A DNA stretch of 64,000 nt from Nannocystis sp. RBIL2 (lineage in GTDB: Bacteria; Myxococcota_A; Polyangia; Nannocystales; Nannocystaceae): positions 972,311-1,036,310 of the forward strand of contig NZ_JAPNJW010000001.1 of the NCBI RefSeq assembly GCF_026626745.1, given 5' to 3'. The notes beneath the pieces are model-generated. The model was given only the letters and a program-made list of their open reading frames with translations. It was not told the origin of the DNA and searched no databases. Shown here one piece after another: positions 1 through 64,000 of the stretch. The position numbers and the translations under genes are program-made. Each line of letters begins with the position of its first letter. Positions within the stretch are counted from its first letter, which is position 1.

Positions 1-75
1 CCGCAGCGCCGGCGCCAGCTTCGCCCGCCCGCTGGCCGCCAGCGAGCGCCTGCTGACCCGCGCCGGCCCGCGGAC

Positions 76-180
76 GCACATGCCCTCGAGGCCATGACTC
101 GAAGAACATGTCCATATGGGCATGCTCTTCGGAGCATGTCCTCGTCGACATGCTCCATGCGTCATGCCAGCGCGCTCATC
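76..180. repeat. GGACATGTCC-family 14-bp phased array (8 units)
   Basis: CATG at 78, 93, 107, 121, 135, 149, 163 (plus 156). Units are CATGYYC + 7 nt. Lies 3' of the beta-helix gene. Confidence 0.8.
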
Positions 181-351
181 ATCCATCCCACTCGCGCTCT
201 CGCCTGCTCATGCACCGACGCTCGCGGCCGGAAACAAAGGTGCATATATGTACCTTTGTCCGCCCAAACCAGCCCTTACGGCTCAAAAATTACCTCTTGT
301 CTCGCGAGCTCTCACCCGCGCCGCCGAGCGCCGGCCCGTCGACAGCCCGCC

Positions 352-2172
352 TCAAGACGGATCGCAGCCGAACGGCGGCAGCGTCGCCGCCGGCGTCTCG
401 GCCCCGCCCGTGACGCGCTCGGACGTCACGCGCGAGCCGCAGGCCCACGTCAGCGTCGGGCTGAAGCAGCGCACGCAGGACACGTCGCGGACCACAGCGT
501 CGACGCCCATGGCGACGTTGATCGCCCCCTCGCCGCCGGCGTTGCGCAGCTGCACGTGCTCGAACAGGTTGCCGCGGGCCTTCTCGTACAGGCGGATCGC
601 GTCCCACGTCCCGCGGCGATCGGTGGTCCCGAAGATCTGCACCGGGCGTTCGGCCGTGCCCTCGACGCGCAGCGAGCCGCCGCCGAACTCGCCGACCCCG
701 AGCGAGAAGCCGTCGTGGACGCGCAGCTTGGCGCCGGCGCGGATCGTCAGCGTCGCCTGGTTGTCGACCGAGACCGGGCGCTTGACCTCGATCGGCACCC
801 CGAAATCGTGCCACACCGCGTCCTTGCTGACCTCGCCGCCCTCGACCTGGACCGTCGTCGCCGCGTCGAGCTTGTTCTCGGCCGGGATCATCCCGAACAG
901 CTGCGGACTCACGTCGAAGGCCGGGTGCGAGCGCTCGAACGTGTTGTCGCGGAACTCGCCGAGGCGGACGTTCGCGCCCTGGAGCGTCACCCCGCCGCCG
1001 TTGTCGCGGAACGTGCAGCCCTTCGCGCTGAGGCGCGCCTCGTTGTTGGCGTAGACCACCCCGCGGTCGGAACGCTGGCCGCCGTACTCGAACACCACGT
1101 TGCTGAAGCTCGCGGTGGCCGAGCGGTAGAGGTTGACCCCGCGCCACGCGTGCGACGTCTCGCGCGTCGCCGACGTCAGCACGATCGGCTCCTTGCCCGC
1201 CGCCTCGGCGATGAGCGCCGCCGGGTGGTCGTAGCCGACCGTGAAGTACGCGTCGTCGTCGAACTTCAGGACTGTCCCCGGGGCCAGCTCGAGCATCGCC
1301 TCGTGCTTGTCGTCGGGGCCCTCGATCTCGATCACCCCGCCGATCACGAACGGCACCTTCGGCACGTCCCAGCGGGCGCGTTCGCGGATCATCCCGCCGA
1401 GCACGTGGATCACCGAGTCGGGCGGGAACGTGTTGTCGGGCGTCACCGACCCGGCCGAGCGGGCCGGCAGCAGCAGCGCCGGCGAGCTCACGCGCTCGAG
1501 CCGGTTGCCCTTGAAGCTGCTGACGTGGCCCTTCGACGTGACGTGGACCGCCACGTTCTGGCTGTCGCGCACCGTCGAGCCGTCGATCTTCACGTCGGTC
1601 GCCTGCACGTAGATCGCCCCGCGCAGGTCCGTACCGGCGAACTCGAGCACGAGCCCGGCGATCTCCGAGCCGTCGGCGTGGTCGTACAGCGCGATCCCCT
1701 TCCACGCCCCCGGCTTGGCCTGATCGCCCGCGGCCGTGAAGCGGACCGGCGACTCGGGCGTGCCGCGCACGTGCAGCGTCGCCGGGCGCTCGAAGCCGAC
1801 CGCCAGCTCGGCGTCGGGCATGAATTGCAGGGTCACCCCTGCCTCGATCGTCAGCGACCCGTTCTCGATCCGGTAGCCCGGGTGGACCGTCACCGACTTG
1901 CAGGCCGAGCCGATCACGCGGTCGACCTGCTCCGGCTCGCGGAGCGCCTCGGGGCAGTCGCTGACCTCCGGCCGGCGCGGCGCGGGCGCAGGCGCCTGCA
2001 CCCGGTCGGGCATGTTCGGGTTCGCCTCGACCTTCTGCGACTTCTGCTCGTCCGGTCCGCAAGCGAGCGCGACGGCCACGCACCCGAGCCCGATCTGGCG
2101 CAGGCCCGCGCCGGGACGTCGGCCACGCCGGCGCGCGGGCTCGGCAGCGGACGCAGCGGCGCGGGGACGCAT
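352..2172 (-). CDS. Right-handed parallel beta-helix repeat lipoprotein (pectate-lyase-like fold), secreted
   Basis: The 1259-aa six-frame ORF 352..4131 is real only in its C-terminal 606 aa. An ATG at 2172 starts MRPRAAAS..., followed by a signal/lipobox-like stretch (VAVALAC). Repeated beta-helix rungs are present (NVAVHV, GVVYANNEARL, GGVTLQGANVRL). The upstream 650 aa are Ala/Gly/Arg junk typical of a GC artifact. Confidence 0.6.
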   Translation of the reverse strand: MRPRAAASAAEPARRRGRRPGAGLRQIGLGCVAVALACGPDEQKSQKVEANPNMPDRVQAPAPAPRRPEVSDCPEALREPEQVDRVIGSACKSVTVHPGYRIENGSLTIEAGVTLQFMPDAELAVGFERPATLHVRGTPESPVRFTAAGDQAKPGAWKGIALYDHADGSEIAGLVLEFAGTDLRGAIYVQATDVKIDGSTVRDSQNVAVHVTSKGHVSSFKGNRLERVSSPALLLPARSAGSVTPDNTFPPDSVIHVLGGMIRERARWDVPKVPFVIGGVIEIEGPDDKHEAMLELAPGTVLKFDDDAYFTVGYDHPAALIAEAAGKEPIVLTSATRETSHAWRGVNLYRSATASFSNVVFEYGGQRSDRGVVYANNEARLSAKGCTFRDNGGGVTLQGANVRLGEFRDNTFERSHPAFDVSPQLFGMIPAENKLDAATTVQVEGGEVSKDAVWHDFGVPIEVKRPVSVDNQATLTIRAGAKLRVHDGFSLGVGEFGGGSLRVEGTAERPVQIFGTTDRRGTWDAIRLYEKARGNLFEHVQLRNAGGEGAINVAMGVDAVVRDVSCVRCFSPTLTWACGSRVTSERVTGGAETPAATLPPFGCDPS

Positions 2173-2247
2173 CGGCCGAGCATGCCACGCACGTGCGCAG
2201 ACACGCAAGGCGGACGAGCGGCCCTTCGGCGGTGCTAGACTTCGGCC

Positions 2248-3033
2248 GTGGCCTCCCGCAAGCCCGCGCCCGCCGTCACGGAGCCGACCATCCGTGTCCG
2301 CCGGATCCACCGCCGCGACCTCAACAAGGTGTGGGAGTTCCTCAAGCGCGTGTTCCGCTCGGTCAACCGCGAGACCGTCGAGTACCAGCGCCCCCGCACC
2401 AAGACCCGCTTCCTCGAGATCTACGAGGAGGAGGGCATCGAGCAGCTGCTGTTCGAGATCCACGAGGGCGACGCCCCGGTGATCGTCGGCTACGCCGAGT
2501 GCGCCTACGAGGTCATCGGCTCCGACAATTGGATCAACGAGCGCTACTTCGAGAGCCGCGACATGCGCCCGCTGTTCGTCGAGGAGATCGCCATCCACCC
2601 CGACTTCCAGGGCCGCGGGATCGGCAGCTTCGTCATCGAGCAGCTCGAGCACCTCGCCCGCGTGCGCGGCTGCACGCACCTCGTCCTCGAGGTCGCCGCC
2701 AACAACAAGCGCGCGCTCCAGTTCTACCGCGCCCGCAGCTTCTCCCAGATCGACGCCGCCATCTTCCTGGCCAAGAAGGTCGTCAGCGAGCCCGAGCTGC
2801 TGCCGCCCCGCACCCTCCGCAACAGCGGCCTCGAGGCGGCCCCGTCCGACCCGCCCGAGGCCGGGCCCGAGCCCGAGGCCGAGGAGGGCTCCGAGGACAT
2901 GTCCGAAACGACAGGTGCGGAAGCACCGGACCTCGAGGACATGCCCGAAGAGGCAGACGAGCCCGAGCCCGAGCCCCCAGCGCCCCCGGCCAAGCCCGCC
3001 CGCGCCCGCCGCTCGCGCCCCCGCAAGGCCTGA
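2248..3033 (+). CDS. GNAT family N-acetyltransferase with acidic Pro-rich C-terminal tail
   Basis: Acetyl-CoA binding motif region IAIHPDFQGRGIGSFVIEQL; the C-tail EDMSETTGAEAPDLEDMPEE is encoded by partial copies of the GGACATGTCC element. Confidence 0.75.
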   Translation: MASRKPAPAVTEPTIRVRRIHRRDLNKVWEFLKRVFRSVNRETVEYQRPRTKTRFLEIYEEEGIEQLLFEIHEGDAPVIVGYAECAYEVIGSDNWINERYFESRDMRPLFVEEIAIHPDFQGRGIGSFVIEQLEHLARVRGCTHLVLEVAANNKRALQFYRARSFSQIDAAIFLAKKVVSEPELLPPRTLRNSGLEAAPSDPPEAGPEPEAEEGSEDMSETTGAEAPDLEDMPEEADEPEPEPPAPPAKPARARRSRPRKA

Positions 3034-3117
3034 CGCCGCCACCCGGACGCCGAGCGCCTCGCTCGTCCGTCGCGCCGTGTCGCCGATCGCCGTCACCACG
3101 AAGCCGTCCGGCTGCCT

Positions 3118-3960
3118 GTGCGTCGCGTCCGCTGCTGTGTTAGCGTCCGCCGCGTGACCGAGCCGGCCCCAGCCCCGCACATCGAGGCCCGCGGCCTCGG
3201 CGTGCAGTTCGCGGGCGGCGTGCAGGCCCTGAGCGGCCTCGACCTCGTCGTCCGCCGCGGCGAGCTGCTCGCCCTCATCGGCCCCTCGGGCTGCGGCAAG
3301 TCGACCTTCCTGCGCGTGGCAGCCGGCCTCGCGCCCGCCAGCGCGGGCACCATCACAGTCGCGGGCGAGGCCCCCGAGCGGGCCCGGGCGCGCCGCGCGG
3401 TCGCCTTCGTGTTTCAGGATCCGACCCTGCTCCCGTGGCGCAGCCTGCACGCCAACGTCCGCCTCCCGCTCGAGCTCGCGCGCGCCCCGAAAGCCGAGCA
3501 GACCACCGCCGCCGACGCCGCGCTCGCGCTCGTCGGCCTGTCGGAGTTCGCCGCCGCCCCGCCGACTGCGCTCTCGGGCGGCATGAAGATGCGGGCCTCC
3601 CTGGCCCGCGCCCTCGTCACCCGGCCCGAGCTGCTCCTGCTCGACGAGCCGTTCGGCGCCCTCGACGAGCTCACGCGCGAGCGGCTCAACGACGAGCTGC
3701 TGCGCCTGTGGGAGCGCGACCGCTTCACCGCCCTGGCCGTCACCCACAGCGTCGCCGAAGCGGTCCTGCTCGGCGACCGCGTCATCGTCCTCTCCGGCCG
3801 CCCCGGCCGCGTGGTCGCCGACATCCCGATCGCCCTGCCGCGCCCGCGCCGCGCCGCCCTGATCGGCAGCCCCGAGTTCGCGGCGATCGCCGCCGACGTC
3901 CGCGCCCACTTGCGCGCCGCCGCCCCGCCTGACCCTTCGGACCTGCCTGTTCGGACCTGA
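3118..3960 (+). CDS. ABC transporter ATP-binding protein, NitT/TauT (SsuB/TauB-like) family
   Basis: Walker A GPSGCGKST, ABC signature LSGGMKMRASLARAL, Walker B LLLLDEP. The probable true start is the in-frame GTG at 3154 (VTEPAPAP). Confidence 0.85.
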   Translation: MRRVRCCVSVRRVTEPAPAPHIEARGLGVQFAGGVQALSGLDLVVRRGELLALIGPSGCGKSTFLRVAAGLAPASAGTITVAGEAPERARARRAVAFVFQDPTLLPWRSLHANVRLPLELARAPKAEQTTAADAALALVGLSEFAAAPPTALSGGMKMRASLARALVTRPELLLLDEPFGALDELTRERLNDELLRLWERDRFTALAVTHSVAEAVLLGDRVIVLSGRPGRVVADIPIALPRPRRAALIGSPEFAAIAADVRAHLRAAAPPDPSDLPVRT

Positions 3961-4020
3961 CCTCTCCGCCTGTCCCTTCGCACCTGTCCCTCCACACAAG
4001 TCCCTCGGGACAGCTCTCCC
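3931..4020. repeat. Degenerate CCTGTCC-variant 14-bp phased array
   Basis: gaccTTCGgacctgCCTGTTCggacctgaCCTCTCCgCCTGTCCcttcgcaCCTGTCCctccacaCAAGTCCctcgGGACAG. Overlaps the ABC ATPase stop and the ATPase-permease spacer. Confidence 0.6.
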
Positions 4021-4129
4021 GGCCGATCCCCGCCCCGCCGCCGCAGCCGGCCTTCCTCCTCCCCACATCTCCCCGCTCCCTCGCCTGGCGCCGGCACCTC
4101 GCCTCCTCCTCTCCTCTCTGCCTCCTCGC

Positions 4130-4918
4130 ATGTCCCTCGCATCGGCCGCTCGAGCCGCGCTCCCGCCGCTCCTCGTCTTCCTCGCCCTCCTCGGCCTGTG
4201 GCAGCTCGCCTGCAGCGCCCTGGCGCTGCCGGCCTACCTCGTGCCGACCCCGGCCGAGGTCGCACGCGAGGCCGCAGCCCACGTCGGCGAGCTCGCCCAG
4301 GCCGCGCTGCTGACCGCCCTCGGCGCGCTCGGCGGCCTCGGGGCCAGCCTCGTCGTCGGCGGCCTGGTAGCAGTCCTGTTCTCGCAGTCGCAGACGGCGG
4401 CGCGCAGCCTCTACCCGTACGCGATCTTCCTGCAGACCGTCCCGATCGTCGCCGTCGCCCCGCTGATCGTCGTGTGGTTCGGCACCGGCCTGCAGAGCGT
4501 CGTCCTCACCGCCGCGATCCTCAGCGTCTTCCCGATCATCACCAACGGCACCACCGGCCTCGTCCGCGTCGACCCGCAGCTGCTCGAGCTGTTCGCCATG
4601 AGCGACGCCTCGCGCCTGCAGCTGCTGCTCAAGCTGCGCCTGCCCGGCTCGCTGCCCTACTTCGTCGCCGGCGCCAAGATCAGCGGCGGCCTCGCGGTCA
4701 TCGGCGCCATCGTCGGCGAGTTCTTCGCCGGCTTCGGCGCCGACGAGCTCGGCCTCGGCGCCCTCATCCTCCAGACCTCCGGCCGCCTGCAGACCGCCTA
4801 CCTGTTCGCCGCGATCTTCACCGCCACCCTGCTCGGCCTGCTGCTGTTCGGCCTCGTCGCCCTGCTCGGCGAGCTCGCCCTCCGCCGCTGGCGCGGCCGC
4901 GAGCTCGCAGTCTCCTGA
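4130..4918 (+). CDS. ABC transporter permease (NitT/TauT family, SsuC-like)
   Basis: Six TM helices and an EAA-like loop; immediately downstream of the ATPase. Confidence 0.85.
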   Translation: MSLASAARAALPPLLVFLALLGLWQLACSALALPAYLVPTPAEVAREAAAHVGELAQAALLTALGALGGLGASLVVGGLVAVLFSQSQTAARSLYPYAIFLQTVPIVAVAPLIVVWFGTGLQSVVLTAAILSVFPIITNGTTGLVRVDPQLLELFAMSDASRLQLLLKLRLPGSLPYFVAGAKISGGLAVIGAIVGEFFAGFGADELGLGALILQTSGRLQTAYLFAAIFTATLLGLLLFGLVALLGELALRRWRGRELAVS

Positions 4919-4924
4919 CCTTTC

Positions 4925-4995
4925 GCGCATGTCTCCTCCGACATGCCCCATCCTTCATGCACTCGAGGACATGCTCGAACGAGCATGCTCCCTCA
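4925..4995. repeat. GGACATGTCC-family 14-bp phased array (5 units) between convergent genes
   Basis: CATG at 4927, 4942, 4956, 4970, 4984. Confidence 0.8.
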
Positions 4996-5448
4996 ACCTC
5001 GCCGCGGCACCACCGGTCCGACCGCGCGCACCCGCAGCGCGGTGAGCGGCGCCCCGCTGACGCGGTCGACCAGCACCGGCTCGATCGGCAGCCCCGTGGC
5101 GGCGTCCTCGAGCACTGTCGGCGGTGGGTCTTCGCGGGCGAACTCGTCGCCCCACTGCATCAGAGTCACGATCACCGGCCGCAGCCCCCGGCCCTTCGCC
5201 GTCGGCACGTACTCCTCGCGCGGCGGATGATCCTGATAGGACCGGCGCTCGAGGATTCCCGCGGCGACCAGGTGCTCCAGGCGGGCCGTCAACGTGGCCC
5301 GCGGGATCTGCAGCCGCGCCTGAAACGCCTCGAAGCGCGTCACCCCGAGCAGCGCGTCGCGCACGAGCAGCAGCGTCCACGGGTCACCGACGACGTCGAG
5401 CGCCCGCGCGATCGAGCACTGCATCCGGTCGAGTCGCTTGCGCCGCAC
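4993..5448 (-). CDS. HxlR family transcriptional regulator
   Basis: Winged-helix HxlR signature (ARALDVVGDPWTLLLVRD ... REEYVPTAKGRGL); the start may be the internal Met (MQCSIARAL, ~5424). Confidence 0.8.
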   Translation of the reverse strand: MRRKRLDRMQCSIARALDVVGDPWTLLLVRDALLGVTRFEAFQARLQIPRATLTARLEHLVAAGILERRSYQDHPPREEYVPTAKGRGLRPVIVTLMQWGDEFAREDPPPTVLEDAATGLPIEPVLVDRVSGAPLTALRVRAVGPVVPRRG

Positions 5449-5461
5449 GAGGCCCGTTGTA

Positions 5462-6838
5462 TCACGCCCGGGCCGGACCTGTCCGAAGGGGCAGCGAGCA
5501 CAGCGCGGTCGCCAAGCCGCCGGCGATCATCACCCACCACACCCGGTCGAACCGCGCCAGCGCGTCGGCCGGCCCGCTCGCCCCGGCAGTCAGCCCGATC
5601 GCCAGCGCCACCCCGAGCGTCCCCGCGAATTGGCGCAGCGCCTGGTGGACCGCCCCGCCGACCCCGAGGCGATTGGCCGGCAGCGCCTGGCCGACCACGC
5701 TCGACAGCTGCGGCAGGCACAGCGCCACCCCCGTCCCCGTCAGCAGCATCGACGGCAGATAGTCGATCGCGTAGTCGACCTCGGCCGACAGCATCAGCAG
5801 GCGCCACAGCCCTCCGAGCGCGAACGACAGCCCGCCGACGATAAGCAGCGGTCGCTGGCCGATCCGCGCCGCCAGCCGCCCGAACCGCGGTGACAGCACC
5901 GCCACCAGCAGCGGCCCGGGCGCCACGCCGAAGCCCGCCGCGAGGATCGACCAGTCCCACACCGCGGTGAGGAACAGGACGCTGGCCAGGAACATCGCAG
6001 TGAACGCCGCGCCGAACGTCAGCGTCGCCGCGTTGGCCCAGCGGAAGTTGCTCGCCGCGAACAGCGACAGATCGATCGTCGGCGCCCGCGTGCGCGCCTG
6101 ATGGAGCACGAACACCGCCAGGGTCGCCAGGCCGGCCACCAGAGTCGCCGCGGTCCGTTGCGACGTCCAGCCCCACGCCTCGCCGAGCACCAGCGCCAGA
6201 GTGATCAACACCGCCGCGAGCACCAGCAGCACCACCCCGAGCGGCGCCGGCAGCACGCTGTCGGGGTCGCGTGACTCGGCCAGTCGTCGGCGCCCGAGCA
6301 GCACGGTCACCAGCCCGACCGGCAGGTTGATGGCGAACACCCAGCGCCAGCCGCACGCCTCGATCAGCGCCGCGCCGAGCGTCGGCCCGACCGCCCCGGC
6401 CACCGCCCCCGTCGCGCCCCACACCGCCAGCGCCACCGGCAGCTTCTCGCGCGGCGTCGCCCGCATCACCAGCGCCAGCGACGAAGGCACCAGCGCCGCG
6501 CCGCCGGCCGCCTGCAGCACGCGCGCGGCCACCAGCAGCCCCGGAGTCGGCGCCGCCGCGCACAGCAGCGACGCCAGGGTGAATCCGATCGACCCGGCCA
6601 GGAACATCGCCCGATGCCCCCAGCGATCGGCGAGCCGCCCGAACGGCACCAGCGCGGCCGCGAACACGATCGTGTACGCGTTCAGCACCCACGACAGCTC
6701 GGCTGTCGGCACCGCCGGGAACGTCGCCGCGATCGACGGGAACGCCACGAACAGCACAGTCGTGTCGAGGAACACCGCGAACACGGCCAGGCTGGCCACG
6801 ACCAACGGGGACAGACGCATCTCCATGCGTTCAATCAT
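5462..6838 (-). CDS. MFS transporter, DHA2 (EmrB/QacA-like) family, 14 TM
   Basis: Typical MFS motifs (GRLADRWGHR, multiple TM helices). The ORF extends to 6898, but the likely start is MIERMEMRLSPL around 6838-6820. Confidence 0.8.
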   Translation of the reverse strand: MIERMEMRLSPLVVASLAVFAVFLDTTVLFVAFPSIAATFPAVPTAELSWVLNAYTIVFAAALVPFGRLADRWGHRAMFLAGSIGFTLASLLCAAAPTPGLLVAARVLQAAGGAALVPSSLALVMRATPREKLPVALAVWGATGAVAGAVGPTLGAALIEACGWRWVFAINLPVGLVTVLLGRRRLAESRDPDSVLPAPLGVVLLVLAAVLITLALVLGEAWGWTSQRTAATLVAGLATLAVFVLHQARTRAPTIDLSLFAASNFRWANAATLTFGAAFTAMFLASVLFLTAVWDWSILAAGFGVAPGPLLVAVLSPRFGRLAARIGQRPLLIVGGLSFALGGLWRLLMLSAEVDYAIDYLPSMLLTGTGVALCLPQLSSVVGQALPANRLGVGGAVHQALRQFAGTLGVALAIGLTAGASGPADALARFDRVWWVMIAGGLATALCSLPLRTGPARA

Positions 6839-6971
6839 TGAACGAATAATTTCCGGATCGCAAGCCCTCGCCGCGCGGATCCGCCCGACCCGATTCAACC
6901 GAACTCACGCGCCATCCCCTTGCCGATTCCATATGACGTCCATAATCTAAAAATCACCTCAGGAGCACACG

Positions 6972-8021
6972 ATGCGGTACAGGACATTCGGTCGTCGCAC
7001 AGGCTTACGCGTCTCCGAGCTCGCCCTCGGCACCGGCAACTTCGGCACTGGTTGGGGCCACGGCAGCGAGCCCGCCGAGGCGCGGCGGATCTTCGACGCC
7101 TACGCCGAGGCGGGCGGCAACTTCATCGACACCGCCGACACCTACCAGGTCGGCCAGTCGGAGCAGTTGCTCGGCGAGTTCCTCGCGGCCGAGCGCGACC
7201 GCTTCGTCGTCGCCAGCAAGTACACCCTCGGCGTCGGGGGCGGCCTGCACGCCACCGGCAACAGCCGCAAGACCATGATCGCCGCGCTCGAGGCCAGCCT
7301 GCGCCGGCTCAAGACCGACCGCATCGAGCTGTATTGGGTCCACTTCCCCGACGGCCTGACCCCGATCGATGAGATCGTGCGCGGCCTCGACGACCTCGCG
7401 CGGGCCGGCAAGATCCTCTACGGCGGCCTTTCGAACTTCCCCGCCTGGCGGGTCGCGCGAGGCGACGCGATCGCCGAGCTGCGCGGGTGGACCCCGCTCG
7501 CGGGCGTGCAGATCGAGCACAGCCTGGTCGAGCGCACCGGGGAGCGCGAGCTGCTGCCGATGGCCGAGGCGCTGGGGCTCGGCGCGGCCCTGTGGTCGCC
7601 GCTCGGCGGCGGCTTCCTCACCGGCAAGTACCGCACCAGCGACGAGGGCCGCCTCACCGGCCTCGGCATGCTCGTCCACACCGAGAAGACCGCGCGCGAG
7701 ACCGCCATCCTCGACGCCGTGGTCGCAGTCGCCGACGAGGCCGGCGTCGCCCCGACCCAGGTCGCCCTCGCCTGGTCGCTGGCCCACGCCGATCGCTCCA
7801 CGACCGCGCGGATCCCCATCCTCGGCCCGCGCACCCGCCCACATCTCGACGCCGCCCTCGCCGCGCTCACCCTCGAGCTCGCGCCGGCCCAGCTCGCCCG
7901 CCTCGACGCCGCCAGCGCGATCGCCCTCGGCACCCCGCACCAGCAGGTCGAGAGCAGCCGCCCGCGGATCGCCGGCGGCCAGCCCGACAGCATCGTCCCG
8001 CCGCCGATCCCCGTCGCCTGA
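6972..8021 (+). CDS. Aldo/keto reductase
   Basis: AKR motifs (LGTGNFG, IDTADTY, LYWVHFPD); good RBS aggagcacacgATG. Confidence 0.9.
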   Translation: MRYRTFGRRTGLRVSELALGTGNFGTGWGHGSEPAEARRIFDAYAEAGGNFIDTADTYQVGQSEQLLGEFLAAERDRFVVASKYTLGVGGGLHATGNSRKTMIAALEASLRRLKTDRIELYWVHFPDGLTPIDEIVRGLDDLARAGKILYGGLSNFPAWRVARGDAIAELRGWTPLAGVQIEHSLVERTGERELLPMAEALGLGAALWSPLGGGFLTGKYRTSDEGRLTGLGMLVHTEKTARETAILDAVVAVADEAGVAPTQVALAWSLAHADRSTTARIPILGPRTRPHLDAALAALTLELAPAQLARLDAASAIALGTPHQQVESSRPRIAGGQPDSIVPPPIPVA

Positions 8022-8169
8022 ACCGGCGGGCGGAGCCCACGTGCCGCGCTCCGGTCGGGTCGCACTCACCTGCGGGGAAGCGCACCACGCCGCGAGAGAC
8101 CGTCTTCGCGGAGCTCCGCCGCGCGAGCCCGCGAGCTTCTGCCTCGCACTGCCCGCCGGACGCCACACT

Positions 8170-8230
8170 TCACATGTCCCCGAGGACATGCTCTTTTATT
8201 CATGTCCTCGAGACCATGCCCCCATGGATG
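8170..8230. repeat. GGACATGTCC-family 14-bp phased array (4-5 units) upstream of SBP gene
   Basis: CATG at 8173, 8187, 8201, 8215, 8223; palindromic core ATGTCCccgaGGACAT. Confidence 0.8.
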
Positions 8231-8291
8231 CGCCCCGTGGCACGGTCGAGGCCGCTGGTGCGTCCGTGGCGCTCGGGTGTACGCTTCCGGC

Positions 8292-9293
8292 ATGCGCGCT
8301 CCGCTCCGACCGGTCCCGCCGCGCCCGCGGTTCGGCGCCCTCGTCCGCCTGCTCGTCGCCTGCCTCGGCTTGCTGCTCGTCACCTGCGGCCGCCAGCAGG
8401 ACTCGCAGCAGGTGCGGATCGCCCTCAACTGGTTCCCCGAGGTCGAGCACGGCGGCTACTTCGCCGCCCTCGTCCACGGCTACTACAAGGAAGAGGGCCT
8501 CGACGTCGAGCTCGTGCCCGGGCGGCCCGACGCCCCGGTCCTGCCGCAGGTGGCCGCGGGTCGCGTCCAGTTCGGCATCGCCGACGCCAGCGAGATCCTG
8601 CTCGCGCGGGCCCAGGGCGCCCCGGTGGTCGCGCTCGTCCCCGGCCTGCAGAAGAGCCCGCGCTGCATGATGGTCCACGAGGCCTCGGGCATCACCGACC
8701 TCAACGACCTCCAGACCGGCAGCGTGCAGCTGAGCGTGCGCGAGCCGTTCGCCAGCTTCCTGCGCGCCGAGTATCGCTGGCCCGAGGCGGTCCAGGTCGT
8801 CCCCTACAGCGGCAGCGTCGCCCCGTTCCTGCTCGACCCCAAGGCCGTCCAGCAGGCCTACGTCTTCAGCGAGCCGATCATCGCCGAGTCGCAGGGCGCC
8901 AAGGTCCGCTGCATCCTCGTCGCCGACCTCGGCTTCAACCCCTACGCCAGCGTCCTCGTCACCTCCGAGTCGCTGCTGGCGAGCCGCCCCGAGCTGGTCG
9001 CCCGCGTCGTCGACGCGACCCTGCGCGGGTGGGAGCAGTACCTGCGCGACCCGAGCGCCGCCAACGCCGAGATCCGCGCCCGCAACACCGAGCTCAGCCC
9101 CGAGATCCTGGCCAAGGGCGCCGCCGCCCTCAAGCCGCTGGCGGCCCCCGAAGGCGGCACGATCGGCGCGATCGACCCGGCCCGCTGGAAGACGCTCGCC
9201 GATCAGCTCGTCGACCTCGGCCTCCTGAAGGCCGGCGCCGTCGACCCGGCCACCGCCTACAACCTCGAGATCGGCCGCAAGCCGGCGAAGTAG
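8292..9293 (+). CDS. ABC transporter substrate-binding protein (NMT1/THI5-like, SsuA/ThiY-type) with signal peptide
   Basis: ATG at 8292 gives MRAPLRP...LLVACLGLLLVTCG with a signal/lipobox; NMT1-like periplasmic domain. The ORF track start at 8202 lies inside a repeat array and is unlikely. Confidence 0.8.
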   Translation: MRAPLRPVPPRPRFGALVRLLVACLGLLLVTCGRQQDSQQVRIALNWFPEVEHGGYFAALVHGYYKEEGLDVELVPGRPDAPVLPQVAAGRVQFGIADASEILLARAQGAPVVALVPGLQKSPRCMMVHEASGITDLNDLQTGSVQLSVREPFASFLRAEYRWPEAVQVVPYSGSVAPFLLDPKAVQQAYVFSEPIIAESQGAKVRCILVADLGFNPYASVLVTSESLLASRPELVARVVDATLRGWEQYLRDPSAANAEIRARNTELSPEILAKGAAALKPLAAPEGGTIGAIDPARWKTLADQLVDLGLLKAGAVDPATAYNLEIGRKPAK

Positions 9294-9304
9294 CCGCCGG
9301 ACCC

Positions 9305-9362
9305 TTCGGGCATGCTCCGAGCGACATGTCCTGCAGGACATTTCTTTAAAGACATGCCCGAT
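9305..9362. repeat. GGACATGTCC-family 14-bp phased array (4 units) downstream of SBP gene
   Basis: CATG at 9311, 9325, (CATT 9339), 9353; ATGTCCtgcaGGACAT; AT-rich spacer ttctttaaaga. Confidence 0.8.
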
Positions 9363-9609
9363 CGTTGTCCACGCCGAGAGCTGCCAGATCCTCGCGCGCG
9401 CCGCCGCCCTCCTGATCGCCATCCACCTCGACCCCCTGGCCGTCATCCGCGGTTTGCCCGCGGCCGCCGTCGTCCCGCCCCGGGCCTTGCCGCACGACCT
9501 GTCCTCAGGGACAGCTTCGAGCCCGCCGCCCCGCCCACGCGGCCGCGCGACCCCCTCGTCCACACGCCGGCCCGCGCGGCCGCGACCTTCGCCGGCCGGC
9601 AGTTGACGA
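9361..9609 (+). pseudogene. Truncated duplicate of an internal segment of the downstream gene 9653..11014
   Basis: Positions 9368-9480 are ~90% identical to 9928-10040. Translation gives ...SCQILARAAALLIAIHLDPLAVIRGLP..., matching ...SCPILARAAALLIAIHLDPLAVARGLP... downstream. It starts directly at the edge of repeat array 9305-9362 and has no start codon. Confidence 0.35.
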
Positions 9610-9652
9610 CCCCCGCCTGCCCGGACACGATCACCCGGGCCAGGACTCTCGC

Positions 9653-11014
9653 TTGCTCGCCCTCGCCGCGCTGGTGTTCGTTCGCCTCTCGTCCGCCGCG
9701 CCGCCGGTCGCCGCGCCGCCGGTCGACCTGACCTGGCAGGCCCCGCGCGAGTGCCCCGACGGCGACGACGTCCTGCTCATGGTCGCCGGCCTGCTGCGTC
9801 AGCCGACCGGCGACGACGCGCCAGGTCGCCCCGGCGCCCGCGGGCTCATCACCCGCGCCGGCGCGGCATGGGAGCTGCGGCTCGTGCTGCGCGGGCGGGG
9901 CAGCGACTACCGTCGCACCGTCCGTGCCGAGAGCTGCCCGATCCTCGCGCGCGCCGCCGCCCTCCTGATCGCCATCCACCTCGACCCCCTGGCCGTCGCT
10001 CGCGGTTTGCCCGCGCCCGCCGTCGTCCCGCCCGCGCCCCCGGCCCTGCCGCCCGACCTGTCCCCGGGGACAGCCACGATCCCACCGCCGGGCCCCTCCG
10101 ATCTGTCCCCGCGGACATCTGCGACCTCCGCGTCCGGTACGGCCCCGCCCGCCGACCTGTCCTCGCGGACATCCACGACCTCCGCGTCCGGTACGGCCCC
10201 GCCCACCGACCTGTCCTCGCGGACATCCAGCGCTCCGCCGTCCGAGCTACCCGCGCGGCCGGTCCTGCCGCCTGACCCGCTCGCGTCCGACCCGTCTCGC
10301 GCCCCCTCGATCCCCGCCGCTCCCGACCTGTCCTTCCGGCCAGCCCCGCCTCCCTCCCCCGCAGGTCGGCTCGCCTCGCCCGCGCCCCCGCGACCGCCCG
10401 CCGGCCCGTCGCGCCCGCTCGCCCCCGAGGACATGTCCGAAGAGACAGCAGAGTTCACCGCCGCGCGAACGCCCCGGCCAGCCGCACCGCCGCGCGTGCT
10501 CGGCCACCTCCGCCTCGAAGGCGGCCTCGACGTCGGCGTCCTCCCTGGCGCCGGGGGCCTCGTCGGCCTGTTCGGCGGCGTCACCTTGCCGCGCCTGCGC
10601 CTCGAGGCCGGCCTCGTCGGCGCGCCTGGCCGGATCCTCCCCGGCCTCAGCGACCGCCCCGGCGGCCGCTTCGACCGCCTCGGCGGGGTCGTGCGGATCT
10701 GTCCGACCTGGCTCCCGCGCCCGGCGCTCGCCGTCCTGCTGTGCGCCGGCTTCGAGGTCGGCGCGCTCCACGGCGTCGCCCGCGACGTCAGCGTCCCGAG
10801 CCCGCGCTGGGCCCCGTGGGCCAGCTTCTTCCTCGGCCCCGCGCTGCGCTGGCGGGTCGCCGGCCCGCTCGGCCTGTGGCTGGCCGTCGAGGGCCTCGTG
10901 GCCGTCAACCGCCCGATCTTCACCGTCGGCGCTGAAGAGGTGTACCGCGGCGGCCGCGCGGGCCTGCGCACCACTTTCGGCCTCGACCTGCAATTCGGGC
11001 CACGGAATCGCTGA
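9653..11014 (+). CDS. Hypothetical secreted Pro/Ser-rich protein with 18-aa tandem repeats
   Basis: TTG start followed by a signal-peptide-like N-terminus; contains 54-bp tandem repeats (DLSPRTSATSASGTAPPA x ~3); the C-terminal part has non-junk composition. Confidence 0.5.
   Translation: MLALAALVFVRLSSAAPPVAAPPVDLTWQAPRECPDGDDVLLMVAGLLRQPTGDDAPGRPGARGLITRAGAAWELRLVLRGRGSDYRRTVRAESCPILARAAALLIAIHLDPLAVARGLPAPAVVPPAPPALPPDLSPGTATIPPPGPSDLSPRTSATSASGTAPPADLSSRTSTTSASGTAPPTDLSSRTSSAPPSELPARPVLPPDPLASDPSRAPSIPAAPDLSFRPAPPPSPAGRLASPAPPRPPAGPSRPLAPEDMSEETAEFTAARTPRPAAPPRVLGHLRLEGGLDVGVLPGAGGLVGLFGGVTLPRLRLEAGLVGAPGRILPGLSDRPGGRFDRLGGVVRICPTWLPRPALAVLLCAGFEVGALHGVARDVSVPSPRWAPWASFFLGPALRWRVAGPLGLWLAVEGLVAVNRPIFTVGAEEVYRGGRAGLRTTFGLDLQFGPRNR
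10100..10235 (+). repeat. 54-bp tandem coding repeats (x2.5), each beginning with a CTGTCCnnnnGGACAT element copy
   Basis: gatctgtccccgcggacatctgcgacctccgcgtccggtacggccccgcccgcc / gacctgtcctcgcggacatccacgacctccgcgtccggtacggccccgcccacc / gacctgtcctcgcggacatccagcgc...; further single copies at 10055 and 10325. Confidence 0.75.
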
Positions 11015-11035
11015 CCCGCGGAGACAGACCCGATC

Positions 11036-12238
11036 GTGCCGCTCCCCCAGGAAGCACTCCCCGACTTCGCCGCCGTCTACCGCGCGAACTACGGCTTCGT
11101 CTGGCGCACCATCCGGCACCTCGGCGTCGATCTGGCGCGGGTCGACGACGCGGTCCAGGACACCTTCCTGGTCGTCTACCGCCGCCTGCCCGAGTTCGCC
11201 GGGCGTGCCGCGGTGCGCACCTGGTTGTTCGAGATCGCGCGGCGCATCGCCAGCCGTTACCGGCGCAGCGCCGCGCGCGAGGAGCCGCGCCGCTGCGCTT
11301 TGAGCGAGGCCGAGGTCCTCGCCCCCGCGGTCGAGGCCCCCGTGGAGCAGGCCGAGGCCGCCGCGCTCCTCCAGGGCTTCCTCGACGGCCTCGACCGCGA
11401 TCAGGCCGTCGTCTTCGTCATGACCGAGCTCGAGCAGTGGCAGGCCCCCGAGATCGCCGCCGAGCTCGGCGTCAACCTCAACACCGTCTACTCGCGCCTG
11501 CGCGCCGCTCGCCGCGAGCTCGACCGCATGGTCCGCCGCCTCGACGCCCGCGACCGCCGGGCCCGGCCGCGCCAGGGCGCCCACGTGCTCGCCGCCCTGG
11601 TCGTGGTCGGCCCGCCCTGGCCGCCGCCGTGGCGCCTGGCCGCCGCGCGCGATCCGGCTGTCGTCGGGGACATGCTCGCAAAGACATGGTCGATAAGCCA
11701 TGTCGCAACGCCGGCCGCGATCGCCGGCGGCAGCCCGGTCGTCGGCCTCTCGGTCGCCAGCGCCGGCCTCTTCGCAGTGCTGGCGTTCGGCCGCCCTGCA
11801 CCCGAGCCGCCGCAGTCGGTCGTCGCCGCGGCCCACGAGCCCGCGCCCGCTCAGTCGCACTCGCCACCGCAGTCGGTCGCGCTCGCGGCCGCAGCCGCAC
11901 CGATCCCGCCCGCCTCCGCCACGGCCGCTCCCCCCGCGCCCGCGCGACGCTCGACCCCTCGCGGCGAGGAGCCCTCGCTGGCCGCCGAGCTCACCCTCGT
12001 CGAGTCGATCCGCGCCGCCCTGCTCGCCGCCGACCACCGCACCACCCTCGAGCTGGTCGCCCGCCACCAGCGGCGCTTCCCCGCCGGCGTGTTCGCCCAG
12101 GAGACCGCCGCCGCCGCCATCGAGGCCCGCTGCCGCCTCGGCGACCACGACCGCGCCCGCCGCGACGCCGCCGCGTTCGTCGCCCGCTGGCCCGCCTCCG
12201 CCCTGGCCCCGCGGGTGTCCGCGTTGTGCCGCTCGTGA
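11036..12238 (+). CDS. ECF (sigma-70 family) RNA polymerase sigma factor, fused in-frame to an anti-sigma-like extension
   Basis: Sigma region 2 (DAVQDTFLVVYRRL, RTWLFEIARR) and region 4 (TELEQWQAPEIAAELGVNLNTVYSRLRAAR) lie in the first ~175 aa. After that, with no stop, come a predicted TM helix (SPVVGLSVASAGLFAVLAF) and an Ala/Pro-rich tail. A repeat element copy sits at the junction (11665-11710). Confidence 0.65.
   Translation: MPLPQEALPDFAAVYRANYGFVWRTIRHLGVDLARVDDAVQDTFLVVYRRLPEFAGRAAVRTWLFEIARRIASRYRRSAAREEPRRCALSEAEVLAPAVEAPVEQAEAAALLQGFLDGLDRDQAVVFVMTELEQWQAPEIAAELGVNLNTVYSRLRAARRELDRMVRRLDARDRRARPRQGAHVLAALVVVGPPWPPPWRLAAARDPAVVGDMLAKTWSISHVATPAAIAGGSPVVGLSVASAGLFAVLAFGRPAPEPPQSVVAAAHEPAPAQSHSPPQSVALAAAAAPIPPASATAAPPAPARRSTPRGEEPSLAAELTLVESIRAALLAADHRTTLELVARHQRRFPAGVFAQETAAAAIEARCRLGDHDRARRDAAAFVARWPASALAPRVSALCRS
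11665..11710. repeat. GGACATGTCC-family phased array (3 units) inside ECF sigma-fusion ORF
   Basis: CATG at 11671, 11685, 11699. Confidence 0.65.
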
Positions 12239-12271
12239 GCGCGGCGCTCCGTGGCCCGCGACGCGGTCTCG

Positions 12272-12395
12272 GCCGACCTGTCCCTTGCGACCTGTCCATT
12301 CATATCATGTCTGAAGGGACACCCGTCCCTCCAGACATCTCATCCCACGACCGGCGCCACGCGACCTCGCCTTGCATGTCCCTGCGGACAGGCAC
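12272..12395. repeat. Degenerate GGACATGTCC/CCTGTCC-family array in the sigma / FG-GAP intergenic region
   Basis: gaCCTGTCCcttgcgaCCTGTCCattcatatCATGTCTgaagGGACAcccgtccctccagaCATCTCatcc ... gCATGTCCctgcGGACAGG. Confidence 0.65.
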
Positions 12396-12586
12396 GGTCG
12401 CTGCTGCCGCCGCCTCCGCGGCGAAGGGACGAAGCGCTGCAGAGACGTCCAGCGTCGACATCGCCACCTCGCGCCGGCGAGCACGCCGTGACGCGCGCGA
12501 AGACCTCGCCCACCGCCGCATCGAAGGCGCGAAGATCGGCGAACGGAACCTCGGGCCCCGAGGCACTCACTCGCTGAAAGGCCACC

Positions 12587-13942
12587 ATGCGTATCCCAGC
12601 GATCTCGACCCTCCCTATCCTCCTCTCTCTCCTCCCCGCCTGTGACCTCGATATCAAGCACTGCATCGGCGACTGCGAGCACGCGTCCGGCGGCGGATCC
12701 GGCAACACCTCCGAGGGACCCGGCGACACCACCGACGAGCCCTCCACCGACTCGGGCGCGCCCACGAGCGACTCCGGCGAGCCCGACACCGACACCGGCA
12801 TCGATCCCACCGACACCGGCGGCGAGCTCGGCACCTGCGACGTCGTCCACGACGCCCTGCCTGCCACCTGCGGCGACGGCCAGTACGAGCTCGGTGAGCT
12901 GTGCTTCTTCGGCACCTTCGGCTTCGGGAACTTTCCGGTCACCTCGAGCGTGGCCCTCCCGCTCGACGACCTCCACGGCGCCGATCTGCTCTTGACCCTG
13001 AGCGACCACACCATCCGGGGCGAGCTGTTCGCGCCGCTGACCACCGACACGAAGCTGTGGCCGCAATCGATCGGCGAGCAGCCCGTCTTGCGGGCCACCG
13101 GCGACTTCGACGAGGACGGCGTCATCGACGTCCTCGCTCACTCGCTCGGCCCCGACGGCGTCAGCGTCCACGCCCTCTTCCTCGACGGCGAGGGGGGCCT
13201 CGCCGACGACCAGATCGTCCACCTCGCGGAGAACGTCGTGACCCTCGACGCAGTCGACTGGAACGACGACGGCCACCTCGACATCATCACCCTCGCCCAC
13301 ACCGAAGCCCTCGACGGCCTCGTCATCCTGCTCGGCGACGGCACCGGCGACTTCACGGAGAGCGTCGGGCCGGCCATCGAGCTGGCCACGCCGGGCTACG
13401 TCCTCGGCGCCCTCCACGGCGACGGCCGCGCCGACGACTTCGTGTTCACCCAGAGCGGCAGCGGCACGATCGTCCGCCACAACGGCAACCTCCAGACGAC
13501 CTCCGCCCCGAGCATGCCGGCCGAGCTGTGGTTCCACGACTTCGTGATCGCCGACTTCGACGGCGACGGCTTCGGCGACATCGCCGGCGTCGCCACCAAC
13601 ACCCAGTTCGAGACCAGCGAGCTCGTGGTCTTCCTGCAGAAGAACGGCGACTTCCCGCTCACCGCTCGCTACCCGGTCAACTGCGGCGCCCGTCTGCTCG
13701 CCGCCGGCGACCTCGACAACGACGGCGTCCCCGACATCGTCACCGGCGGCGTCGATTTCATGGGCTCGCTCCGCCGCGGCGACGGCCAGGGCGGCTTCCC
13801 CCAGCACATGCAGATCGGCCTCGACGTCCTGAACGAGGGCGACGCGCTCCACATCGCCGACTTCGAGGGCGACGGCATCCCCGACGTCGTCGCCACCGGC
13901 GTGGAGAGCGCCGCGGTCGCGATCGCCTACAACCGCGGGTGA
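12587..13942 (+). CDS. FG-GAP/VCBS repeat lipoprotein (integrin-alpha-like beta-propeller)
   Basis: Signal peptide plus lipobox LLPAC; repeated FG-GAP-like units (DFDGDGxxD, DLDNDGVPD, DFEGDGIPD). Confidence 0.7.
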   Translation: MRIPAISTLPILLSLLPACDLDIKHCIGDCEHASGGGSGNTSEGPGDTTDEPSTDSGAPTSDSGEPDTDTGIDPTDTGGELGTCDVVHDALPATCGDGQYELGELCFFGTFGFGNFPVTSSVALPLDDLHGADLLLTLSDHTIRGELFAPLTTDTKLWPQSIGEQPVLRATGDFDEDGVIDVLAHSLGPDGVSVHALFLDGEGGLADDQIVHLAENVVTLDAVDWNDDGHLDIITLAHTEALDGLVILLGDGTGDFTESVGPAIELATPGYVLGALHGDGRADDFVFTQSGSGTIVRHNGNLQTTSAPSMPAELWFHDFVIADFDGDGFGDIAGVATNTQFETSELVVFLQKNGDFPLTARYPVNCGARLLAAGDLDNDGVPDIVTGGVDFMGSLRRGDGQGGFPQHMQIGLDVLNEGDALHIADFEGDGIPDVVATGVESAAVAIAYNRG

Positions 13943-13944
13943 CT

Positions 13945-14005
13945 CACAGTCATGTCCATAAATACATGTCTTTTATGACATACTCATAAAGACATGTCAT
14001 GGAGC
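13945..14005. repeat. GGACATGTCC-family 14-bp phased array with AT-rich spacers
   Basis: CATG at 13951, 13965, (CATA 13979), 13993; spacers ataaata / ttttatga / ctcataaaga. Confidence 0.8.
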
Positions 14006-14219
14006 TCGAGGTCCGTGCGCTCGGACCCGCGTCGGACCTGCTGGTCGCGCGCGCCCGCGGCTCACGGAACTCGGGCGCGGGCGCCATCCCCGTCGAAGTC
14101 GCCGACGTCGAAGTCGACCGCGCCGCGGTGGACGGGGTCAGCGGGTGACCGCGAAGCCGTCGACCTGTAGGGCGGCTCCCGTCTCTGCGCGCAATCGTCC
14201 GAACCCGCTCGCCACGCGA

Positions 14220-14292
14220 AAGGACATGTCGGACAGGGCATGTCGATAGAGACATGCCCGAATCGACATGTCCCCATCGACATGCCCTCGAG
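14220..14292. repeat. GGACATGTCC-family 14-bp phased array (5 units) abutting the SNF2 stop codon
   Basis: CATG at 14225, 14239, 14253, 14267, 14281, exactly 14 bp apart. Confidence 0.85.
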
Positions 14293-14293
14293 T

Positions 14294-17245
14294 TCACTCG
14301 AGCAGCGCCAGCAGGTCGCTGCGGGTGATCGCCGCCGCCCCCGCCGCGTCTTCGAGCGCCGCCTCGGCGATCGCCCGCTTGCGCGCCTGCAGGGACAGGA
14401 TCCGCTCCTCCACCGTCTCCTCGGCCACCAGCCGGTGCACGATCACCGGGCGCTCCTGGCCGATGCGGTGGGCGCGGTCGGCCGCCTGGTCTTCGACCGC
14501 GGGGTTCCACCACGGGTCGAGCAGGAACACGTGGTCGGCCGCCGTCAGGTTGAGGCCCGTGCCGCCGGCCTTGAGCGAGATCAGCATCACCGGCGGCCCG
14601 TCCGGGTCCTGGAACCGGTTCACCACCCCGGCGCGATCGCGGGTCGAGCCGTCGAGGCGGCAGAACGGCAGCCCCGCCGCCTGCAGCCCCGGCTCGCACA
14701 GGTCGAGCAGGCTGGTCCACTGCGAGAACACCAGCGCCTTGTGGCCCTCGGCGATCGCCTCGGTCAGGGTCTCGAGCAGCAGCTCGAGCTTCGACGAGCG
14801 CGTGGCCGACTGGCCCGGCACCAGCGCCGCGTGGCAGGCCGCCTGGCGCAGGCGCAGCAGCGCCTCGAGGGCCGCGAGCACCCCGCCGCCGGCCTGCAGC
14901 TGGGCCACCACTTCCTCGTGCGTGGCCGCCCGCACCGCGTCGTAGACGGCCCGCTCGCGCGCGTCGAGCGTGCAGCGCAGCACCACCTCGGTGCGCGGCG
15001 GCAGCTCGCGCGCCACCTCTTGCTTGCGCCGGCGCAGCACGAACGGCGCGATCCGCCGCCGCAACGCCCGCGCCGCCGCCTGGTCGCCGTCGCCGATCGG
15101 CCGGCCGAAGCGCTCCTGGAAGTCCGCGCGCCCGCCGAGCAGCCCCGGGTTGATGAAGTGGATCTGGCTCCACAGCTCGTCGAGGCGGTTCTCCACCGGC
15201 GTGCCCGTCATCGCCAGCCGCCAGTCGGCCTGCAGCCCGAACGCCGCCCGCGCGACCTGGCTCTCGGGGTTCTTGATCGCCTGCGCCTCGTCCAGGATCA
15301 CCGCGTCCCAGCGCTCGCCGGCCAGCGCCTCGGCGTCGAGCCGCAGCAGCGCGTAGCTGGTGAGCGTGAGGTCGGCCTGCGGATCGAGGCGTCGCTTCGG
15401 CCCGTGATACACGCTGACCCGAAGGCCAGGTCGGAACTTCTCCGCCTCCGCCGCCCAGTTGTGGATCACGCTGGTCGGCGCGACCACCAGAGTCCGGCCT
15501 CGCACCGCGCACAGCGCCTGCAGCGTCTTGCCGAGGCCCATGTCGTCGGCCAGCAGCGCGCCGAGCCCGGCCTCGCGCAAGAACGCCAGCCAGTCGACGC
15601 CGCGCCGCTGGTACGGCCGCAGCTCGACCTGCAGGTCGGCCGGCAGACGCGTCTCGGGGATCGCCTCGAAGCCCTCGACCAGCGCCGCCAGCCCCGCCAG
15701 CTCGGGCGGCGGCGGGTGGTCGAGCGCGCGGCACAGCTCGGCCAGCGCCGGCCGGGCCCACGTCGCCGGCTCGCCGCCCTGCTCGCGCGCCGCCAGCAGC
15801 AGCGTCACCTCCGAGCCGAACCGCGACAGCCAGTCGACCGGCAGCGGCGCGACCCCGCCGTCGTCGAGCACCACCTCGGTCGCGCCCGCCTGCCACGCCT
15901 CGAGCACCCGGCGCGCGTCCGCCTGCGAGACATGTCCCGAAGAACCTGTCTCGAAGGCAATGCCCAATCGGCCACCCTCGCCGGCGATCATGCGGGCCGC
16001 CAGCGGCCCCTTGCGCACGAACTCGCGGTGCGACTCGCCGGCGATCTCGCCGCCCTCGAACCCGCGCAGCGCCTCGGCCAGGCCGACCGCCAGCGGCCCG
16101 ACGGCGCTGGTGGTGCGCCCGAACTGCAGCCCGAGCTCGCTCAGCCGGCGCACCAGCGACGCCTCGGCGAGCGCGTCGCGGCGCGGCACCTCGCGCCCGC
16201 GGATCACCAGCCGCCCGGCCTCGACCCGCGCCGCCTCGGGTGTCCCGTAGACCAGGACCGGAAGGACAGACATGCCCGTGCCCGCGCGCCCGACTTCGAA
16301 CAGCACCCGCGGTCGCGCGTCGGACAGCACCGGCAGGCGGTCGGTCTTCTCCTTGAAGGCCTTGACCCGCGCGCGCAGGGCCGGGATGGCCTCGGCCACC
16401 AGCTCGCCCGCGCGCTCGGGCGAGAACTGCAGCCCCACGCGCAGCTCGGCCGCCTCCTTGGGCCCGATGCCGCCGTTGTCGAAGCAGCGCAGCACGTCGC
16501 CGCACAGCACTACCCCGCTGGCCGCGAACACCTCGGTGATCGTCGGGTCGCGGACGATGTACAGGCGGAAGCCCTTGCCGCCCTCGAACGCCGCCACCCG
16601 CCCGTGGTAGCCGGCCGGCTCGGCCCCGGCCTTGATCCTCTTGCCGTCGAGCGTGATGTCCTCGCAGCCGGCCAGCGCCGGCAGCAGCTTGCGCGTGATC
16701 ACCGGCGCCAGCGGACCGCGCTTGTAGATCCCCAGCGCCCCCTCGACCTCGAAGTCGGCCGCGGTCGCCACGATCCCCGGCCCCTCGACCTTGCCGCCGG
16801 TGATCGCCGCCAGGCTGTAACCGAGCGGCGTCTCCTTGCTCTCGGGACCTGTCCCTTCGGACACACGCACCCGCACCAGCTCGAGCGCGCCCTCGGCCCG
16901 GCGCAAGCGATACCCGACCCGACCCGCGCGCTCGCTGCCGCGCGGCATCGCCTCACCGGCCTCGACCGCGCGCTGGAGGGCGATCGTCGCCGCCGCCACG
17001 TGGAAGCAGCACTCGCCGGCGTCGTCGCAGTCGCAGCTCCACTCGGCGTCGCCGGGGTACAGCGCGACCGTCGGGCTCTTGCCCGCGCCCTTGATCGCGA
17101 CCCGCAGGACCACCTCGTCGCGCTCGCGCCGCACCCCCGCGACGGCCCCCGCGCGCGCGAGCTCGACCCCGCGAGACCAATCGCGGGGGCTGCACGCGGC
17201 GCGCACTGCATCGAGGAGAGCTCGCACGGGGCGGTCGCCTAGCAC
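14294..17245 (-). CDS. SNF2-family DEAD/DEAH helicase with N-terminal SWIM zinc finger
   Basis: SWIM CxC...CxH ([15 protein letters not shown]); SNF2_N ([20 protein letters not shown]); helicase C ([39 protein letters not shown]). Confidence 0.85.
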
Positions 17246-17645
17246 GACCGGGCTGCGCTGTCAGCCGCCTCGCCCCTCCGGGGCCGCAGAGCGCCCGCAA
17301 CAGGCCCGGCGGGGCGCCCGCAACCTCCGCGCCCACGACCCCGATTCGCCCGTGACTCCCGAGCCCGCGCGAGGACCGGTCTGCTCCCGCGACCCGCGAA
17401 CTCGACGCCGCCTTTCCTGACCGACTCGAAAGGTCAGCGCCCCGATTTGCTTCGAGGCCCGCTTTGCTTCGAGGCCCGCGTCAGCCCCGTCGCCGAGACA
17501 CGCGTCTTCGAGCTACGTGCCTCCGCACCTCCGGTCGTCCACGGCCTGGATGGACTGCGAGACGGACGCGAGCGCGTCGACGCGGGCAGGTAATGCGCGA
17601 TGACGACGCCCCGACCCGTCACCACCCCGCTCGACACGCTCGCGA

Positions 17646-18707
17646 TCACGTCGGCCGCGGCTCGGGCAGACCGGGCGGCAGGCGGCCCAGCGCGAGCGGC
17701 TGCAGCGGCGCCATCGGCGGGGTGCCGACGCGCTGGCGCCACGCCTCCGGCCCGAGCGGCTGGATCACGTCTCCGCGGGCGCGACAGGCCGCCAGCGCCG
17801 CGTCGAGCGTGGCCGGCTCGCACGGGTGCAGCACCACCAGCGGACCTATCGCCCCAGCGTGGGCGGGGGGCGGCTCGATCGGCGGCGCGCGCAGCAGCGC
17901 CGGCGCGAGGTAGGTCCGCGGATCGCCCGGGCGCTCGAGCTGTCCTCCGGGACAGAGCACCCTGGCCCCGGGGACAGCCGACCACGCGGCCAGGGCGGCG
18001 CGGTACACCTCGGCCAGGGCCGGCTCGACCGGCCCCGCGAACATCTCCGGGTCATCCGGCGGCCCGAACGCCGCGCCGACCCACAGCCGGTGCAGGTGCC
18101 GCTCGAGGCGCTCGAGCGGCCCCGCCACGAACGCCTGCACGATGCGCCGCGGATCGGCCCCGCCGCGGCGCAGCCCCGACAGCGCCAGCGCGTACGCGGC
18201 CAGCTCGCGGTCCGCGTCCGCGTGCACCGCCGCCACCCGCGGCCGCGCCGGCGTCACCCCGACTCGCTCCCACGCGAGCACCTCGTCCGGAGCCGCCTCG
18301 CCGGCCGCCCCGATCGTCAGCGCCTCGCCGGCCTGCTCGCGCGACAGCTCGTCGCGCAGCTCGGCCAGCAGCTCCGGCACCACCGCGCTCGCGCCCGCCT
18401 CGACCTCGAGGTGCACGCGTCGGCCCTGGCGCAGCAGCGTGCTGACGATCAGCAGGCTCTCGAGCGGCTGGTCCTTGCGCTCGCACACCCGCGCGGGCGG
18501 CCCCCCGAGCCCGTGGAAGCGCTGCTCACGGAGCGCCCACAGCCCGCGCTGCAACTTGCCGATCGTCTTGTGCCGATCCCACGCGACCATCCCGTGGGTG
18601 CGCGCCAGCGACTCGCCGATCGCGTCGGCCCGCGCCGCCAGGAGCCCCAGCAAGGCCACCTGCCGGGCCCGCGCTGCGGCCGCGATCCGCTCGGGCTTCA
18701 GGCTCAC
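17646..18707 (-). CDS. Aldehyde-dehydrogenase-like protein, degenerate and truncated (probable pseudoenzyme)
   Basis: Weak ALDH-like motifs (LHRLWVGAAFGPPDDPEMFAGPV ~ KVGDPxDxxTxxGPLI; GARVLCPGG ~ GAxLLxGG; GAIGPLVVLHPCE ~ EEIFGPVL). The catalytic Cys/Glu context is absent. The opposite-strand ORF is Arg/Ala/Ser junk. Confidence 0.45.
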   Translation of the reverse strand: MSLKPERIAAAARARQVALLGLLAARADAIGESLARTHGMVAWDRHKTIGKLQRGLWALREQRFHGLGGPPARVCERKDQPLESLLIVSTLLRQGRRVHLEVEAGASAVVPELLAELRDELSREQAGEALTIGAAGEAAPDEVLAWERVGVTPARPRVAAVHADADRELAAYALALSGLRRGGADPRRIVQAFVAGPLERLERHLHRLWVGAAFGPPDDPEMFAGPVEPALAEVYRAALAAWSAVPGARVLCPGGQLERPGDPRTYLAPALLRAPPIEPPPAHAGAIGPLVVLHPCEPATLDAALAACRARGDVIQPLGPEAWRQRVGTPPMAPLQPLALGRLPPGLPEPRPT

Positions 18708-18771
18708 GACGCCCGGTCATACCATGCCCAGGGGCACGTGCGGGCTCGCGGACGCGCTCGCCTGCGCCGAT

Positions 18772-19005
18772 CTACGTCCCCTTCGGCCCCACGACCTCGC
18801 CGGTCTCCGGATCGACAGGGAACCATGCGCCCGCGACCTCGTGACAGGCGTGCCTCAGCTCCGCGTAGACCTCGGGGGTGATCCACGTGTCGACCTCCTG
18901 CGGGTCGCGCCAGTGCATCGGGTTGTGGGCGAACGCGTTCAGGTGCTCGAGCAGGCGATAGAGCCGTTCCGCAGCCTGTTCATCCAGACATGCTCTAACG
19001 GCCAT
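18772..19005 (-). CDS. Small hypothetical protein (77 aa)
   Basis: Native-like composition (W, H, Y, F, E rich): ...HNPMHWRDPQEVDTWITPEVYAELRHACHEVAGAWFPVDPETGEVV. The N-terminus overlaps repeat array 18972-19065, so the true start may be internal. Confidence 0.35.
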   Translation of the reverse strand: MAVRACLDEQAAERLYRLLEHLNAFAHNPMHWRDPQEVDTWITPEVYAELRHACHEVAGAWFPVDPETGEVVGPKGT

Positions 19006-19065
19006 GCCCCTTCGAGCATGCCCTTTCGAGCATGCCTATCAGGACATGCCTCAAGCGACAGGCGA
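18972..19065. repeat. CATGCC-variant 14-bp phased array (6 units)
   Basis: CCTGTTC 18975; CATG at 18989, 19003, 19017, 19031, 19045. Confidence 0.85.
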
Positions 19066-19878
19066 CTGCGCCAGCAGCCCGCGCAGCAGGCTGGCCACCT
19101 GGGGCTTGGCCGCGCGCGTGCGCTCCTGGACCTCTTCGTGGTTCAGGCCGACCTGGCTGGCCGCGTTGGTGACCACGCCGACGCCGCAGACCGCCGCGCC
19201 GTGGGCGGCGGCGAGGATCGCCTCGTAGGTCGTCGACATGCCGACGACCTGGCCGCCGAGCGAGCGCAGGGCCGCCGTCTCGGCCGGGGTCTCGTACTGC
19301 GGGCCGCGGGCGTGGGCATAGACCACCTCGGCCAGCTTGCTCGCGCCGAGCCCGGGGTCGATCGCCTGCAGGCGCGCGCGCAGGTGCGGGCTGTACAGCT
19401 GGCTCATGTCGATGAAGCGGGCGCCGACCAGCGGGGTCGGGCCGAACAGGTTCATCTGGTCCTTGAGCAGCACCACCTGGCCGGTGCGCAGCGCCGGGTC
19501 GAGCCCGCCGACGGCGCAGGTCAGGCACACCCCGCGGGCGCCGTTGGCCAGCATGGCCCACAGCGGCGCGGTGACGACGTTGATCGGGTGACCCTCGTAC
19601 GGGTGGATCCGGCCGGTCTGCACGCACACGCGCAGCTTGCCGACGGTGCCGAACACCAGCGCCGTGCCGTGGCCGGCCACCGTGGGCACCGGCAGGCCGA
19701 GGCCGCGCAGCGGGATCGAGCCCTCCACCGCCATCCCGAGCCCGTCGGGCCCGTCGCCGGCCATGCCGACGAAGCCGGAGCCGGACACCACGACCCAGTC
19801 GATCTTGGCGCCCTCGAGGCGTTCACGCAGGTGTTCGGCGGCGCGGTGGTAGTGCGGGTCTTCCGAGTGGAGCAGCAT
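19051..19878 (-). CDS. Purine nucleoside phosphorylase (PNP/MTAP family)
   Basis: PNP-UDP family motifs (GSGFVGMAGDG, VGMSTTYEAILAAAHGAAV, TNAAS). Confidence 0.8.
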   Translation of the reverse strand: MLLHSEDPHYHRAAEHLRERLEGAKIDWVVVSGSGFVGMAGDGPDGLGMAVEGSIPLRGLGLPVPTVAGHGTALVFGTVGKLRVCVQTGRIHPYEGHPINVVTAPLWAMLANGARGVCLTCAVGGLDPALRTGQVVLLKDQMNLFGPTPLVGARFIDMSQLYSPHLRARLQAIDPGLGASKLAEVVYAHARGPQYETPAETAALRSLGGQVVGMSTTYEAILAAAHGAAVCGVGVVTNAASQVGLNHEEVQERTRAAKPQVASLLRGLLAQSPVA

Positions 19879-19891
19879 GCAGAGCCAAGCT

Positions 19892-20938
19892 CTACAGGCT
19901 CATCACGGCCAGCACAACGCCGAGGGCGATGCCGATCGTCACGCCGATGCCGACCGCGATCATCGTCGTCCGCGTCGCCCCGCTCGGCGGCGAGCCGGGC
20001 GTCGTGCCGGGCGGCGTCTTCTTCTGCTCCTGCCGGATCTTCTCGCTGATCTCCTCGGGCGAGCGCAGCTCCACGTCGGCGTGACGCGGGGGCACCTGCC
20101 CGCCGAGGCGCTTCGAGATCTCGGTGAGGCCGACCTTGAGCTCCTCGAACGACGGGCGCACGTCGGGTCGGCGGCTCATCATGCGCCGGCACAGGTCGGA
20201 CAGCGCCTCGTCGAAGCCCTTGATCTCGTACTTGAGCTCGGGCCGCTCCGAACGCAGGTGGCGGCGCACCACCGCGGTGTAGTGGTCGTCCTGGCCGCCC
20301 TTGCGGAACGGCGGGTGACCGCTGCACATGTGAAACAGCGAGCAGCCGAGCGCATAGACGTCGGCGCGCGCGTCGACCTCCTTGCCCATCGCCTGCTCGG
20401 GCGCGAGGTAGTCGGGCGTGCCGACGAACACGCCGGTGGCGGTGATCGACAGGTCCTCTTGCAGCGCCTTGGCCAGGCCGAAGTCGGTCACCTTGACGAT
20501 GCCCGTCGACGTCACCACCAGGTTCGACGGCTTCACGTCGCGGTGTACGACGCCCACGCGCTGGGTCTCGGCGAGCCCGATCGCCGCCTGGCGGATGACC
20601 TCCGCCGCGTCGCCCGGGTGCAGCGCGCCCCGCTTCTTGAGCATCGCGCCGATGTCCTCGCCGTCGAGGAACTCCATCGCCAGGAAGGGCCGGTCCTCGT
20701 GCTCGCCGATGAAGTACACCGCCACCACGTTGGGGTGATTCATCTGCGCCAGGGCCTTGCCCTCGCGGAGGAACCGCGTCTTGAACTCCTCGGACTCGCG
20801 GTGCTTCTTGCCGAGGATCTTGATCGCCACCCGCCGGCCGAGACCGGCGTCGACGCCCTCATAGACCTCCCCCATGGCCCCTTTGCCGACGAGGCCTTTG
20901 ACCTTGTAGGGGCCGATCTGGGTCGGAACCGACGACAT
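19892..20938 (-). CDS. Ser/Thr protein kinase with C-terminal TM anchor
   Basis: Hanks kinase motifs GKGAMGEV, VAIK, HRDVKPSNL, DFG, APE. Confidence 0.85.
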   Translation of the reverse strand: MSSVPTQIGPYKVKGLVGKGAMGEVYEGVDAGLGRRVAIKILGKKHRESEEFKTRFLREGKALAQMNHPNVVAVYFIGEHEDRPFLAMEFLDGEDIGAMLKKRGALHPGDAAEVIRQAAIGLAETQRVGVVHRDVKPSNLVVTSTGIVKVTDFGLAKALQEDLSITATGVFVGTPDYLAPEQAMGKEVDARADVYALGCSLFHMCSGHPPFRKGGQDDHYTAVVRRHLRSERPELKYEIKGFDEALSDLCRRMMSRRPDVRPSFEELKVGLTEISKRLGGQVPPRHADVELRSPEEISEKIRQEQKKTPPGTTPGSPPSGATRTTMIAVGIGVTIGIALGVVLAVMSL

Positions 20939-21145
20939 CGCCCTCAGAACCTAGCACGGACCGCGCCGGCGCCGCTACGTTGCGACCAAACGGCCGCTGC
21001 AGGCCTTCCAGGCGATCCTGCGGGCGCCGCGGCCACCTCTCGGCGACGGCGCAGGCACCGGCGCGAACACCCGGCGAGGACCCTCACGGACCCACGCGAG
21101 CCCCCATGGCCGGAGGAGTCCGCCCGTCGGCCGCGGCCGCGCGCC

Positions 21146-22561
21146 TCAGTCGCGATGAAAGCCCGGCTCGGCCGGGTTTTCGAACCGCGTCATGTGCTTG
21201 ATGAACATCAGCGGGACCTCGCCGATCGGCCCGTTGCGCTGCTTGCCGATGATGATCTCGGCCTGGTTCTCGACCTTCTTCTTCTCGTCCTCGGTCGCGG
21301 CGTAGCGCTCGGCGCGGTAGATGAACATGATGACGTCCGCATCCTGCTCGATGGCGCCGGACTCGCGCAGGTCCGACAGCTGGGGCCGGTGATCGGCGCG
21401 GGTGTCGACCGCGCGGTTGAGCTGGGACAGCGCCAGGACGGGCATCCGCAGCTCTTTGGCCATCGCCTTGAGGCCGCGCGAGATCTCGCTGATCTCCTGC
21501 TCGCGCGAGTCGTAGCGGGACTTGCCGCCGCGCGCGAGCTGCAGGTAGTCGACGATGATCATCCCGAATTGGCCCTCGATGCCAGGGAAAATGCTCTTGT
21601 CGTCCTTGAAGCGGCGCGCACGCGCGCGCATCTCGAGGATCGACGGCGCCGCCTGGTCGTCGATGTAGAACTTGCTCTGGGCCATCCGCGACGCCGCGCT
21701 GGTCATGCGGATCCACTCTTCCTCGAGATAGTTGCCGGTGCGCAGCTTGCCCGCGTCGACGCGGGCCTCGGCACACAGCACGCGCTCGACCAGCTGGCTC
21801 GCGCCCATCTCGAGCGAGAAGAACAGCACCGGGTGCATCACCGGCTTCTCGCCGTCGGGCAGGCCGTCGAAGCGCTGCGGCATGATGCAGGCGCTCTGCG
21901 CCAGGTTGAGCACGAACGCGGTCTTGCCCATCGACGGGCGCGCCGCGATGATCACGAGGTCGCCCGGCTGCAGCCCGCCGGTCATGTGGTCGAGCTGCGT
22001 GAAGCCGGTGGGCACGCCGGTGATCGGGTTCTTCCGCTTGGCCCGCTCCGAGATCTGGTTGAACACCTGGATCAGCAGGTCGCGCGACGACACGTAGCCG
22101 GTCTTGCGCCCGCGCTCGTTGACCTCGAGCACCCGCTTCTCGGCCTGGTCGATGAACTCGTCCGGGCTCTCGAGGTCGCCCATCCCCTCTTCGGCGATCT
22201 CCTTGGTGACGACGACGAGGTTGCGGATGGTCGCCTGGCGCCGGACCATCTCCGCGTGGTGCGTGATGTTGCGGCTGGTCGCGTAGCGATCGGCGAGCCG
22301 CGTCAGCGCCTCGATGCCGCCGACCAGCTTGAGCTCGTCGCTGGCCCGCAGCTGCGCCTCGAGCGTGACCGTGTCGATCGGCTCGCGCTTCTCCGACAGC
22401 GCCCGCATGGCCCGAAACACGGCCTGGTGCGACGGGACGTAGAAGTCCTCCTCGCGCACCACGTCGAGCACGTCGAGCAGCGCCTGATCGCCGCGCAGGA
22501 TGATGCCGCCGAGGATCGCCGCCTCGGCCTCGCTGTTGTGCGGGAGAGTACGTCCAACCAT
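21146..22561 (-). CDS. dnaB: Replicative DNA helicase DnaB
   Basis: N-terminal DnaB domain; Walker A GKTAF in ARPSMGKTAF; full-length 471 aa. Confidence 0.95.
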   Translation of the reverse strand: MVGRTLPHNSEAEAAILGGIILRGDQALLDVLDVVREEDFYVPSHQAVFRAMRALSEKREPIDTVTLEAQLRASDELKLVGGIEALTRLADRYATSRNITHHAEMVRRQATIRNLVVVTKEIAEEGMGDLESPDEFIDQAEKRVLEVNERGRKTGYVSSRDLLIQVFNQISERAKRKNPITGVPTGFTQLDHMTGGLQPGDLVIIAARPSMGKTAFVLNLAQSACIMPQRFDGLPDGEKPVMHPVLFFSLEMGASQLVERVLCAEARVDAGKLRTGNYLEEEWIRMTSAASRMAQSKFYIDDQAAPSILEMRARARRFKDDKSIFPGIEGQFGMIIVDYLQLARGGKSRYDSREQEISEISRGLKAMAKELRMPVLALSQLNRAVDTRADHRPQLSDLRESGAIEQDADVIMFIYRAERYAATEDEKKKVENQAEIIIGKQRNGPIGEVPLMFIKHMTRFENPAEPGFHRD

Positions 22562-22630
22562 GGCCAGCCCCGGAGGATGCCCGAGCCGCGCGCCTCCTGT
22601 CGAGCACGCGTGCGGCGCGATGGACCCGTC

Positions 22631-23128
22631 CTAGTGCGACAGCGGGCCCGCCGGCAACCACGCGGCGGGCTTGCCGTCGCGGAACCCCGGCGGGCTCGAG
22701 CCGGGCGCGCCGAGCTGCAGACCCAGCTCCGTCAGCACCTCCCGCACGCGCCGCGCGCTCGGGTCGTCCGGCTTCCACTGCAGATGAGCGTCGAGCAGCC
22801 GCGAGAAGAATTCGCCGGTGTCGTCGGCGACATGGAGGAGCGCGTCCTCCTCGTGATCCCACAGCACCCACGGCATGCCGATCGTGCGCAGCACCTTCGG
22901 TTCGACGTAGAAGCCGAACGCGTTGCCGGCGCCATCCATGGCGACGACGATGAAGTTCGGCGCGTGGCAGTCGAGCTCGTCGGCGAGCATCGGCATCGGC
23001 TGGAACGACACCCGATCGAGGTCGAGGCGGAATTGCGGGTCGGCGTCGGCGCGGGCCAAGACGGCGCGGATCGCCTCGTCCGGCGGCAGACCGAGCGCGT
23101 CGTAGTCGGCGAGGTAGCGGCGTTCCAT
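22631..23128 (-). CDS. Hypothetical protein, possibly SMI1/KNR4 (SUKH-1)-like
   Basis: ATG at 23128 (MERRYLADYDALG); Trp/acidic-rich composition. The ORF track extension to 23272 is Arg/Ala-rich and unlikely. Confidence 0.45.
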   Translation of the reverse strand: MERRYLADYDALGLPPDEAIRAVLARADADPQFRLDLDRVSFQPMPMLADELDCHAPNFIVVAMDGAGNAFGFYVEPKVLRTIGMPWVLWDHEEDALLHVADDTGEFFSRLLDAHLQWKPDDPSARRVREVLTELGLQLGAPGSSPPGFRDGKPAAWLPAGPLSH

Positions 23129-23174
23129 CCGCTCCACCCTTTCACGCCGCGGCCCATCGTGGCAAGGTGACCGC

Positions 23175-23411
23175 ATGCGCCTCGCCCTCGTCGCCCTCGC
23201 CGCCCTCGCGCTGTCCGCCTGCGCCGGCAAGCTGGAGAAAGTCACGCGCACCCAGGCCGCCGCCGACTTCAAGTGCGACGCCGAGAAGCTGAAGGTCCGC
23301 GGCGACGAGGTCTACGGCAAGTACCACGTCGCCGGCTGCGGTCAGAAGGGCGTCTACTCGGCCCAGTGCCTCATGGGCGACTGCAGCGCCCAGCGCCTCC
23401 AGGGCGAGTAG
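23175..23411 (+). CDS. Small Cys-rich lipoprotein
   Basis: Signal peptide plus lipobox ALSAC; 78 aa. Confidence 0.5.
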   Translation: MRLALVALAALALSACAGKLEKVTRTQAAADFKCDAEKLKVRGDEVYGKYHVAGCGQKGVYSAQCLMGDCSAQRLQGE

Positions 23412-23445
23412 CCGTCCGCCGCGGTCGTCCGCGGCCCGAAAGAAA

Positions 23446-23486
23446 GCGACGAGGGGCCCGCATCGCGGACCCCTCGCTCTTCATTC
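23446..23486. terminator. GC-rich hairpin between convergent genes (lipoprotein / rplI)
   Basis: CGAGGGG-N13-CCCCTCG followed by CTCTTCATTC. Confidence 0.4.
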
Positions 23487-23525
23487 ACACGCACGCGGCC
23501 GACCCGTGACGGGCCGGCTCGGCGT

Positions 23526-23972
23526 TCACACGCCGACCACGTTGACGCGGATCGTCTCGGTGATGTCGCCGCTGAAGCGCACCGGGACCTCGTAGGTGCC
23601 GATGTTCTTGAACGGCTCGTCGAGCTTGATCAGCTTGCGGTCGATCGTGATGTTCTGGTTGGCCAGCGCCTCGGCGATGTCCTTGGTGGACACCGAGCCG
23701 AACAGCTTGCCCTCGCCGCCCTTCTTGCGGGCGATCGAGACCGACACGCCCTTGAGCTTCTGCGCCATCGCCTTGTGCTCGGCGAGGACGCGCGCCTGCT
23801 CGGCGGCGATCAGGCGCTTCTGGTGCTCGAGCTGGGCGATGTTGCCGCGGGTGGCGGCGAGCGCCAGCCCGCGCGGGATGAGGTAGTTGCGGCCGTAACC
23901 CGGGCGCACCTTGACCACCTCGCCGGCGCGGCCGAGACCGGGGACGTCGCTGCGGAGGATGAGTTCCAACAT
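23526..23972 (-). CDS. rplI: 50S ribosomal protein L9
   Basis: MLELILRSDVPGLGRAGEVVKVRPGYGRNYLIPRG signature. Confidence 0.9.
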   Translation of the reverse strand: MLELILRSDVPGLGRAGEVVKVRPGYGRNYLIPRGLALAATRGNIAQLEHQKRLIAAEQARVLAEHKAMAQKLKGVSVSIARKKGGEGKLFGSVSTKDIAEALANQNITIDRKLIKLDEPFKNIGTYEVPVRFSGDITETIRVNVVGV

Positions 23973-24000
23973 GAGCGAAAAACCTTTCTGTCCTCGAAGG

Positions 24001-24240
24001 TCAGGCCACCGTGTACGGCAGCAGCGCCAGCATGCGCGCGCGCTTGACCGCCTTGGTGATCTGGCGCTGCTGCTTGGCCGTCACGCCGGAGATCCGGGCC
24101 GGGACGATCTTGCCGCGATCCGTGAGGAAGGCGCGCAGCAGCTGCGGGTTCTTGTAGTCGATGACCAGGGTCTTGTCGCTGGCGAGCAGCGAAGCACGGC
24201 TGGCCTTGCTCGGCCGGGATGAAGTCTTCTCGTCGCTCAT
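24001..24240 (-). CDS. rpsR: 30S ribosomal protein S18
   Basis: [44 protein letters not shown] signature. Confidence 0.9.
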
Positions 24241-24243
24241 GGC

Positions 24244-24744
24244 TTAGCGCCTCCTCTCTTCGTCGTCGCCGTCGTCGTCCGAGAACACGCGGTCCTCTTC
24301 CTCGCGCACCGGCTCGGGCTGCGGCTCCGGCTCCGGCGGCGGCTCGGCCACCGCCTGCAGCAGGTCCTCGGTCATCTCCGAGGGCCGCGCGTCGGGGTCG
24401 ACGTCGTCCTCGACCCGCACCGTGTAGTAGCGGAGCACGGACTCCGCGATCTGCAGGTTGCGCTCGAACTCGTGGACGATGTCGGAGCCGCCGAGGAAGC
24501 GCCAGTAGAGGTAGATGCCGGTCGGCGAGCGCTTGATCGGGAAGGCCAGCGTACGGCTGCCCCAGTTCTCGATCTTGATCAGGCGCGCGCTGTACTTCTC
24601 GAACACGCCCTGCATCTTGTTGACGAGCTCGAGGATCCCGGTCTTGTTGACGTTGGGCCGAAGGATGATGACGGTCTCGTACTCGCGCTTCGTACCCTTG
24701 CGCGACTGGACCGAGACGACCTGGCCGACTGTATTTTCGGACAT
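24244..24744 (-). CDS. rpsF: 30S ribosomal protein S6 with acidic C-terminal tail
   Basis: YETVIILRP...[13 protein letters not shown] signature; directly followed by rpsR with no ssb between them. Confidence 0.9.
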
Positions 24745-24844
24745 GTAAGTCTCCTTGTGGACTTGCTGGCCCCCACCACGGGAGCAAGGAGAAGGCCCCG
24801 GAGGGCCTCGCCGTCCGCCGCCCCCAGCAGCCGGATGGCTGTCG

Positions 24845-24887
24845 GGACAAAAAGCGAACGGCCCGCCCGGAACATCCGGACGGGCCG
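24845..24887 (-). terminator. Intrinsic terminator downstream of hppA
   Basis: On the minus strand, hairpin CGGCCCGTCCGG-ATGTT-CCGGGCGGGCCG followed by TTCGCTTTTTG. Confidence 0.55.
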
Positions 24888-24938
24888 CGAGGTGTACCCC
24901 CGAACGCGTCCCCCTGCAAGGGGGCCGCGGGGCCTAAA

Positions 24939-27158
<2,220 letters not shown>

Positions 27159-27227
27159 GGGGGGAGTCCTTTACTCGGGCCCGAAGGGGCCGGGAACTGA
27201 GATGGGAGAGCTGGCGAGGCGCCAGGG

Positions 27228-27806
27228 TCAGGTGGTGTTGAACTTGTTCATCGCCGTGACCACGCCTTCACGGGTCACGCAGGTGATCGCCGCCACGGCG
27301 CGCTCGAGCAGGTCGTCGACGACCTGGCCCTCGTCGGGCCGGAAGTCGGACAGCACGTGATCGGCGACCTCGCCGTGCACGGGCCTGCCGACGCCGAGGC
27401 GGATCCGCAGGAAGTCGCCGTTGCCGAGCAGCTGCAGGATGTCACGCAGGCCATTGTGCCCCCCGTGACCCCCGCCCTTCTTCACTGCGAGGCGACCGAG
27501 CTGAAAGTCGACCTCGTCGTGGACGACGAGGAGCTGCGCCGGCGGCACGCGCAGGAACTGAGCGGCCGGGACGACGCTCTGGCCGGACCGGTTCATGAAG
27601 GTCTGCGGCTTCAAGGCCACGACGCGCGAAGAGCCGGTGCCGATGGTGGCGACTTGCGCCTTCCACTTCTCGGACCAGCTCGGCGAGCTCGTGGCCTTGT
27701 CGCACCAGGCGTCGACCGCCATGAAGCCGATGTTGTGGCGCGTGCGCGCGTACCGGGCCCCGGGGTTCCCGAGGCCCACGAGGAGCCATGGCACCTGGTC
27801 GGCCAT
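27228..27806 (-). CDS. pth: Peptidyl-tRNA hydrolase
   Basis: LLVGLGNPG ... TRHNIGF ... GHNGLRD motifs. Confidence 0.9.
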   Translation of the reverse strand: MADQVPWLLVGLGNPGARYARTRHNIGFMAVDAWCDKATSSPSWSEKWKAQVATIGTGSSRVVALKPQTFMNRSGQSVVPAAQFLRVPPAQLLVVHDEVDFQLGRLAVKKGGGHGGHNGLRDILQLLGNGDFLRIRLGVGRPVHGEVADHVLSDFRPDEGQVVDDLLERAVAAITCVTREGVVTAMNKFNTT

Positions 27807-27838
27807 CTGCGCGCGCCCTCAACATCGGCGGTGGAGGC

Positions 27839-28531
27839 TCACTTCTTCTTGGCGTCCTTCGCCGGAGCGGCGGCCGCCTTGGCCGGAGCGGCCTTGGCCG
27901 GAGCAGCCTTGCCAGCGGCCGGCTTCTTGCCGGCAGCAGCATCGGCGCCCTCTTCCGCCTTGGTCTTGGCGGCCTCGACGAGGACGAGCGGGATGTTCGG
28001 GTTGTCGAGCAGGCGGCCCTCCGGGAACTTCACGTCGCGCACGCGCAGCGTCTGCCCGCCCTCGAGCGGCGTCACGTCGACGACGAAGCTGGTCGGGACG
28101 TCGGCCGGCTTGACCGCCACGCGGATCTGCCGGGCGATCGTCTTCAGCGTACCGCCGACGGCCACGCCGGCCGCGCGGCCCGTGAACTCGAGCGGCAGCT
28201 TGACCTCGAGCTCGCGGTTCGGGTCGACGCGCAGGAAGTCGACGTGCAGGACGTCGTCGCGGACCAGGTCGAGCTGGCGGTCGACGATGATGCACGACTC
28301 GACGCGGTCGGCCTTGCCCTCTTCCTGGACACGGACGGCAAACCAGGTGTTGCGCTTGCGGGCCGGATCGACGGCCTTGCGCAGGACCAGCGGGTCGATG
28401 GCGATCGACAGGTGCTCGCCGCCGTGGCCGTAGATCACGCCGGGGACCTTGCCGGACGCGCGGAGCTTGTGGGCGGCGCCCTTGCCGGTGCCCGTGCGGA
28501 CCTGGACCGTGATTTCGCGTTGCTGATTCAT
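27839..28531 (-). CDS. rplY: 50S ribosomal protein L25 / general stress protein Ctc, with Ala/Lys-rich tail
   Basis: ATG at 28531 (MNQQREITVQVRTGTGKGAAHKLRASGKVPGVIYG); the ORF track start at 28606 is unlikely. Confidence 0.85.
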   Translation of the reverse strand: MNQQREITVQVRTGTGKGAAHKLRASGKVPGVIYGHGGEHLSIAIDPLVLRKAVDPARKRNTWFAVRVQEEGKADRVESCIIVDRQLDLVRDDVLHVDFLRVDPNRELEVKLPLEFTGRAAGVAVGGTLKTIARQIRVAVKPADVPTSFVVDVTPLEGGQTLRVRDVKFPEGRLLDNPNIPLVLVEAAKTKAEEGADAAAGKKPAAGKAAPAKAAPAKAAAAPAKDAKKK

Positions 28532-28651
28532 GGTGATTGTCTCGCTTCTCTCGTCGGGTCCCTTGTTCGGGACCCTTGTCTCGCCGCCGGGTGGGAGCCA
28601 CACCATCGGGCTCGCCGCCGGTTGGGCAGAGGTCGTGCTCGTCGGCCTGCG

Positions 28652-29599
<948 letters not shown>

Positions 29600-29633
29600 G
29601 CGCGGGTCCTCGGTCGAAGGTCAGCGGAGAGAA

Positions 29634-29705
29634 TTGGGGCGGTAGGATTCGAACCTACGAATGGCGGAACCAAAAACCGCTGGCTTACCACTTGCCGACG
29701 CCCCA
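29634..29705 (-). tRNA. tRNA-Gln (anticodon TTG)
   Basis: Manual fold: acceptor UGGGGCG/CGCCCCA, T-arm GTAGG-TTCGAAT-CCTAC, anticodon loop UUUUGGU (UUG). Closely parallels E. coli tRNA-Gln. No encoded CCA. It sits in the conserved tRNA-Gln/prs/rplY/pth neighbourhood. Confidence 0.8.
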
Positions 29706-29714
29706 GAATTTGTT

Positions 29715-29770
29715 CGGCCCGGTGAGGCCGGGCCCTGCAGGTCCCGAAGGACTGGGCCCGAAGGACTGGG
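29715..29770. repeat. 15-bp tandem repeat (GGGCCCGAAGGACTG x ~2.5) upstream of tRNA-Gln
   Basis: ...gtcccgaaggactgggcccgaaggactgggcccgaagaattgccc; preceded by the hairpin ggcccggtgaggccgggcc (29710-29728). Confidence 0.5.
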
Positions 29771-30204
29771 CCCGAAGAATTGCCCGTGCTCTGGGGATCG
29801 CAGGAACGCCCCCCAGGGCGCGCGCTTTATAGGATTAGCCCAAAGGCGCTGTCAACCGTCCCACCAGCGCCGAACCCGACATCCGGGCGCAGGGGCCACG
29901 TCGGACGGGTCACACGGCGGCGTCTCGCGGCGGCACCTCGCGGCGGCACCTCTTCTGGCGCCTCCTGCGCCTGCCCCTGACGACCTGGTCTGAGGGCCCG
30001 GCGGATGGTGCGGTGAATTGGGGGTCCGAGGCCCGGTCCCGCGTCGCGGACGTCCGGCGAATCTCGTGAGTTCTCTTGCTCGGCAGCGGGGCACAACTCG
30101 GGTGGGATCGTGGGTCTGGGGCCCGTGCGAGGGTCCCGCTTTGTCCCACAGCCACCTTTACCCGTGTGCTAGGTTGCGGGCCTCGCAGGAGACGACCAAT
30201 TCCC

Positions 30205-31668
30205 ATGTCGCCCACGCTGAAGTCTCACGGACGATCGCGCCGAGCCCTCGCCGGCCGCGCCGGACGCACCCTCGCCCTGTTCACCCTCTGCGGCGGCCTG
30301 TCGATCTCGCCGATCGCCGCTGACGCCGCGCCGGCGGCGGATCCTGCGCCTGCCAAGACCGCGGCCAAGAAGCCGGCCAAGGGCGGTCTCGGCTTCGACC
30401 TGCCGATCCAGGAGTTCTCGCTCGCCAACGGCCTGCGCGTCTACGTGGTCGAGGATCACTCGACCCCGGCCTTCAACATGACGCTGCTGTACGACGTCGG
30501 CTCGCGCGACGAGGTCCAGGGCCGCACCGGCTTCGCCCACCTGTTCGAGCACATGATGTTCGAGGGCAGCAAGAACGTGCCGCCGATGGGCCACCTCACC
30601 TTCGTGCAGCGCGTCGGCGGCAACAACAACGCCGGCACCAGCTACGACATGACGCTCTACTACAACAACCTGCCGAGCCAGTACCTCGAGCTCGGGTTGT
30701 GGCTGGAGGCCGATCGTCTGCGCTCGCTCGAGATCACCGACGCCAACTTCGAGAACCAGCGCTCGGCCGTGAAGGAAGAGAAGGCCATGCGCATGGACAA
30801 CGTGCCGTACTCGGCCGCCGTCCAGAAGTGGCTGTCGGCCGCGTGGGCCGGCACCGGCTACGGCCACGAGGTCATCGGCAGCCTCGAGGACCTCAACGCC
30901 GCCAAGACCCCGGACGTGCAGGCGTTCTTCGACAAGTACTACGCGCCCAACAACGCGGTGCTGGTGTTCGTCGGCGACGTCGAGTTCAACGACCTCAAGA
31001 CCAAGGTCGAGAAGTACTTCGGCGACATCAAGAAGGGTCCGGACCGCACGCCCACCGCGATCGGCCAGGTCGACCGCAGCAAGCCGATGGAGACCGTCGT
31101 CGAGGATCCGCTGGCCCAGCAGTCGCTGTTCCTGCTCGGCTGGCACACCGTCGGCGCCAACCACCCCGACCGCTACGCCCTCGACCTGCTCGGCAACATC
31201 CTGCTGGTCGGCGAGTCGGCGCGCATCCCGAAGATCCTGCAGGACGAGAAGAAGCTGACCGCCTTCAGCGGCGGCACCCACTTCGCCCAGCGCGACGTCG
31301 GCCTGGTGTTCGTCCAGGCCCTGCCGAACAAGGACGTCAAGTTCGACGCGATCAAGCAGGTCGTGCGCGACGAGGTCGCCAAGATCCAGAAGAGCGGCAT
31401 CACCGCCAAGGAGCTGCAGAAGGCGATCAACAAGAAGGTCATGGACACGGTCGAGACGCTGGCCACCAACGCCGGCCGCGCCGGCGAGATCGCCCAGGGC
31501 GCCCTGTTCCACAACGACCCCAAGCACATCCTCACCGACCTGGACAAGTACCAGCAGGTCAAGCCCGCCGACATCAAGCGGGTCGCCACCGAGTACCTGG
31601 GCGCCAACTGGCTGACCCTCGAGATCAACCCCGGTTCGACCGGCGCGCCGATGATGGGCCCCGGCTGA
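30205..31668 (+). CDS. M16 family zinc metallopeptidase (insulinase-like, active subunit) with signal peptide
   Basis: HxxEH motif HLFEHMMFEG; ATG at 30205 (MSPTLKSHGRSRRALAGRAGRTLALFTLCGG). The ORF track start at 30076 is unlikely. Confidence 0.85.
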   Translation: MSPTLKSHGRSRRALAGRAGRTLALFTLCGGLSISPIAADAAPAADPAPAKTAAKKPAKGGLGFDLPIQEFSLANGLRVYVVEDHSTPAFNMTLLYDVGSRDEVQGRTGFAHLFEHMMFEGSKNVPPMGHLTFVQRVGGNNNAGTSYDMTLYYNNLPSQYLELGLWLEADRLRSLEITDANFENQRSAVKEEKAMRMDNVPYSAAVQKWLSAAWAGTGYGHEVIGSLEDLNAAKTPDVQAFFDKYYAPNNAVLVFVGDVEFNDLKTKVEKYFGDIKKGPDRTPTAIGQVDRSKPMETVVEDPLAQQSLFLLGWHTVGANHPDRYALDLLGNILLVGESARIPKILQDEKKLTAFSGGTHFAQRDVGLVFVQALPNKDVKFDAIKQVVRDEVAKIQKSGITAKELQKAINKKVMDTVETLATNAGRAGEIAQGALFHNDPKHILTDLDKYQQVKPADIKRVATEYLGANWLTLEINPGSTGAPMMGPG

Positions 31669-31701
31669 CAGCGCTGACCTCAAGGACAGGAGCCAACGAC
31701 C

Positions 31702-33296
31702 ATGTTTACGCGCACCACGAATTCCTTCGCCACTGCCCTCGTCGTCGCCGCTCTCGCCGCCCCCGGCTGCGGCAAGCCCAAGGGCGAGACCACGCCGCCG
31801 ACCGACAACAAGCCGGTCGAGGGGCCCCCGGTCGCCGACAAGCCCGCGCGGGTCTACCAGGATCCGCCGCCGCCGACCGAGCCGCGTGAGGTCCAGTTCC
31901 CCGACCTGCAGAAGATCCAGACCAAGAACGGCCTCGAGATCTACGTCGTCGAGAACCACGAGGTCCCGCTCGTCACGGCCCAGCTCGTGATCAAGGCCGG
32001 CACCATGGACGACGAGCAGCTGGCCGAGATGACGGCCAACATGCTCGGCGAGGGCACCAAGACCCGCACCAAGGCCAAGATCGACGAGGAGATCGAGTTC
32101 GTCGGCGGCAGCCTCGGCGCCGGCGCCGGCGTCCACGACACCAGCGTGTACACGCAGGTGCTCAAGCGCGACGTCAAGCTGGCGCTGACGCTGATGGCCG
32201 ACGAGGTCATGAACCCGGCGTTCCCGCCGGCCGCCCTCGACAAGCTGAAGGAGAAGTCCAAGACCAACCTCAAGGCGATGAAGTCGAACTCCGACGTGCT
32301 CGCCGACCAGCTGTTCGACATGGCCGCCTACCCGTCGGGCCACCCGTACGGGCGCCCGCTGCCGACCGAGGCGCAGATCGACGCGGTCACCGTCGACGCG
32401 GTCAAGAAGTTCCACGACACCTTCTACCGCTCGAACAACAGCTACCTGATCCTCTCCGGCGACATCACCGTGCCCGAGGCGGAGAAGCTCGGCAACGAGG
32501 TGTTCGCCAAGTGGAAGCCGATCGAGGGCCAGGCCCCGGCCAACCCGCTGAACGGCTTCAAGGCCTACAAGCACCCGCCCAAGCTGATCGTCCACCTGGT
32601 CAATCGGCCAAATTCGGCCCAGTCCGACATCCGCGTCGGCAACCTCGCGCTCGCGCGCAAGAACCCCGACTGGATCAAGCTCGACCTCGCCTCGACATCC
32701 TCGGCGGCGGCTCGACCGGGCGTTTGTTCCTCGACGTGCGCGAGGAGAAGGGCCTCACCTACGGCATCTACACCAAGATGGAGCCGGGCGTCGCCCCGGG
32801 CACCTGGCGGATCTGGACCAAGACCAAGACCGCCACCACCGGCGAGATGCTCAAGGCCATCTTCGGCCACATCACGAAGATGCGCGACACCGAGGTCACG
32901 ACCAAGGAGTTCGAGGACGTCACGCGTGAGGCGATCGGCAGCTTCCCGTTGAGCATCGAGACCGCCGACCAGGTCGCCGGCCGCGTGCGCACGATCCTCA
33001 CCTACGGCCTGCCGAGCGACTACTACAAGACCTACCGCGACGAGGTCCGCAAGGCCCAGATCGCCGACATGAAGACCATGGCGCGCAAGTTCATGAACGA
33101 CGTGCCGGTCGTGATCGTCGTCGGCCGCGCCGACAAGGCCGAGTCGCAGATCAAGGACGCGCTGCCCGACGCCACGATCGTCCACTACGACACCGACCTC
33201 AAGTGCCTCGAGAAGGACACCACCTTCTGCGCCGCCAACAACGCCCTCGCGGCCGCAGGTGCCGCGCCGGCGCCCGCGCCCGCCCCGGCCAAGTAA
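31702..33296 (+). pseudogene. M16 family peptidase (second, probably non-catalytic subunit) carrying a frameshift at ~32695
   Basis: The N-terminal 330 aa are in the frame of ORF 31702..32952. The conserved M16 C-terminal motif LDILGGGSTGRLFLDVREEKGLTYGIY continues in the frame of ORF 32511..33296. One nucleotide is missing between codons LDLAS and ILGGG (32695-32697). This is either a pseudogene or a sequencing error. Confidence 0.5.
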
Positions 33297-33324
33297 TCGA
33301 CCGCCGCGGCGGCTCGTGATACCC

Positions 33325-33362
33325 CAAAGGGGGCCCCGCGGAAGCGCGAGGCCCCCTTCGCG
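33325..33362 (+). terminator. Hairpin downstream of the M16 gene
   Basis: AAGGGGGCC-N14-GGCCCCCTT; no clear U tract. Confidence 0.3.
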
Positions 33363-33480
33363 CGTACGGGGCTCGCTCGCGCCTCGCGCGGCCCGAGCTG
33401 CTTCGACGGCCCTCCGGGACTAAATCGGGCCCTCTCGGGTACTCCCCTCTCACGGCCCCCTCTCGCCAGGAGAAATCATC

Positions 33481-35340
<1,860 letters not shown>

Positions 35341-35416
35341 CCGCGCGACCCAACTTCGCCGCGGCGATCACTCGCCGCGTCCCTCGACTGCGAGTGATTG
35401 CCGCGAGCGCCGACGG

Positions 35417-36025
35417 TCACCGACGCGCCGGCCGCTCCATCCGCCAGAACCGCACCCCGCCGAGATTCGTCAGGTCGTGCTCGCCGACGACCTCGTAGCC
35501 GTGGCGCATGTACAGGCGCTTGGCCGGCTCGCGGTCGGTCTCGAGGTAGCACGGCAGTCTGGCTGCGTCGGCGCGGGCCGACAGCGCGCGCAGCAGCGCC
35601 GAGCCGAGCTGGCGCCCTTGCAGCTCCGGCTCGACCCCCAGCACCGCGAGGAAGAAGTGCGGCGCGCGCGGGTGGTGCGTGCGCAGGAACTCGTCGAGCC
35701 GCAGCAGCCGGACCAGCGAGCGCGGGCCGGTGCTGAGGCCCGCGAGGTACATCGGCAGCAGCGCTCGCCCGCGCGGCTTCTGATCTGGCCCATAGGACAG
35801 GCTCGCCGCCGCCACCTTGCCGCCCGCGCGGACCACCTCGACAGTGCCGCTCGCCAGCGCCATCCCGGACAGCCCGCCCATCAATCGGGTCGCCCGCCCC
35901 AGCCGCCGCGGGCGCTCCTCGCCGAGCGTGGCGACCATCCCGGGGTTGTCGCAGAACGCCCGCCCGAGCAGCCCGCGCAGCTCCCCTGCTGCCCCGGCGA
36001 ACCGCTCGACTCGCGGCTCGCTCAC
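35417..36025 (-). CDS. GNAT family N-acetyltransferase
   Basis: C-terminal GNAT motifs ([33 protein letters not shown]). The GTG start at 36025 overlaps the moaC stop (GTGA), consistent with translational coupling. Confidence 0.65.
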
Positions 36026-36510
36026 GGTGCGCCCCCGCGGGTCCACACGCCCGACTTCCCGCCTGACTTTTCGACCAGGTAGACCGACTCGATCGCCATC
36101 GCCCGGTCGATCGCCTTGCACATGTCGTAGATAGTCAGCGCCGCAGCGGCCGCCGCAGTCATCGCCTCCATCTCCGGGCCGGTGCGGTCGACGGCGCTGA
36201 CGCGGACGGTGGCGCGGACGCCGGGGAGGTCGGGCTCGAGCACGAACTCGACGTCGATCCCGGTCAGCCGCACCGGGTGGCACAGCGGGATGAGCTGCGG
36301 CGTCTGCTTCGCGCCCGCGATCGCGGCCAGGCGGGCCACCGCCAGCACGTCGCCCTTGCCGATCTGGCCCTCGCGGATCCGCTCGAGCGTGGCCGGGGCC
36401 ATGCGCACGCGGGCCTCCGCCACCGCGGCGCGCGCCGTCTCGGGCTTGTCGGTCACGGCGACCATGCGCGCCGCCCCGGAGGGGTCGAAGTGGGTCAGGG
36501 GCTCGGCCAT
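36022..36510 (-). CDS. moaC: Cyclic pyranopterin monophosphate synthase MoaC
   Basis: MoaC signature ([53 protein letters not shown]). Confidence 0.9.
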
Positions 36511-36706
36511 GGCCGAGGCTAGCGCCCGCCGAGGCGAGGTCGTGCGCCCGTGGGCCCGCTCAAGCTCACACGCCTGCGGCTGGGCGCCGCGTGGCCCGAT
36601 TTGCCGGATCCCGCGAGGAAACGGCTAGAGCCGCGAACGACCTCGTGATATCTCTCGGGCCGGCTGCCGCGGCCTCGCCAGGTCCGCCTTGCACGCCTTC
36701 AAAGCT

Positions 36707-38305
36707 ATGAAGATCGGCATTCCGAAGGAGATCTACCCGGGCGAGCGCCGGGTGGCTGCCACCCCTGACACCGCCAAGCGCCTGCAGAGCCAGGGCTTCT
36801 CCGTGGTGGTCGAGTCTGGCGCGGGCGCGGCCGCCGAGTTCGGCGACGACGCCTACGCCAGCGTCGGTTGCGGGATCGCGGCCGATGCCGAAGGTCTTTG
36901 GGGACAGGTCGACATCGTCCTCAAGGTCCGCGCGCCGAGCAGCTTCGAGGCCGACCTCGCGCGCGAGGGCCAGGTGCTCATCAGCTTCATCTGGCCGGCG
37001 CAGAACCCCGACCTGGTCGAGCGCCTGCGCAGCCGCGGCGTCACAGTGCTCGGCATGGACGCGGTGCCGCGGATCTCCCGCGCGCAGAAGCTCGACGCCC
37101 TGTCGTCGATGGGCAACATCTCCGGTTACCGCGCCGTCATCGAGGCCGCCAACGTGTTCGGCCGCTTCTTCACCGGCCAGATCACCGCCGCCGGCAAGGT
37201 CCTGCCGGCCAAGCTGCTGGTCATCGGCGCCGGCGTGGCCGGCCTCGCCGTCATCGGCGTCGGCCGCGGCCTCGGTGCGATCGTCCGCGCCTTCGACACC
37301 CGCCCCGTCGTCAAGGAGCAGGTCGAGAGCATGGGCGCCGAGTTCCTCGAGCTCGACTTCCAGGAGGACGGCACCGGCATCGGCGGCTACGCCAAGGAGA
37401 TGAGCCCGGCCTTCATCGCCGCCGAGATGGACCTGTTCCGCCGCCAGGCGGAGGAGGTCGACATCATCGTCACGACCGCGCTGATCCCCGGCAAGCCGGC
37501 GCCCAAGCTGATCCTGCGCGACATGGTCGAGCGCATGAAGCCCGGCTCGGTCATCGTCGACCTGGCCGCCGAGACAGGTGGCAACTGCGAGCTGACCTCG
37601 CCCGGCGAGAAGGTCGTCCACGGCGGCGTCACCATCATCGGCTACACCGACCTGCCGAGCCGCATGGCCGCGCAGTCGAGCCAGCTCTACGGCACCAACC
37701 TGTGCCACCTGCTCGACGACATGGGCAAGGCCGCGGGCTTCCGCATCGACGAGAACGACGAGGTCGTGCGCGGCTGCCTCATCACCCACCAGGGCGAGAT
37801 CAAGTGGCCCCCGCCGCGGCCCGCCGCGCCCGCGCAGGCGCCCGCCCCTGCCGCGGCCGCGCCCAAGCCCGCCGCGCCGGTCGCCGCCGCCCCCGAGCCG
37901 CCGCGCCCCTCGTCGCCGCCGCCGAAGAGCCACGGCCACGGTCACGGACCGCCGGCGGGCGAGTCGAGCCCGTGGCCGCTGGTGCTCGCCGGCCTCGCGC
38001 TGGTCGGCATCGGCCTCGGCGTCGACGACAAGTCGAGCTTCCTCAGCCACTTCACCGTGTTCGTGCTGGCCTGCTTCATCGGCTACCAGGTCGTCTGGAG
38101 CGTCTCGCCGGCGCTGCACACCCCGCTGATGAGCGTCACCAACGCGATCAGCGGCATCATCATCATCGGCGGCATGTTGCAGATCTCGGGCGCCCCGACC
38201 TCGGCGGCGACCCTGCTCGGCGCGGCCGCCATCTTGCTGGCGATGATCAACGTCGCCGGCGGCTTCCTCGTCACCCAGCGCATGCTGAAGATGTTCCGCA
38301 AGTAA
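36707..38305 (+). CDS. pntA: NAD(P) transhydrogenase alpha subunit (fused dI plus TM dII part)
   Basis: ATG at 36707 (MKIGIPKEIYPGERRVAATP); Rossmann GAGVAGLAAIG; Pro/Ala linker; C-terminal TM helices. Confidence 0.9.
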   Translation: MKIGIPKEIYPGERRVAATPDTAKRLQSQGFSVVVESGAGAAAEFGDDAYASVGCGIAADAEGLWGQVDIVLKVRAPSSFEADLAREGQVLISFIWPAQNPDLVERLRSRGVTVLGMDAVPRISRAQKLDALSSMGNISGYRAVIEAANVFGRFFTGQITAAGKVLPAKLLVIGAGVAGLAVIGVGRGLGAIVRAFDTRPVVKEQVESMGAEFLELDFQEDGTGIGGYAKEMSPAFIAAEMDLFRRQAEEVDIIVTTALIPGKPAPKLILRDMVERMKPGSVIVDLAAETGGNCELTSPGEKVVHGGVTIIGYTDLPSRMAAQSSQLYGTNLCHLLDDMGKAAGFRIDENDEVVRGCLITHQGEIKWPPPRPAAPAQAPAPAAAAPKPAAPVAAAPEPPRPSSPPPKSHGHGHGPPAGESSPWPLVLAGLALVGIGLGVDDKSSFLSHFTVFVLACFIGYQVVWSVSPALHTPLMSVTNAISGIIIIGGMLQISGAPTSAATLLGAAAILLAMINVAGGFLVTQRMLKMFRK

Positions 38306-38323
38306 GCGGCGGGGACCACCACG

Positions 38324-39736
38324 ATGTCGTACAGCCTCCTCACCGTCATCTACATCGCCGCCAGCGCGCTGTTCATCCTCAGCCTCGGCGGCCTCTCGCG
38401 CCAGGACACCGCCCGCCGCGGCAACCTCTACGGCATCATCGGCATGCTGCTCGCGGTCGTCGCCACCGCCATCGGCATGAACGCCGACAAGCTGATGAAC
38501 ATCAGCGGCAGCGGCTTCGCCATCCTCGCCGCCGCCATCGTCCCCGGCGCGCTGATCGGCGCCGTCCTGGCCGCGCGCGTGGCCATGACTGCGATGCCCG
38601 AGCTCGTCGCGGTGCTGCACAGCTTCGTCGGCGCCGCCGCGGTGCTGGTCGGCCTGTCGTCGTACCTCGGCGCCACCAGCCACGCCGACACGGTCCACAA
38701 CGTCGAGGTCTACATCGGCGTGTTCATCGGCGCGATCACCTTCACCGGCTCGATCATCGCCTTCCTCAAGCTGCGCGGCAGCATCGGCGGCAGGCCGCTG
38801 ACCCTGCCCGGCCGCCACCTGCTCAACCTGGCGATGGTGCTCGGCTGCTTGTTCCTCGGCTGGCAGTTCCTGGCCGACCCGCACCACGGCCTCACCCCGC
38901 TGCTCATCATGACCGGCATCGCCAGCGTCATCGGCGTGCACATGGTCATGGCCATCGGCGGCGCCGACATGCCCGTCGTGGTGTCGATGCTCAACAGCTA
39001 CTCCGGCTGGGCCGCCGCGGCCGCCGGCTTCATGCTGAGCAACGACCTCCTGATCGTCACCGGCGCGCTGGTCGGCAGCAGCGGCGCGATCCTCTCGTAC
39101 ATCATGTGCCGGGCGATGAACCGCTCGTTCCTCAGCGTCATCGCCGGCGGCTTCGGCTCCGACGGCGGCGCCCCGGCGCCGAAGGGCGCGGCGGCCCAGC
39201 CGGTCGGCGAGTGCCGCGAGATCGACCTCGACGGCACCGTCGAGCTGATGCGCTCCGCTCGCAACATCATGGTCGTCCCCGGCTACGGCATGGCGGTCGC
39301 GCAGGCGCAGCACCCGGTCGCCGAGATCGCCAAGATCCTGCGCAAGGCCGGCGCCAACTTCCGCTTCGCCATCCACCCGGTCGCGGGCCGCCTGCCCGGC
39401 CACATGAACGTGCTGCTGGCCGAGGCCAACGTGCCCTACGACATCGTCCTCGAGATGGACGAGATCAACCACGACTGCCCGAACACCGACCTCGTGCTGG
39501 TCATCGGCGCCAACGACATCGTCAACCCCGGCGCCCAGGACGACCCCTCCAGCCCGATCGCCGGCATGCCCGTGATCGAGGTGTGGAAGGCCAAGACGGT
39601 GATCGTCATGAAGCGCGGCAAGGGCGTCGGCTACGCCGGCGTCGACAACCCGCTCTTCTACAAAGAGAACACCCGCATGCTCTACGGCGACGCCAAGAAG
39701 AACGTCGACGCCCTGCTCGGCAAGCTCCGCGGCTGA
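38324..39736 (+). CDS. pntB: NAD(P) transhydrogenase beta subunit
   Basis: Multi-TM N-terminus plus dIII NADP-binding domain ([26 protein letters not shown]). Confidence 0.9.
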
Positions 39737-39789
39737 GCCCTGGCCGCCCCGCCAAGCCCGCCCCCTCGCTCGAGGCGGCGGGCTTTGTC

Positions 39790-39870
39790 GCGCTCCGCCA
39801 TTGAAATAAAAGCCTGTATGGTATCTCTAATCTCGTTGCAAGCGCTGTAAAAGCACACATAATATCCCTT
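39790..39870 (+). promoter_or_regulatory. AT-rich promoter/operator region upstream of hipBA
   Basis: ccattgaaataaaagcctgtatggtatctctaatctcgttgcaagcgctgtaaaagcacacataatatccc is roughly 35% GC in a ~72% GC genome; contains TATC/ATATCC half-site-like motifs. Confidence 0.4.
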
Positions 39871-40164
39871 GTGCTGTTCACCGCCGAGGAGGTCGCCCAG
39901 GGCCTGGCCGGGCGCATGAAGGCGCTGCGACTGGCCCGCGACTGGAAGCGCGAGACGCTGGCCGAGCGAGCCGGCATCAGCGCCGGCACCGTCAAGCGGT
40001 TCGAGACGACCGGCCAGATCGCGCTCGACAACCTGCTCAAGCTGGCGCTCGCGCTCGGCTGCCTCGAGCAGTTCGAGGCGGTGTTCGCCCCGCCGCCGGC
40101 GCGCTCGCTGGCCGAGCTCGAGCAGCGCGGCCAGGCGCCCGCGCGTCAGCGAGGCCGGCGATGA
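39871..40164 (+). CDS. hipB: HTH XRE-family antitoxin HipB
   Basis: GTG start; HTH (LRLARDWKRETLAERAGISAGTVKRFE); overlaps hipA by ATGA. Confidence 0.7.
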   Translation: MLFTAEEVAQGLAGRMKALRLARDWKRETLAERAGISAGTVKRFETTGQIALDNLLKLALALGCLEQFEAVFAPPPARSLAELEQRGQAPARQRGRR

Positions 40165-41438
40165 ACCCTGCGACCCGCAAGCTCGAGGTCCGGCTCGTGC
40201 GCGCCGCCGACGAGCGCGAGGTCGTCGGCCACCTCCTGCTGCACGAGCGGTCGATCTACTTCGAGTACGCGCCGACCTGGCTGACTCGCGGTCCCTCGAT
40301 CTCGCCGCTCAAGCTGGCCCTTCAGCCAGGCATCTTCAAGGCTCCCGCCGCACGCCTGCACGGGGTGTTCGCCGACGCCTTACCCGACGGCTGGGGCCTC
40401 CTGCTGATGGACCGGCTGTTCCGCAAGCGCGGCCTCGTGCCCGATCAGCTCTCGCCGCTCGATCGCCTGGCGCACCTCGGCGCGCGCACCATGGGCGCCC
40501 TGACCTTTCACCCGTGCACCGACGCGGAGCCCGTCGAGGACCGATCGATCGCCCTCGACAAGCTGGCAGCCGCCGCCGAGGACGTCTACCGCGGTCACCC
40601 GTCGGAGCTGTTGCCGGTGCTGCAGCACGCCGGCGGCTCGCCAGGCGGCGCGCGCCCGAAGGTGCTGGTAGCAGTCCGCGGGGACAGCATGGTCTATGGG
40701 ACAGCCGTGCCGCCGCCGGATCACGAGCCGTGGCTGATCAAATTCTGGGCCGGCGACGAGCAGCGCGACGCCGGGGCGATCGAGCACGTCTACGCCCGCC
40801 TCGCGCGCCACGCCGGGCTCGAGGTGCCCGATACGCGGCTGTTCGTGGCCAGCAGCGGCCAGCGCTACTTCGGCGTGCGCCGGTTCGACCGCGACGAGGC
40901 CGGCGCGCGCACCCACGTCCACACCCTCGCCGGCCTGCTCGACGCCGACTTCCGCGAGCCGAACCTCGACTACGACATGCTGCTGCGCGTCACCATGCAC
41001 CTCACGCGCGCGCAGCCCGACGTGCGCCGGGCCTTCCGGCAGATGGTGTTCAACGTGCTCGCGCACAACCGCGACGACCACGGCAAGAACTTCTCCTTCC
41101 TCATGGACCGCGAGGGCGGCTGGCGATTGTCGCCCGCCTACGACCTCAACTTCGTCGCCGGTCCCGGCGGAGAGCACACGATGACGCTCGACGGCGAGGG
41201 CCGGCGCCCGACCTGGCAGCACATGCTGCGCCTGGCCCGTCGCGCCTCGATCGACGAGAAGACCGCGCGAGCGATCGTCGACGAGGTGCGGACCGCTCTC
41301 GCGCGCTGGCCTCGCGAGGCGCGGGCGGTCGATGTCGCCCCTGCCACCATCAGCGACATCGGCCGCCGGCTCGACGCAGTCACGGCCGACGCGGAGCTGC
41401 CCGGCAGCGGCGCCGCCCGGCGACCCCGGCGCCGCTGA
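40161..41438 (+). CDS. hipA: HipA-family Ser/Thr kinase toxin (type II TA)
   Basis: HipA N-terminal and C-terminal domains; catalytic region VLAHNRDDHGKNFSFL; 425 aa. Confidence 0.85.
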   Translation: MNPATRKLEVRLVRAADEREVVGHLLLHERSIYFEYAPTWLTRGPSISPLKLALQPGIFKAPAARLHGVFADALPDGWGLLLMDRLFRKRGLVPDQLSPLDRLAHLGARTMGALTFHPCTDAEPVEDRSIALDKLAAAAEDVYRGHPSELLPVLQHAGGSPGGARPKVLVAVRGDSMVYGTAVPPPDHEPWLIKFWAGDEQRDAGAIEHVYARLARHAGLEVPDTRLFVASSGQRYFGVRRFDRDEAGARTHVHTLAGLLDADFREPNLDYDMLLRVTMHLTRAQPDVRRAFRQMVFNVLAHNRDDHGKNFSFLMDREGGWRLSPAYDLNFVAGPGGEHTMTLDGEGRRPTWQHMLRLARRASIDEKTARAIVDEVRTALARWPREARAVDVAPATISDIGRRLDAVTADAELPGSGAARRPRRR

Positions 41439-41581
41439 ATTCGGCGCCCGCAAGCGCTCCCCGCCTCCGAGATGTCTCGAAGGACACCTTCTTGTCACCT
41501 GTCCTCCGGGACAGGCCCGCCAGCGCGCGGTTCCGGCAATCGTCCCCGCCCGCCGGGAGTCCGATACCGAGGGTCTCCACG

Positions 41582-41956
41582 ATGCGCCGCGGCGTCGCCG
41601 CGGCATACTCCCTCGACATGACCTCCTCCTCGCCCATGCCGTCGTCCGCCCTCGCCACCGCGCCGTGCTCGATCTGCCACGGTCGGGAGTTCTTCTTCCT
41701 CTCGCCATGGCGCAGCCTCGAGCACGGCGTCAACGGCTGGTACGCCCAGCCCGTGCAGACCTGCGCCCACGTCCCGGAGCGCGGCTTCCTCAGCCGGCCC
41801 TCGGAGTCGGACGTTCTGCGCGCGCCGATGGCACTGCGCGTGTGCGCCGGTTGTGGCGCCTCCATCCCCTACACCGACCCGGCCGCAGTCCGGGCGATGC
41901 TGGCGGCCGGTCAGCCGGGTGTCTCTCATGCGGGCGGCGAGCCTGGCCGGCGATGA
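41582..41956 (+). CDS. Hypothetical small Cys-rich (zinc-ribbon-like) protein
   Basis: High GC3 and native codon usage. CxxC pairs (CSICHG ... CAHV ... CAGCG). Located between hipA and HxlR; the start is uncertain (41582 or 41618). Confidence 0.4.
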   Translation: MRRGVAAAYSLDMTSSSPMPSSALATAPCSICHGREFFFLSPWRSLEHGVNGWYAQPVQTCAHVPERGFLSRPSESDVLRAPMALRVCAGCGASIPYTDPAAVRAMLAAGQPGVSHAGGEPGRR

Positions 41957-42019
41957 CAGCGCGCCTGTCGCCGTGAGCCGGGACGCTGGACCGGCTTCAT
42001 CCGGCTCGCGGCCTGGGTT

Positions 42020-42409
42020 ATGAAAGGGAACCGAGTCCGCGACATGCATCAGCAAGAGACCTGTGTGGCGGTGCGCGACGTCCTGAGCCGCGTCGGCGAC
42101 AAGTGGAGCGTCCTCGTGGTCAGCATGCTGAGCGACCGACCGCTGCGCTTCAACGAGCTGCGGCGGTCGATCGAGGGCATCTCGCAGCGCATGCTGACGC
42201 TGACGCTCCGCGGCCTCGAGCGCGACGGCCTGGTCACCCGCACCGTCACCCCTTCCGTCCCGCCGCGCGTCGACTACGAGCTGACCGAGCTCGGCCGCAC
42301 CCTGCTCGACCCGGTCCAAGCCCTCGCCGCCTGGGCCGGCGACCACCGCGGCGAGATCGCCCGCGCCCGCGAGCGCTTCGACCGCAAGGACCCGCCCCGG
42401 CAAGATTGA
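42020..42409 (+). CDS. HxlR family transcriptional regulator
   Basis: [27 protein letters not shown]...[15 protein letters not shown] signature. Confidence 0.8.
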
Positions 42410-42419
42410 CTTGATAGCG

Positions 42420-42492
42420 AGTGTCCAAATGGACATGTTTGAATCAGCATGTCCATCCGGACATTTCTGAAAGGACATGTCCCGATCCGCAG
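42420..42492. repeat. GGACATGTCC-family 14-bp phased array (4-5 units) downstream of HxlR
   Basis: CATG at 42434, 42448, (CATT 42462), 42476; ATGTCCatccGGACAT; AT-rich spacers. Confidence 0.85.
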
Positions 42493-42642
42493 ATAACTCG
42501 AAGGTGCCGGACGTCGCCAGACTGGCCTTCCCCTGCGCCCTCGCTCGCCCGTTCGACGACACCATCCCGGGCCCTTCTCACCGCGCCGCCGCTCCCGTAC
42601 GGGCCGCGGCGCCGGACCTCGGCCGTCTCCGCGGCCCTCCTC

Positions 42643-44487
42643 TCAGCGCACCTCGGCCGCCACCCGCAGCACTCCCGGCTGCGGGTAGCTGATCGCCAGA
42701 TCGGCCAGCTCCAGCCCCCCGTCGCGCAGCGCTCGCGTGCCGTCGCGGAGCAGCGCCCGCACCTGGATCCCCGGCAGTCCCGCGGCGCCTGGAGCCAGCA
42801 GCGCGTCGAGCCGGGCCTCGACGTCGCCCATCTCGAGCAGCGCGGCGAAGCACGGCCACAGCGCCCCCGCGCGGGCGCACGACAGGCGCAGGCGGTCGAT
42901 CGTCCCGGCCAGCGCAAGGCGCCCGCGCCCCGCGTCCCAGTGCGGGCGCACGAACCCGCGCCCTGCGACCAGCACCTCGCCGGGGTCCTCGCCCTCCCTG
43001 CCGGTCAGCCCCAGCCGCAGCCCGGCGACAGTCAGGGCCCAGCCGTCACCTGTCCCCGGGGACAGCGACGGCGGCAGCCGGACCTCGATCTCCGCCAGGC
43101 CGAGCGTCGTCCACTCGCCGAGCGCCTCGTCGACCCGCTCGACCCACTGCGCCCGCCCCATCAAATCGCCGAGCAGCCCGTTGGCGGTCCACGCGTCGAG
43201 CAGCGCGTCGACAGTGTCGAGGCTCAGCTCGACCTCCGCGTCGGCAGTCGGCGCAACCGGCCGCAGCGGCGGCAGCTCGAGCCCGTGCCGCGCCGGCCCC
43301 GGGATGGCCGCCAGCCGCGTGCGCACCCGGCTCGCCTCCTGGCTGGTCTTCGGGTCAGGTTTATCTGGCCGTACGGACAGGTGGGCCGCGATCCCGCCCG
43401 ACTCGATGGCCACCGCGCAGAACGCCAGGGTCGCCCGCGAGCGCGGCTCGCCGACGATCAGCTCGGCGCGCTCGGGGATCAGCGGGATCGCGCTCGCCAC
43501 CGCCAGGGCCGCGGTCAGCTGCGTCTCGACCTCCTGCCGCGCGCGCCGGTCGATGTAGCCGTCAGCCAGCGCGTAGCCGGCCAGCGCCCCGAGCGGCGCC
43601 AGCGGCCCCGTCACGAGCGCCCCCAGCCCCGCCGCGCCGAGCGTCGCCCGCGTGCGCAGCGTCCCCGTGAACTCGACCGGCCCGAGCGAGGCCAGGCGCA
43701 CGCCCAGCTGGCGCGGCCCGGCCACCCGCACCTCGAGCGCGCCGGACACCGCGATCCGGTGCTCGCCGGCCAGCGCCACGCGGAACCACAGCGCGTCGCC
43801 CCGCAGCGTCACGCTCGCCTCCTCGAGCGTCGTCCCCGGCCCGAGCAGCCCGATCGACGGCGCCGCCGCCAGCAGCTTCTCACGCAGCGGCGGCAGCACC
43901 AGCCGATCGATCGCCCTCGCCGCCACCCGGACCCCCGCGCCGCAGCCCGGCGAGTCGTCGTAGCGGGCGCGGAACGGCCCGACCAGCGCCGCGTCGGTCG
44001 CCACCTCGGCGCCGCCCTGCCGCGGCAGCTCGACCTCGATCAGCCGCAGCCCCGGCGCGTCGCCCAGCGCGACCGAGAGTGTCCCATCCGACATGTTCTC
44101 ATAAACATGTCCCTCAGGACCGCTGCCACTCATCCCGTCGTCACGCCCAGCAGCCTCTGCGACTCGGGGCATGTCCGCGAGAGCATGTCCTCTCGAATCA
44201 TCGCGCGCCGCGAACATGTCCTTTTGCGCATGTCCTTCAGGACCGGCGCGGACCTCCCCGTCGACCCGCACCACCGCCCGCGCCGCCAGCTCCGGCGGGA
44301 CCCCGCGCCCCGACCAGCGCCCGTCCGCCGCCGGCGCGTGCGGGCTTGCGACCTCGACGCGGAAAGGCTCGGCGGCGGCCGCCTCGATCAGCGCCCCGCG
44401 CCCGGCGGCCAGCAGCGCACCCGCCAGCGCCAGGCCGGCCAGGCCGGCCATCGACGCGAGCCGCCACTTATCCTCCGCGAGCGCCAT
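42643..44487 (-). CDS. Hypothetical membrane-anchored protein downstream of the MlaFE-like transporter (possible MlaD/MCE analogue), carrying a 171-bp in-frame repeat-array insert
   Basis: N-terminal TM anchor MAGLAGLALAGALLAAG. Codons ~78-135 are encoded by GGACATGTCC array 44085-44255 (GHAQKDMF...GHVYENMSDG). An alternative start is ATG 44084 (MSDGTLSV). Confidence 0.5.
   Translation of the reverse strand: MALAEDKWRLASMAGLAGLALAGALLAAGRGALIEAAAAEPFRVEVASPHAPAADGRWSGRGVPPELAARAVVRVDGEVRAGPEGHAQKDMFAARDDSRGHALADMPRVAEAAGRDDGMSGSGPEGHVYENMSDGTLSVALGDAPGLRLIEVELPRQGGAEVATDAALVGPFRARYDDSPGCGAGVRVAARAIDRLVLPPLREKLLAAAPSIGLLGPGTTLEEASVTLRGDALWFRVALAGEHRIAVSGALEVRVAGPRQLGVRLASLGPVEFTGTLRTRATLGAAGLGALVTGPLAPLGALAGYALADGYIDRRARQEVETQLTAALAVASAIPLIPERAELIVGEPRSRATLAFCAVAIESGGIAAHLSVRPDKPDPKTSQEASRVRTRLAAIPGPARHGLELPPLRPVAPTADAEVELSLDTVDALLDAWTANGLLGDLMGRAQWVERVDEALGEWTTLGLAEIEVRLPPSLSPGTGDGWALTVAGLRLGLTGREGEDPGEVLVAGRGFVRPHWDAGRGRLALAGTIDRLRLSCARAGALWPCFAALLEMGDVEARLDALLAPGAAGLPGIQVRALLRDGTRALRDGGLELADLAISYPQPGVLRVAAEVR
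44085..44255. repeat. GGACATGTCC-family composite array (171 bp = 57 codons) in-frame within a CDS
   Basis: CATG at 44092, 44106, 44170, 44186, 44215, 44229; palindromes ATGTCCctcaGGACC and ATGTCCttcaGGACC. Confidence 0.8.
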
Positions 44488-46081
44488 ACAGCACGACCAG
44501 CGACGCCAGCTCGAGCGCCACCACCCACAGCGTACAGGCCATCACGCTGCGGACCATCGCCGCGGTCACTGCGTCGGCGCTGGCCTTGTCGCTCGACCCC
44601 TTCGCCACCGCGTCCGCCGCGATCCCGCCGGCGTAGAGCGCGACGAGCACCAGCGCGCGCGCGCGGAACGGCGCGCGCGCGGCCGGCGGATCGAGCAAGT
44701 CGGCGGTGACGACCAGCCACGGGTCGGCGAGCGCCGGCACCTGCAGCTTCAAGTAGAGCAGCCCGCCGAGCACCATCCCGCCGGTGAACACCCCCGCCAG
44801 CACCACGTACGCCAGCGCCAGCCCGAGCACCGCCGGCAGCCACAAGTAGCGCGCTTCGGCGATCCCGAGCCCGCGCAGCGCCGCAGTCTGGCGCGTCAGC
44901 GACATCCCGCCGAGCCAGGCCGCGACCGCGCTGCCCGACGTCGCCGCGAACAGGATCGCCGACAGCGGCGGCGCCAGAGCCAGCACGTGCATCGACCCGA
45001 TCAGCGCGAAGATCTTGTCCGGCCGCACCGGCACCCCGCCGCCCGAGAACGCGCGGTGGAAGATGTACAGCAGGGTGAAGCCGACCAGCAGCGACACCGC
45101 GGCGATGAAACCGAGCGGGCGCCACAGGCCCTGCGCGAAGGTCACCCGCGCCACCTCGGCGAAGTCGCGCGGGCGAGCCAGCGCCGCCGGGGCGGCCGCC
45201 AGAGCCCGGGCCAGCACCGCGAACGGCGCCAACATGTCCCCGAGGACAGCTCGCAGCCGCGCCCCCAGCCGCCGCCGCGGTCGCCCGCCCGCCTGACCTG
45301 TCTCTTTGGCCAGCAGCTCGCGCAGCGCCGCCCCGAGCGCCGCGACCGTCGCCGCCGCAGTCTCGCCGCGCGCGATCGGCAGCTCGACGAGGCGCCCCGC
45401 CGCCGGGTCGAGGTAGAGGAAGCGATCGGCGAAGCCGGCCGCGAACTCGAGGTCGTGGGTGATCGCCAGCGCGGCCGCGCTCTGGCCGGCGATCTGCCCG
45501 CGCAGGGCCGCTGCGAGGCGATCGACGCGCAGCGGATCGAGCCCGACCGACGGCTCGTCGAGCAGCAAGATCCGCCGCCCGCCCGCGAGCGTGCGCGCGA
45601 CGGCCAGGCGCTGCGCCTCGCCGCCGCTGACGTGCGCGACCGCCTGCGCCTGGTCGCTCCAGCGCCGCGGCAGGTCGAGCGCGGCGATCCAGCGCTCGAC
45701 CTCCTGCGGCGTGGCGGACACCGGCTGCTCGGCGTTGCGCAGCGCCAGGGCGATGTTGCCGGAAGCGCTCAGGTGGTCGAGCAGCGCCCCGCGCTGCGGC
45801 ACGATCCCGACCGCGCCGGCCGCCGTGAACGTGGCCGCCCGGACCGCGAAGCCGCGCGCTCGCAGGCCGTCCGCGTCGTGCAGCGCCGCCATCAGCGTCG
45901 ACTTGCCGGCCCCGCTGGCGCCGAACACCGCCGCGGTCTCGCCGGCCCGCAGCGTCAGCGTCAGCGCCTCGACCAGCGGCGCGCCGTCGGGCCGCGCGAT
46001 CGTCAGCCCCTCGACGCGCAGCAGCACCGGCCGGTCCTCGCCCCGCCGCTCCGCCCCGGTCTCGCCGCCGCCCGCGCTCAC
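44468..46081 (-). CDS. Fused ABC transporter ATP-binding protein and MlaE-like permease
   Basis: Walker A GASGAGKST, signature VSGGEAQRLAVART, Walker B ILLLDEP; C-terminal half has MlaE/DUF140-like TM helices. Confidence 0.8.
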   Translation of the reverse strand: MSAGGGETGAERRGEDRPVLLRVEGLTIARPDGAPLVEALTLTLRAGETAAVFGASGAGKSTLMAALHDADGLRARGFAVRAATFTAAGAVGIVPQRGALLDHLSASGNIALALRNAEQPVSATPQEVERWIAALDLPRRWSDQAQAVAHVSGGEAQRLAVARTLAGGRRILLLDEPSVGLDPLRVDRLAAALRGQIAGQSAAALAITHDLEFAAGFADRFLYLDPAAGRLVELPIARGETAAATVAALGAALRELLAKETGQAGGRPRRRLGARLRAVLGDMLAPFAVLARALAAAPAALARPRDFAEVARVTFAQGLWRPLGFIAAVSLLVGFTLLYIFHRAFSGGGVPVRPDKIFALIGSMHVLALAPPLSAILFAATSGSAVAAWLGGMSLTRQTAALRGLGIAEARYLWLPAVLGLALAYVVLAGVFTGGMVLGGLLYLKLQVPALADPWLVVTADLLDPPAARAPFRARALVLVALYAGGIAADAVAKGSSDKASADAVTAAMVRSVMACTLWVVALELASLVVLYGARGG

Positions 46082-46150
46082 CTCAACCTGCCCCTTCGAC
46101 CCTGTCGCTTCGGACCTGGCCCTTCACACATGTCGCAAAGTCAAGACAGA
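46082..46150. repeat. Degenerate 14-bp phased array (CCTG/CATG at 46087, 46101, 46115, 46129, 46143)
   Basis: aaCCTGCCCcttcgacCCTGTCGcttcggaCCTGGCCcttcacaCATGTCGcaaagtCAAGACAG. Confidence 0.6.
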
Positions 46151-46172
46151 CCGCGGCGCTCGCAGCCCCGGC

Positions 46173-47000
46173 TCACTCCGCCAGCCAGGCCTGCAGGCGC
46201 TCCGCGTGGCGCTCCGGCAGCTCGATGCCGGGATTCCGGATCTCCGGCACCGCCGCCCCGTGGAAGTCCGAGCCGCCGGTGACCACCAGCTCGCGCCGCT
46301 TGGCCACGTTCAGCCACAGCCCGCGCTCCTGCGCCCCGTAGCGGCCGTAGTAGGCCTCGATGCCCTCGAGCCCGGCCGACCTGTACTGCGCGAACATCTC
46401 GTCGACGAGCTGGGGCGAGCGCAGCGTGTGCGGATGGGCCAGCGACATCTTCGCCCCCGAGTTGCGGCCGAGGCGGAGGCCGTCGTCGAGCGACACGCGC
46501 TCGAGCGCGACGTCGGCCGGGCCGCCGTCGTGGAGGTAGCGCTCGAACGCCTCGCGCTGCGAGCGGACCACCCCGGCCTCGACCAGCGCGCGGGCCACGT
46601 CGGGCCGGCCGGGCGTGTGGCCGTGGGTGGCGATCAGGATCTTCTCGCCGTCGAGCTTGACCCCGAGCCGGCGCAGGCGGGCGATGATCGCCTTGAGCCG
46701 CGTGCGCCTGTCCTCGAGGACATGTTCGAGCTTGCCCTGCAGCGCAGTCAGCCCGGTCCCCTCGCGGACCCCGTAGATCAGCAGGTGGACCGTCTTGCCG
46801 GCGTGGCGGCAGCTCAGCTCGACCCCGCGCAGCACCCGGGTGTTCGGCAGCGCCGCCGCCGTCGCCTCGTAGCCGGCCACCGAGTCATGGTCGGTCAGGC
46901 AGAACAGCTGCACGCCCTCGGCCTGCGCCCGCGTCGCCACCTCGGTCGGCGACAGGCTGCCGTCCGAGCACGTCGAGTGGCAGTGCAGGTCGACGCGCAT
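46173..47000 (-). CDS. PHP domain (polymerase/histidinol-phosphatase-like) metal-dependent phosphoesterase
   Basis: MRVDLHCHSTCSDGSLSP...LTDHD motifs. The start at 47000 overlaps the ppx stop. The ORF track extension to 47150 is unlikely. Confidence 0.8.
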   Translation of the reverse strand: MRVDLHCHSTCSDGSLSPTEVATRAQAEGVQLFCLTDHDSVAGYEATAAALPNTRVLRGVELSCRHAGKTVHLLIYGVREGTGLTALQGKLEHVLEDRRTRLKAIIARLRRLGVKLDGEKILIATHGHTPGRPDVARALVEAGVVRSQREAFERYLHDGGPADVALERVSLDDGLRLGRNSGAKMSLAHPHTLRSPQLVDEMFAQYRSAGLEGIEAYYGRYGAQERGLWLNVAKRRELVVTGGSDFHGAAVPEIRNPGIELPERHAERLQAWLAE

Positions 47001-47950
47001 CAATCCCTCTCGATCAGCGCGTAGCGCAGGCCGCGGTCGCGCACGACCAGGCTGGTGGCGCCGCAGTGCTGCATCGCCGCCACCAGGATCGTCAGCCCCG
47101 CGACGATCACGTCGGCGCGCGCCGGGTCGAGCGCGGGCCACAGGCGGCACCGCTCCGCGGCCGTCACCTGCGCCGCGCGGTCGCGGAGGTCGCGGACCTG
47201 GACGTAGGCGAACGCGGTGGCGTCGACCGCCTCGCGCTCATAGGCCGGCAGCTCGCGCAGCATCGCCGCAGCGGTCGTGACGGTGCCCGCGAGGCCGGTG
47301 AGGATCGGGTACGGCTCGAGCGGCTGCCCGCGCCGGAACGTGTCCAGCGCTTCGAGCTCGATCTGCGCCACCTCGGCCGGCTCCGGCGGATCGTGCGACA
47401 CGAACCGCTCGTACAGCCGCACCGCGCCGATCGGGTGCGACACCGACGAGACCAGCTGCTCGCCCTCGCCCACGGCCAGCTCGGTCGAGCCGCCGCCGAT
47501 GTCGAGCACGCGCAGCGGCCCGGCCGAGCCGGTCTCCTGCGCCACCGAGCGGAACGACAGCTCGGCCTCCTCCGCGCCGCTGAGCAGCCGTACCGGCGCG
47601 CCGAGCACCTCGGCCGCGGGCCGCAGGAAGTCGTCGCGGTTGGTGGCCAGGCGCACGCCCTCGGTCGTGACCGCCAGCGGCGTCGCGCCGTACTGCGCCG
47701 CGGTCTCGCGGTACTGCTTCAGCACCGCGAGCGTGCGCGCGATCGACTCCGGCGCCAGCACGCCGGTCGCGGCCACGCCCTTGCCAAGGCGGGTGATCGT
47801 CGCCTGGTCGAGCGCGATCTCGATGTCCTGGCCGCGCCAGCGGGCGACGAGCAGCAGGACGCTGTTGGTCCCGATATCGATGACCGCGCGCCAGGATCCT
47901 TGCGGATCCGCGGCGCGCGGCGTCGCAGGCTCACCTGAGTTTGGGGACAT
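47000..47950 (-). CDS. ppx: Ppx/GppA family exopolyphosphatase / guanosine pentaphosphate phosphohydrolase
   Basis: AVIDIGTNSVLLLVA ... LDIGGGSTEL ASKHA-fold motifs. Confidence 0.8.
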   Translation of the reverse strand: MSPNSGEPATPRAADPQGSWRAVIDIGTNSVLLLVARWRGQDIEIALDQATITRLGKGVAATGVLAPESIARTLAVLKQYRETAAQYGATPLAVTTEGVRLATNRDDFLRPAAEVLGAPVRLLSGAEEAELSFRSVAQETGSAGPLRVLDIGGGSTELAVGEGEQLVSSVSHPIGAVRLYERFVSHDPPEPAEVAQIELEALDTFRRGQPLEPYPILTGLAGTVTTAAAMLRELPAYEREAVDATAFAYVQVRDLRDRAAQVTAAERCRLWPALDPARADVIVAGLTILVAAMQHCGATSLVVRDRGLRYALIERD

Positions 47951-47962
47951 GTCCCGAAGGAC

Positions 47963-49237
47963 CTACTCGTTGCGCGGGCCCCAGTCGGGCGTGGTGCCGG
48001 CCTTGGCGATGACCTGCTGGTTGTTGCCCTTGTCGTTGGCGACGACGATGCCGCCGACGGTCGACTGGAACGCGATCATGCGGCCGTCGGGCGACCAGCT
48101 CGGGTCGAGGTTGCGGCCCGGGTTCTGGGTCAGGCGCGCCAGCTTGCCGCTGCCGACGTCGATCGAGAAGATGTCGTAGCGGTTGGAGTTGTCGCGGCCG
48201 GCGTAGGCGACGAGGTTGGCGCGGGCGCCCTGACCGGGGTTCCAGTCGGGCGTCTGGTTGTAGCTGCCCTGCTTGGTCAGGCGGGTCGCGCCGGCGCCGT
48301 TGGAGCCCATGCGGAACACCTGCGGGCCGCCCGAGCGGCTCGACACGAACGCGAGCTGGTTCGAGCCCGGGCTCCACGTCGGCGAGCCGTCGATCGCCGC
48401 GTTGTTGGTGAGGCGGGCCTTGATCGTGCCGCCCGTGTCGATGAGGTAGATCTCGGAGTTGCCGTCCTTCGACAGCGTCAGCGCGATGCTCGAGCCGTCG
48501 GGGCTCATCACGCCGCCGAGGTTGAGGCCGCGCTGGGTGCTGATCCGGCTCAGCGAGCCGCCCGAGCTCATCCACAGGTCGGGGTTGCGCTTGGCGTAGG
48601 AGGTGAAGAGCACCTGCCCGCCGGGGCCGATCGACGGCGAGATGTTGAGCGAGCGGTTGTTGGTGATCGAGGCCGGCGACTCGCCGTTCATCTCGACCGT
48701 GAAGACGTTCTTCGTGACCGTCGGCGTGCGGTTGGTGCGGACGAACGCGATGCGCGAGCCGAACACACCCGGGATCTTGGTGTAGTGCTCGATCACGTCG
48801 TTCATGAACCGGTTCGCGGCCTTGAGCGGGTCGTTGGCCGCGTAGCCGCGCGACAGCACCGGCTTGCCGCCGGCGCCCATGTCGAACAGGCGGAACTTGA
48901 ACTGACCGCCGACCTCGTCGGCGAGGATCACGGCCTGGGCGCCGATGTCCTGCCAGCCCTTCTGGTCGAAGTCGTTGGCCTTGATCAGCGCGGCCGGGAT
49001 GCTGCGCCGGTCGATGACCTCGAAGCCGCTCGAGATCAACGCGTTCTTGCGCAGGATGTCGCCGATGCGGCCGTCGGCCGGGACCGCGAGACGCAGCAGC
49101 GTGAACCCGCCGCCGAGGTCGACCTCCGAGCCCGCGGCCGGAGCCGCGTTGGCCAGGGCCGGCTGTTTGCCCGCGTAAAACGAGGCGCTGAGCAGGAGGG
49201 TGGCGAGGAAAGAAGTTCCGAGCAGGGTCCGCTTCAT
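47963..49237 (-). CDS. tolB: Tol-Pal system beta-propeller protein TolB
   Basis: ATG at 49237 (MKRTLLGTSFLATLLLSAS signal). TolB N-domain plus WD-like propeller repeats (PSWSPDG, PTWSPGS). Confidence 0.85.
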   Translation of the reverse strand: MKRTLLGTSFLATLLLSASFYAGKQPALANAAPAAGSEVDLGGGFTLLRLAVPADGRIGDILRKNALISSGFEVIDRRSIPAALIKANDFDQKGWQDIGAQAVILADEVGGQFKFRLFDMGAGGKPVLSRGYAANDPLKAANRFMNDVIEHYTKIPGVFGSRIAFVRTNRTPTVTKNVFTVEMNGESPASITNNRSLNISPSIGPGGQVLFTSYAKRNPDLWMSSGGSLSRISTQRGLNLGGVMSPDGSSIALTLSKDGNSEIYLIDTGGTIKARLTNNAAIDGSPTWSPGSNQLAFVSSRSGGPQVFRMGSNGAGATRLTKQGSYNQTPDWNPGQGARANLVAYAGRDNSNRYDIFSIDVGSGKLARLTQNPGRNLDPSWSPDGRMIAFQSTVGGIVVANDKGNNQQVIAKAGTTPDWGPRNE

Positions 49238-49450
49238 GGGCGATGGCACCTTCTGAGCGTGCCAACCATACCCGCCAGTCAAGCCCTGGGGAACCCCCCC
49301 GCGGGCCAATTGTGGCCCTTTCAGCCACGACCTCGCTGGGGGCCCGCTGCACCGCCCAGCCGCCGCAACCGGCCGAACGACGGCACAGCCGGCCGCTCGC
49401 GGACAAAATGTCAACCGCGGCGGCGCCGGATCACGGCTAGGCCCGCTGGC

Positions 49451-50305
49451 CTACTTGACCGCGCCGGCGCCTGCACCCTTGCCGCGCCACGTGAACTCGT
49501 ACTGGATCTTCTTGCACTTGCCCTTGAGCAAGTCGGCCACGCCCGCGGGCACGCTGACCTTGAGGCCGTCGATGGTGCTCTTGATCCGCGCGTCCAGCGT
49601 GGTGTCGCCCGTGCCTTCCTTCTTCTGGGCCGACAGCCGGCCATCGGGGCAGACCTCGAGGCGGAACTTGTAGGTCGCGTCCTTGCCCTCGGCGCCGAAG
49701 GTGCCGACCTTCATGCCGTTCAGCACCTTCATGACCTCGGTGGCCCACGGGTCGCCTTCTTTGTGGGTGTCGGACCAGCCGTCCGCCGAGCCGAACGGAT
49801 CGCCGGGCAACTGCTTGACCGTCGGCAGATCGTTGTGCGGCGTGTTGGAGTCCTGATTCTTGTCGGACTCCTTGGCGCCCTTCTTGTTGGGGTCGGGCTT
49901 CTCGGTCGACTTGGTGTCGTTCTTCTTCGGCTCGTTCTTCTTCGGCTCGGTGGTCGGCTTCGCCTTGTCGTCGGTGGTCACCGTCGTCTCGGCGGCTTGC
50001 TCGGCCGCGACCGTCTTCTCGACGATGATCTTCTCCGGGATCTGCGTCGGGTCGAGCTTGGGCCCGAGCCGCACCAGCTCGCCGGGCATGAACTCCATCT
50101 CGAGCTCGTCGTCGTCCTCTTCGGCCGAGACCTCGAAGGTCGGCCCGAACATCACCAGCGCGGCCACTCCGCCGGTGAGCAACGCCGAGCCCAGCAGGCT
50201 GCCGAAGAACGCCGTCGGGTTGCGCAGGATGTCGCCGAACTGGCGGCCCAGCTCGACGAACGGCGACAGCAGCATCGGCACGGTGCGGACTTTGATCTCG
50301 GACAT
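49451..50305 (-). CDS. TolA/TonB-family cell-envelope protein (TM anchor, Lys/Glu-rich linker, C-terminal domain)
   Basis: N-terminal TM, charged Pro/Lys linker (EPKKNEPKKNDTK); position between tolR and tolB. Confidence 0.6.
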   Translation of the reverse strand: MSEIKVRTVPMLLSPFVELGRQFGDILRNPTAFFGSLLGSALLTGGVAALVMFGPTFEVSAEEDDDELEMEFMPGELVRLGPKLDPTQIPEKIIVEKTVAAEQAAETTVTTDDKAKPTTEPKKNEPKKNDTKSTEKPDPNKKGAKESDKNQDSNTPHNDLPTVKQLPGDPFGSADGWSDTHKEGDPWATEVMKVLNGMKVGTFGAEGKDATYKFRLEVCPDGRLSAQKKEGTGDTTLDARIKSTIDGLKVSVPAGVADLLKGKCKKIQYEFTWRGKGAGAGAVK

Positions 50306-50318
50306 CGCTCGTTCCCTC

Positions 50319-50765
50319 TCAGGTGCGCGGCGGGACCTTCGGATCGGTCAGGAAGCCGACCTTGGACACCCCGGCCGTACGCAACGCGACGAGCACCTCG
50401 ACGATCCGGCTGAAGTCGATGTTCGAGTCGCCCTGGATGAAGGCGACCCCGTCCTGCTTGAGGCGCGCGTTGCTGCTGAGCTCGTTGGCCATGGTCGCGG
50501 GGTCGCGCGAGAGCGCGACCGTGCCCATGAAGACGTCGCCCTTGGCGTCGACCGAGACGGTCGCCAGCAGGAATTGCTCCTGCGCGATCGCCTGCGCCTT
50601 GGCCTTCGGCACGTCGATCTTCTGCGGCTGCTTCGGCGCCATCATCGGCGTCGACACCATGAAGATGATGAGCAGACACAACATCACGTCGACCAGCGGC
50701 GTGACGTTGATCGCCGAGACCGGGCCTTCGCCCTGGATCGCGTCTGCTGTGACCTTGCTGCTCAT
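50319..50765 (-). CDS. tolR: ExbD/TolR family biopolymer transport protein
   Basis: INVTPLVDVMLCLLIIFM TM plus periplasmic domain. Confidence 0.85.
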   Translation of the reverse strand: MSSKVTADAIQGEGPVSAINVTPLVDVMLCLLIIFMVSTPMMAPKQPQKIDVPKAKAQAIAQEQFLLATVSVDAKGDVFMGTVALSRDPATMANELSSNARLKQDGVAFIQGDSNIDFSRIVEVLVALRTAGVSKVGFLTDPKVPPRT

Positions 50766-50795
50766 GCGTACACCGTGATCGTAGCAGGCGACCGA

Positions 50796-51500
50796 TTAGA
50801 AGAAGTGGCGCTTGACGATGTTGGTGTAGTCGCTGCCGAACGTCGTCATCTCGGCGCCCAGCACCTTGATGCGGCGGTTGAAGTAGTTGTACGCCATGAC
50901 CGCCGGGATCGCGCTCATCAGCGACGTCGCGGTCGCCACCAGCGCCTCGGCGATCGGGCCCGAGACGACGGCGAGGTCGGCGGAACCGGACGCGGCGATG
51001 GCCGAGAAGGCCTCCATGATGCCCCACACCGTGCCGAGCAGACCGACGAACGGCGCGGCCGAGCCGATGGTGGCCAGCAGCGGCATCAGGTTCTCGAGCT
51101 TGGTGGTCTCGCTGACCTTGGCGCGGGCCAGCGCGCGCTCGATGTTCTCGAGCCCGTCCATCTTCTCGTGCATCGAGCCGGTGGCCTCGTTCTGGCCCTT
51201 CTTGACCTTGGACAGCTCGATGTAGCCGGCGCGGAACATCGCCGCCAGCGGGCTGTACTTGAGCTGCTCGGCGACCCGATAGATGTCGTCGAGGCGCTTC
51301 GACTCCCAGAACCGGTCGAGGAACGTGATCGACTGCGACTGCGCCTGGCTGATGTGGATCAGCTTGTAGAGAATCACGAAGATCGTGGTGAAGATCGAGA
51401 TGACCAGCAGGATGGCGACCACGAGCACGAGGCCCTTGGCGCCGAACAGCAGGTGGATGATGTCGATCTCGGCGAGCAAGCTGGGCGCGGGAAGCAACAC
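50796..51500 (-). CDS. tolQ: MotA/TolQ/ExbB proton channel protein
   Basis: Three TM helices; conserved LLATIGSAAPFVGLLGTVWGIMEAF. Confidence 0.85.
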   Translation of the reverse strand: MLLPAPSLLAEIDIIHLLFGAKGLVLVVAILLVISIFTTIFVILYKLIHISQAQSQSITFLDRFWESKRLDDIYRVAEQLKYSPLAAMFRAGYIELSKVKKGQNEATGSMHEKMDGLENIERALARAKVSETTKLENLMPLLATIGSAAPFVGLLGTVWGIMEAFSAIAASGSADLAVVSGPIAEALVATATSLMSAIPAVMAYNYFNRRIKVLGAEMTTFGSDYTNIVKRHFF

Positions 51501-51591
51501 GCCGGCAGGCTACACGCCCCCGCCCGGCCCCGTCAAACCGCGGGCCGCCCCCGACGGTTACGGTTTTGCTATCCTCCCGGCCGTGCCTCGC

Positions 51592-52245
51592 CCCACCCAA
51601 GCGCTCGCGCCCGCGCCGGGCTCGCACCTGCGGCGGCGCCCGAGCCCGGCGGCGGGAGCGATCCTCGCGCTCGCCACCGCGGCCGCGTGCGTGCGCGACA
51701 AAGGCGAGGTCGAGCTCAATTGGACGGTCGTCGACGCCGCCGGCCGCTCGATCTTCCCCGCCGGCGAGCTGGACGACATCTGCGGGGGCAACGTCGGCGG
51801 CGACAAATTCGGCGACCTGTGCGGCTTCATCGGCCGCACCACCGTCGACGGCCCGCGCCGCCCCTACCGGCTGCGGGCGCAGCTCCGCCTGTGCGAGCCG
51901 GATTGCCCGGAGGCCTGCGCCACCGACGAGTCCTGCCAGATCGACGTCCTCACCTACGGCTGCGAGGCCGCCCGAGGGTTCTCCATCGTCGCCGCCCGCG
52001 AGGAGGAGCCCTACGACTTCGAGGTCGCGCTGGTCGCCGAGTTCGAGGACCAATGCGTCTGCGAGCTCGGCCCCGCCTGCGCCCTGACCCCCGGCCCGCG
52101 CACCCGCAAGGTCGAGCCGGGCCTCCTGACCGACCTGCAGGTCTACCTCTTCGTGCTCACGGGCCTCGACGCCTGCGTGCAGGAGCCGCCGGAGCAGGGT
52201 CGCACCGTCATGGACCTCGAAGGATGCTGCGAAGGCTGCTCCTAG
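51592..52245 (+). CDS. Cys-rich secreted lipoprotein (hypothetical)
   Basis: In-frame GTG at 51592; lipobox ALATAAAC; 14 Cys including a C-terminal CCEGC. The ORF track start at 51385 overlaps tolQ and is unlikely. Confidence 0.5.
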   Translation, partial: PTQALAPAPGSHLRRRPSPAAGAILALATAAACVRDKGEVELNWTVVDAAGRSIFPAGELDDICGGNVGGDKFGDLCGFIGRTTVDGPRRPYRLRAQLRLCEPDCPEACATDESCQIDVLTYGCEAARGFSIVAAREEEPYDFEVALVAEFEDQCVCELGPACALTPGPRTRKVEPGLLTDLQVYLFVLTGLDACVQEPPEQGRTVMDLEGCCEGCS

Positions 52246-52982
52246 GGACCTGGCTCTTGGGGCCGGCGTGCGTCCTGCCCGCGGGCGGCGCCACCGGCCT
52301 CGAGCTGACGTGGACCGCGCGCGAGGCCAACGCGGTCGACGGCCCCGAGGCTCGCCGGGTGCGCACCTGCGAGGGTGCGGGTCTGTCCGGCGTGACCGTG
52401 CGGGTGATCGACGCCGGGGACCCCGCGCGCGACCGCGTGTTCGCGTACGCGTGTGAGACCGGCAACATGTCGCCGGCGGCGCGGGCCGTCGAGGCGGCGG
52501 AGATCTTCCTCGACCTCCGCCCTGGCACCTACGCCCTGACGGCCAGCGGCCGGGCCGCCGAGGAGGTGCCGCTGGTCGCCGCGGCGGCCGTCGGCGAGGT
52601 CGAGAGCCACGCGATCACTGCGGTCGACCTCGAGCTGGAGCGCGCCCCGCAGCCGCTCGACCTCGCGTTGACCGGCGCCTGCAGCGACCTCGTGGTCGCG
52701 CTGCGCTACGCCGACCCCGCGGCCGACCTGTTCCTCGCCGAGGCCGACGAGCCGCCGGCGCTGTACCGCCAGAACTTGAGCAGCGACCGCGGCCTGCGCC
52801 TCGGCGGCCAGGAGCAGGCTTGCGCCGGCCTCCAGGGCGCGCACCGCGTCGCCGACGTCGACCCCGGCCGCTATCGCCTCGACCTCGAGATCGACGGCCG
52901 CAGCTGCTCGCAGGCCGTGACAATCGAAGACTCACCCGTCCTGGTCGCCCTGGACCTTGAAAACCCCGCCTGTGACGGATAG
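52224..52982 (+). CDS. Cys-containing secreted lipoprotein (hypothetical)
   Basis: ATG at 52224 (MLRRLLLGTWLLGPAC); overlaps the previous gene by 22 nt. It is the only real part of the 1040-aa ORF 49860..52982. Confidence 0.5.
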   Translation: MLRRLLLGTWLLGPACVLPAGGATGLELTWTAREANAVDGPEARRVRTCEGAGLSGVTVRVIDAGDPARDRVFAYACETGNMSPAARAVEAAEIFLDLRPGTYALTASGRAAEEVPLVAAAAVGEVESHAITAVDLELERAPQPLDLALTGACSDLVVALRYADPAADLFLAEADEPPALYRQNLSSDRGLRLGGQEQACAGLQGAHRVADVDPGRYRLDLEIDGRSCSQAVTIEDSPVLVALDLENPACDG

Positions 52983-52992
52983 ACCGGCCCTG

Positions 52993-54345
52993 ATGCTCCG
53001 CGCCCGCCTCGCTCCCCTCGCGCTCGCGACCGTCGCCGCGGCCGGCTGCGCGGAGGACCCCAGCTTCTGGGTCCGCTGGCGCCTGCAGCCGCTCGACCAG
53101 GCCGAGGTCGGCGAGGCCACCGAGCTCGTCTCGGTCGATCAGTGCACGGAGCTCGGCATCAGCCGGATCCGCGTCAGCACCCGCGACGGGGGCAACGCCC
53201 TGCTCGACGAGCGCGAGTTCCCGTGCTTCCCCGCCGGCTTCGAAGATCGGGACGCTCGCGCGCCCGGGCCGGAAGTCGGCGCCGGCACGTACAGCGTCAC
53301 CGTCACCGCGCTCGGCCGGCGCGACGTCCAATTCTGCGCCGACGAGCCCACCAGCGTCATCGACACCGACGGCAGCGAGGTCGACTTCTCCTGCAAGAAG
53401 GTGCTCGCCTCCACCGCCCAGGACGTCGTCATCGGCGCGGCCGGCGAGGGCAAGCCGCTCGACGTCGTCATCGTCGGCGCCCCGCAGTGCAGCGACGGCA
53501 TCGACAACGACCGCGACGGCTACACCGACCTCGCCGACCCGTCCTGCGCGGGCGACCGCACCGGCCTCGAGGTCGGCGACAGCGCCGGCGCCCAGCTCGT
53601 CGTCCGTCCCGAGCTCATGAGCGGCAACCCGAGCGCCTACTGCGGCGGTCTCGGGCTCACCAACATCGAGGTGGCGATCGACGGGCCGACGGCCACGAAG
53701 CTCCGCTTCCCCTGCACGACCACCGCCCAGACCTTCACCCAGTCGCTCGATCCTGGCGACTACACCATCTCGGTCGCCGGCCTCGGCGCGAACGGCAAGA
53801 AGCTCGCCGAGCCCGCGCTCGACGCCGACGTCACGTCCTTCACTCTGGCGCCGGAGGGCTTCCGGAGCGTCGACCTGCTCGCCGACTTCACGATCGCCAG
53901 CTTCCTCGCGCCGATCGAGGCCGGCTTCTCGTTCTCGCTGGCGCTCCTCAGCGGCCCCGACGAGCTGCCCTTCACGACATGCACTCCGGAGCCGGGCCTC
54001 GTGATCGACCGCGCGCGGATCACCGTCCTCGACGCCGACCTCCAGGTCGTCCCGACGGCTGCGCTGCGTGACGGCCAGAACCCGCCGATCGTGCTCGACG
54101 GCGTCACCACCGTCCCCTGCGCCGAGCTCGGCAAGATCCGCGCCGTCGAGCCCCTGGTGTGGGACGACGCGCCGATGGCCCACGAGGAGCTGTACCTGCG
54201 CATCGAGGCGTACGCCGCCGGCTCCGACGAGCCCTGCTACGGCAACGGCGACGACCCGACGCCGACCGCTCCGAACGCGAGCCTGGCCATCGAGCTGCCG
54301 CGGATCGCCTTCGACGGCGCGTGCGCCGAAATGACGGACCCATGA
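52993..54345 (+). CDS. Cys-rich secreted lipoprotein with Ca-binding-like DGIDNDRDGYTD motif
   Basis: ATG at 52993 (MLRARLAPLALATVAAAGC lipobox); CSDGIDNDRDGYTDLADPSC resembles thrombospondin type-3 / myxobacterial Cys-rich repeat Ca-binding motifs. Confidence 0.6.
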   Translation: MLRARLAPLALATVAAAGCAEDPSFWVRWRLQPLDQAEVGEATELVSVDQCTELGISRIRVSTRDGGNALLDEREFPCFPAGFEDRDARAPGPEVGAGTYSVTVTALGRRDVQFCADEPTSVIDTDGSEVDFSCKKVLASTAQDVVIGAAGEGKPLDVVIVGAPQCSDGIDNDRDGYTDLADPSCAGDRTGLEVGDSAGAQLVVRPELMSGNPSAYCGGLGLTNIEVAIDGPTATKLRFPCTTTAQTFTQSLDPGDYTISVAGLGANGKKLAEPALDADVTSFTLAPEGFRSVDLLADFTIASFLAPIEAGFSFSLALLSGPDELPFTTCTPEPGLVIDRARITVLDADLQVVPTAALRDGQNPPIVLDGVTTVPCAELGKIRAVEPLVWDDAPMAHEELYLRIEAYAAGSDEPCYGNGDDPTPTAPNASLAIELPRIAFDGACAEMTDP

Positions 54346-55163
54346 CCGACACACCCGAACAACCCGGCACTACAGCCCCGCCCGCCGCGTCGACGCCCCG
54401 CTCGGACTCGCGGCGCAAGCGTCGCGGCACCGGCCCGTTCCTCACCGCCGAGCAGGAGGTCGCGCAAGCCCAGGAGGCCGCCCGCGCGCGCAATCCGGCC
54501 CCCGCGGCGGCGCTGACGAACGAGCGACCGCTCACCCCCAAGTTCGGCCGCTACGAGCGCGCCGACTTCGAGCGCGTCGAGTCGATGCTGGGCAGCTTCG
54601 CCACCCGGCGGTTCGGTCCGTTCGTCGCCCAGGTGATGAACGGCTTCTTCGGCGGCGCCACGCCGGCCGAGAAGAACAACGCCGACCTGCGCCGCGCCGC
54701 CCAGACGTTCTGCCTGTACGGCTACCGCGACCCCAAGGGCATCCGCCTGGTCGACATGTTCACCAGCGCCGGCGTGCCGCTCGAGGGCCGCCAGCGCGCC
54801 GCCCTCGACGCCTGCCTGCAGGCGCGCCTGCTGCTGGTCGCCGTCGACGACGTGAACCCCGGCAAGCAGCGCGTGCGCGGCAAGGACCTGCTGCGCGACG
54901 AGCCCGTCACCCTCACCGACAGCAACCTGTCGCAGGCCCTGCGCCCGGGCGACCGCGTGCTGACGTGGTCGATCCCGTGGGGCACCAGCTGGCAGCCGAT
55001 CGGCGTCGGCCAGCGCCTCGAGGCCCGCCGCGCCGCCGTCCTCGACCGCGGCGTCGAGCAGCTGTGCGACAGCCTCCGCGCGGTCAAGCGCGAGCTGCCC
55101 GACCGCCACGGCCCGAACCTGTTCTGGCTGGTCCACCGGCTCGCCAACGCCCCGATCGGCTGA
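54342..55163 (+). CDS. Hypothetical cytoplasmic protein (last gene of lipoprotein operon)
   Basis: The ATG at 54342 overlaps the upstream stop (ATGA); native composition. Confidence 0.55.
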   Translation: MTDTPEQPGTTAPPAASTPRSDSRRKRRGTGPFLTAEQEVAQAQEAARARNPAPAAALTNERPLTPKFGRYERADFERVESMLGSFATRRFGPFVAQVMNGFFGGATPAEKNNADLRRAAQTFCLYGYRDPKGIRLVDMFTSAGVPLEGRQRAALDACLQARLLLVAVDDVNPGKQRVRGKDLLRDEPVTLTDSNLSQALRPGDRVLTWSIPWGTSWQPIGVGQRLEARRAAVLDRGVEQLCDSLRAVKRELPDRHGPNLFWLVHRLANAPIG

Positions 55164-55171
55164 GGCTGCCC

Positions 55172-55270
55172 CTGCGGGCATGTCCGCAGGGACATGTCCC
55201 GCAGACCATGAGTAGAAGGGCATGTCCGTGAGGACATGCCCTTCGGCGCATCGAAGGGCCTACCTCAGCG
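55172..55270. repeat. GGACATGTCC-family 14-bp phased array (6-7 units) between convergent genes
   Basis: CATG at 55189, 55203, 55217, 55231, 55245, (55259 CATC). Two perfect GGACATGTCC decamers 14 bp apart. Confidence 0.9.
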
Positions 55271-57070
55271 CCGGCGTCGACGGCCCGCCAGCAGCCCGAG
55301 CCCCGCGAGCGCCAGCAGTGCCCCGCCCGGCCCGCCGTCGCTGCGGCAACCGCAGCCGCTGGCGTCGTTCTGCCCGCCGCCGGTGGCAGAGTCGGGCCCG
55401 CTGCTGCCCGAGCTGTCGGTGTCGGTGTCGCTGCCGCTCGCGCTGGTAGTCGGCGCGCCCTCGGGGAAGCGGGGCCAGCCGTGGGCCAGGTTCCACTCCT
55501 CGATCTTCTTGTTGATCGCGGCAGTGTTGTTGACCAGGTGCATCGGCTTGCCCTTGAGCGCGACCTGCTGGACCTCCTCGGCCCACCACATCTCGCCGAT
55601 GAAGTCCGGCCACGGCCCGCCGTCGGGCACGAAGATCTCGCGCTCGTCGGGCAGCGTGACCACGCTGTTGCCGTCGCACAGGTTGTACTCGGTGGCCGAG
55701 CGGAAGCTCGGCACGTCCTGCAGGTCCGGGTTGATGTGGAAGATCGGGTCCGCGATCATCTCGTTGGGCGAGATGACCGTGTACATGCGCGTCAGGTACG
55801 GGTAGCTGTCGACCAGCTCCTGCGCGTGCTCGCCGGGCGCGATGATCCGGCTGTCGAGCCCCTGCGCGAACGCGCTGCCGTCGCCCCACGCCATCGCGTC
55901 GATCTGGTCGGCGTAGGCCGGCAGGTTCGCGTAGAACTCCTCCGCCGAGAGGCCGTCGGGCACCGGCAGGAAGTCATTGAGGAGGCTCTCGACCAGCGGG
56001 TGGTTGTAGAAGCAGAAGTCGGCGCCGAAGCAGTTGGCCAGGCCCTGGTCGTTGAGCGTGTTGATGACCTGTTCGGGCGCCAGGCCGACGAACGCCGACT
56101 CGTTCCACGACGTGCTGTAGAAGTTGAACGCGAACGGCTGGACCACGCTCGACGGCCCGGCGTACTCGGTCACGAACGCCAGGCCCTCGGCCTCGAGGTC
56201 GTCGACCGCCTTGGTGATGACGTCCTTGTAGTTGGCCGCGAACTGCAGCCAGTCGATCTTCAGCGGGTTGACGAGGACGTGGCGGTAGTTGGTCGGCGCC
56301 GCGCGGTTGTCACCGAGCACGAACACGCGGATGTCCATGTTCTCGATCGACGCGAACCGCGTCAGCCGCAGCGGGAAGCAGTTCTCGTTCGACGGGTAGC
56401 GCAGCACGATCGGGTGCACGTCGCCGCCGTCGGACCCGGCCGCCAGCTTGAGCGCGACGATCACCTGGCCCTCGTCAAGGTACTGCTGCAGCACCATCTC
56501 CGAGCCGTCGATCCACTGATAGTCGTTGTCGATCAGCCACTGCTTGATCGGCTCGATCGTCTGATCTTGCAGCACCACGATCTCGAACGCGCCCGCGGTC
56601 GTCTTGAACACCACCGGATCCTCGCCGCCGTCGCTCTCGGCGCCGCTGGTGCTGCCGCCGGCCGAGTCACCGGGGGCGCCGGTGCCCGTCGCGTTGGTCG
56701 TGATCCCGCCGGAGATGCCGTCCTCGCCGCACACCTCGAAGGTCTGCTGCAGCTGGTAGGTCGGCACCGACGAGTTCAACAGCGCGTCGAACAGCGGCTG
56801 CGAGCCGACCTCGAACTCGGGGATCTGGGCGATCGGGATCAGCCACGCGAACTTCTGCGCGTTGGTGTTGGGATCGATGCTGATCTGGATGTGGACCTCG
56901 ACCTCGTTCTGATTGAGGACGAAGAGCACGTTCTCGCCGTCCTGATTGACGGGCATCGAGTTCGGCAGGCCGCCGTCGCAGAACACGCCGCCGCACGCCT
57001 CGGCCGTCTGCGGCATCGCCAGGCTCCACGCCGCGCCCAGCGCCGCACACAACAACAGGGAAGTTCGCAT
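55265..57070 (-). CDS. Secreted protein with C-terminal MYXO-CTERM sorting signal
   Basis: C-terminus GCGCRSDGGPGGALLALAGLGLLAGRRRRR (Cys motif, Gly-rich hydrophobic helix, Arg cluster). Signal peptide MRTSLLLCAALGAAWSLA from ATG 57070. Lower GC3 than its neighbours. Confidence 0.7.
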   Translation of the reverse strand: MRTSLLLCAALGAAWSLAMPQTAEACGGVFCDGGLPNSMPVNQDGENVLFVLNQNEVEVHIQISIDPNTNAQKFAWLIPIAQIPEFEVGSQPLFDALLNSSVPTYQLQQTFEVCGEDGISGGITTNATGTGAPGDSAGGSTSGAESDGGEDPVVFKTTAGAFEIVVLQDQTIEPIKQWLIDNDYQWIDGSEMVLQQYLDEGQVIVALKLAAGSDGGDVHPIVLRYPSNENCFPLRLTRFASIENMDIRVFVLGDNRAAPTNYRHVLVNPLKIDWLQFAANYKDVITKAVDDLEAEGLAFVTEYAGPSSVVQPFAFNFYSTSWNESAFVGLAPEQVINTLNDQGLANCFGADFCFYNHPLVESLLNDFLPVPDGLSAEEFYANLPAYADQIDAMAWGDGSAFAQGLDSRIIAPGEHAQELVDSYPYLTRMYTVISPNEMIADPIFHINPDLQDVPSFRSATEYNLCDGNSVVTLPDEREIFVPDGGPWPDFIGEMWWAEEVQQVALKGKPMHLVNNTAAINKKIEEWNLAHGWPRFPEGAPTTSASGSDTDTDSSGSSGPDSATGGGQNDASGCGCRSDGGPGGALLALAGLGLLAGRRRRR

Positions 57071-57213
57071 CACCGGTCTCTGGCTCCCGCAAGTCAAACA
57101 GTCGACCACGGCAGAGTCGCACACGCCTGCGCGCGCCGCCAGGGACTGGCCATTGCGGCCCCGAGGCCACGTTGGGCCGCTGCAACACGTTGCAGCGTGC
57201 CGATAGGCGGCGC

Positions 57214-58563
57214 TCAGGTGCGGAAGGTGTAAGCCCGCTGGCCGTGGACTCGCGCGACGCCGCGCGGCCGCGGCTGCATCGCGCCGCGCAGCTCGGCCAT
57301 CATCTCGAGCGACGGGCTCGGGTCGCTCGGCGACTGCGGCGGCACCACGTCGAGGGTGAAGCGGATGTCGGGCGACGGCTCGATCGAACGCAGGTACTGC
57401 AGGCAGAACTCGCGCGCCTCGTTCTCGTCGGTGGCCAGCACGGTCAGCCCGGTGGTGTAGCCGTCGGTGTTCTCGGGCCAGTGCTCGGGCCGCTCACCGG
57501 CCTCCGCGCGGGCGACCACCGTGTACATGCTGACCTGCGGCGAGCGCCCGTGGTCGGCCTCGTTGAGACAGTCGAGGATGTGCGGCGTGATCCACTCGCG
57601 CTGGCCGGCCAGCCGCGCGACCTCGCGGGCCTCGCCCTGGCGGCCGTTCTGCCACAGCGCTTCGAAGATCTCCTCCGCGACCAGGCTGCAATAACCGAGC
57701 TGCCCGGGATCCTGGGCGTAGCGCCGCTCGAGCAGGTCGAGCGCGCCGTAGAGCAGGCCGAGCGCCTCGTCGAGGTCGCAATCGGCGGCCGACAGCCGCC
57801 AACCGCCGAGCACCGCCAGCGTGAGCGCGTTGCCCTTGTCGAGCTGGCGCGCCCGCTCGAGCGCGTTCAGGGCCTGCTCGTAGCGACCGAGGCGATAGAG
57901 CGTGATCGCCTTGTTGTACTGCGCCCCCGCGTTCTCGGGGTCGAGGCTCAGCGCGAAGTCGAAGCGATCGATCGCCTCGTCGAGGCGGTCGAGGTCGGAC
58001 AGACAGATGCCGTGCTCGACCAGGATCTCGACGTTGATCGAGTCGTCGCTGAGGTAGAGGTCGTAGATCTGTTCGGCCTCTTCGAGCCGACCCTGGCGCC
58101 GCAACAGCGCCCCGAGCGCCGCGATCGCCTCGTACATCCCGCCGTGCGGGTCGCACTCGTTGGCCCGGCGATAACAGACCTCCGCGTCCATCTCGCGCCC
58201 GAGTCGCTCGAGCACCGCGCCGAGGTTGTAGTGCTGCAGGCCGCCGCCCGGATCGTGATCGATCGCCGATTCGAACGCCTCGCGGGCCTTCTCGAGATCG
58301 CCGACCAGATCCTGCACGTTGCCCAGCGCGATCAGGACGTCGGGCTCGCGCGGGAACTCGTTCGCGGCCCTGCGGGCCAGCGTCAGCGCGTGGTCGAGTT
58401 CACCGGTCTCGCACAGCCCGCGGACCCACATGCAGTACATCCGCACGAGGTCGTCGGGCGGGAGATCGGGCTCCCAACAGCTTCGCAACAAGCGGACCGC
58501 GGAATCCGCGGCGCCCTGGTTCAGCAGGGTCGCGATCGCGTCGAGTTGGGGAAGAGAAGACAT
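57214..58563 (-). CDS. Tetratricopeptide (TPR) repeat protein
   Basis: ATG at 58563 (MSSLPQLDAIATLLNQG); multiple TPR units (AxxxYxxALxLxPxxA patterns). Confidence 0.7.
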   Translation of the reverse strand: MSSLPQLDAIATLLNQGAADSAVRLLRSCWEPDLPPDDLVRMYCMWVRGLCETGELDHALTLARRAANEFPREPDVLIALGNVQDLVGDLEKAREAFESAIDHDPGGGLQHYNLGAVLERLGREMDAEVCYRRANECDPHGGMYEAIAALGALLRRQGRLEEAEQIYDLYLSDDSINVEILVEHGICLSDLDRLDEAIDRFDFALSLDPENAGAQYNKAITLYRLGRYEQALNALERARQLDKGNALTLAVLGGWRLSAADCDLDEALGLLYGALDLLERRYAQDPGQLGYCSLVAEEIFEALWQNGRQGEAREVARLAGQREWITPHILDCLNEADHGRSPQVSMYTVVARAEAGERPEHWPENTDGYTTGLTVLATDENEAREFCLQYLRSIEPSPDIRFTLDVVPPQSPSDPSPSLEMMAELRGAMQPRPRGVARVHGQRAYTFRT

Positions 58564-58681
58564 GGGAAAGCCAGGGATTTGCCAGCCTGAAGGGCCGTGG
58601 GGATATGGTTTTTGCACGGGCCCTCGCGCTTGGCAATCCTGGGGATTTCGCCCGCTCGCTTTCTCGCCCGACCCCCGGATT

Positions 58682-59497
58682 TTACGCGCCTTCGCGTCCG
58701 CCGCGAGTGGCACCAGTGGCGGGAGAACGTCGCACATTGCGACGACCGGCGAGCCAGGCGAGCGTCCGCCGCGGCAACACGCGGGCGAGCAGCGCCACCA
58801 GAGCCGAGGCCACGCCGTCGTGCGATACGGCCCGTCCGGCCAGCGCGTCGCGCAGCGCTAGGGCCACCACCCGCTCCGGCGTCGCGGCCTCGGAGATCGG
58901 CCCACGCACGCCGGCGAGCGCGAAGAACTCGGTCGCCACCGGCCCTGGACACACTGCGCACACATCGATCCCACGCGGGCGCAGCTCCTCGCGCAGCGCA
59001 TACGCCAGAGAGATCACGAAACTCTTGCTGGCTGCATAAGCCGCGAAATAGGGCGAAGGCACATACCCCGCCGCAGATGCGACCAGCACCAGCTGCGAGC
59101 CGCGGGGCATCCAGGGCAAAATCCCGTGTGTCAGCAAGGAAAGTGCGCGAATGTTCAGGTCGAGCATGCGCGCCAGCGATTCGGCGTCCTGGTCGGCGAA
59201 TAGCCCGAGGTGCCCGACGCCGGCGCTGGCCACGAACAAGCGCACGGCAGGTCGTTCGTCTCGCACGCGCGCGAGCACGGCCTCGGTCCCGGCCGGCGTC
59301 GCCAGATCGGCCGTGATCGGCACCCCGAGCCCGCGCGGCAGCTCGCGCGCGATCGCGTGCAGGCGCTGCTCGCGGCGTGCCACGAGCCAGATCTGCGCCA
59401 GGTCGGCGAACGCCGGGTGCGCCGCGATCGCCCGCGCGAACGTCTCGCCGAGCCCCGCCGAGGCCCCCGTCACGATGGCGATCGGGCGCCCCGTCAT
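58682..59497 (-). CDS. SDR family oxidoreductase
   Basis: ATG at 59497 (MTGRPIAIVTGASAGLG = TGxxxGxG); catalytic YxxxK (YAASK). Confidence 0.7.
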   Translation of the reverse strand: MTGRPIAIVTGASAGLGETFARAIAAHPAFADLAQIWLVARREQRLHAIARELPRGLGVPITADLATPAGTEAVLARVRDERPAVRLFVASAGVGHLGLFADQDAESLARMLDLNIRALSLLTHGILPWMPRGSQLVLVASAAGYVPSPYFAAYAASKSFVISLAYALREELRPRGIDVCAVCPGPVATEFFALAGVRGPISEAATPERVVALALRDALAGRAVSHDGVASALVALLARVLPRRTLAWLAGRRNVRRSPATGATRGGREGA

Positions 59498-60681
59498 GTC
59501 AGCGCGGCGAAGCGGTCGCGGACGATCCCGAGGAACATCGCCACGCCGGTCGGGATGAGGTCGTCGTCGAAGTCGAAGTCGGGGTGGTGGCAGACCGGCG
59601 TGTCCTCGTCGCCGCGGCGGGCCCCGAGGAAGAAGTACGCCGCCGGCACCGCTTGCGCGAAGTAAGCGAAGTCTTCGCCGCCCGCGAGCGGCAGGCCCGC
59701 GTTCGACACCCGTTCGCGGCCGAGCACGGCGGCGCCGACGCGGACCACCGCGTCCACGCAGGTCGCGTCGTTCATCGTCACCGGGTAGCCGACCTCGACC
59801 TGCAGGTCGATGTCGACCGCGAACGTCGCCGCAGTGCCGCTCACCACCTCGCGCAGGCGCTCCAGCACCCGCTCGGTGGTGCTCGGATCGAACGTGCGGA
59901 TCGTGCCCTTCATGTGCGCGACGTCGGGGATCACGTTGTGCGTCGTGCCCGCCGTGAATTGCGTGATGGACACCACCGCGCCGCCGGCGTAGCCGAGCCC
60001 GCGCGACACCACGGTCTGCAGCGCAGTCACGAGGTGGGCCCCGGCGACGATCGTGTCGCGGCACAATTGCGGCTGGCTGCCGTGCCCGCCCTTGCCGCGG
60101 ATCGTGATCGCAAGCATGTGGACCTGCGCCAGCATCGGCCCGGCCTGCACGCGCAGCTCGCCTTTCGGGTACGCCGGCCAGTTGTGCAGCCCGTAGATCT
60201 CGCGCACGCCAGCCAGCGCACCCGCGTCCACCATCACCTTCGCGCCGCCGCCGCGGACCCCCTCCTCGGCTGGCTGAAAGACCAGGCGGATGTTGCCCCC
60301 GCGCACTGACTCGCGGTGGCGCGCGAGGATGTCGGCGACCCCGAGCAGGATCGCGGTGTGGCCGTCGTGGCCGCACTTGTGCGCGCGCCCGGCGTGGATC
60401 GAGCGATACGGCAGGTCGGTGTTCTCGTGCATCGGCAGGCAGTCGAGGTCGGCGCGCAGCGCGATCGTCGGCCCGCTCGAGTGCGGGTGCAGGTCGGCCA
60501 CCAGCCCCGTCTCCGCGCAATCGCGCGGCTGGTATCCGCGCTCCTCGAGCCACGCGCGGACCAGCGCCTGCGTGCGCACCTCTTCGAAGCCCAGCTCCGG
60601 GTGGCGATGGAGGTCGTGGCGGATCTCTCGCAAGCGCTCGGTGAGCGCCTCGATCTCGGCGCGCGGGTCGGTCCAGGACAT
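59494..60681 (-). CDS. M20 family amidohydrolase (N-acyl-L-amino acid amidohydrolase / hippurate hydrolase-like)
   Basis: M20D motifs (HKCGHDGH, FQPAEEG, GGHGSQPQ); overlaps the SDR start (ATGA-type coupling). Confidence 0.85.
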   Translation of the reverse strand: MSWTDPRAEIEALTERLREIRHDLHRHPELGFEEVRTQALVRAWLEERGYQPRDCAETGLVADLHPHSSGPTIALRADLDCLPMHENTDLPYRSIHAGRAHKCGHDGHTAILLGVADILARHRESVRGGNIRLVFQPAEEGVRGGGAKVMVDAGALAGVREIYGLHNWPAYPKGELRVQAGPMLAQVHMLAITIRGKGGHGSQPQLCRDTIVAGAHLVTALQTVVSRGLGYAGGAVVSITQFTAGTTHNVIPDVAHMKGTIRTFDPSTTERVLERLREVVSGTAATFAVDIDLQVEVGYPVTMNDATCVDAVVRVGAAVLGRERVSNAGLPLAGGEDFAYFAQAVPAAYFFLGARRGDEDTPVCHHPDFDFDDDLIPTGVAMFLGIVRDRFAALT

Positions 60682-60756
60682 GACGGCAAGCTAGACCATC
60701 CTCCGCGCCGACGCGACCGCTTGCCCGTCTCCGGGCTCGCGCGCATCCTGGGGTCC

Positions 60757-61287
60757 ATGAGCGGCAGCACGCCTCGCGGCCCGATTCGCAGCAAAGCCCT
60801 TGTCCTTTACGAGGGCGTGCTCACCGCCCACCGCTCCTGCGGGATCGCCCTCGCCGAGGCCTTCGATCGCCCGCCGGCCGCTTATCAATCGCTGCGGCGC
60901 GGCGGGATCACCGGCCAGGGCACTTGCGGCGCCGTCGTGGCCGGTCAGCTGTTGCTCGGTGAATTCCTCGGCGACCCCGACCCGACCGGCAAGGTCACCC
61001 CGGCCTTGCGCGCCGCCATGACCCGTTATCTCGCGCGGGTCGAGGCAGAGCTCGATCGCGGCACCAGCCCCGACCTCGTCTGCAACAACCTCACCGGCCC
61101 GCACGGCGAGTTCCTCGGTCCGGCTCGCCACGCCTTTTGCACCGCCCTGGTCGGCCAGGTCGCGCAGCTCGTCGACGACACCCTGCGCGAGCACGGCGTG
61201 GCCCACACGGCCACGCCCGTCACGCTGGCCGACGGGCGCCGGTTCGACCCGACGCTCGACCTCGAACCTGCCCCGAAGACCAGCTGA
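60757..61287 (+). CDS. C_GCAxxG_C_C family (redox-active Cys) protein
   Basis: ATG at 60757 (MSGSTPRGP); motif GTCGAVVAG; the upstream ORF part is unlikely. Confidence 0.6.
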   Translation: MSGSTPRGPIRSKALVLYEGVLTAHRSCGIALAEAFDRPPAAYQSLRRGGITGQGTCGAVVAGQLLLGEFLGDPDPTGKVTPALRAAMTRYLARVEAELDRGTSPDLVCNNLTGPHGEFLGPARHAFCTALVGQVAQLVDDTLREHGVAHTATPVTLADGRRFDPTLDLEPAPKTS

Positions 61288-61342
61288 GCGGGCGGACGGC
61301 GGGCGATTGCGCCGGCCCCGGACGTCGTGCCAACCTTGGCGC

Positions 61343-61951
61343 ATGCAAGAGCCGCAGGCCAACCTTTCGCCCCCGGGAGTGCCTCCGCAAGCGCAGCCGC
61401 CGCTCGGCTCCTCGCCGACGCAGGCCACCGAAGAGCTCTTCTTCGAGGGCATCGCCAAGCACAGCGCCAACATCGGCACCTACCTGTGGTGGGTGGGCGT
61501 GTGCATCCTCGGCGGCGGCATCGCCTACGGCCTCTTGCAGATCGAGGCGCTCCAGGGCAAGCCGATGTGGCTGCTGGCGCTGATCGGCACGCCGATGCTG
61601 CTGTGGTCGTACCTGCAGCACATCAGCACGCGCTACAAGATCTCGCGCCGGCGGGTCGAGTTCCAGAAGGGCGTCATCACCCGGCGGCTCGACTCGCTCG
61701 AGCTGTGGCGCGTGCTCGACGTGCGCTACGAGCAGAGCGTCCTCGACCGGATCTTCGACAACGCCAAGATCACCCTGATCGGCACCGACCAGACCCATCC
61801 GAACCTGCTCCTGTACGGCCTGCCCAACCACCGCCAGCTGTTCGAGCGCCTGCGCGAGGCGGTGCAGTTCGCGCGCAGCAACAACCGGCCGATGGAGCTC
61901 GCGCCGGGCGCTCACGAGGGCGGCGACGCGTTCGGTCACCACCACCACTGA
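61343..61951 (+). CDS. Bacterial PH-domain (YdbT/DUF304-like) membrane protein
   Basis: Two TM helices followed by a PH-like domain (RYKISRRRVEFQKGVITRRLDSLELWRVLDV); His-rich C-terminus. Confidence 0.6.
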   Translation: MQEPQANLSPPGVPPQAQPPLGSSPTQATEELFFEGIAKHSANIGTYLWWVGVCILGGGIAYGLLQIEALQGKPMWLLALIGTPMLLWSYLQHISTRYKISRRRVEFQKGVITRRLDSLELWRVLDVRYEQSVLDRIFDNAKITLIGTDQTHPNLLLYGLPNHRQLFERLREAVQFARSNNRPMELAPGAHEGGDAFGHHHH

Positions 61952-62025
61952 GCCGCGCATCTTCGCGCCGCGCGGGTCGGACGGCCGCCGGTCCCCGGAA
62001 CTCGCTTGCGGTATTCTCGCCGACG

Positions 62026-62406
62026 ATGAAGCCGCAGAACCCGTCCGCCCTGCACATCCTGGCCTTCGTGTACCTCACCTTCAGCCACGTCACCGACGGC
62101 GAGCTGAGCCATGAGGAGATCGACACGATCGCGCGGGTGCTGCACGGCTGGCTGCCGGACGCCACCAGCGACCAGATCTCCCGCGTCATCGTCGACACCG
62201 CCGCGTGGGTCAACGGCATCGCCAGCGACGAGGAGCGGCTGGCACAGGCCGAGACCTACGCCCACCTCATGAAGGAGCAGATGAGCGAGAAGCAGCGCAG
62301 CGCGGTGCTGGTCAACCTCATCGAGCTCGCCCGCGCCGACGGCAAGATCACCGCGACCGAGGAGCAGTTCATCGGCCACCTCACGCGGACCCTCGGCCTC
62401 GCTTGA
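62026..62406 (+). CDS. TerB-like (tellurite-resistance/DjlA N-domain-like) protein
   Basis: ATG at 62026 (MKPQNPSALHILAFVYLTFSHVTDGELSHEEID ... LIELARADGKITATEEQFI). Confidence 0.5.
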   Translation: MKPQNPSALHILAFVYLTFSHVTDGELSHEEIDTIARVLHGWLPDATSDQISRVIVDTAAWVNGIASDEERLAQAETYAHLMKEQMSEKQRSAVLVNLIELARADGKITATEEQFIGHLTRTLGLA

Positions 62407-62423
62407 AGTAACGTTCGCCGCGC

Positions 62424-63239
62424 ATGCGGCCCGACGAGGCGTTCTACCTCCCGGACGGCGACTCAGACCGCGCCGCCCGCTTCATCGCCACCCCCTGGAC
62501 CCGCGGCCCCTGGGACCTGCGGCTGCAGCACGGTGGCCCGCCGACTGCTCTCATGCTGCGCGCCATGGAGCGCCGCGCGGGCGAGCTCGGTGACTTCGAG
62601 CTCGCCCGCGTCACGACCGACTTCCTGCGCCCGGTCCCGATCGCCGCCTGCGACCTCGTCGTCGAGCCGCTGCGCGCCGGTCGGCAGGCGCTCGGCCTGC
62701 AGTGCACCCTCGCGGTCGACGGCCGCGCGTGCGCCCGCGCGAGCGCCTTGTTCATCCGCCGCGCCGCCGTCCCCGTCCCGCCCGCGCTCGCGCCCGCGGA
62801 CGACCCGCTCGACCCGCGCGGCCTGCCCGAGGGGACCTTCGACTTCTTCCCCGACCCCGTCGGCTACCACACCGCGATGGAGCTGCGCCTCGGGACATGT
62901 CCTCTGGAACCTGGCTTCGGGGACGGGTGGCTGCGCCTCCGCGGTCGACTGGTCGCCGGCGAGGCGCCGAGCCCGGCCCAGCGGGTCGCCGTCGCCGCCG
63001 ACGCGATCAACGGCGTCGGCTTCGCCCTCGAGTTCGCCCGCTGGACCTTCATCAACGCCGATCTCACCATCTACCTCCACCGCGCGCTCGAGGGCGAGTT
63101 CGTGCGCCTGCGGACCCATCACGTCTCGCAACCCGACGGCCGCGGCCTGGTCGACGCCGAGCTGGGCGACCACCGCGGCCCGATCGGCCGCGCGCTCGAG
63201 GCCCAGGTGCTCGCGCCGCGCGAACCTTCGGACGGTTGA
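62424..63239 (+). CDS. Acyl-CoA thioesterase II-like (double hotdog) family protein
   Basis: TesB-like motifs (RGPWDLRLQHGGPPTALML, FFPDPVGYHTAMELRLG); contains a short in-frame element copy (LGTCPLEPGFGDGW). Confidence 0.6.
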   Translation: MRPDEAFYLPDGDSDRAARFIATPWTRGPWDLRLQHGGPPTALMLRAMERRAGELGDFELARVTTDFLRPVPIAACDLVVEPLRAGRQALGLQCTLAVDGRACARASALFIRRAAVPVPPALAPADDPLDPRGLPEGTFDFFPDPVGYHTAMELRLGTCPLEPGFGDGWLRLRGRLVAGEAPSPAQRVAVAADAINGVGFALEFARWTFINADLTIYLHRALEGEFVRLRTHHVSQPDGRGLVDAELGDHRGPIGRALEAQVLAPREPSDG

Positions 63240-63240
63240 T

Positions 63241-63367
63241 ACGAGGCGACGGCCCCGCAGTCGACCGCCCGCCCCCGCACCTGTCCCCGAGGACAGTCTA
63301 TTCAATTGGGGCGAGGCGACGCCCCGCAGTCGGCCGTCCGCCTCGCACCTGTCCCGGAGGACTGCCG
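63241..63367. repeat. ~70-bp direct repeat x2, each ending in a CTGTCCnnnnGGACAG palindrome
   Basis: gaggcgacggccccgcagtcgaccgcccgcccccgcacctgtccccgaggacag vs gaggcgacgccccgcagtcggccgtccgcctcgcacctgtcccggaggactg. Confidence 0.7.
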
Positions 63368-63368
63368 A

Positions 63369-64000
63369 TCAGACCAGCGAGTAACCGCCGTCGGCCACGA
63401 CGTCGGCCGCGGTCATGAACGACGACTCGTCGGAGGCGAGGAACACCGCCGCGTTGGCGATCTCGTCGGGCGTGCCGCTGCGGCCGAGCGGCGAGGCGCC
63501 GTGGGTCGACGACTTGACGTGGGCGATGGTCGCCTCGTCGAGGCCCATGTTGACCAGGATCGGCGTCTCGGTGAGGCCCGGGCTGAGCGAGTTGACGCGG
63601 ATCTTCCGCGGCGCCAGCTCGACCGCGAAGGTGCGGGCGAACTGCCGCACCGCCGCCTTGGTCGCCCCGTACACCGACATGAACGGCGTCGCCTTCTGAT
63701 GCAGCCCCGACGCGATCAAAACCACCGAGCTGCCGGCCGGCATCAGCGGCAGCGCCTTCTGCACCGTGAAGAACACGCCCTTGATGTTGGTGTCGAGCAG
63801 CATGTCGAGCGACGCCTCGTCGACCACGTCGACCGGGCCCATCACGCTGCGGCCGGCGTTGGCGACCACGACGTCGACACGACCGAACTTCTCCTTCACC
63901 GCGGCGTACAGCCGCTCGATGTCGGCGACGCGGGTGACGTCGGCCTCGACCGTCAGAGCGTCCGCGCCGAGCTCCTGCTGCGCCGCGTGCAGCGACGACG
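63369..64000 (-). CDS. SDR family oxidoreductase (3' portion; gene continues past window end)
   Basis: NAG, YGATKAA (YxxxK), PG...T motifs. The upstream in-frame sequence continues beyond 64000. Confidence 0.7.
   Translation of the reverse strand, partial: SSLHAAQQELGADALTVEADVTRVADIERLYAAVKEKFGRVDVVVANAGRSVMGPVDVVDEASLDMLLDTNIKGVFFTVQKALPLMPAGSSVVLIASGLHQKATPFMSVYGATKAAVRQFARTFAVELAPRKIRVNSLSPGLTETPILVNMGLDEATIAHVKSSTHGASPLGRSGTPDEIANAAVFLASDESSFMTAADVVADGGYSLV

Follow-up and report, generated by a model that had tools for sequence, protein, structure and literature searches.

Arrays of 14-bp-phased palindromes at gene 3′ ends in Nannocystis: a candidate relative of REP elements

REP elements combine conserved cores with spacers that are never identical, and they lie in tandem clusters (PMC3337134). 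One REP has the dual role of terminator and mRNA stabiliser, and REPs also occur between convergent genes (bioRxiv 10.64898/2026.03.23.713779). In the reading that we prefer, the arrays described here would play the same role in Nannocystis as REP/BIME elements do in enterobacteria and pseudomonads, but with a different build: at least some of the REP hallmarks (a unit of roughly 20-40 nt, a GTAG head and a RAYT partner) are absent from the Nannocystis arrays, which counts against this reading.

The window, a stretch of 64,000 nucleotides from Nannocystis sp. RBIL2, carries arrays of a 14-bp unit made of the palindrome GGRCATGYCC and four unconstrained nucleotides, with two to seven units placed head to tail. 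The logo of 374 units reads nn-G(.69)G(.68)R-CATG-Y C(.67)C(.68)-nn. At the two central spacer positions A+T reaches about 58%, compared with 28% across the genome. A first-pass annotation of this DNA had described the unit, the 14-bp phase and the AT-rich spacers correctly. It missed that the array string can equally be read as abutting TGTCC-N4-GGACA dyads. Such dyads also occur singly, some within genes; isolated exact copies, likewise missed, number about 20 in the window, approximately half of them intragenic. The features of the window are:

74..171: array of seven units, all with CATG, at the window edge, so that the upstream gene lies outside view; RNA fold z-score -4.6.
2893..2948: weak four-unit match (two CATG) in the acetyltransferase-like ORF 2248-3033, gene identity by synteny.
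3928..4019: CCTG-type 14-bp phased array (TRF period 14) beginning at the TGA stop of the ABC_tran gene (end 3960); direct repeats with low hairpin potential, conserved in L108, L109 and L111.
4923..4992: array of five units filling the convergent junction of BPD_transp (stop 4918) and HxlR (stop 4993); arrays are found at this junction in five genomes.
8168..8223: array of four units between the aldo-keto reductase gene (stop 8021) and the NMT1 gene, with a T-rich spacer after the first hairpin.
9306..9361: array of four units (three CATG and one CATT), 15 bp past the NMT1 stop (9293), with a hairpin and a T-rich spacer.
11666..11707: three phased CATG units (42 bp) within the ECF sigma-factor gene 11036-12238; they encode GDMLAKTWSISHVA, a peptide conserved in four species.
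13946..14001: AT-rich array of four units, 6 bp past the FG-GAP gene stop (13942).
14220..14289: array of five units, 7 bp past the SNF2 helicase stop (14294, minus strand), folding into one 27-bp hairpin (z-score -7.9).
15926..15967: weak three-unit match (one CATG) within the SNF2 gene; rejected as an insertion, being conserved coding sequence of that gene.
18970..19053: array of six units (five CATG) abutting the PNP_UDP_1 gene stop (19051, minus strand).
29740..29781: three tandem 14-bp units GGxCCCGAAGGACT adjoining the tRNA gene 29634-29705 (minus strand); GTCC-N4-GGAC dyads without CATG.
42415..42484: array of five units (three CATG), 8 bp past the HxlR gene stop (42409), at a convergent junction.
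44073..44244: three mini-arrays of two to three units each in the AsmA-like gene 42646-44487 (minus strand).
46082..46137: CCTG-type array of four units, directly past the PHP-domain gene stop (46173, minus strand) and before the ABC/MlaE gene start.
55174..55243: array of five units at the convergent junction 55163 / 55265, folding as two 13-14-bp hairpins (z-score -8.4).
62877..62918: weak three-unit match (one CATG, includes GGACATGTCC) within ORF 62424-63239.
63279..63363: two isolated dyads CCTGTCC-N4-GGACAG at the convergent junction 63239 / 63369, one per copy of a 68-70-bp direct repeat.

Ten of the eleven intervals first listed as strict contain a chain of at least three phased CATG (first positions 79, with seven units, 4928, 8173, 9311, 11671, 13951, 14225, 18989, 42434 and 55179). 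The other, 44085-44255, does hold phased units, arranged as the three mini-arrays rather than as a single chain. Among the loci listed as degenerate, 3931-4020 and 46082-46150 are 14-bp phased arrays with a CCTG core in place of CATG, 12272-12395 amounts to scattered units and one dyad, and 63241-63367 is the 68-70-bp direct repeat with its two dyads. The weak matches at 2893-2948, 15926-15967 and 62877-62918 and the CATG-less variant at 29740-29781 had been overlooked.

Recurrence of CATG at exactly 14 bp is real and far above chance, as originally claimed. The distance histogram of the window counts 33 CATG-CATG pairs at 14 bp, 23 at 28, 18 at 42 and 7 at 56, all other distances between 4 and 70 bp having 0-4 pairs (0 at 13 bp, 1 at 15 bp), and a profile scan that detected 16 arrays in the window gave zero in every one of 30 second-order Markov shuffles. 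Relative to shuffles, the window also holds six copies of GGACATGTCC (0.06 expected), 41 of TGTCC-N4-GGACA with at most one mismatch (1.5 expected) and 97 of RCATGY (54.5 expected).

The usual position of an array is directly past a stop codon, and most junctions between convergent genes are occupied. In 376 kb, 49 of 116 arrays lie between convergent genes, 27 between tandem genes, beside the upstream stop, and five between divergent genes; the share of intergenic regions with an array is 77% for convergent, 28% for tandem and 11% for divergent gene pairs. Three quarters (75%) of the arrays with at least four units begin no more than 30 bp from a facing stop, as compared to 6% under random placement (p about 3e-39). 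These figures bear out the REP/BIME-like placement that had been proposed.

In a scan of 185,579 species genomes, 107 stretches were among the matches listed. Every palindromic variable-spacer match among these comes from Nannocystis, the remainder being simple 7- or 14-bp tandem repeats; among the matches listed, the family thus appeared only in this genus. A search of 2.9 million viral contigs found no such arrays. In syntenic loci of 21 kb, each of three Nannocystis genomes has 7-10 arrays, and a MAG with 84% DnaB identity has a single weak one; the syntenic DNA of three sister lineages, including Pseudenhygromyxa, has none. In the syntenic loci, 43 CATG pairs are spaced by 14 bp, one by 13 and none by 15. 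Thousands of short arrays are probably spread across the genus, whose members are soil myxobacteria. The first-pass annotation had named confinement of the motif to this window as an outcome that would count against it; the motif being genus-wide, that is not what was found.

Conservation was compared at six junctions, in three to five genomes each. Identity is 92% in CATG, 67% in the flanks, 54% in the spacers and 60% in other intergenic DNA. Nannocystis species share arrays at the same junctions by inheritance, up to five genomes having them at matching places, with hardly any 1-bp phase shifts. The divergence of spacers roughly equals or exceeds that of other intergenic DNA. The contrast between CATG and spacers, together with the near-absence of phase shifts, suggests that array cores and 14-bp phase are under selection.

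The interpretation we favor, to which we give an even chance of being right, is that of a lineage-specific REP/BIME-like family whose tetraloop hairpin stacks, carried in 3′ UTRs, would serve as a bidirectional 3′-end barrier or terminator. Since arrays begin 2-30 nt past stop codons, they would be transcribed within 3′ UTRs. Any two neighbouring cores could form a stem of 7-10 bp, with the 4-nt spacer as its tetraloop, so that the RNA would be a stack of interchangeable hairpins, alike from either direction. As proposed by likeness to E. coli REPs, the stack would stop 3′-to-5′ exonucleases and lessen read-through where transcription units end, acting both ways at convergent junctions. The fold z-scores of nine arrays range from -2.8 to -8.4, and real arrays fold somewhat better than arrays rebuilt from pooled spacers (mean -31.2 vs -28.4 kcal/mol, mean z -0.48, n=69). 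Elsewhere in the window there are canonical terminators made of a GC hairpin and a U-tract, indicating that arrays are not the organism's only means of termination; only two arrays in the first 20 kb have the hairpin-plus-U-tract look. Tolerance of arrays and dyads within genes argues against strong termination. Weak covariation of paired half-sites (0.45-0.59 observed vs 0.40-0.52 expected) counts against the hairpin reading, and the lack of a T-over-A excess on the sense strand (676 vs 663) counts against an RNA role. Moreover, tolerance of loop length alone does not explain the strict 14-bp spacing. The invariant core and the near-absence of 13- or 15-bp spacing exceed the needs of hairpin stability, which implies a sequence-specific partner, probably a protein; this candidate partner would read the cores in register.

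A serious rival, already among the first-pass hypotheses and in our view possible but less probable, is a phased array bound as double-stranded DNA. A lineage-specific dimeric protein would bind GGRCATGYCC or TGTCC-N4-GGACA cooperatively, 14 bp per dimer, and assemble at gene ends into a nucleoprotein block that would work as a roadblock terminator or insulator, as a topological barrier or as a site organising the nucleoid; RNA hairpin potential would then come incidentally with the palindrome. Ribbon-helix-helix proteins offer a parallel, MetJ and omega among them binding tandem 7-8-bp sub-sites in a similar manner. Consistent with such binding, spacing is almost never 13 or 15 bp in the window or in syntenic loci, the pooled unit logo is palindromic, the core sequence is conserved beyond its pairing, and certain isolated dyads inside genes are perfectly conserved. 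Substitutions have saturated the spacers, yet gaps occur there about 7 times less often than in other intergenic DNA (0.14 vs 0.97 gapped positions per mismatch). Two further results favor this rival at the expense of the RNA reading: sense and antisense strands fold equally well (23 vs 21 arrays, p=0.42), and phase and conservation hold for the CCTG-type arrays (3928-4019 and 46082-46137) even though these direct repeats have scant potential to pair. However, the binding protein is hypothetical, and tight placement past stops more naturally fits a transcript-level role or tolerated insertion sites. A symmetric dimer would also not be expected to produce the position-specific strand asymmetry that follows the direction of the upstream gene (T 95 and C 37 at +4; A 58 and G 66 at -1; 21 vs 5 arrays, p=0.0004). 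Finally, spacer complementarity is slightly higher in real arrays than in rebuilt ones, again disfavoring DNA binding.

It is rather improbable that the arrays are selfish non-autonomous DNA of the REPIN/MITE type, devoid of host function, mobilised by a transposase encoded elsewhere (e.g., a RAYT-like Y1 enzyme) and accumulated past stops only because insertions are harmless there. The family is very abundant and, among the matches listed, lineage-restricted, and in REPINs too the cores are conserved, the spacers differ and vertical persistence is long (PMC3337134, bioRxiv 10.1101/2021.07.10.451892). Unit number varies between species, and now and then an array is newly gained, amplified in tandem or inserted into a gene in frame; these changes accord with the favored interpretation as well. 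They are seen in the presence or absence of an array at one orthologous junction, in a 71-72-bp higher-order repeat of 94% identity that points to recent tandem amplification, and in a gene with lineage-specific gains, both in frame, of 24 nt and 123 nt. The 123-bp (41-aa) gain, in the AsmA-like gene, is common only to the window and N. pusilla in protein and DNA alignments; it contains two of the three mini-arrays, in a stretch where GC3 drops to 0.61 from 0.95-0.98. With a diverged copy of the same 42-bp array at each end, it has the look of duplication or recombination, not of cut-and-paste, against the selfish reading. It is also the one clear case of the in-frame intragenic copies initially suggested, two other matches being ordinary conserved coding sequence. 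Identical spacers are almost lacking (of 262 inter-CATG 10-mers, the most frequent is seen 3 times), adjacent units resemble each other no more than unrelated ones do, and units are barely more alike within an array (4.13/10 positions) than between arrays (3.98/10), which indicates that arrays are old, with no sign of recent copying. Neutral relics would, besides, lose CATG as fast as spacers, contrary to the 92% and 54% identity observed. Thus, of the mobile element with a RAYT-like partner initially hypothesised, past proliferation is borne out, whereas comparison of the arrays revealed no near-identical copies, conserved termini or target-site duplications, and no transposase was seen among the annotated genes of the window.

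The suggestion that arrays are clusters of CATG or RCATGY sites for a methyltransferase or methylation reader found no support and is very unlikely. CATG is the invariant centre of the unit, and RCATGY is a known type II recognition sequence (NspI); however, the flanking GG/CC and the 14-bp phase, neither of which a 4-6-bp enzyme site needs, are conserved as well, CCTG-type and CATG-less variants hold the phase, and outside arrays RCATGY is neither avoided nor enriched (about 49 vs 54.5 expected). Chance, composition or coding periodicity can be dismissed as next to impossible: a few intragenic three-unit matches are indeed ordinary coding sequence, but the histogram, the shuffle scan and the presence of the family at orthologous sites of several genomes refute it, and a period of 14, no multiple of 3, excludes coding periodicity, as had been noted at the outset.

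Under the favored interpretation, that of hairpin stacks at message ends, the family would probably have spread by a duplicative process in an ancestor of Nannocystis and then been retained. The Nannocystis arrays would then be relatives, unusual in their build, of the REP elements by which the 3′ ends of bacterial mRNAs are shaped.

The window is 71.6% G+C and contains 242 CATG tetranucleotides, 33 pairs of which are separated by 14 bp, 23 by 28, 18 by 42 and 7 by 56; every other distance between 4 and 70 bp accounts for at most 4 pairs. A position-weight scan requiring at least three units in register identified 16 arrays in the 64-kb window and none in 30 second-order Markov shuffles. These findings confirmed the 14-bp phasing described in the first-pass annotation, and the scan effectively excludes chance, base composition or coding periodicity as the origin of the arrays. 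Measured against dinucleotide-preserving shuffles, GGACATGTCC occurs 6 times in the window (0.06 expected) and the TGTCC-N4-GGACA dyad, an alternative way of reading the unit, 41 times with up to one mismatch (1.5 expected). The arrays explain the excess of RCATGY (97 versus 54.5 expected).

Built from 374 units, the logo reads nn-GGR-CATG-YCC-nn. The G/G and C/C positions are each conserved to about 68%. There is little constraint outside GGRCATGYCC, where the two middle bases of the spacer are approximately 58% A+T (28% A+T in the genome). Arrays comprise 2 to 7 equivalent units. Ten of the eleven intervals initially delimited contain a chain of at least three phased CATG; the eleventh (44085-44255) resolves into three mini-arrays of 2-3 units. 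Among the four loci initially classed as degenerate, those at 3928-4019 and 46082-46137 proved to be genuine 14-bp arrays, phased but non-palindromic, built on a CCTG core; the remainder reduces to isolated dyads at 12377, 63282 and 63350.

Array placement was assessed with gene calls based on third-position G+C and checked against Pfam and the annotation of syntenic loci. The census covered 116 arrays over 376 kb of Nannocystis DNA, and 95 of them lie outside called genes.

Placement of the 116 arrays
Between convergent genes: 49 arrays
Between co-directional genes, adjoining the stop codon of the upstream gene: 27 arrays
Between divergent genes: 5 arrays
At locus edges: 14 arrays
Inside called genes: 21 arrays, mostly weak 3-unit matches

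An array is present in 77% of convergent intergenic regions, 28% of tandem ones and 11% of divergent ones. For 75% of the arrays with four or more units, a facing stop codon lies no more than 30 bp from the array start, as compared with 6% under random intergenic placement. The early impression that arrays gather at gene 3′ ends and convergent junctions is thus borne out. At many convergent junctions the array makes up the entire intergenic region, as at 4923-4992 between the stop codons at 4918 and 4993. In some cases the stop codon falls in the array register as a TGACC pseudo-unit. The tendency is mild, 12 of 61 arrays having an offset of 12 mod 14, and a fixed register of stop codon and array was rejected. 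The housekeeping stretch at about 20-40 kb of the window is devoid of arrays except for a CATG-less variant at 29740-29781. Arrays can mislead automatic gene calling: in the public annotation of N. pusilla Na p29 (L111, 10001-11065), an FG-GAP gene runs through a 5-unit array and overlaps the SNF2 gene.

The window aligns collinearly with blocks of N. radixulma (L007), two N. pusilla assemblies (L108 and L111) and N. exedens (L109). At six intergenic junctions, arrays occupy the equivalent position in three to five genomes; the number of units differs and the spacers largely differ. Pairwise alignments at these junctions gave the following values.

Sequence identity at six orthologous junctions
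CATG positions: 92% (somewhat inflated, as aligners favor CATG-on-CATG)
Three flanking bases on each side: 67%
Spacer bases: 54%
Other intergenic DNA: 60%

Phased CATG is found in every genome compared and is not attributable to alignment. Spacers show 0.14 gapped positions per mismatch versus 0.97 elsewhere at the six junctions, and three syntenic Nannocystis loci contain 43 CATG pairs at 14 bp, one at 13 and none at 15. From these comparisons, array cores and phase are apparently held by selection, or by some homogenizing process blind to the spacers. Two units of one array resemble each other scarcely more than units taken from separate arrays, and a spacer is almost never found twice, indicating that the arrays are old. 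Recent tandem duplication as the source of the arrays was rejected, adjacent units being no more alike than unrelated ones. At one orthologous junction the array is present in N. radixulma and absent in N. punicea, and an intergenic segment of N. pusilla (L079, 7690-8000) carries 3.4 copies, 94% identical, of a 71-72-bp module that includes a 3-unit array. In L111, at about 4860-5050, five to six copies of CGCGAGCCTGCGAGCCTCCGCCCC, a sequence absent from the window, lie between aldo-keto reductase and NMT1 genes. Unit number varies between orthologous sites in the compared genomes, and no conserved termini or target-site duplications are found at the array edges. The suggestion that the arrays are a mobile element of the MITE kind therefore fails in its hallmarks.

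To place the family among organisms, four phased CATGYY units were searched for in one genome per species from 185,579 species. At least 107 stretches matched, of which at least 39 are from Nannocystis; those listed come from N. exedens, N. pusilla, N. punicea, N. radixulma, N. bainbridge and one metagenome-assembled genome (MAG). All 39 Nannocystis stretches among the matches listed have the palindromic core and variable spacers. The non-Nannocystis matches listed are, barring isolated exceptions, perfect 7- or 14-bp microsatellites of unrelated sequence; the exceptions (such as L085), with variable spacers and no palindrome, look like chance. Relatives were also compared over the syntenic 21 kb around dnaB, ordered by DnaB identity. 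Three Nannocystis genomes have 7-10 arrays each in this interval and a MAG with 84% DnaB identity has a single weak one; neither arrays nor TGTCC-N4-GGACA dyads were found in the syntenic loci of lineages at 72%, 69% and 66% identity, the last being Pseudenhygromyxa. A search of 2.9 million viral contigs returned 22 matches and no palindromic-core arrays: 21 are simple tandem repeats and the remaining one (L124) has variable spacers and a non-palindromic core. The motif is therefore not peculiar to the window, several Nannocystis species having arrays. In everything scanned here the family was found only in the genus Nannocystis, a restriction for which the listing-based scan alone would be insufficient as proof.

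An exact look-up of one window protein gave no hit, and the closest database matches of the window proteins are 90-98% identical. The AsmA-like protein is 95% identical to that of N. pusilla and DnaB 98% identical to a cluster named N. bainbridge; at the DNA level the window is 86-93% identical to the N. radixulma and N. exedens blocks. Judged by these identities, the organism is a Nannocystis near N. pusilla. Extrapolation from the array density, roughly one per 4-5 kb, suggests some two to three thousand arrays per genome of 11-13 Mb. Overall, the array family is real, abundant and apparently selected, and its base-exact architecture is unusual.

Some copies lie within genes. The AsmA-like protein has about 8 extra residues in all aligned Nannocystis-type homologues (N. 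pusilla and N. radixulma being the only ones named) that are absent from three more distant homologues, and 41 extra residues that, among the aligned homologues, are confined to the window and N. pusilla. Its gene carries a 3-unit array (24 nt) in Nannocystis genomes that is missing from the sister MAG. The 123-bp in-frame gain shared by the window and N. pusilla is flanked by two diverged copies of the 3-unit array and contains a further 2-unit array. The initial claim of in-frame intragenic copies is thus supported in the AsmA-like gene, by gains of 24 and 123 nt; it does not extend to the SNF2 match, rejected as an insertion since it is conserved coding sequence present in sister lineages too. 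The match in an ECF sigma-factor gene is conserved coding sequence in all four Nannocystis genomes of a comparison that included no sister lineage. Dyads and variant units were further observed at the following positions.

10094-10244: the hypothetical ORF 9653-11014 contains a 54-bp tandem repeat (2.8 copies, 89% matches); every copy bears an exact TGTCC-N4-GGACA dyad, which is thus being multiplied together with an 18-codon coding repeat; orthologous genes in L108, L109 and L111 have related dyads
17881-18014, within ORF 17646-18707 (minus strand, no Pfam match): two overlapping stretches with 96-98% nucleotide identity across four genomes, among them N. exedens (only 90% identical in the nearby SNF2 stretch compared likewise); the dyad at 17941 is perfectly conserved, and a near-dyad lies at 17963
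29740-29781: a 14-bp unit, GGxCCCGAAGGACT, present three times in tandem; its GTCC-N4-GGAC dyads lack CATG, and a tRNA gene (29634-29705, minus strand) lies about 35 bp away; possibly a diverged family relative, overlooked by CATG-based searches
63242-63369: convergent junction (63239 / 63369) with a 68-70-bp direct repeat in pieces 83-93% identical, one CCTGTCC-N4-GGAC dyad at the end of each copy

If transcribed, the arrays are predicted to fold stably, with z-scores ranging from -2.8 to -8.4. In the predicted structures, neighboring cores pair into 7-10-bp stems capped by a tetraloop made of the spacer, and some arrays (e.g., 14220-14289) fold into a single long hairpin. Mean fold energy is -31.2 kcal/mol for the real arrays and -28.4 kcal/mol when they are rebuilt from shuffled spacers; most of the folding energy is supplied by the palindromic core itself. 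Minimum free energies do not differ between sense and antisense strands of the arrays, and strand-specific RNA folding was rejected on this ground. Covariation of half-sites, within a unit or between neighboring units, is weak or absent. A search for U-tracts revealed no T excess on the sense strand (676 T against 663 A in total). The highest T count per 8-nt stretch is 4.41 in the sense strand versus 3.95 (p=0.04), while total T and A are equal. Only two arrays have a hairpin followed by a T-rich tail and resemble canonical terminators.

Counts of G-U versus A-C mismatches favor the sense strand (51 vs 28 and 66 vs 29). The skew was rejected as evidence for an RNA role: it recurs between positions of a single unit, for which no pairing is expected, and traces to the single position pair -1/+4, chiefly in arrays of the convergent class. 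When the upstream gene sets the orientation of the units, T is found at position +4 in 95 cases and C in 37, and the mirror position -1 is A in 58 and G in 66. This asymmetry holds per array (21 vs 5, p=0.0004) and in both orientation subsets of the window plus loci L001-L105; it is mainly a property of convergent-junction arrays and is weak in co-directional ones.

Canonical intrinsic terminators, with a long GC hairpin and then UUCGCUUUUUGU or UCGCUUUCUUUC, are present on the minus strand at 24800-24941 and 23380-23528, downstream of the H+-pyrophosphatase gene and of the gene located at 23526-23972. The arrays thus form a separate class and are not the organism's sole terminators. Searching the whole window against Rfam at the gathering score returned one tRNA only and no family for the arrays; the 8100-8400 segment gave no Rfam match at E values up to 1. 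The window has several other features.

233-258: AT-rich 26-bp near-palindrome, ACAAAGGTGCATATATGTACCTTTGT, with 2 mismatches, lying some 60 bp beyond the first array in DNA otherwise of 72% G+C; by its sequence it looks like an operator, and it was unreported by the repeat finder because its exact arms are shorter than the seed
8224-8300: about 55 nt upstream of an NMT1/THI5-like gene (…GGTCGAGGCCGCTGGTGCGTCCG.GGCGCTCGGGTGTACGCTTCCGGCATGCGC) nearly identical in five genomes (window, L007, L108, L109, L111), the rest of the intergenic region not being alignable across them; possibly a leader or regulatory element
39800-42000: 2.3-kb stretch without genes by the G+C-based caller; in the syntenic loci L138 and L140, the genes for the transhydrogenase beta subunit and HxlR are separated by a toxin-antitoxin pair (HTH_3 / HipA) plus a small ORF
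40161-41438, plus strand: ORF, likely HipA, whose atypical codon composition suggests later acquisition
Entire 64 kb: strong negative GC skew (plus strand 38.5% C vs 33.0% G)

Beyond the observed placement, conservation, lineage restriction and dynamics of the arrays, the reading that we rank first is a REP/BIME-like role, to which, taken as a whole, we give an even chance of being right. The array would be transcribed as part of the 3′ UTR and its RNA would form in vivo a stack of tetraloop hairpins independent of direction. Such a stack would limit 3′ exonucleolytic decay as well as read-through, and a lineage-specific partner would read the array in register. In E. coli, one REP sequence combines the properties of partial terminator and mRNA stabilizer (bioRxiv 10.64898/2026.03.23.713779). 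The Nannocystis arrays share with REP/BIME elements of Enterobacteria and REPIN clusters of Pseudomonas the character of high-copy, lineage-specific extragenic palindromes concentrated in 3′ UTRs and between convergent genes. As with REP and REPIN sequences, cores are conserved, spacers are non-identical, and copies occur as singles, pairs and regular tandem clusters and are inherited vertically at orthologous sites; for REP/REPIN, conserved cores, non-identical spacers, tandem clusters and vertical persistence at orthologous sites are all documented (PMC3337134, PMC3116915, bioRxiv 10.1101/2021.07.10.451892).

There are also differences. A REP, an imperfect palindrome of some 20-40 nt, folds into a stem-loop by itself, whereas the Nannocystis unit is 14 bp long with a 10-bp perfect-palindrome consensus, and its hairpin needs two adjacent units, any neighbors being able to pair. 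Spacing is base-exact, the core flanks are only about 68% conserved, and copies are also found in frame within genes. A REPIN is a doublet in which two inverted REPs and their spacer make a single long hairpin, and the REP copies of a genome share about 95% identity (PMC3337134, Table 2); the arrays have 2-7 equivalent units with less uniform core flanks. Nor do they share the defined length, terminal inverted repeats or target-site duplication of a MITE. The first-pass annotation had envisaged a RAYT-like partner. RAYT substrates have a conserved GTAG-type tetranucleotide at the foot of the palindrome, and RAYTs are usually single-copy per genome. No GTAG-type head appears in the logo, and no RAYT (Y1 transposase) turned up in a Pfam scan of 20 window proteins or in the syntenic loci that were annotated. 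By analogy, the arrays would work like a REP cluster and yet, having a 14-bp unit instead of a self-folding 20-40-nt palindrome and no GTAG-type head, stand outside the REP/RAYT family as defined. Our literature search found no description of a 14-bp or palindromic repeat in Nannocystis or myxobacteria, nor of RAYT/REPIN in Myxococcota.

Other known systems match in part. Like Neisseria DUS and Haemophilus USS, the arrays represent an over-represented motif that occurs in genes and, as inverted-pair hairpins, downstream of genes (the link between terminators and uptake sequences is discussed in PMC1852404); DUS and USS, however, are asymmetric 9-12-mers, neither self-palindromic nor organized in phased multi-unit arrays. 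Rickettsia RPEs are likewise palindromic repeats that insert in frame into genes, as in the AsmA-like gains, but are single elements of about 100-150 bp, whereas most Nannocystis copies are extragenic and the repeats consist of phased 14-bp units. With intrinsic terminators the arrays have in common hairpins directly downstream of genes, symmetric at convergent junctions; unlike them, most lack a U-tract and the stem sequence is family-wide. The array core equals the RRRCWWGYYY half-site of eukaryotic p53 response elements, a match that we regard as coincidental since no bacterial p53 homologue is known.

The main rival, which we consider serious though less likely, holds that the arrays are phased binding sites in double-stranded DNA. 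Four features agree with recognition of the double helix at least as well as with an RNA structure: the phase is base-exact, sequence rather than pairing is conserved, the CCTG arrays are phased yet non-palindromic, and conserved dyads lie inside genes. Operators for ribbon-helix-helix proteins (MetJ met-boxes, omega heptads, ParR/ParG centromeres) consist of short abutting sub-sites, palindromic or heptad, in register, bound cooperatively by one dimer each, and the 14-bp unit can be read in the same manner as two inverted heptads, TGTCCnn / nnGGACA. Ribbon-helix-helix arrays, however, serve one or a few promoters or centromeres per replicon, whereas the Nannocystis arrays recur about once per 4-5 kb after stop codons. 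In a more specific and frankly unlikely version, the arrays would be docking tracks for a putative Nannocystis-specific protein polymerizing as one dimer per 14 bp and forming nucleoprotein blocks at the ends of transcription units. If so, they would constitute a system of protein roadblocks that terminate transcription, insulate or confine supercoils, spread genome-wide by a self-propagating repeat and with no described bacterial counterpart. That the arrays are a purely selfish repeat ranks third and is improbable, given the selective retention of their cores. The REP-like, DNA-binding and selfish readings overlap, in that selfish spread may have been followed by retention for a DNA- or RNA-level function. 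A CATG methylation landmark, also proposed initially, is effectively excluded.

How REP-type repeats function, spread and persist are long-standing open questions and, to our knowledge, such repeats have been studied almost only in gamma-proteobacteria. The Nannocystis arrays would represent an independent and structurally minimal REP-type case, set in a myxobacterial genome of 12-13 Mb and reduced to a 10-bp core, base-exact phase and unconstrained spacers. Their presence in one genus and absence from its sisters makes a co-occurring lineage protein, the RNA or DNA nature of the constraint, and the importance of phase directly testable. Should the arrays terminate or stabilize transcripts, they would provide compact bidirectional 3′-end parts for engineering myxobacterial producers of natural products.

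Follow-up and report, generated by a model that had tools for sequence, protein, structure and literature searches.

In the 64-kb stretch of Nannocystis DNA analysed here (the window), an operon of the NitT/TauT type encoding an ATPase, a permease and a substrate-binding protein (SBP) appears to have been split by a 3.3-kb insertion before the cultured Nannocystis species diverged. The short phased repeats found at the inserted genes, termed CATG-14 arrays, would be copies of a repeat family of cultured Nannocystis and related uncultured Nannocystaceae and not the ends of the insertion. For the two statements taken jointly, an ancestral operon split by an insertion and arrays that form a separate, generic repeat family, we estimate a probability of about 0.7.

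Genes and predicted control elements of the locus

The genes proposed by an earlier sequence-only reading (ATPase, permease, HxlR regulator, DHA2 MFS pump, aldo/keto reductase and SBP) were all upheld by Pfam and NCBIfam. The ABC transporter ATPase of the NitT/TauT type (3118..3960, plus strand; Pfam ABC_tran, 2.1e-31), the permease (4130..4918, plus strand; BPD_transp_1, 4.9e-22; SaoP/SsuC-like in NCBIfam) and the NMT1/SsuA-like SBP (8292..9293, plus strand; Pfam NMT1, 2.4e-37, and synteny) belong to matching subfamilies of a NitT/TauT-type importer. The top NCBIfam models for the ATPase are the nitrate, sulfonate and taurine ATPases, all under their equivalog cut-offs, and for the substrate type of the importer every NCBIfam equivalog score is likewise below the cut-off. 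Upstream, an open reading frame on the plus strand (94-2238) was discarded as probably spurious, having no Pfam match; the real gene is 352-2172 on the minus strand, a beta-helix in the syntenic contig L085.

Permease and SBP are separated by three genes. On the minus strand lie a DHA2 (EmrB/QacA-type) MFS efflux pump (5462..6826) and, as the second gene of the same module, an HxlR-family regulator (4993..5448; Pfam HxlR, 5.1e-20). The pump passes the TIGR00711 model (236.7 bits, cut-off 230.2), and alignment and homologue lengths place its true start at the ATG at 6826, for a protein of 455 aa. An aldo/keto reductase (AKR; 6972..8021, plus strand; Pfam Aldo_ket_red, 4.7e-64) is divergent from this pair; it shows 100 % identity to the AKR of Nannocystis sp. 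RBIL2, and the matches after that, at about 70 % identity, come from Chondromyces, Binatia and Burkholderiales.

Adjoining the MFS start codon is a perfect 17-bp palindrome, CGTTCAAT-C-ATTGAACG (6828..6844), which is kept across Nannocystis and is a putative HxlR operator. Within a block rich in invariant positions in 6-7 Nannocystis lineages, a sigma-70-like element (TTGCCG, 17-nt spacer, TAATCT; 6920..6948, plus strand) is followed by an AGGAG ribosome-binding site for AKR at 6962-6966; it is inferred to work as the AKR promoter. The efflux module and AKR, arranged divergently, would have a conserved promoter region in common. The SBP gene, stranded by the insertion, now has a conserved block of its own directly ahead of its start (8252..8291, plus strand; about 30 invariant columns in seven lineages), probably a promoter. 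This putative element includes a −10-like TACGCT, the end of which is 7 nt before the ATG, and the SBP mRNA made from it is possibly leaderless. A sigma-54 promoter at this place was dropped, the GG-to-GC spacing being 14 nt and not 12.

The interrupted operon and the probable origin of the inserted module

The sequence-only reading had taken the locus for an interrupted ATPase-permease-SBP operon, and the comparison with other genomes bears this out. SBP homologues directly follow homologues of both ATPase and permease at 35 loci from several phyla, which confirms the SBP as the cognate partner of the other two. The contiguous order occurs in Planctomycetota, Gemmatimonadota, Latescibacterota, Lysobacterales and Sandaracinaceae, and an uninterrupted operon, as sought by synteny in relatives, exists even in an uncultured Nannocystis MAG that is the nearest outgroup (L006; 68-79 % amino acid identity). 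The same insertion, 3.3-3.7 kb in length, is found in five cultured Nannocystis species and in one Logan contig representing a sixth lineage (L085). A split of the operon by the three-gene block in the ancestor of the cultured Nannocystis is supported by this distribution.

A split order that came first, with contiguous operons formed later by deletion, or an SBP that has no relation to the ATPase and permease ahead of it, is highly improbable. Such a history could appeal to the 39 of 80 SBP-homologue loci with neither ATPase nor permease nearby, so that the contiguous operon, though frequent, does not occur everywhere. However, it would have to accommodate a contiguous order that reaches from Planctomycetota to the nearest Nannocystis MAG, and the inserted MFS-HxlR pair bears a foreign signature.

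This signature concerns the two genes that would form the core of the insertion, the MFS pump and then its HxlR regulator. Among the top 120 homologues of the pump, every named one from outside Nannocystis (63-75 % identity) belongs to the Actinomycetota. The ABC genes beside the block, by comparison, share only 45-63 % identity with their best relatives outside Nannocystis. The regulator is 63 % identical to the HxlR protein encoded after the MFS gene in three contigs of the Acidimicrobiales type (L081, L083 and L084), in which the two genes also stand in the same direction and order. Furthermore, the palindrome GTTCAATCATTGAA adjoins the MFS ATG in L081 as it does in the window, and a variant of it is found in L083 and L084. 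Closest relatives in a distant phylum, with gene order and cis-element kept, are what is expected of a horizontally transferred module. The pair thus probably came from an Acidimicrobiia-like actinobacterium, judged from identity (70-75 % for the pump, 63 % for the regulator), gene order, palindrome and the sparse names of the source sequences, and it would have brought its own operator-like palindrome along. The base composition of the block is not atypical (GC 0.66-0.76 against 0.69-0.79 in the flanks; GC3 0.90-0.95), a test of little power because GC in the donor-like contigs, at 0.68-0.73, is much the same. Like other horizontally acquired regulator-efflux pump modules, the MFS-HxlR pair would be self-contained and self-regulated and would have moved between phyla with its putative operator; unlike them, it landed inside an operon, between permease and SBP, and became fixed across a genus with no recognisable vehicle. 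The literature searched held no relevant paper on an HxlR-MFS transfer.

Structure and census of the CATG-14 arrays

The array unit is 14 bp long and consists of the 10-bp palindrome RRR-CATG-YYY and a variable 4-nt spacer; an array has 3-7 such units. In the window, CATG pairs occur 33 times at a distance of 14, 23 times at 28 and 18 times at 42, compared with 0-1 at 13, 15 and 16. A position-weight scan of the window gave 12 arrays, whereas 20 Markov shuffles gave none.

The three arrays at the block, already noticed in the sequence-only reading, are indeed present, at 4923-4992, 8168-8223 and 9306-9361. Array 1 (4923..4992) has five units and array 2 (8168..8223) four, the first two forming a hairpin followed by CTCTTTTATT. 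Array 2 lies about 70 nt ahead of the SBP start and includes a terminator-like site (8173-8190) with a T-rich tail on the plus strand; all seven lineages share the array, with a second spacer that is T-rich. Array 3 (9306..9361) begins 13 nt past the SBP stop and has four units, the third degenerate (CATT), with a hairpin at 9326-9341 followed by TTCTTTAAAG. The arrays are not built, as had been thought, from exact copies of GGACATGTCC: none of the three contains it, and the six exact 10-mers in the window are all elsewhere.

With these three, the window holds at least 12 arrays, the others being runs of phased CATG at 76-169, 11668-11705, 13948-13999, 14222-14287, 15928-15965, 18972-19051, 42431-42482, 44075-44112 and 55176-55241. 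Two more runs of 2 units lie at 44170-44232, and short out-of-phase CATG runs at 44092-44232. A GGACATG pair at 2895-2947 was rejected as an array; it lies inside the coding tail of the GNAT gene, where GAG-GAC-ATG stands for Glu-Asp-Met and owes its conservation to the coding sequence. The spacers differ within arrays, which sets these apart from simple tandem repeats or minisatellites. A viral scan for five phased CATGs gave mostly perfect tandem repeats, and simple repeats turned up in the metagenomic scans, too. The repeat family is apparently undescribed so far: the literature searched for the CATG-14 motif, for Nannocystis repeats and for myxobacterial REPs gave no description, only papers on p53 or irrelevant ones.

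Position and conservation of the arrays

Most arrays lie a short way past a stop codon, where a run of co-directional genes ends. In the window they occupy four of seven convergent, four of about 25 tandem and none of five divergent intergenic regions, mostly 3-30 nt past stop codons, and they are found where long series of genes in one direction come to an end, behind the final gene (19051, 42409, 55163, 55265, 14294 and 13942). Two array-free convergent gaps hold ordinary G+C-rich hairpins instead. In Nannocystis and its metagenomic relatives, 48 of 66 arrays lie at most 60 nt past a stop codon. Two arrays of the window (11668-11705 and 15928-15965) are inside ORFs; arrays in such places, where a terminator should not be, speak against a terminator role.

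Related uncultured Nannocystaceae contigs carry arrays. The donor-like Acidimicrobiales contigs have none, and 1.19 Mb of outgroup loci contain only 5 CATG pairs at a distance of 14. Orthologues of array 1 with 5 units in register were found in N. pusilla and N. bainbridge. For three orthologous arrays, each compared in three species, CATG is 100 % conserved without any indel, a conservation of core and phase which is inflated in appearance since the arrays were detected by in-phase CATG; the variable spacer positions are only 20-50 % identical. The number of units varies between species, and arrays have been gained and lost. In some arrays, such as 18972-19051 and several metagenomic ones, neighbouring units are nearly identical.

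The arrays and the junctions of the insertion

The sequence-only reading had regarded the arrays as the marks of an element-mediated insertion that bracket the block precisely. This precision holds on the left, where array 1 fills the 74-bp convergent gap from the permease stop to the HxlR stop, but not on the right, where array 2 lies 152 nt past the AKR stop. That the arrays mark the junctions is not supported either, as arrays of this kind also follow numerous unrelated genes, both in the window and in related genomes. Nor is there a sign of an element: no recombinase, integrase or transposase is among the Pfam matches for 94-12238 or in the annotated syntenic contig L085, and a repeat search for target-site duplications or terminal inverted repeats (4700-8400) returned only array units and chance G+C-rich matches. 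Any target-site duplication or terminal repeats may have been lost in the long time since the insertion.

A mobile or recombining element that brought HxlR, MFS and AKR into the operon, with the arrays as its termini or sites of recombination, is therefore given little credence. The arrays do stand at both edges of the block and have a 21-nt stretch in common there (86 % identity), the neighbourhood is plastic, with a 2-4 kb island between GNAT and ATPase in L002-L004 and L085 that is absent from the window, and dispersed repeats can be substrates of recombination. However, arrays occupy nine or more unrelated sites of the window, so that the shared 'cgaGGACATGctc' merely reflects the family consensus; the distance of the right array from AKR, the third array outside the block 3′ of the SBP gene, the donor-like contigs free of arrays and the missing recombinase, target-site duplication and terminal repeat all argue in the same direction. 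The edges of the block carry arrays because these edges are gene 3′ ends, where the repeat family occurs. As a generic repeat family, the arrays would occupy the two new transcription-unit ends made by the insertion as they do such ends elsewhere, and recombination between dispersed arrays may still have helped the integration.

Possible functions of the arrays

As RNA, all arrays fold far more stably than shuffled sequences (z −3.3 to −7.4; array 1 −5.2 on the plus and −4.4 on the minus strand, array 3 −4.6). Long perfect hairpins are formed at 14215-14293 (minus strand, −46.8 kcal/mol) and as two 13-15 bp stems in 55164-55264. A G+C-rich hairpin followed by a T-tract was found only at 8173-8200 and 9326-9351 when 1-20 kb was scanned; most oriented arrays have no T-tract or U-tract and would not pass as canonical intrinsic terminators. 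The unit profile is strand-symmetric, and the oriented arrays show no G-U strand bias. Rfam at gathering thresholds matched none of the arrays, only a tRNA. A weak covariation of the hairpins in a first, non-independent set (p about 0.015) was gone for the outer flanks and for 42 independent arrays (137 spacers), in which adjacent units are no more complementary than the consensus predicts. The arrays thus have neither the match to a curated model nor the covariation beyond consensus of a structured RNA family.

A bidirectional punctuation at the ends of transcription units, as terminator or insulator, is the role suggested by position and folding, at slightly less than even odds. The invariant core, the exact spacing and the strand-symmetric unit profile, together with base pairs that do not covary, suggest an oligomerising, sequence-specific protein which reads each unit, and not RNA structure alone; such a reader probably exists. 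Joined into one model, which we offer only tentatively and with clearly less confidence, the arrays would be a punctuation system of the Nannocystaceae in which RRRCATGYYY is bound by a dimer polymerising with a 14-bp step. At transcription-unit ends this protein would halt or insulate convergent transcription, or it would bring in a topoisomerase or a nucleoid protein, and new boundaries would acquire arrays.

Action as RNA only, without a dedicated protein, is rather unlikely. Here adjacent units would pair as hairpins (10-bp stem, 4-nt loop) and end transcription or shield the 3′ ends of mRNA in the manner of the REP elements of E. coli. The folding of all arrays, the long perfect hairpins, the T-tracts after the hairpins at 8173 and 9326 and the location at gene 3′ ends are all in favour of such action, but adjacent units do not covary beyond the consensus, and the oriented arrays lack the G-U strand bias. 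Moreover, an RNA structure would tolerate other self-complementary tetramers than the invariant CATG, and it would tolerate changes of loop length or indels, none of which was seen across species. Rho loading at a pyrimidine-C motif every 14 nt was set aside; the arrays are strongly self-pairing, and Rho would leave the invariant CATG unexplained. Unlikely, too, are selfish or neutral repeats (REP/REPIN, MITE or 14-bp minisatellites spread by slippage) which accumulate at 3′ ends because they are harmless there. The bias of the arrays for 3′ ends and convergent gaps is that of REP/BIME, and the variable unit number, the gain and loss of arrays and the near-identical neighbouring units would suit such an origin. 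However, the regions examined contained neither a transposase nor a RAYT gene, and orthologous arrays stay in register with an intact core while the spacers diverge to 20-50 % identity, which speaks for purifying selection or ongoing homogenisation and against neutral decay.

Comparison with known repeat and operator systems

REP and BIME elements of enterobacteria and pseudomonads stabilise upstream mRNA and bind gyrase and IHF. Like them, the CATG-14 arrays are abundant, short, palindromic, extragenic and clustered and form RNA hairpins, and they are concentrated at the ends of operons, past stop codons and in the gaps of convergent gene pairs. REP units, however, are imperfect palindromes of 20-40 nt with variable spacing, a GTAG foot and a RAYT transposase, whereas the CATG-14 unit has 14 bp, an invariant 4-bp core, a strict phase and a profile without GTAG, and no RAYT is found in the regions examined.

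Tandem operators read by oligomerising dimers are known from the metboxes of MetJ (8-bp palindromes), the heptads of the omega protein and the tetramer boxes of ParG. They share with the arrays a short palindromic or tetramer core, one exact spacing, free flanks and 2-7 copies per site, but serve few promoters or centromeres. The CATG-14 sites number about one per 5 kb at gene 3′ ends and are absent from the five divergent promoter regions of the window, and their reader protein is hypothetical. With intrinsic (Rho-independent) terminators, including bidirectional ones, the arrays have in common the position directly past stop codons and the potential for hairpins on both strands, in two cases also the T-rich tract after the hairpin; they differ in the mostly missing U-tract and in being repeated, phased and fixed in their core, none of which is required for termination. 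Uptake sequences (DUS of Neisseria, USS of Haemophilus) are read by a protein, exist in thousands of copies and often stand as inverted pairs behind genes, where they act as terminators. In contrast to the CATG-14 units, they do not form phased arrays, and we know of no link of Nannocystis to competence.

Significance

As a case of operon remodelling, the locus is clear but ordinary: an efflux module of foreign origin, with its own regulator, became fixed inside an importer operon, and the SBP gene cut off by it seems to have acquired a promoter of its own. The arrays matter more than the split of the operon, as terminators and gene-boundary signals of myxobacteria are poorly defined, and here a strictly phased repeat of invariant sequence stands behind a large share of the transcription units. 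At about one array per 5 kb, extrapolation gives thousands of phased sites for a whole genome. If a protein reads the arrays, they would represent a new kind of chromosome-wide boundary element and a usable terminator or insulator part for the engineering of Nannocystis, a producer of natural products.

Gene content of the locus

All gene assignments were checked against Pfam and NCBIfam, which upheld the genes called in the sequence-only reading. On the plus strand of the window (71.6% G+C) a GNAT protein (2248–3033) is followed by the ATPase (3118–3960) and the permease (4130–4918) of a NitT/TauT-type ABC transporter. The next two genes, encoding an HxlR regulator (4993–5448) and a DHA2 MFS pump, lie on the minus strand, and the aldo/keto reductase (AKR, 6972–8021) and the NMT1/SsuA-like substrate-binding protein (SBP, 8292–9293) on the plus strand. 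An ATG at 6826 as start of the pump (455 aa) agrees with homologue lengths and the conserved alignment. The best matches of the SBP are Nannocystis proteins (N. pusilla 97%, N. exedens 92%), and a protein of Nannocystis sp. RBIL2 matches the AKR with 100% identity. Further downstream are an ECF-type sigma factor (11036–12238, plus strand) and a minus-strand tRNA gene (29634–29705), the sole Rfam match of the window at the gathering threshold.

A plus-strand ORF at 94–2238 is without a Pfam match and probably spurious; the minus-strand frame 352–2172 has a GC3 of 0.96 and a beta-helix protein as counterpart in L085, a Logan contig. The stretch 9400–11000 (GC 0.77–0.79) holds no confident gene by the GC3 criterion; at the syntenic position L085 encodes a PDZ protein as well as one of 530 aa that is without Pfam matches.

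The divergent region that AKR and MFS share is strongly conserved; it contains a sigma-70-like TTGCCG-17-TAATCT as well as an AGGAG site. Upstream of the SBP gene, a 40-nt block nearly invariant in seven lineages ends with TACGCT, 7 nt short of the ATG. This suggests a separate promoter for the SBP gene, whose mRNA may be leaderless.

Interruption of the transporter operon

When the window proteins were compared by tblastn with 80 loci containing SBP homologues, ATPase, permease and SBP were contiguous in 35 of them, including Planctomycetota, Gemmatimonadota, Latescibacterota, Lysobacterales and Sandaracinaceae. As 39 loci have the SBP alone without the operon, the contiguous arrangement is common, not universal. 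It is also found in L006, an uncultured Nannocystis MAG that is the nearest outgroup (68–79% amino acid identity); here 88 bp separate permease and SBP. HxlR, MFS and AKR lie between these two genes in N. exedens, N. punicea, N. bainbridge, N. radixulma and N. pusilla, and the same three genes are inserted there in a sixth lineage (L085, 81–84% identity). The proposed interruption of an operon is thereby confirmed, and the SBP is cognate to the ATPase and permease. The split order in the cultured species and L085 versus the contiguous one in L006 therefore places the insertion after the separation from the L006 lineage and before the cultured species diverged.

In four lineages (L002, L003, L004 and L085) GNAT and ATPase are separated by a variable island of 2–4 kb, which the window, N. 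exedens and N. pusilla lack; the neighbourhood is therefore plastic. In L085 (2620–5968) the island encodes Biotin_lipoyl and SIR2/TPR proteins and two small minus-strand ORFs.

Origin of the block

The nearest homologues of the pump outside Nannocystis are 63–75% identical, and all named ones belong to Actinomycetota (Acidimicrobiales, Ilumatobacter, Actinomarinicola). On three such Acidimicrobiales-type contigs (L081, L083, L084) the pump is followed by a co-directional HxlR gene whose product is 63% identical to that of the window. Furthermore, a perfect 17-bp palindrome, CGTTCAAT-C-ATTGAACG (6828–6844), adjoins the MFS start codon in Nannocystis; it recurs at the MFS start of L081 and, as a variant, at that of L083 and L084. 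The flanking ABC genes are only 45–63% identical to their best non-Nannocystis relatives. Since relatives, gene order and operator-like palindrome all show this foreign affinity, we conclude from the sequences that the MFS–HxlR module and its putative operator were probably acquired horizontally from an Acidimicrobiia-like donor, the direction being drawn from breadth of distribution. For the AKR, whose family evolves slowly, identity is about 70% in Chondromyces, Binatia and Burkholderiales.

Structure of the arrays

The three repeat arrays reported at the block are all real; the repeat had been misdescribed, as exact GGACATGTCC occurs in none of them. What repeats is CATG with an exact 14-bp period (CATG-14): the window contains 33 CATG pairs at distance 14, 23 at 28 and 18 at 42, and 0–1 at neighbouring distances. 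Each unit consists of a 10-bp palindrome, RRR-CATG-YYY with the consensus GGA-CATG-YCC, and of four unconstrained, rather A+T-rich bases after it. Scanning with a softened weight matrix yields 12 arrays for the window, against none in 20 shuffles. Array 1 (4923–4992, five units) occupies the entire gap between the stops of permease and HxlR, array 2 (8168–8223, four units) lies 152 nt past the stop of AKR, with about 70 nt left to the SBP start, and array 3 (9306–9361) begins 13 nt past the SBP stop. A seven-unit array (76–169) lies 186 nt downstream of the stop of the minus-strand gene 352–2172.

Array-like sequences also occur within genes. Three units (42 nt) at 11668–11705 lie inside the sigma-factor ORF, where they separate the sigma domains from a C-terminal extension, with high GC3 in the same frame on either side; N. 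pusilla, N. bainbridge (four units) and L085 (two units) have a counterpart at the same place. Two exact or near-exact GGACATGYCC sites 42 nt apart (2895–2947) form Glu-Asp-Met codons in the acidic C-terminal tail of GNAT. Their coding sequence is conserved across all lineages, and the resemblance to an array is either coincidental or due to an array that the gene has absorbed. Degenerate relatives of the unit, hairpin-forming and some of them in 14-nt phase, follow two other gene ends (12260–12330 and 63240–63368), with CCTG/CAGG cores (GACCTGTCC, GGACAGT). They suggest that the half-site TGTCC/GGACA matters besides CATG, and that a CATG-based count underestimates the family.

Distribution of the arrays

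That the arrays mark the junctions of an element-mediated insertion was not borne out. The same arrays stand at no fewer than nine other sites of the window. All six Nannocystis loci contain them, in part at orthologous places and in part elsewhere, and neither a recombinase nor a target-site duplication, terminal repeat or compositional anomaly was found with the block. CATG-14 arrays also occur in about 35 high-G+C metagenomic contigs; a protein of one of them (L161) is closest to a Myxococcales MAG (74%) and N. pusilla (68%), and this contig therefore belongs to relatives of the Nannocystaceae. The Acidimicrobiales contigs lack them, as do L006, L007, L008, L014, L015 and L067, and 1.19 Mb of outgroup loci contain only five CATG pairs at distance 14.

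Within the window, arrays occupy 4/7 convergent, 4 of about 25 tandem and 0/5 divergent intergenic regions and mostly start 3–30 nt past a stop codon. Of 66 arrays in Nannocystis and the metagenomic relatives, 48 lie at most 60 nt downstream of a stop, even when genes are called conservatively. Arrays stand behind the final gene of long co-directional runs (among them 13942, 42409 and 55163, plus strand; 14294, 19051 and 55265, minus strand), and none lies at the short gene–gene junctions within these runs. Two array-free convergent gaps contain ordinary G+C-rich hairpins instead, and in two further gaps there are degenerate units whose core is CCTGTCC. The arrays are a lineage-wide feature of 3′ ends, with conserved core and phase.

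N. pusilla (L005, about 9640–9830) has, between AKR stop and array 2, some six tandem copies of a sequence about 26 bp long (gcgagcctgcgagcctccgcccc...), which the window lacks. Phased 14-bp CATG arrays were also seen in IMG/VR phage contigs of GC 0.46–0.47 (L092, L094, L114, L123, L125); with diverged spacers and asymmetric flanks, (A/T)AT(A/T)CATG, they look like direct iterons rather than palindromes.

Possible function of the arrays

No description of CATG-14 arrays was found in the literature searched. They resemble repetitive extragenic palindromes (REP/BIME) in distribution and hairpin potential, whereas those are defined by a GTAG foot and a RAYT transposase partner; the unit profile contains no GTAG, and the regions scanned showed no RAYT gene. 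The tandem operators of MetJ (metboxes) are similar in architecture but differ in location and abundance, and only two arrays in the 1–20 kb scanned conform to the canonical definition of an intrinsic terminator. Neutral REP-like passengers are the least probable of three readings: in three orthologous arrays of 5–6 units, compared in three species each, CATG is 100% conserved without indels, and variable spacer positions +4/+5 of the 14-nt unit show 20–50% identity. Finding arrays through in-phase CATG biases their detection; register and unit number kept at orthologous sites are, despite this bias, hard to explain by neutral decay.

A purely RNA-hairpin function, to which we give roughly one chance in four, would agree with the folding of every array far better than shuffles (z −3.3 to −7.4) and with the hairpin and following T-rich tract of arrays 2 and 3, the T-rich spacer of array 2 being present in 7/7 lineages. 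However, complementarity of adjacent units in 42 independent arrays is no higher than the consensus predicts, the unit profile is strand-symmetric without G–U bias, and the spacing is an invariant 14 bp. As different self-complementary cores and loop lengths would be compatible with a role of RNA structure alone, these properties argue rather for a protein, a tentative reading somewhat likelier than either of these two; the readings are not all mutually exclusive. Such a factor would recognise each palindrome at a fixed 14-bp step; this step corresponds to about 1.33 turns of the helix, so that dimers bound one after another would wind around the DNA in a spiral.

The arrays may serve as bidirectional end-of-unit signals (probability about 0.45). 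Both edges of the block are typical locations for an array: one is a convergent gap, and at the other the AKR transcription unit ends. The insertion would have made new boundaries, which the arrays would then have come to occupy rather than having caused the insertion.

Follow-up and report, generated by a model that had tools for sequence, protein, structure and literature searches.

The window analyzed here, a stretch of 64,000 nucleotides from the genome of Nannocystis sp. RBIL2, contains a gene for an envelope protein (OV090_03920) that is followed after 22 nucleotides by a gene for an ECF sigma factor, and this adjacency is constant across all orthologous loci. Palindromic repeats flank the gene pair and are also present within both reading frames. 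The features of the region are as follows.

9322-9363, no strand assigned: intergenic array with a 14-bp period, three units, 29 nucleotides past the stop codon of an upstream NMT1/SsuA-like gene
9367-9536, + strand: RBIL2-specific partial duplicate (pseudo-fragment) of codons 90-148 of OV090_03920 (repeat families D3/D4, blastn)
9653-11014, + strand: envelope protein gene OV090_03920, 453 aa, TTG start (open reading frame list, GC3 frame plot, homologues, AlphaFold2)
9710-10006, + strand: N-terminal β-α-β-β-β-α domain, residues 20-118, with conserved Cys34 and Cys95
10010-10498, + strand: disordered Pro/Ser/Thr/Ala-rich linker, residues ~120-282 (~160 aa), with all six dyad units inside (pLDDT, orthologue comparison)
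10055-10075, + strand: dyad unit 1, single, GACCTGTCCCCGGGGACAGCC (DLSPGTA), with a positional orthologue in close relatives
10094-10244, + strand: tandem 54-bp array, 2.8 copies, unit starts at 10100, 10154, and 10208 (Tandem Repeats Finder, repeat family D2)
10325-10345, + strand: degenerate single dyad unit, GACCTGTCCTTCCGGCCAGCC (DLSFRPA)
10427-10449, + strand: sixth unit, GAGGACATGTCCGAAGAGACAGC (EDMSEETA), with the full GGACATGTCC palindrome
10499-10996, + strand: C-terminal small outer-membrane β-barrel, residues 283-448, ending in ...GLDLQF-GPRNR (AlphaFold2, Foldseek)
11036-12238, + strand: ECF sigma factor gene with a long C-terminal extension (Pfam Sigma70_r2/r4_2, TIGR02937)
11655-11712, + strand: second in-frame element copy, in the sigma factor linker, about three clear 14-bp units (core 11668-11705)
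12268-12400, no strand assigned: intergenic element copies past the sigma factor stop codon, two of GACCTGTCC at 12275 and 12289 and a dyad at 12377

The reading frame at 9653-11014 has the composition of a real gene, with a GC content of ~0.9 at codon position 3 and 0.55-0.65 at position 2, a signal that is fainter in the repeat zone; its product matches a deposited Nannocystis sp. RBIL2 protein with 100% identity, and 17 homologues were found. The protein comprises, in order, a signal-peptide-like N terminus, an α/β domain, the disordered linker that carries the repeats, and a C-terminal OmpA/OmpX-like β-barrel. In the AlphaFold2 model, linker residues 122-276 have pLDDT values below 50 and the barrel domain is all-β with values of 89-98; among orthologues the linker is hypervariable in both sequence and length. 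Foldseek matches of the barrel are the OmpA transmembrane domain (probability 1.00, TMt 0.73-0.76), NspA, OmpX, Ail, OprF-N, and OmpW. The C-terminal 165 residues can be superimposed on barrels of the OmpA/OmpX/NspA types (TMt up to 0.76) and share their aromatic C-terminal motif, but here the barrel is C-terminal, preceded by an additional N-terminal domain and a long linker, and the family is uncharacterized and encoded beside an ECF sigma factor. No family matched the protein at E ≤ 0.1 in either the Pfam or the NCBIfam library, and an STN-like (FecA-type) signaling domain is absent from its matches. The protein family includes 8461 representatives at E ≤ 1e-3, mostly of 300-420 residues and with two matched stretches, and its distant members mostly have plain Pro-rich linkers that lack the dyad motif. 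The architecture of N-terminal domain and barrel is ancient and widespread; an origin of the linker by gene fusion across a former intergenic array was rejected, because the two domains are ancient and the linkers mostly plain and Pro-rich. In outer-membrane proteins, a linker that is N-terminal to such a barrel is periplasmic. Because the barrel lies C-terminal to the linker in the model, this topology would most likely place the repeats in the periplasm, away from the cell surface.

Tandem Repeats Finder assigns to 10094-10244 a period of 54 with 2.8 copies, 89% matches, and a score of 230, which confirms the tandem units (~2.5 copies) and the single unit starts at 10055 and 10325 that had been described in a sequence-only reading of this DNA. 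Each 54-bp unit consists of a 21-nt dyad core and a 33-nt tail coding for Ser, Thr, Ala, and Pro, and opens with GAC-CTGTCC-N4-GGACA. The DNA at the unit starts is GATCTGTCCCCGCGGACATC at 10100 and GACCTGTCCTCGCGGACATCC at 10154 and 10208, and the tandem units are translated as DLSPRTSATSASGTAPPA, DLSSRTSTTSASGTAPPT, and DLSSRTS.... The rare Pro codon CCA of the degenerate unit at 10325 is preserved in the corresponding unit of orthologues as deep as L007. The last unit, overlooked in the earlier reading, starts at 10430 with GACATGTCCGAAGAGACAGC, which encodes DMSEET; L002, L003, L008, and L009 have the same DNA core there, down to the rare codons GAA and ACA. The general in-frame core is GAC-(C/A)TGTCC-N4-GGACA-(T/G)CC, read as D-(L/M)-S-x-(R/G)-T-(S/A). 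CTGTCCNNNNGGACA with up to one mismatch has 62 strand-hits in the window, where 1.48 are expected and 100 shuffles gave at most 5; GACCTGTCC has 10 matches as compared with 0.58 expected. Also overlooked was the partial duplicate in the upstream spacer, which is 86% identical to the gene over 176 nucleotides (blastn), is out of frame relative to it, and ends right after a dyad of its own at 9496-9516 (...HDLSSGTAS...). The equivalent sequence upstream of the gene in L001-L005 and L008 contains no such duplicate.

The dyad of the reading frame is, as had been claimed, the same as that of the intergenic arrays, and its relationship to them can be refined. Between genes, a palindrome of 10 bp, GGACATGTCC (variant GGACCTGTCC), recurs with a 14-bp period, and the array consensus is GGRCATGYCC followed by a variable 4-nt spacer; spacings between palindromes in the window are 14 (14 cases), 28 (9), 42 (8), and 56 (3). 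The dyad TGTCC-N4-GGACA corresponds to the junction between two adjacent 10-bp palindromes. Arrays with this period are present in most intergenic regions, and across 715 kb of Nannocystis DNA, 185 of the 218 perfect dyads are non-coding. From crude gene calls, about half of 21 arrays lie 7-36 nucleotides from the 3' end of a gene, those at 14222, 42431, and 55176 lie in apparently convergent spacers, and coding dyads occupy all three frames (18/11/4), so that a single fixed frame is rejected. The position of the array at 9322-9363 is also occupied by arrays in L001 and L002. Matches to ACATGTCC-N4-GGACATGT among genomes fall in Nannocystis or Nannocystaceae in 83 of 105 cases, and the arrays are largely restricted to the Nannocystaceae. 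Two further in-frame copies occur in the window. The copy in the sigma factor linker encodes GDMLAKTWSISHVAT with rare codons and seemingly arose in place, with the length of the gene unchanged, not by insertion; the other is in the tail of a GNAT protein at 2893-2960. In the envelope protein, the sigma factor, and the GNAT tail alike, the element is read through without stops and the conserved domains are retained. The 715 kb yielded L042 and L053 as candidates for further tandem D[LM]SxxT arrays in frame, but neither is a convincing gene, and a search of 5.8 billion proteins with the linker peptide for unrelated carriers of the repeat returned only a truncated orthologue.

The predicted folding of intergenic arrays is strong (-39.5 and -53 kcal/mol; z -7.1 and -8.6), with stems of 10-13 bp. 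Single coding dyads have stems of 5-6 bp and -6 to -9 kcal/mol (z about -0.6 to -1.1), which is not significant. An RNA or cruciform hairpin as the cause of the conservation in the reading frame was rejected, as the predicted fold of the 201-nt repeat zone is no more stable than those of shuffled sequences (z -0.6) and as the variants among 53 distinct in-frame units are one-sided, with no compensatory double change.

Codon usage distinguishes conservation of the DNA from conservation of the peptide. In the window, ACA accounts for 3.2% of Thr codons, TCC for 13% of Ser, GAA for 6.4% of Glu, and CCA for 2.2% of Pro. The Thr of the motif is nevertheless encoded by ACA in 44 of 52 units from eight orthologues, as compared with 2 of the 150 Thr residues elsewhere in the same genes, although the units are not 52 independent observations, since those within a genome share recent duplication. 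A logo of 64 units has low information in the 4-nt spacer and frequencies in the right arm of.97 for G,.86 for A,.98 for C, and.91 for the final A, which occupies the third position of a codon; by comparison, the structured regions of these genes retain A- or T-ending codons at conserved residues in just 12-27% of cases at similar divergence. Since the rare ACA, TCC, and CCA codons stand exactly at the sites that the dyad requires, the DNA motif and not the peptide is what the linker has in common with the intergenic arrays. These codons support the earlier claim that the element is built into coding sequence and, judged from them, the nucleotide motif rather than the peptide is the conserved entity in the linker repeats. 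The core is retained in orthologues that have the repeats, and only L006 has undergone partial decay, with ACA changed to ACC in five of seven units. The deep-branching metagenome-assembled genome L115 (21 kb, of which 1.4 kb is intergenic) shows no intergenic arrays in this sequence, yet its orthologue holds five ACA dyads; therefore the coding dyads may persist independently of the dispersed family or predate its expansion.

The number and length of units vary among orthologues and close relatives, as the sequence-only reading had anticipated. Tandem DLSxRTS units number three in the window and in L001, two in L004, six in L002, and five to six in L009. Successive dyads are spaced by 45, 54, and 54 bp in the window, by 45, 54, 54, 54, 39, and 45 bp in L002, by 45, 54, 85, 48, and 39 bp in L009, and by 45 and 48 bp in L004. 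Units are 36 bp long in L003, 39 bp in L005, and 27 or 48 bp in L007. Relatives that differ in unit number (two to six in tandem) and unit length (39-54 bp) have flanking domains that are 91-96% identical (one assembly per strain). Each unit holds one dyad, and shortened tails end at the dyad that follows. L009 carries one expansion of very recent date (48 bp, 2.6 copies, 98% identity). All unit lengths (27, 36, 39, 45, 48, and 54 bp) are multiples of three, the exception being the frameshifted 85-bp spacing in L009, and therefore a change in copy number cannot turn the gene on or off. Two Nannocystis pusilla assemblies (Na p29 and JBMEQO01) have alleles with frameshifts in or near the array, one of which stops the protein at 248 residues; that of L009 is in a C-rich homopolymer stretch, which is typical of assembly error. 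The N. pusilla frameshifts could be assembly errors and do not count as evidence of switching.

Several known systems share some of these properties. REPs and RPEs are interspersed palindromes that are mainly intergenic and near 3' ends, including those of convergent genes, and that occasionally lie in frame within genes, where proteins that are otherwise conserved gain tens of residues from them (PMC3733652). The Nannocystis element is likewise mainly intergenic and near 3' ends, downstream of genes between unidirectional and convergent reading frames, and sometimes in frame, with copies in three functional-looking proteins, as for RPEs. Its intergenic arrays are high-copy palindromes predicted to form stable stem-loops, as in REPs, and the coding copies keep 5-6 bp of stem. 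However, its core is 10 bp at a 14-bp period, as compared with 20-40 bp for REPs and ~100-150 bp for elements of the RPE families, it matches no Rfam family, and its unit lacks the GTAG or CGTC tag that defines REPs (PMC3733652). No Y1 transposase was found among ten small open reading frames of the window scanned against Pfam. It also differs in that one element junction became the seed of a tandem coding repeat, and in that the sigma factor array apparently formed in place at constant length rather than by insertion. PARCELs are variable-number tandem protein repeats whose coding DNA has dyad symmetry, often in membrane-targeted proteins (PMC2996958), but they are structured amphipathic repeats of 25 residues that have spread horizontally and are unrelated to an intergenic element family. 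In Nannocystis, the units have 9-18 residues, are disordered, and have a core that also occurs in non-coding arrays.

The array fits the description of a coding VNTR or minisatellite, in that its units are head-to-tail and in frame and their copy number is polymorphic among related genomes. As in the VNTRs of envelope protein linkers, the units are Pro/Ser/Thr-rich, tens of bp long, and variable in number, and the repeat is tolerated because the region is unstructured. Ordinary VNTRs show no conservation beyond common descent, whereas here a dyad of 14 positions, including the third positions of rare codons, is shared across lineages with different unit lengths. HIP1 of cyanobacteria is an 8-bp perfect palindrome that is scattered singly and largely within genes; the Nannocystis palindrome resembles it in being short, perfect, and vastly over-represented in a single lineage, within genes as well as outside them, but occurs in arrays with a 14-bp period and is strongly intergenic.

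We consider it slightly better than evenly probable that the linker repeats are a coding minisatellite, in frame, whose units are built on copies of a palindromic element that is interspersed in this lineage and specific to it. One junction of two palindromes sits in frame within the linker, a disordered segment of an envelope protein with two conserved domains, and the 21-nt core, together with a tail of 18-33 nucleotides coding for Ser, Thr, Ala, and Pro, has been repeatedly duplicated and trimmed to give lineage-specific copy numbers and unit lengths. The rare codons required by the dyad are retained while the 4-nt spacer and the tails drift. Copy number may be altered by unequal recombination or replication slippage between units, and the dyad may itself be a cause of duplication. 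The linker would act as an unstructured periplasmic tether that joins the N-terminal domain to the outer-membrane barrel and, because of this character, would tolerate the gain or loss of units; the tether is probably part of a module for envelope signaling that includes the ECF sigma factor encoded next to it. The dyad may be held by upkeep of the element throughout the genome, through sequence-specific recognition or biased conversion, and not by the peptide. A phase-variation switch would have no part in this scheme.

A different explanation, which we regard as unlikely, is that the dyads are selected cis-acting sites of the operon formed by the envelope protein and ECF sigma factor genes, for example an operator array for a winged-helix (PadR-type) dimer that acts as a transcriptional roadblock or regulator, the peptide repeat being a by-product in a tolerant linker. 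The canonical PadR operator is the inverted repeat ATGT-N8-10-ACAT (PMC3506622), and ATGTCC-N4-GGACAT conforms to it as ATGT-N8-ACAT, although DLS-type units carry CTGT in the left half. The exact 20-mer ACATGTCC-N4-GGACATGT adjoins a PadR gene in all eight actinomycete matches, in Kribbella, Nocardia, and Amycolatopsis. The rare codons survive deep divergence, both in L115, where no dispersed arrays are visible, and in another deep lineage (as ACA TCT), the arm bases are conserved without compensatory change, which favors base-specific recognition over a hairpin, and the neighborhood with the sigma factor is invariant. PadR operators number one or two per regulon, whereas the Nannocystis arrays number in the hundreds and mostly are not beside any regulator gene; with a motif this common, nothing is specific to this operon. 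The dyads of the linker are 0.6-1 kb upstream of the sigma factor start. Searches of the window and of 650 kb of Nannocystis loci with phmmer found no PadR homologue, and the two adjacent winged-helix genes are of the HxlR family, not PadR. In addition, ACA has decayed in L006, and the motif is missing from most of the distant members of the protein family.

That the protein is a contingency-locus-like surface protein, as the earlier reading had proposed, with the palindrome driving frequent changes in repeat number and hence phase or antigenic variation, appears very unlikely. The unequal copy number among close relatives, the very recent expansion in L009, and the frameshifts in two N. pusilla assemblies are consistent with it, but the copies are few (two to six in tandem) and, apart from the frameshifted spacing, which is in an error-prone homopolymer, the units of 27-54 bp are divisible by three and are not the 1-9-nt units of contingency loci that shift a frame or promoter spacing. 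The coding hairpins are weak and the predicted topology places the repeats in a periplasmic linker. It is also highly improbable that D-L-S-x-R/G-T-S/A is a short linear motif selected in the protein for modification, cleavage, or binding, and that its likeness to the DNA element is incidental. The peptide is recognizable in orthologues down to ~40% identity and in some distant members (DLSQGTA/DLAPGTA in P0074 and ELSEGTA in P0020), and its left arm (L/M-S) is more conserved than the right. Selection on the peptide cannot, however, account for ACA, TCC, CCA, and GAA exactly at dyad positions, the identical DNA core is found again in unrelated genes and non-coding arrays, and the residues over the DNA spacer vary freely.

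Beyond the minisatellite that we favor, a joint reading, to which we attach a rather low probability, would combine arrays that are an undescribed class of interspersed repeat renewed in place with linker dyads that are selected nucleic acid sites. The arrays could spread or be renewed through conversion, or through selection for a binding site, instead of by insertion, and the dyads could be, for example, putative operators recognized by a PadR-like protein with a winged helix or by some other sequence-specific factor. Were both parts true, the repeat region would have a dual use, and the protein repeat would be the translated shadow of a DNA signal.

In-frame palindromic repeats as such are already known from the RPEs of Rickettsia and from intragenic REPs. 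The present family of elements, and the fact that it has long been retained in a single linker, appear to be undescribed so far: the literature on palindromic, repetitive, or intergenic repeats of Nannocystis and on GGACATGTCC yielded no description of the element, and Rfam searches of the whole window (gathering thresholds) and of 9200-12500 (E ≤ 1) yielded only a tRNA and a chance miRNA match. The genomes of the Nannocystaceae, which exceed 11 Mb and are mined for natural products, hold an abundant, apparently undescribed, lineage-specific repeat family that is able to enter the reading frames of envelope and regulatory proteins. The linker provides a natural case in which codon choice separates conservation at the level of DNA from that at the level of protein inside a protein repeat, corrects a tempting interpretation of such repeats as antigenic variation, and suggests that the peptide D-L-S-x-R-T owes its existence to the retention of a genomic palindrome. 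If the dyad is a binding site or a recombination hotspot, this would bear on assembly and annotation, since two deposited orthologues are frameshifted exactly there, and on how palindromes are maintained and disordered linkers grow.

The product of the reading frame at 9653..11014 (+) matches hypothetical protein OV090_03920 (Nannocystis sp. RBIL2) at 100% identity, and no Pfam or NCBIfam family matched it. The codon-position GC profile of the frame supports coding in this window of 71.6% G+C, position 3 being close to 0.9 and position 2 being 0.55–0.65 to either side of the repeat zone; the contrast drops inside the zone, as expected for a Pro/Ser-rich stretch. The tandem 54-bp units described in the sequence-only reading were recovered by Tandem Repeats Finder at 10094–10244 (2.8 copies, 89% matches, score 230; translations DLSPRTSATSASGTAPPA, DLSSRTSTTSASGTAPPT and DLSSRTS...), and the isolated unit starts that it placed at 10055 and 10325 are both present. 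An additional sixth unit that it missed lies at 10430 (GACATGTCCGAAGAGACAGC, peptide DMSEET). The dyad within these units, TGTCC-N4-GGACA, is far more frequent in the window than expected by chance: CTGTCCNNNNGGACA with up to one mismatch has 62 strand-hits, where 1.48 would be expected and 100 shuffles gave at most 5, and GACCTGTCC occurs 10 times against 0.58 expected.

Out of frame with the ORF, a partial copy of its codons 90–148 occupies 9367–9536 in the spacer 5' of it; the copy aligns to 9920–10095 along 176 nt at 86%, with 94% for the first 114 nt. This duplicate is directly 3' of an intergenic array and terminates just past its own dyad (HDLSSGTAS); no counterpart was found in the matching upstream regions of the orthologous loci L001–L005 and L008. 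It has the look of a footprint left when this locus recombined in the RBIL2 lineage.

The predicted protein comprises a confident N-terminal β-α-β-β-β-α domain (residues 20–118; AlphaFold2 with a 15-sequence alignment), a linker without confident structure (residues ~120–280) and a confident all-β C-terminal domain (residues 283–448). In Foldseek the C-terminal domain matched the OmpA transmembrane domain (TMt 0.73–0.76), NspA, OmpX, Ail, OprF-N and OmpW, and the N-domain by itself gave generic fold matches only. Read by eye, the N terminus, MLALAALVFVRLSSA with the break before AP, looks like a signal peptide lacking a charged n-region. Both ends of OmpA-type small barrels are on the periplasmic side, and from this topology the linker and N-domain should be periplasmic. 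About 22 nt after the ORF is a gene for an ECF sigma factor with a long C-terminal extension, followed by one for an FG-GAP protein, an order kept in every locus long enough to reveal it. A profile search returned 8461 representatives at E≤1e-3 (249 at E≤1e-30), mostly of 300–420 aa and with the N-domain and barrel matched separately; the N-domain plus small barrel is a large uncharacterized family that has no Pfam or NCBIfam model. Sampled distant members have mostly plain Pro-rich linkers, with motif-like peptides in a few (such as P0074 and P0020). The architecture is therefore old, and the expanded linker with dyads characterizes the Nannocystis-related branch.

The 10-bp palindrome GGACATGTCC (≤2 mismatches) has 83 matches in the window against ~29 in Markov controls, and the spacings among them peak at 14, 28, 42 and 56 bp, with nearly none between. 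The arrays comprise 2–5 units of (G)GRCATGYCC plus a 4-nt variable spacer in a 14-nt register, and GGACCTGTCC is a second flavour of the palindrome. Given this register, TGTCC-N4-GGACA is the junction of two adjacent palindromes. With gene ends taken from crude GC3-based calls, about half of the 21 arrays in the window are 7–36 nt past a stop codon, some of these in apparently convergent spacers; of the 218 perfect dyads present in 715 kb from Nannocystis, 185 are non-coding by crude calls. Folded as RNA, two intergenic arrays form very stable hairpins (-39.5 kcal/mol with z -7.1, and -53 kcal/mol with z -8.6). When a single genome from each of 185,579 species was scanned for the 20-mer ACATGTCC-N4-GGACATGT, at least 105 stretches matched, and among the 105 matches listed 83 are from Nannocystis or Nannocystaceae. 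Rfam holds no family matching the element and no description was found in the literature searched; the element family appears to be undescribed. The Nannocystaceae MAG BC1.173 (locus L006) carries it at lower density, and at L006:8676-8873 there is a direct repeat of ~100 bp in two copies, each with CATGTCC-N4-GGACAG. Another repeat in the window has the element's period and a different core:

29634-29705, minus strand: tRNA gene
29743-29777: perfect 14-bp tandem repeat, 2.5 copies (CCCGAAGGACTGGG), in the divergent spacer adjoining the tRNA gene

Copies of the element also lie in frame in two other genes:

11036..12238, ECF sigma factor gene: about three 14-bp units within 11655-11712 (core 11668-11705)
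2239..3033, GNAT acetyltransferase gene: copies 42 bp apart in the C-terminal tail, 2893-2960

The sigma-gene units are read in frames 2, 1 and 0 (peptide GDMLAKTWSISHVAT) and use the rare codons GCA, ACA, ATA and CAT. This array is kept in Nannocystis orthologues and is absent, with length unchanged, in L006 and the deep orthologue L007, which suggests an origin in situ, not through insertion. The GNAT copies encode EDMSETT...EDMPEEAD beyond the acetyltransferase domain, and their DNA is closely like that of the EDMSEET unit of the ORF. The element can therefore reside within reading frames in the RBIL2 genome, as REPs and RPEs do elsewhere (PMC3733652).

Orthologue DNA was compared at eight further loci, seven of which were used for codon counts; L004 was excluded because its linker is frameshifted. 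Units of the form D-(L/M)-S-x-x-T occur in the linker of every orthologue compared. Thr at motif position 6 is encoded by ACA in 44 of 52 units, as against 2 of 150 other Thr codons in the same eight genes, although such counts are not independent, units within one genome being recent duplicates; the ACA signal recurs among lineages with different expanded unit lengths. In the window genes, ACA accounts for 3.2% of Thr, TCC for 13% of Ser, GAA for 6.4% of Glu and CCA for 2.2% of Pro codons. When 64 units are anchored on the left arm, the right arm is G.97, A.86, C.98 and A.91 (this final A is a third codon position), and the 4-nt spacer and the tails are low in information. The background, taken from conserved residues in structured parts of the ORF and sigma gene, is retention of RBIL2 A/T-ending codons at 19% in L003, 27% in L008, 25% in L005, 12% in L006 and 18% in L007. 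The core of the EDMSEET unit has identical DNA in five lineages, GAA and ACA included, and the rare CCA of the degenerate unit DLSxRP is retained at the corresponding unit from RBIL2 through L007. L006 shows decay at this position, 5 of its 7 units having ACC in place of ACA. Rare-codon retention and arm conservation together indicate that the conserved object is the nucleotide dyad and the peptide a consequence; across long divergence, the rare codons give clear evidence that it is nucleotides rather than residues that have been kept. The earlier proposals that the ORF shares its dyad with the intergenic arrays, and that the element is built into coding sequence, are thus borne out.

Coding dyads have stems of 5–6 bp (-6 to -9 kcal/mol, z -0.6 to -1.1), and the whole 201-nt repeat zone has a folding z of -0.6. 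Among 63 in-frame units (53 distinct), gathered without demanding both arms, perfect units number 31, and 19 carry a single mismatch, in the right arm only; no pair has a compensatory double change. A selected stem-loop is unsupported given these weak hairpins and zero compensatory double changes, and the pattern fits either recognition of specific bases or an inherited motif that decays on one side. All eight actinomycete matches to the 20-mer (L021:1042, L031:6766, L050:1008/1039, L052:2684, L111:2981, L027:6261, L065:6450 and L068:6222; five Kribbella, two Nocardia and one Amycolatopsis) directly adjoin a PadR-family gene, often with the 20-mer doubled, and an SDR-like ORF is on the other side in L021 and L027, the two loci examined. 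There the 20-mer is presumably the operator of the adjoining regulator. The canonical PadR operator is ATGT-N8-ACAT (PMC3506622), which the dyad equals. No homologue of the actinomycete PadR was found in the window or the Nannocystis loci; two HxlR-family winged-helix genes in the window have adjoining dyads, and PadR/HxlR-type recognition is a lead only:

4993..5526, minus strand: HxlR-family gene, element dyad at or near its end at 5476-5494
41957..42409, plus strand: HxlR-family gene, element dyads at or near its ends at 41473/41500 and 42418-42492

Dyad-to-dyad spacings in RBIL2 and orthologous loci

RBIL2: 45, 54, 54, 117, 105 bp
L001: 54, 54, 126, 105 bp; an extra first unit with CTA escaped the pattern
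L002: 45, 54, 54, 54, 39, 45, 117, 105 bp
L004 (N. pusilla JBMEQO01): 45, 48, 126, 105 bp
L009 (N. pusilla Na p29): 45, 54, 85, 48, 39, 126, 96 bp
L003: mainly 36 bp
L005: 39 bp
L007: 27/48 bp

The flanking domains of L001, L002, L004 and L009 are 91–96% identical to those of RBIL2. Each unit comprises a 21-nt core (GACCTGTCC-N4-GGACATCC) and a tail, which is 18, 24, 27 or 33 nt long. All tails are shortened forms of one sequence, and each stops at the next core. The 48-bp expansion in L009 (2.6 copies, 98% identity) is very recent. All spacings are divisible by three except the 85 bp of L009 (L009:3499-3584), a unit with a damaged left arm and a C-rich homopolymer run, which shifts the frame and gives a truncated 248-aa product; because of the homopolymer context, a real mutation and an assembly error are both possible. 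At L004:3001-4305 the linker and part of the N-domain are read in other frames, and the two genes may be either real pseudogenes or assembly errors. The predicted variation in the repeats is thus seen in spacing, copy number and the period itself (36, 39 and 27/48 bp besides 54 bp); a contingency-type surface antigen is unsupported, and the dyad as the cause of the variation is unproven.

In L115, a deep-branching MAG locus, the orthologue retains five dyads with ACA though the 1.4 kb of spacer in 21 kb around it has zero intergenic arrays. The orthologue in L116, another deep locus, has two copies of DLAPETS (GAC CTG GCC CCC GAG ACA TCT). With the pattern in L006, these leave coding dyads strongly tied to the dispersed arrays in Nannocystis, a tie not proven to be ancestral. 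Locus-specific selection on the coding dyads is a live rival to descent from the dispersed element. At L115:4862-4885, a perfect dyad, GACCTGTCCCCGCGGACAGC, underlies the peptide PDDLSPRTA of a GBBH/TauD-like gene. An in-frame palindromic interspersed repeat and a coding VNTR in a linker are kinds already known. What is new is that one junction of an apparently undescribed element family seeded a coding minisatellite, with rare codons as the evidence that its nucleotides were retained.

Follow-up and report, generated by a model that had tools for sequence, protein, structure and literature searches.

What does a gene with the look of a truncated aldehyde dehydrogenase (ALDH) do next to a SWIM zinc-finger SNF2 helicase? 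The two lie head to tail in the window analysed here, a stretch of 64,000 nucleotides from a Nannocystis genome of 72% GC. A first-pass annotation placed three open reading frames on the minus strand, encoding proteins of 77 aa (18772..19005), 353 aa (ORF2; 17646..18707) and 983 aa (14294..17245). It proposed an undescribed ALDH-SNF2 module of the defence or repair-island type, or else decay of the ALDH-like gene. All three reading frames were confirmed at these coordinates, the two long ones with a coding-type GC3 of 0.94-0.95.

ORF2 keeps an ALDH fold without the active site

The structure model of ORF2 is confident and compact (pLDDT 92.8) and contains both domains of the ALDH fold, Rossmann-type and catalytic, in a protein some 130-150 residues shorter than canonical ALDHs. 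The window copy has no match to Pfam Aldedh (PF00171) at E<0.1 and does not reach the gathering threshold, while 13 of 36 ORF2 relatives do match this family (E<=0.01; best 3.2e-8). In alignment, the ALDH catalytic cysteine (Cys302, GQxC motif) falls on the invariant Pro186 of ORF2 (codon at 18150-18152, minus strand), with sGxDP standing against AGQKC/AGERC. The equivalent of the general base Glu268 is lost (profile-profile alignment, 99.2%), and in the same alignment the FTGSxxxG segment, which holds the GSTxxG nucleotide-binding glycine motif, falls in a deletion. The lysine of the ALDH KPS motif (Lys192) aligns to Glu101, and LEMGGK, with the glutamate of ELGGK, aligns to vGV..a at a variable column. 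ORF2 is without every residue required for aldehyde oxidation and without the nucleotide-binding glycine motif, and the initial description of it as a shortened ALDH-fold pseudoenzyme with no catalytic cysteine is borne out.

These losses, the reduced length and the missing Pfam match in the window copy are what a decaying remnant of an ALDH gene would display, but the probability of that reading is close to nil, because the conservation and selection data already refute it. ORF2 belongs to a small family that is confined to the Nannocystales, with sharp boundaries, and intact full-length homologues of similar size are present in 53 genomes of several genera. With a dN/dS of 0.12-0.14, ORF2 is under strong purifying selection. 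The confident model also speaks against decay, as do the roughly 40 invariant columns of the family alignment, many of them charged or aromatic, which gather round the former active site, in the ALDH motif regions, and include E76, Q80, E103, R157, D166, E168, Y172, R180, R181, R203 and W209. The suggestion of a gene in decay was rejected on these grounds.

Known ALDHs that lack the cysteine are non-catalytic, and ALDH16A1 is a precedent for such a protein serving as a binding protein (PMC8160307). ALDH16A1 and the ALDH-derived crystallins resemble ORF2 in having kept the fold and lost the catalytic cysteine, and a non-catalytic or binding role has been proposed for them (PMC8160307). Unlike ALDH16A1, which is about 800 aa long, the 353-aa ORF2 has also lost the general-base glutamate, Lys192 and the whole FTGSxxxG cofactor segment, falls below the Pfam Aldedh threshold, and is a bacterial protein that occurs in the Nannocystales only and whose gene shares an operon with that of a Ser/Thr kinase.

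Gene order around ORF2

The genes around the cluster are housekeeping genes (ribosomal proteins, DnaB, purine nucleoside phosphorylase (PNP), Pth, H+-PPase), accompanied by a kinase, an ECF sigma factor and an FG-GAP protein, the last encoded convergently at 12587-13942 on the plus strand. Upstream of ORF2, on the same minus strand, lie PNP (19051..19878; Pfam PNP_UDP_1 E 8e-34; 211 bits against NCBIfam PRK08202, cut-off 218) and a Hanks-type Ser/Thr protein kinase with a C-terminal transmembrane tail anchor (19892..20938; Pfam Pkinase E 1.6e-53), whose VAIK, HRD, DFG and APE motifs are intact and whose C-terminus is hydrophobic, as read from the translation. The replicative helicase DnaB (21146..22561, minus strand; DnaB/DnaB_C seen in homologous loci) is the upstream anchor of the conserved block, and the genes for S6 and L9 lie farther upstream. 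The locus is syntenic core genome throughout the order Nannocystales, and the setting of ORF2 is one of core housekeeping genes, not a defence island.

Synteny was compared across 53 Nannocystales loci with an ORF2 homologue. A same-strand kinase (65-83% identity) is directly upstream of ORF2 in 47 of them and missing from the other six; PNP sits between the two in 20 loci, and DnaB lies within 10 kb in 46, usually just upstream. The kinase and ORF2 genes often overlap by 4 bp or are separated by less than 20 bp. Outside Nannocystis, the distance between the upstream stop and the ORF2 start ranges from -11 to +70 bp, with many 4-bp overlaps; within Nannocystis, a hairpin array interrupts the kinase-(PNP)-ORF2 junction (148-540 bp). 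A single kinase-ORF2 "fusion" protein (P0133) appears to be an artefact of a frameshift. Judged from gene order, the conserved partner of ORF2 in its predicted operon is the upstream kinase and not the helicase.

A comparable arrangement is the pkn4-pfk operon of Myxococcus xanthus, where pfk encodes a substrate of the kinase (PMC2887360). In both cases a Hanks-type Ser/Thr kinase gene stands directly upstream of, and co-oriented with, a gene for a metabolic-enzyme fold, and the synteny of pkn4-pfk is unusually well kept among myxobacteria (PMC2887360), much as the co-directional adjacency or overlap of kinase and ORF2 is kept in the Nannocystales. The two differ in that ORF2 is a dead enzyme fold while the pfk product is an active phosphofructokinase, and in that the kinase upstream of ORF2 is tail-anchored and adjoins dnaB. 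With pkn4-pfk as precedent, ORF2 may be a non-catalytic partner of the tail-anchored kinase, serving as substrate, as allosteric or scaffold subunit, or as ligand-sensing adaptor; we infer that the two proteins interact functionally. The ORF2 family alignment contains no invariant Ser or Thr, and a fixed phospho-acceptor site is not apparent.

The helicase and the question of a module

The 983-aa protein is a SWIM-SNF2 helicase, as had been read from the raw sequence. It has a CxCxnCxH signature within a SWIM fold (residues 69-86; nt 16988-17041, minus strand), a beta-rich middle region and an Snf2 motor (residues 545-929; nt 14459-15613, minus strand) that matches PF00176 over the N-lobe with 194.5 bits and PF00271 (Helicase_C) with 71.8 bits; the protein also matches 1z63 (E 1.5e-95). 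Neither Pfam nor NCBIfam assigns its N-terminal 540 residues to a family, and only a few homologues were found. An N-terminal CxCxnCxH SWIM and a C-terminal Snf2 motor with Helicase_C are shared with the bacterial SWIM-(SNF2_assoc)-SNF2 helicases (NCBIfam SCO1167/SCO6262 family; pilus-regulating Snf2 helicase), but the window protein scores far under the cut-offs of those models (429 against 1200, 345 against 1100), and the motor alone aligns. It would be an ATP-dependent dsDNA translocase of the ordinary kind, from a bacterial family that is widespread and uncharacterised. A SWIM-SNF2 paralogue in another locus (L012) carries Pfam SNF2_assoc.

ORF2 and the helicase are separated by a hypervariable spacer (17246..17645, minus strand) that is 217-858 bp long among Nannocystis species and filled with species-specific tandem repeats, such as a 17-bp unit repeated 2.3 times at 17441-17479 (TRF). 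In a six-genome alignment, its final ~105 bp (17246-17351), immediately before the helicase start, are conserved, which suggests a 5' regulatory region of the helicase. Searches of the spacer returned no Rfam family, unremarkable folding z-scores and 0 matches in a sigma-70-like promoter scan, whose consensus is unsuited to Nannocystis. A hypervariable spacer followed by a conserved block points to separate regulation, and the helicase is probably independent of ORF2.

On balance we lean, with modest confidence, towards an explanation without a dedicated ALDH-SNF2 module. The cluster would be the distal end of a core block (rpsF-rpsR-rplI-dnaB, kinase, (PNP), ORF2) in which ORF2 acts as a non-catalytic kinase partner. 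The helicase would be incidental, downstream of ORF2 by happenstance in the Nannocystis lineage and a small number of relatives, and provided in Nannocystis with its own conserved 5' region behind the spacer; the CATG arrays described below would be a genus-wide 3'-end element, one of them inserted into the ancestral kinase-(PNP)-ORF2 junction in Nannocystis. Against this explanation stand the six loci without a kinase, the lack of an invariant Ser/Thr and the array-split junction in Nannocystis.

The module proposed at first pass finds no support in the gene-neighbourhood comparison, which was to decide it and went largely against it: among 50 informative loci, no more than 8 have a full-length SNF2 orthologue next after ORF2, and these come from five Nannocystis species and three metagenome-assembled genomes (MAGs). 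A module limited to this lineage, in which the pseudo-ALDH serves Nannocystis and close relatives as a recruited adaptor or accessory subunit of the SWIM-SNF2 protein, possibly relaying the kinase signal, and is co-transcribed with it between two terminator-like arrays, is unlikely, though several observations fit it and tell against the explanation that we favour. In all eight loci, the three non-Nannocystis MAGs included, the SNF2 gene is on the same strand and directly downstream; kinase, ORF2 and SNF2 are tightly packed in two of them (L011, L015; gaps of 16 bp and about 28 bp) and have an operonic look. Three more loci carry SNF2 genes within 10 kb of ORF2, a paralogue 2 kb downstream in L012 and, in L023 and L056, genes no farther off than about 8 kb, which suggests an association above chance, and the arrays flank the ORF2-SNF2 pair with none between the two genes. 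Such a module is opposed by the 42 informative loci in which no SNF2 gene adjoins ORF2, by two more distant helicase orthologues (L058, L059) with no ORF2, kinase or PNP adjoining, and by the repeat-filled spacer with its conserved block; moreover, an ALDH-fold partner occurs in no known SNF2 system, and a defence context is absent.

The invariant charged residues by the former active site could also support other catalytic chemistry, which counts against a role wholly without catalysis. ORF2 might still be an enzyme or small-molecule binder, performing something other than aldehyde oxidation in a remodelled Arg/Glu-rich pocket independently of kinase and helicase, with the gene order as inherited synteny. 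Strong purifying selection fits this, as does the presence of PNP, a metabolic enzyme, in the operon of 20 loci. We regard it as quite improbable, given that cysteine, general base, Lys192 and Rossmann glycine motif are all gone and that known cysteine-less ALDHs are non-catalytic (PMC8160307); the 4-bp overlaps, which recur in distant genera, speak for translational coupling of kinase and ORF2 and for their joint production in stoichiometric amounts. Far less probable is an anti-phage or anti-plasmid island around the helicase, whether of the Zorya, DISARM, Dpd or BREX type or new. PADLOC does match DpdE (E 2e-136), ZorD and DrmD to the helicase and PD-T4-6 to the kinase, but these matches go no further than generic domains, the Snf2 motor of the helicase (residues about 516-982) and the kinase domain, and PADLOC found no match in ORF2 or the 77-aa ORF. 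NCBIfam scores of the helicase, again with alignment over the motor alone, are far under the family cut-offs (ZorD 225 against 1500; DrmD 71 against 950 and 39 against 610; DpdE 33 against 500), so that no full-length SNF2 component of these systems was found above cut-off, and none of their partner genes lies nearby. Housekeeping neighbours and order-wide core-genome synteny complete the case, and the defence-island reading is largely refuted.

Phased CATG arrays and the 77-aa ORF

The "perfect arrays" that were said to bound the cluster exist at both ends, but they are not perfect (TRF 82-95% matches): CATG-centred cores repeat and the spacers differ. Arrays of this kind consist of 3-7 units of GGRCATGYCC at 14-bp phase. 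The array at 18989..19048 (5 units of 14 bp; hairpin z = -5.2) starts 2 nt past the PNP stop, which puts it within the kinase-(PNP)-ORF2 junction of the ancestral operon; in six Nannocystis genomes its position and CATG cores are kept and its spacers drift. That at 14225..14284 (5 units of 14 bp; z = -7.9) lies 10 bp past the SNF2 stop, forms a near-perfect hairpin of about 27 bp and is kept in position in six genomes. Neither is a specific boundary: a third array, with three CATG units and one degenerate, lies at 13951..13996, 9 bp past the FG-GAP stop (z = -3.6), and arrays of three or more units number 10 in the window, against 0 in shuffled sequences (GACATGYC: 37 observed, 4.5 expected).

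Five Nannocystis loci yielded 18 arrays, and other Nannocystales loci, about 0.9 Mb in all, a single distinct one. By intergenic region, the arrays occupy 4/7 convergent, 3/30 tandem and 0/7 divergent ones, and 7 of the 10 begin 3-27 bp past a stop codon, with hairpin z-scores of -2.7 to -7.9. The arrays are a Nannocystis-wide 3'-end element. As regards terminator features, strong hairpins and 3' placement are clear, a T-run is absent, and a consensus scan unsuited to this organism flagged none. They are most likely terminators or 3'-UTR structures, or else phased binding sites. If they terminate transcription, ORF2 of Nannocystis would have a transcript separate from that of the kinase and possibly in common with the helicase.

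REP/BIME-type palindromes and the U-tract-less terminators of high-GC bacteria are short, imperfect extragenic palindromes that cluster 3' of genes, are enriched in convergent regions and form stable hairpins. The arrays share all of these traits. They differ in the strict 14-bp phasing of a 10-bp self-complementary core (GGRCATGYCC), in CATG cores that stay the same from species to species between freely drifting spacers, and in their restriction to one genus. These arrays and the kinase-pseudoALDH operon are modestly novel.

Whether the 77-aa ORF is a gene at all is doubtful. Its ATG (19005) falls in the CATG core of an array unit, and homologues occur in two genomes only among 5.8e9 proteins searched, an identical copy in Nannocystis sp. 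ILAH1 and an 84% relative in N. bainbridge. Three other Nannocystis species lack it, apart from a weak match (38%) in N. pusilla Na p29 (L005). Its GC3 is 0.83, and its dN/dS is 0.39, from 7 substitutions only.

A conserved ALDH-fold pseudoenzyme

The three minus-strand open reading frames of the cluster, a 77-aa ORF (18772-19005), the 353-aa ALDH-like protein ORF2 (17646-18707) and the 983-aa SWIM-SNF2 helicase (14294-17245), lie exactly where the first-pass annotation had placed them, and both ORF2 and the helicase have a coding-type GC3 of 0.94-0.95 in a window of 72% GC. HMM searches of the three proteins recognised the helicase motor; the window copy of ORF2 and the 77-aa ORF gave no significant match in Pfam, NCBIfam or PADLOC scans. 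The identity of ORF2 was derived only from its relatives, profiles and structure. It shares 98% identity with a hypothetical protein of Nannocystis pusilla, which, with the identity of the 77-aa ORF to a protein of Nannocystis sp. ILAH1, assigns the window to a Nannocystis genome. Its 131 homologues (~340-380 aa) all belong to Nannocystaceae or to other Myxococcales; a precomputed Aldedh match is attached to some of them, and 13 of 36 aligned family members match PF00171. The family is small and has a sharp boundary: a profile search run exhaustively against 1.84 billion representatives returned 47 at E<=1e-10, with ~500-aa ALDHs appearing only as weak matches, over their catalytic-domain portion, from E ~5e-9 upward.

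Profile-to-sequence and profile-profile alignments of ORF2 with ALDH (probability 99.2%, E 2.5e-19) bear out its earlier description as an ALDH-fold pseudoenzyme. The nucleophilic cysteine of GQxC is replaced by an invariant proline, Pro186; the general-base glutamate of LEMGGK falls in a variable column; the KPS lysine is Glu101 in ORF2; and the segment bearing FTGSxxxG is deleted from the family. The first-pass annotation had also allowed that ORF2 might be a decaying gene. We reject this explanation, whose probability we regard as negligible, since ~40 positions are invariant in the family alignment and dN/dS measured against five Nannocystis species is 0.12-0.14, indicative of purifying selection. 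The invariant positions include the C-terminal ERLPPGLPEPRP, which matches the region of the ALDH 'PFGG' motif.

Genomic position of ORF2 relative to a kinase and the helicase

Window proteins were placed by tblastn on 53 loci with an ORF2 homologue, drawn from Nannocystales reference genomes (Nannocystis, Enhygromyxa, Plesiocystis, Paraliomyxa and MAGs). A Ser/Thr kinase (19892-20938 in the window) is found directly upstream of ORF2 on the same strand in 47 of the 53, at 65-83% identity; a purine nucleoside phosphorylase (PNP; 19051-19878) separates the two in 20 loci, and DnaB is located within 10 kb of the ORF2 homologue in 46. Outside Nannocystis, the distance from the stop codon of the preceding gene to the ORF2 start is -11 to +70 bp, 4-bp overlaps being frequent, a spacing that points to an operon with the upstream gene and probably to translational coupling. 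Within Nannocystis the ancestral kinase-(PNP)-ORF2 junction is enlarged to 148-540 bp by one array of phased CATG units.

The translated kinase sequence shows VAIK, HRD, DFG and APE motifs and a hydrophobic C-terminus. The protein (minus strand) is tail-anchored, with its sole hydrophobic helix at the extreme C-terminus, and has no sensor domain. Order-wide it is far better conserved than ORF2 (65-83% versus 38-55% identity by best-segment tblastn). Myxobacterial Hanks kinases are mostly poorly syntenic (PMC2887360), and conservation of this kind is unusual among them. An apparent kinase-ORF2 fusion protein (P0133) has an Arg/His-rich linker that resembles an out-of-frame kinase tail, and was treated as a frameshift artefact rather than a Rosetta-stone fusion. 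Two further observations concern the dnaB block. The rpsF-rpsR-rplI-dnaB block is canonical except that a 213-aa protein without a Pfam family (22631-23272, minus strand) is encoded between rplI (L9) and dnaB. At only 71% identity to the window copy (21146-22561), the DnaB of N. pusilla Na p29 (L005:6012-7421) stands out from the kinase, PNP, ORF2 and SNF2 that flank it (98-99% identical to those of the window) and from the DnaB proteins of four other Nannocystis species (97-98%). Allelic replacement or recombination may have affected dnaB there, or the stretch may be masked or of low quality.

The first-pass annotation had suggested that ORF2 and the helicase may form an undescribed module. 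Co-occurrence across genomes does not support this: in contrast to the kinase, a full-length SWIM-SNF2 orthologue immediately follows ORF2 in no more than 8 of the 50 loci that are informative, those of five Nannocystis species together with L011, L015 and L025. Residues 545-929 of the helicase form a canonical Snf2 motor; among solved structures the closest to it is that of the Sulfolobus SNF2/Rad54 core (1z63, E 1.5e-95).

The spacer between ORF2 and the helicase gene varies from 217 to 858 bp among six Nannocystis genomes and is a hotspot of species-specific tandem repeats: a 17-bp unit x2.3 in the window, a unit of ~75 bp in N. punicea and GCGACGAA-type repeats in N. bainbridge. The repeats occupy 17441-17479 in the window, ~11060-11600 in L006 and ~11060-11560 in L007. 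Immediately ahead of the helicase start the same six genomes share a conserved stretch of ~105 bp, ~35 nt of it invariant, a pattern consistent with the helicase having its own 5' regulatory region. A scan of 14100-21200 returned no sigma-70-like promoter, the consensus being unsuited to a myxobacterium of 72% GC. Folding of the spacer is unremarkable (z-scores -1.35, -1.09 and +1.42), and Rfam searches of the whole window found one tRNA (29634-29705) and nothing in the spacer or the arrays.

Interpretation of the gene neighbourhood

We give slightly better than even weight to a joint reading in which ORF2 would be a non-catalytic ALDH-fold partner of a tail-anchored, catalytically competent Hanks kinase, serving as its substrate, regulator or ligand-sensing adaptor, the helicase would be a neighbour under independent regulation, and the arrays would be generic, genus-wide 3'-end elements. 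As precedents for the kinase-ORF2 part we offer M. xanthus pkn4, which shares an operon with pfk, the gene of its substrate (PMC2887360), and ALDH16A1, which lacks the cysteine and is regarded as a binding protein (PMC8160307). That the three genes instead form a lineage-specific kinase-pseudoALDH-SNF2 module seems unlikely. In its favour are the tight packing of kinase, ORF2 and SNF2 in L011 and L015 (gaps of 16 bp and ~28 bp) and an SNF2 gene within 10 kb in three further loci, L012, L023 and L056, which together allow for a lineage-specific functional link; against it stand the rarity of direct SNF2 adjacency and the loci of two more distant helicase orthologues, L058 (53% identity over the full length) and L059 (41%), neither of which has an adjoining ORF2, kinase or PNP. 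A little less likely again is that ORF2 is an enzyme or binder unrelated to both kinase and helicase. We consider quite improbable a further elaboration for Nannocystis, in which the dead ALDH would be a phospho-regulated adaptor between the membrane-anchored kinase and the SWIM-SNF2 translocase; if true, the three would constitute a 'membrane signal to DNA remodelling' module next to dnaB, in a transcription unit delimited by undescribed phased CATG hairpin arrays that mark 3' ends genus-wide.

A defence system, the setting first suggested by the helicase, is very improbable. DpdE, ZorD, DrmD and BrxH models do match the protein, but through its motor only, and defence-model NCBIfam scores are far below family cut-offs. 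The surrounding genes are core housekeeping ones (L25, Pth, H+-PPase, S6, L9, DnaB), and the order S6-S18-L9-DnaB-kinase-PNP-ORF2 is seen again in a distant MAG. If confirmed, the locus would counsel caution in deducing function from neighbourhood, its striking SNF2 neighbour being a matter of synteny particular to one lineage rather than of a defence module.

ALDH pseudoenzymes are a known kind, as are kinase-partner operons, SWIM-SNF2 helicases and extragenic palindromes. No description seems to exist of the ORF2 family, of its order-wide linkage to a kinase beside dnaB or of the phased CATG arrays; searches of the literature on Nannocystis repeats, the GGACATGTCC motif and bacterial SWIM-SNF2 function found nothing relevant. 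The outcome is a sound if modest finding of comparative genomics, together with an intriguing repeat family. If confirmed, the favoured kinase-partner reading would provide a clear bacterial case of an ALDH-fold pseudoenzyme that strong selection maintains in an operon with a Hanks-type kinase as its partner. The two genes are conserved next to that of the replicative helicase throughout a myxobacterial order, and would offer a tractable pair in a group whose kinase substrates are mostly unknown.

Phased CATG arrays and other repeats

The 'perfect arrays' that the first-pass annotation saw flanking the cluster exist, at 18989-19048 and 14225-14284, each with five units at exact 14-bp spacing. 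They are not perfect (82-95% matches by TRF, with only CATG-centred cores recurring), nor do they specifically bound the cluster, as the window holds ten arrays of at least three and up to seven units, versus none in shuffles. The others are at 79-166, 4928-4987, 8173-8218, 9311-9356, 11671-11702, 13951-13996, 42434-42479 and 55179-55238; two-unit CATG copies occur at 44092-44232. A consensus derived from 116 units is a 10-bp palindrome, GGRCATGYCC, plus four degenerate nucleotides; in the window GACATGYC occurs 37 times against 4.5 expected. Arrays occupy 4/7 convergent, 3/30 tandem and 0/7 divergent intergenic regions, and seven of the ten start 3-27 bp past a stop codon.

Five Nannocystis loci (105 kb) contain 18 arrays, and 48 other Nannocystales loci (~0.9 Mb) a single distinct one. 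This sole example outside the genus (L001:9227-9272, equivalent to L052:11212-11257) belongs to the Nannocystaceae MAG BC1.173 and lies ~160 bp past the stop of its ORF2 homologue; the element may be older than Nannocystis or may have moved into a near relative. In each of the six Nannocystis genomes one array follows the PNP stop codon and another the SNF2 stop codon, at unchanged positions, their (G)GCATG cores invariant and in register as the spacers drift. As RNA the arrays would form long hairpins (z -2.7 to -7.9). This structure is retained across species with few compensatory changes (covariation term +0.5), so that selection for a hairpin is not separable from phased, sequence-specific recognition. 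A terminator scan of 14100-21200 called none at the arrays, with a consensus unsuited to a 72% GC myxobacterium. The arrays may represent an undescribed 3'-end element; if confirmed, they would be a one-genus, positionally conserved feature of gene 3' ends, with terminators and phased protein-binding or methylation sites as candidate roles. A CRISPR reading was discarded, the 14-bp period (10-bp core plus 4 nt) being far too short. The 37 viral-contig matches to the phased pattern were mostly perfect tandem repeats and otherwise near-perfect or simple ones, on contigs of 26-65% GC, and are unrelated.

The 77-aa ORF, proposed earlier as a member of the cluster, overlaps one array: its ATG (19005) is the CATG core of a unit and the following few codons cross another. 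It has an identical (100%) copy in Nannocystis sp. ILAH1 and one 84% relative, with a differing N-terminus, in N. bainbridge; of the other four Nannocystis species three lack it, and L005 gives only a weak 38% match. In no cluster is it a conserved component. Its GC3 is 0.83, and its dN/dS of 0.39 comes from only seven substitutions and is uninformative. Its coding status is doubtful.

The three-unit array at 11671-11702 is in frame within a 400-aa ORF (11036-12238, plus strand) that is kept full-length in the other Nannocystis loci and whose N-terminal ~165 residues make up an ECF sigma factor (Sigma70_r2, r4_2); either the array is tolerated within a coding linker or the gene model comprises two genes. 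Other units also repeat with a 14-bp period, at 3928-3991 (CCTGACCCTTCGCA x4.6), 29743-29777 (CCCGAAGGACTGGG x2.5, perfect) and 46085-46125 (AACCTGTCCCTTCG x2.9). A CCCTTCG-like segment is common to these three and to some CATG-array spacers, and the three could be members of a related repeat family. A Pro/Ser-rich ORF of 453 aa with no Pfam match (9653-11014, plus strand), which lies immediately upstream of the ECF sigma gene, contains a 54-bp tandem repeat (x2.8, 89% identity) at 10094-10244.
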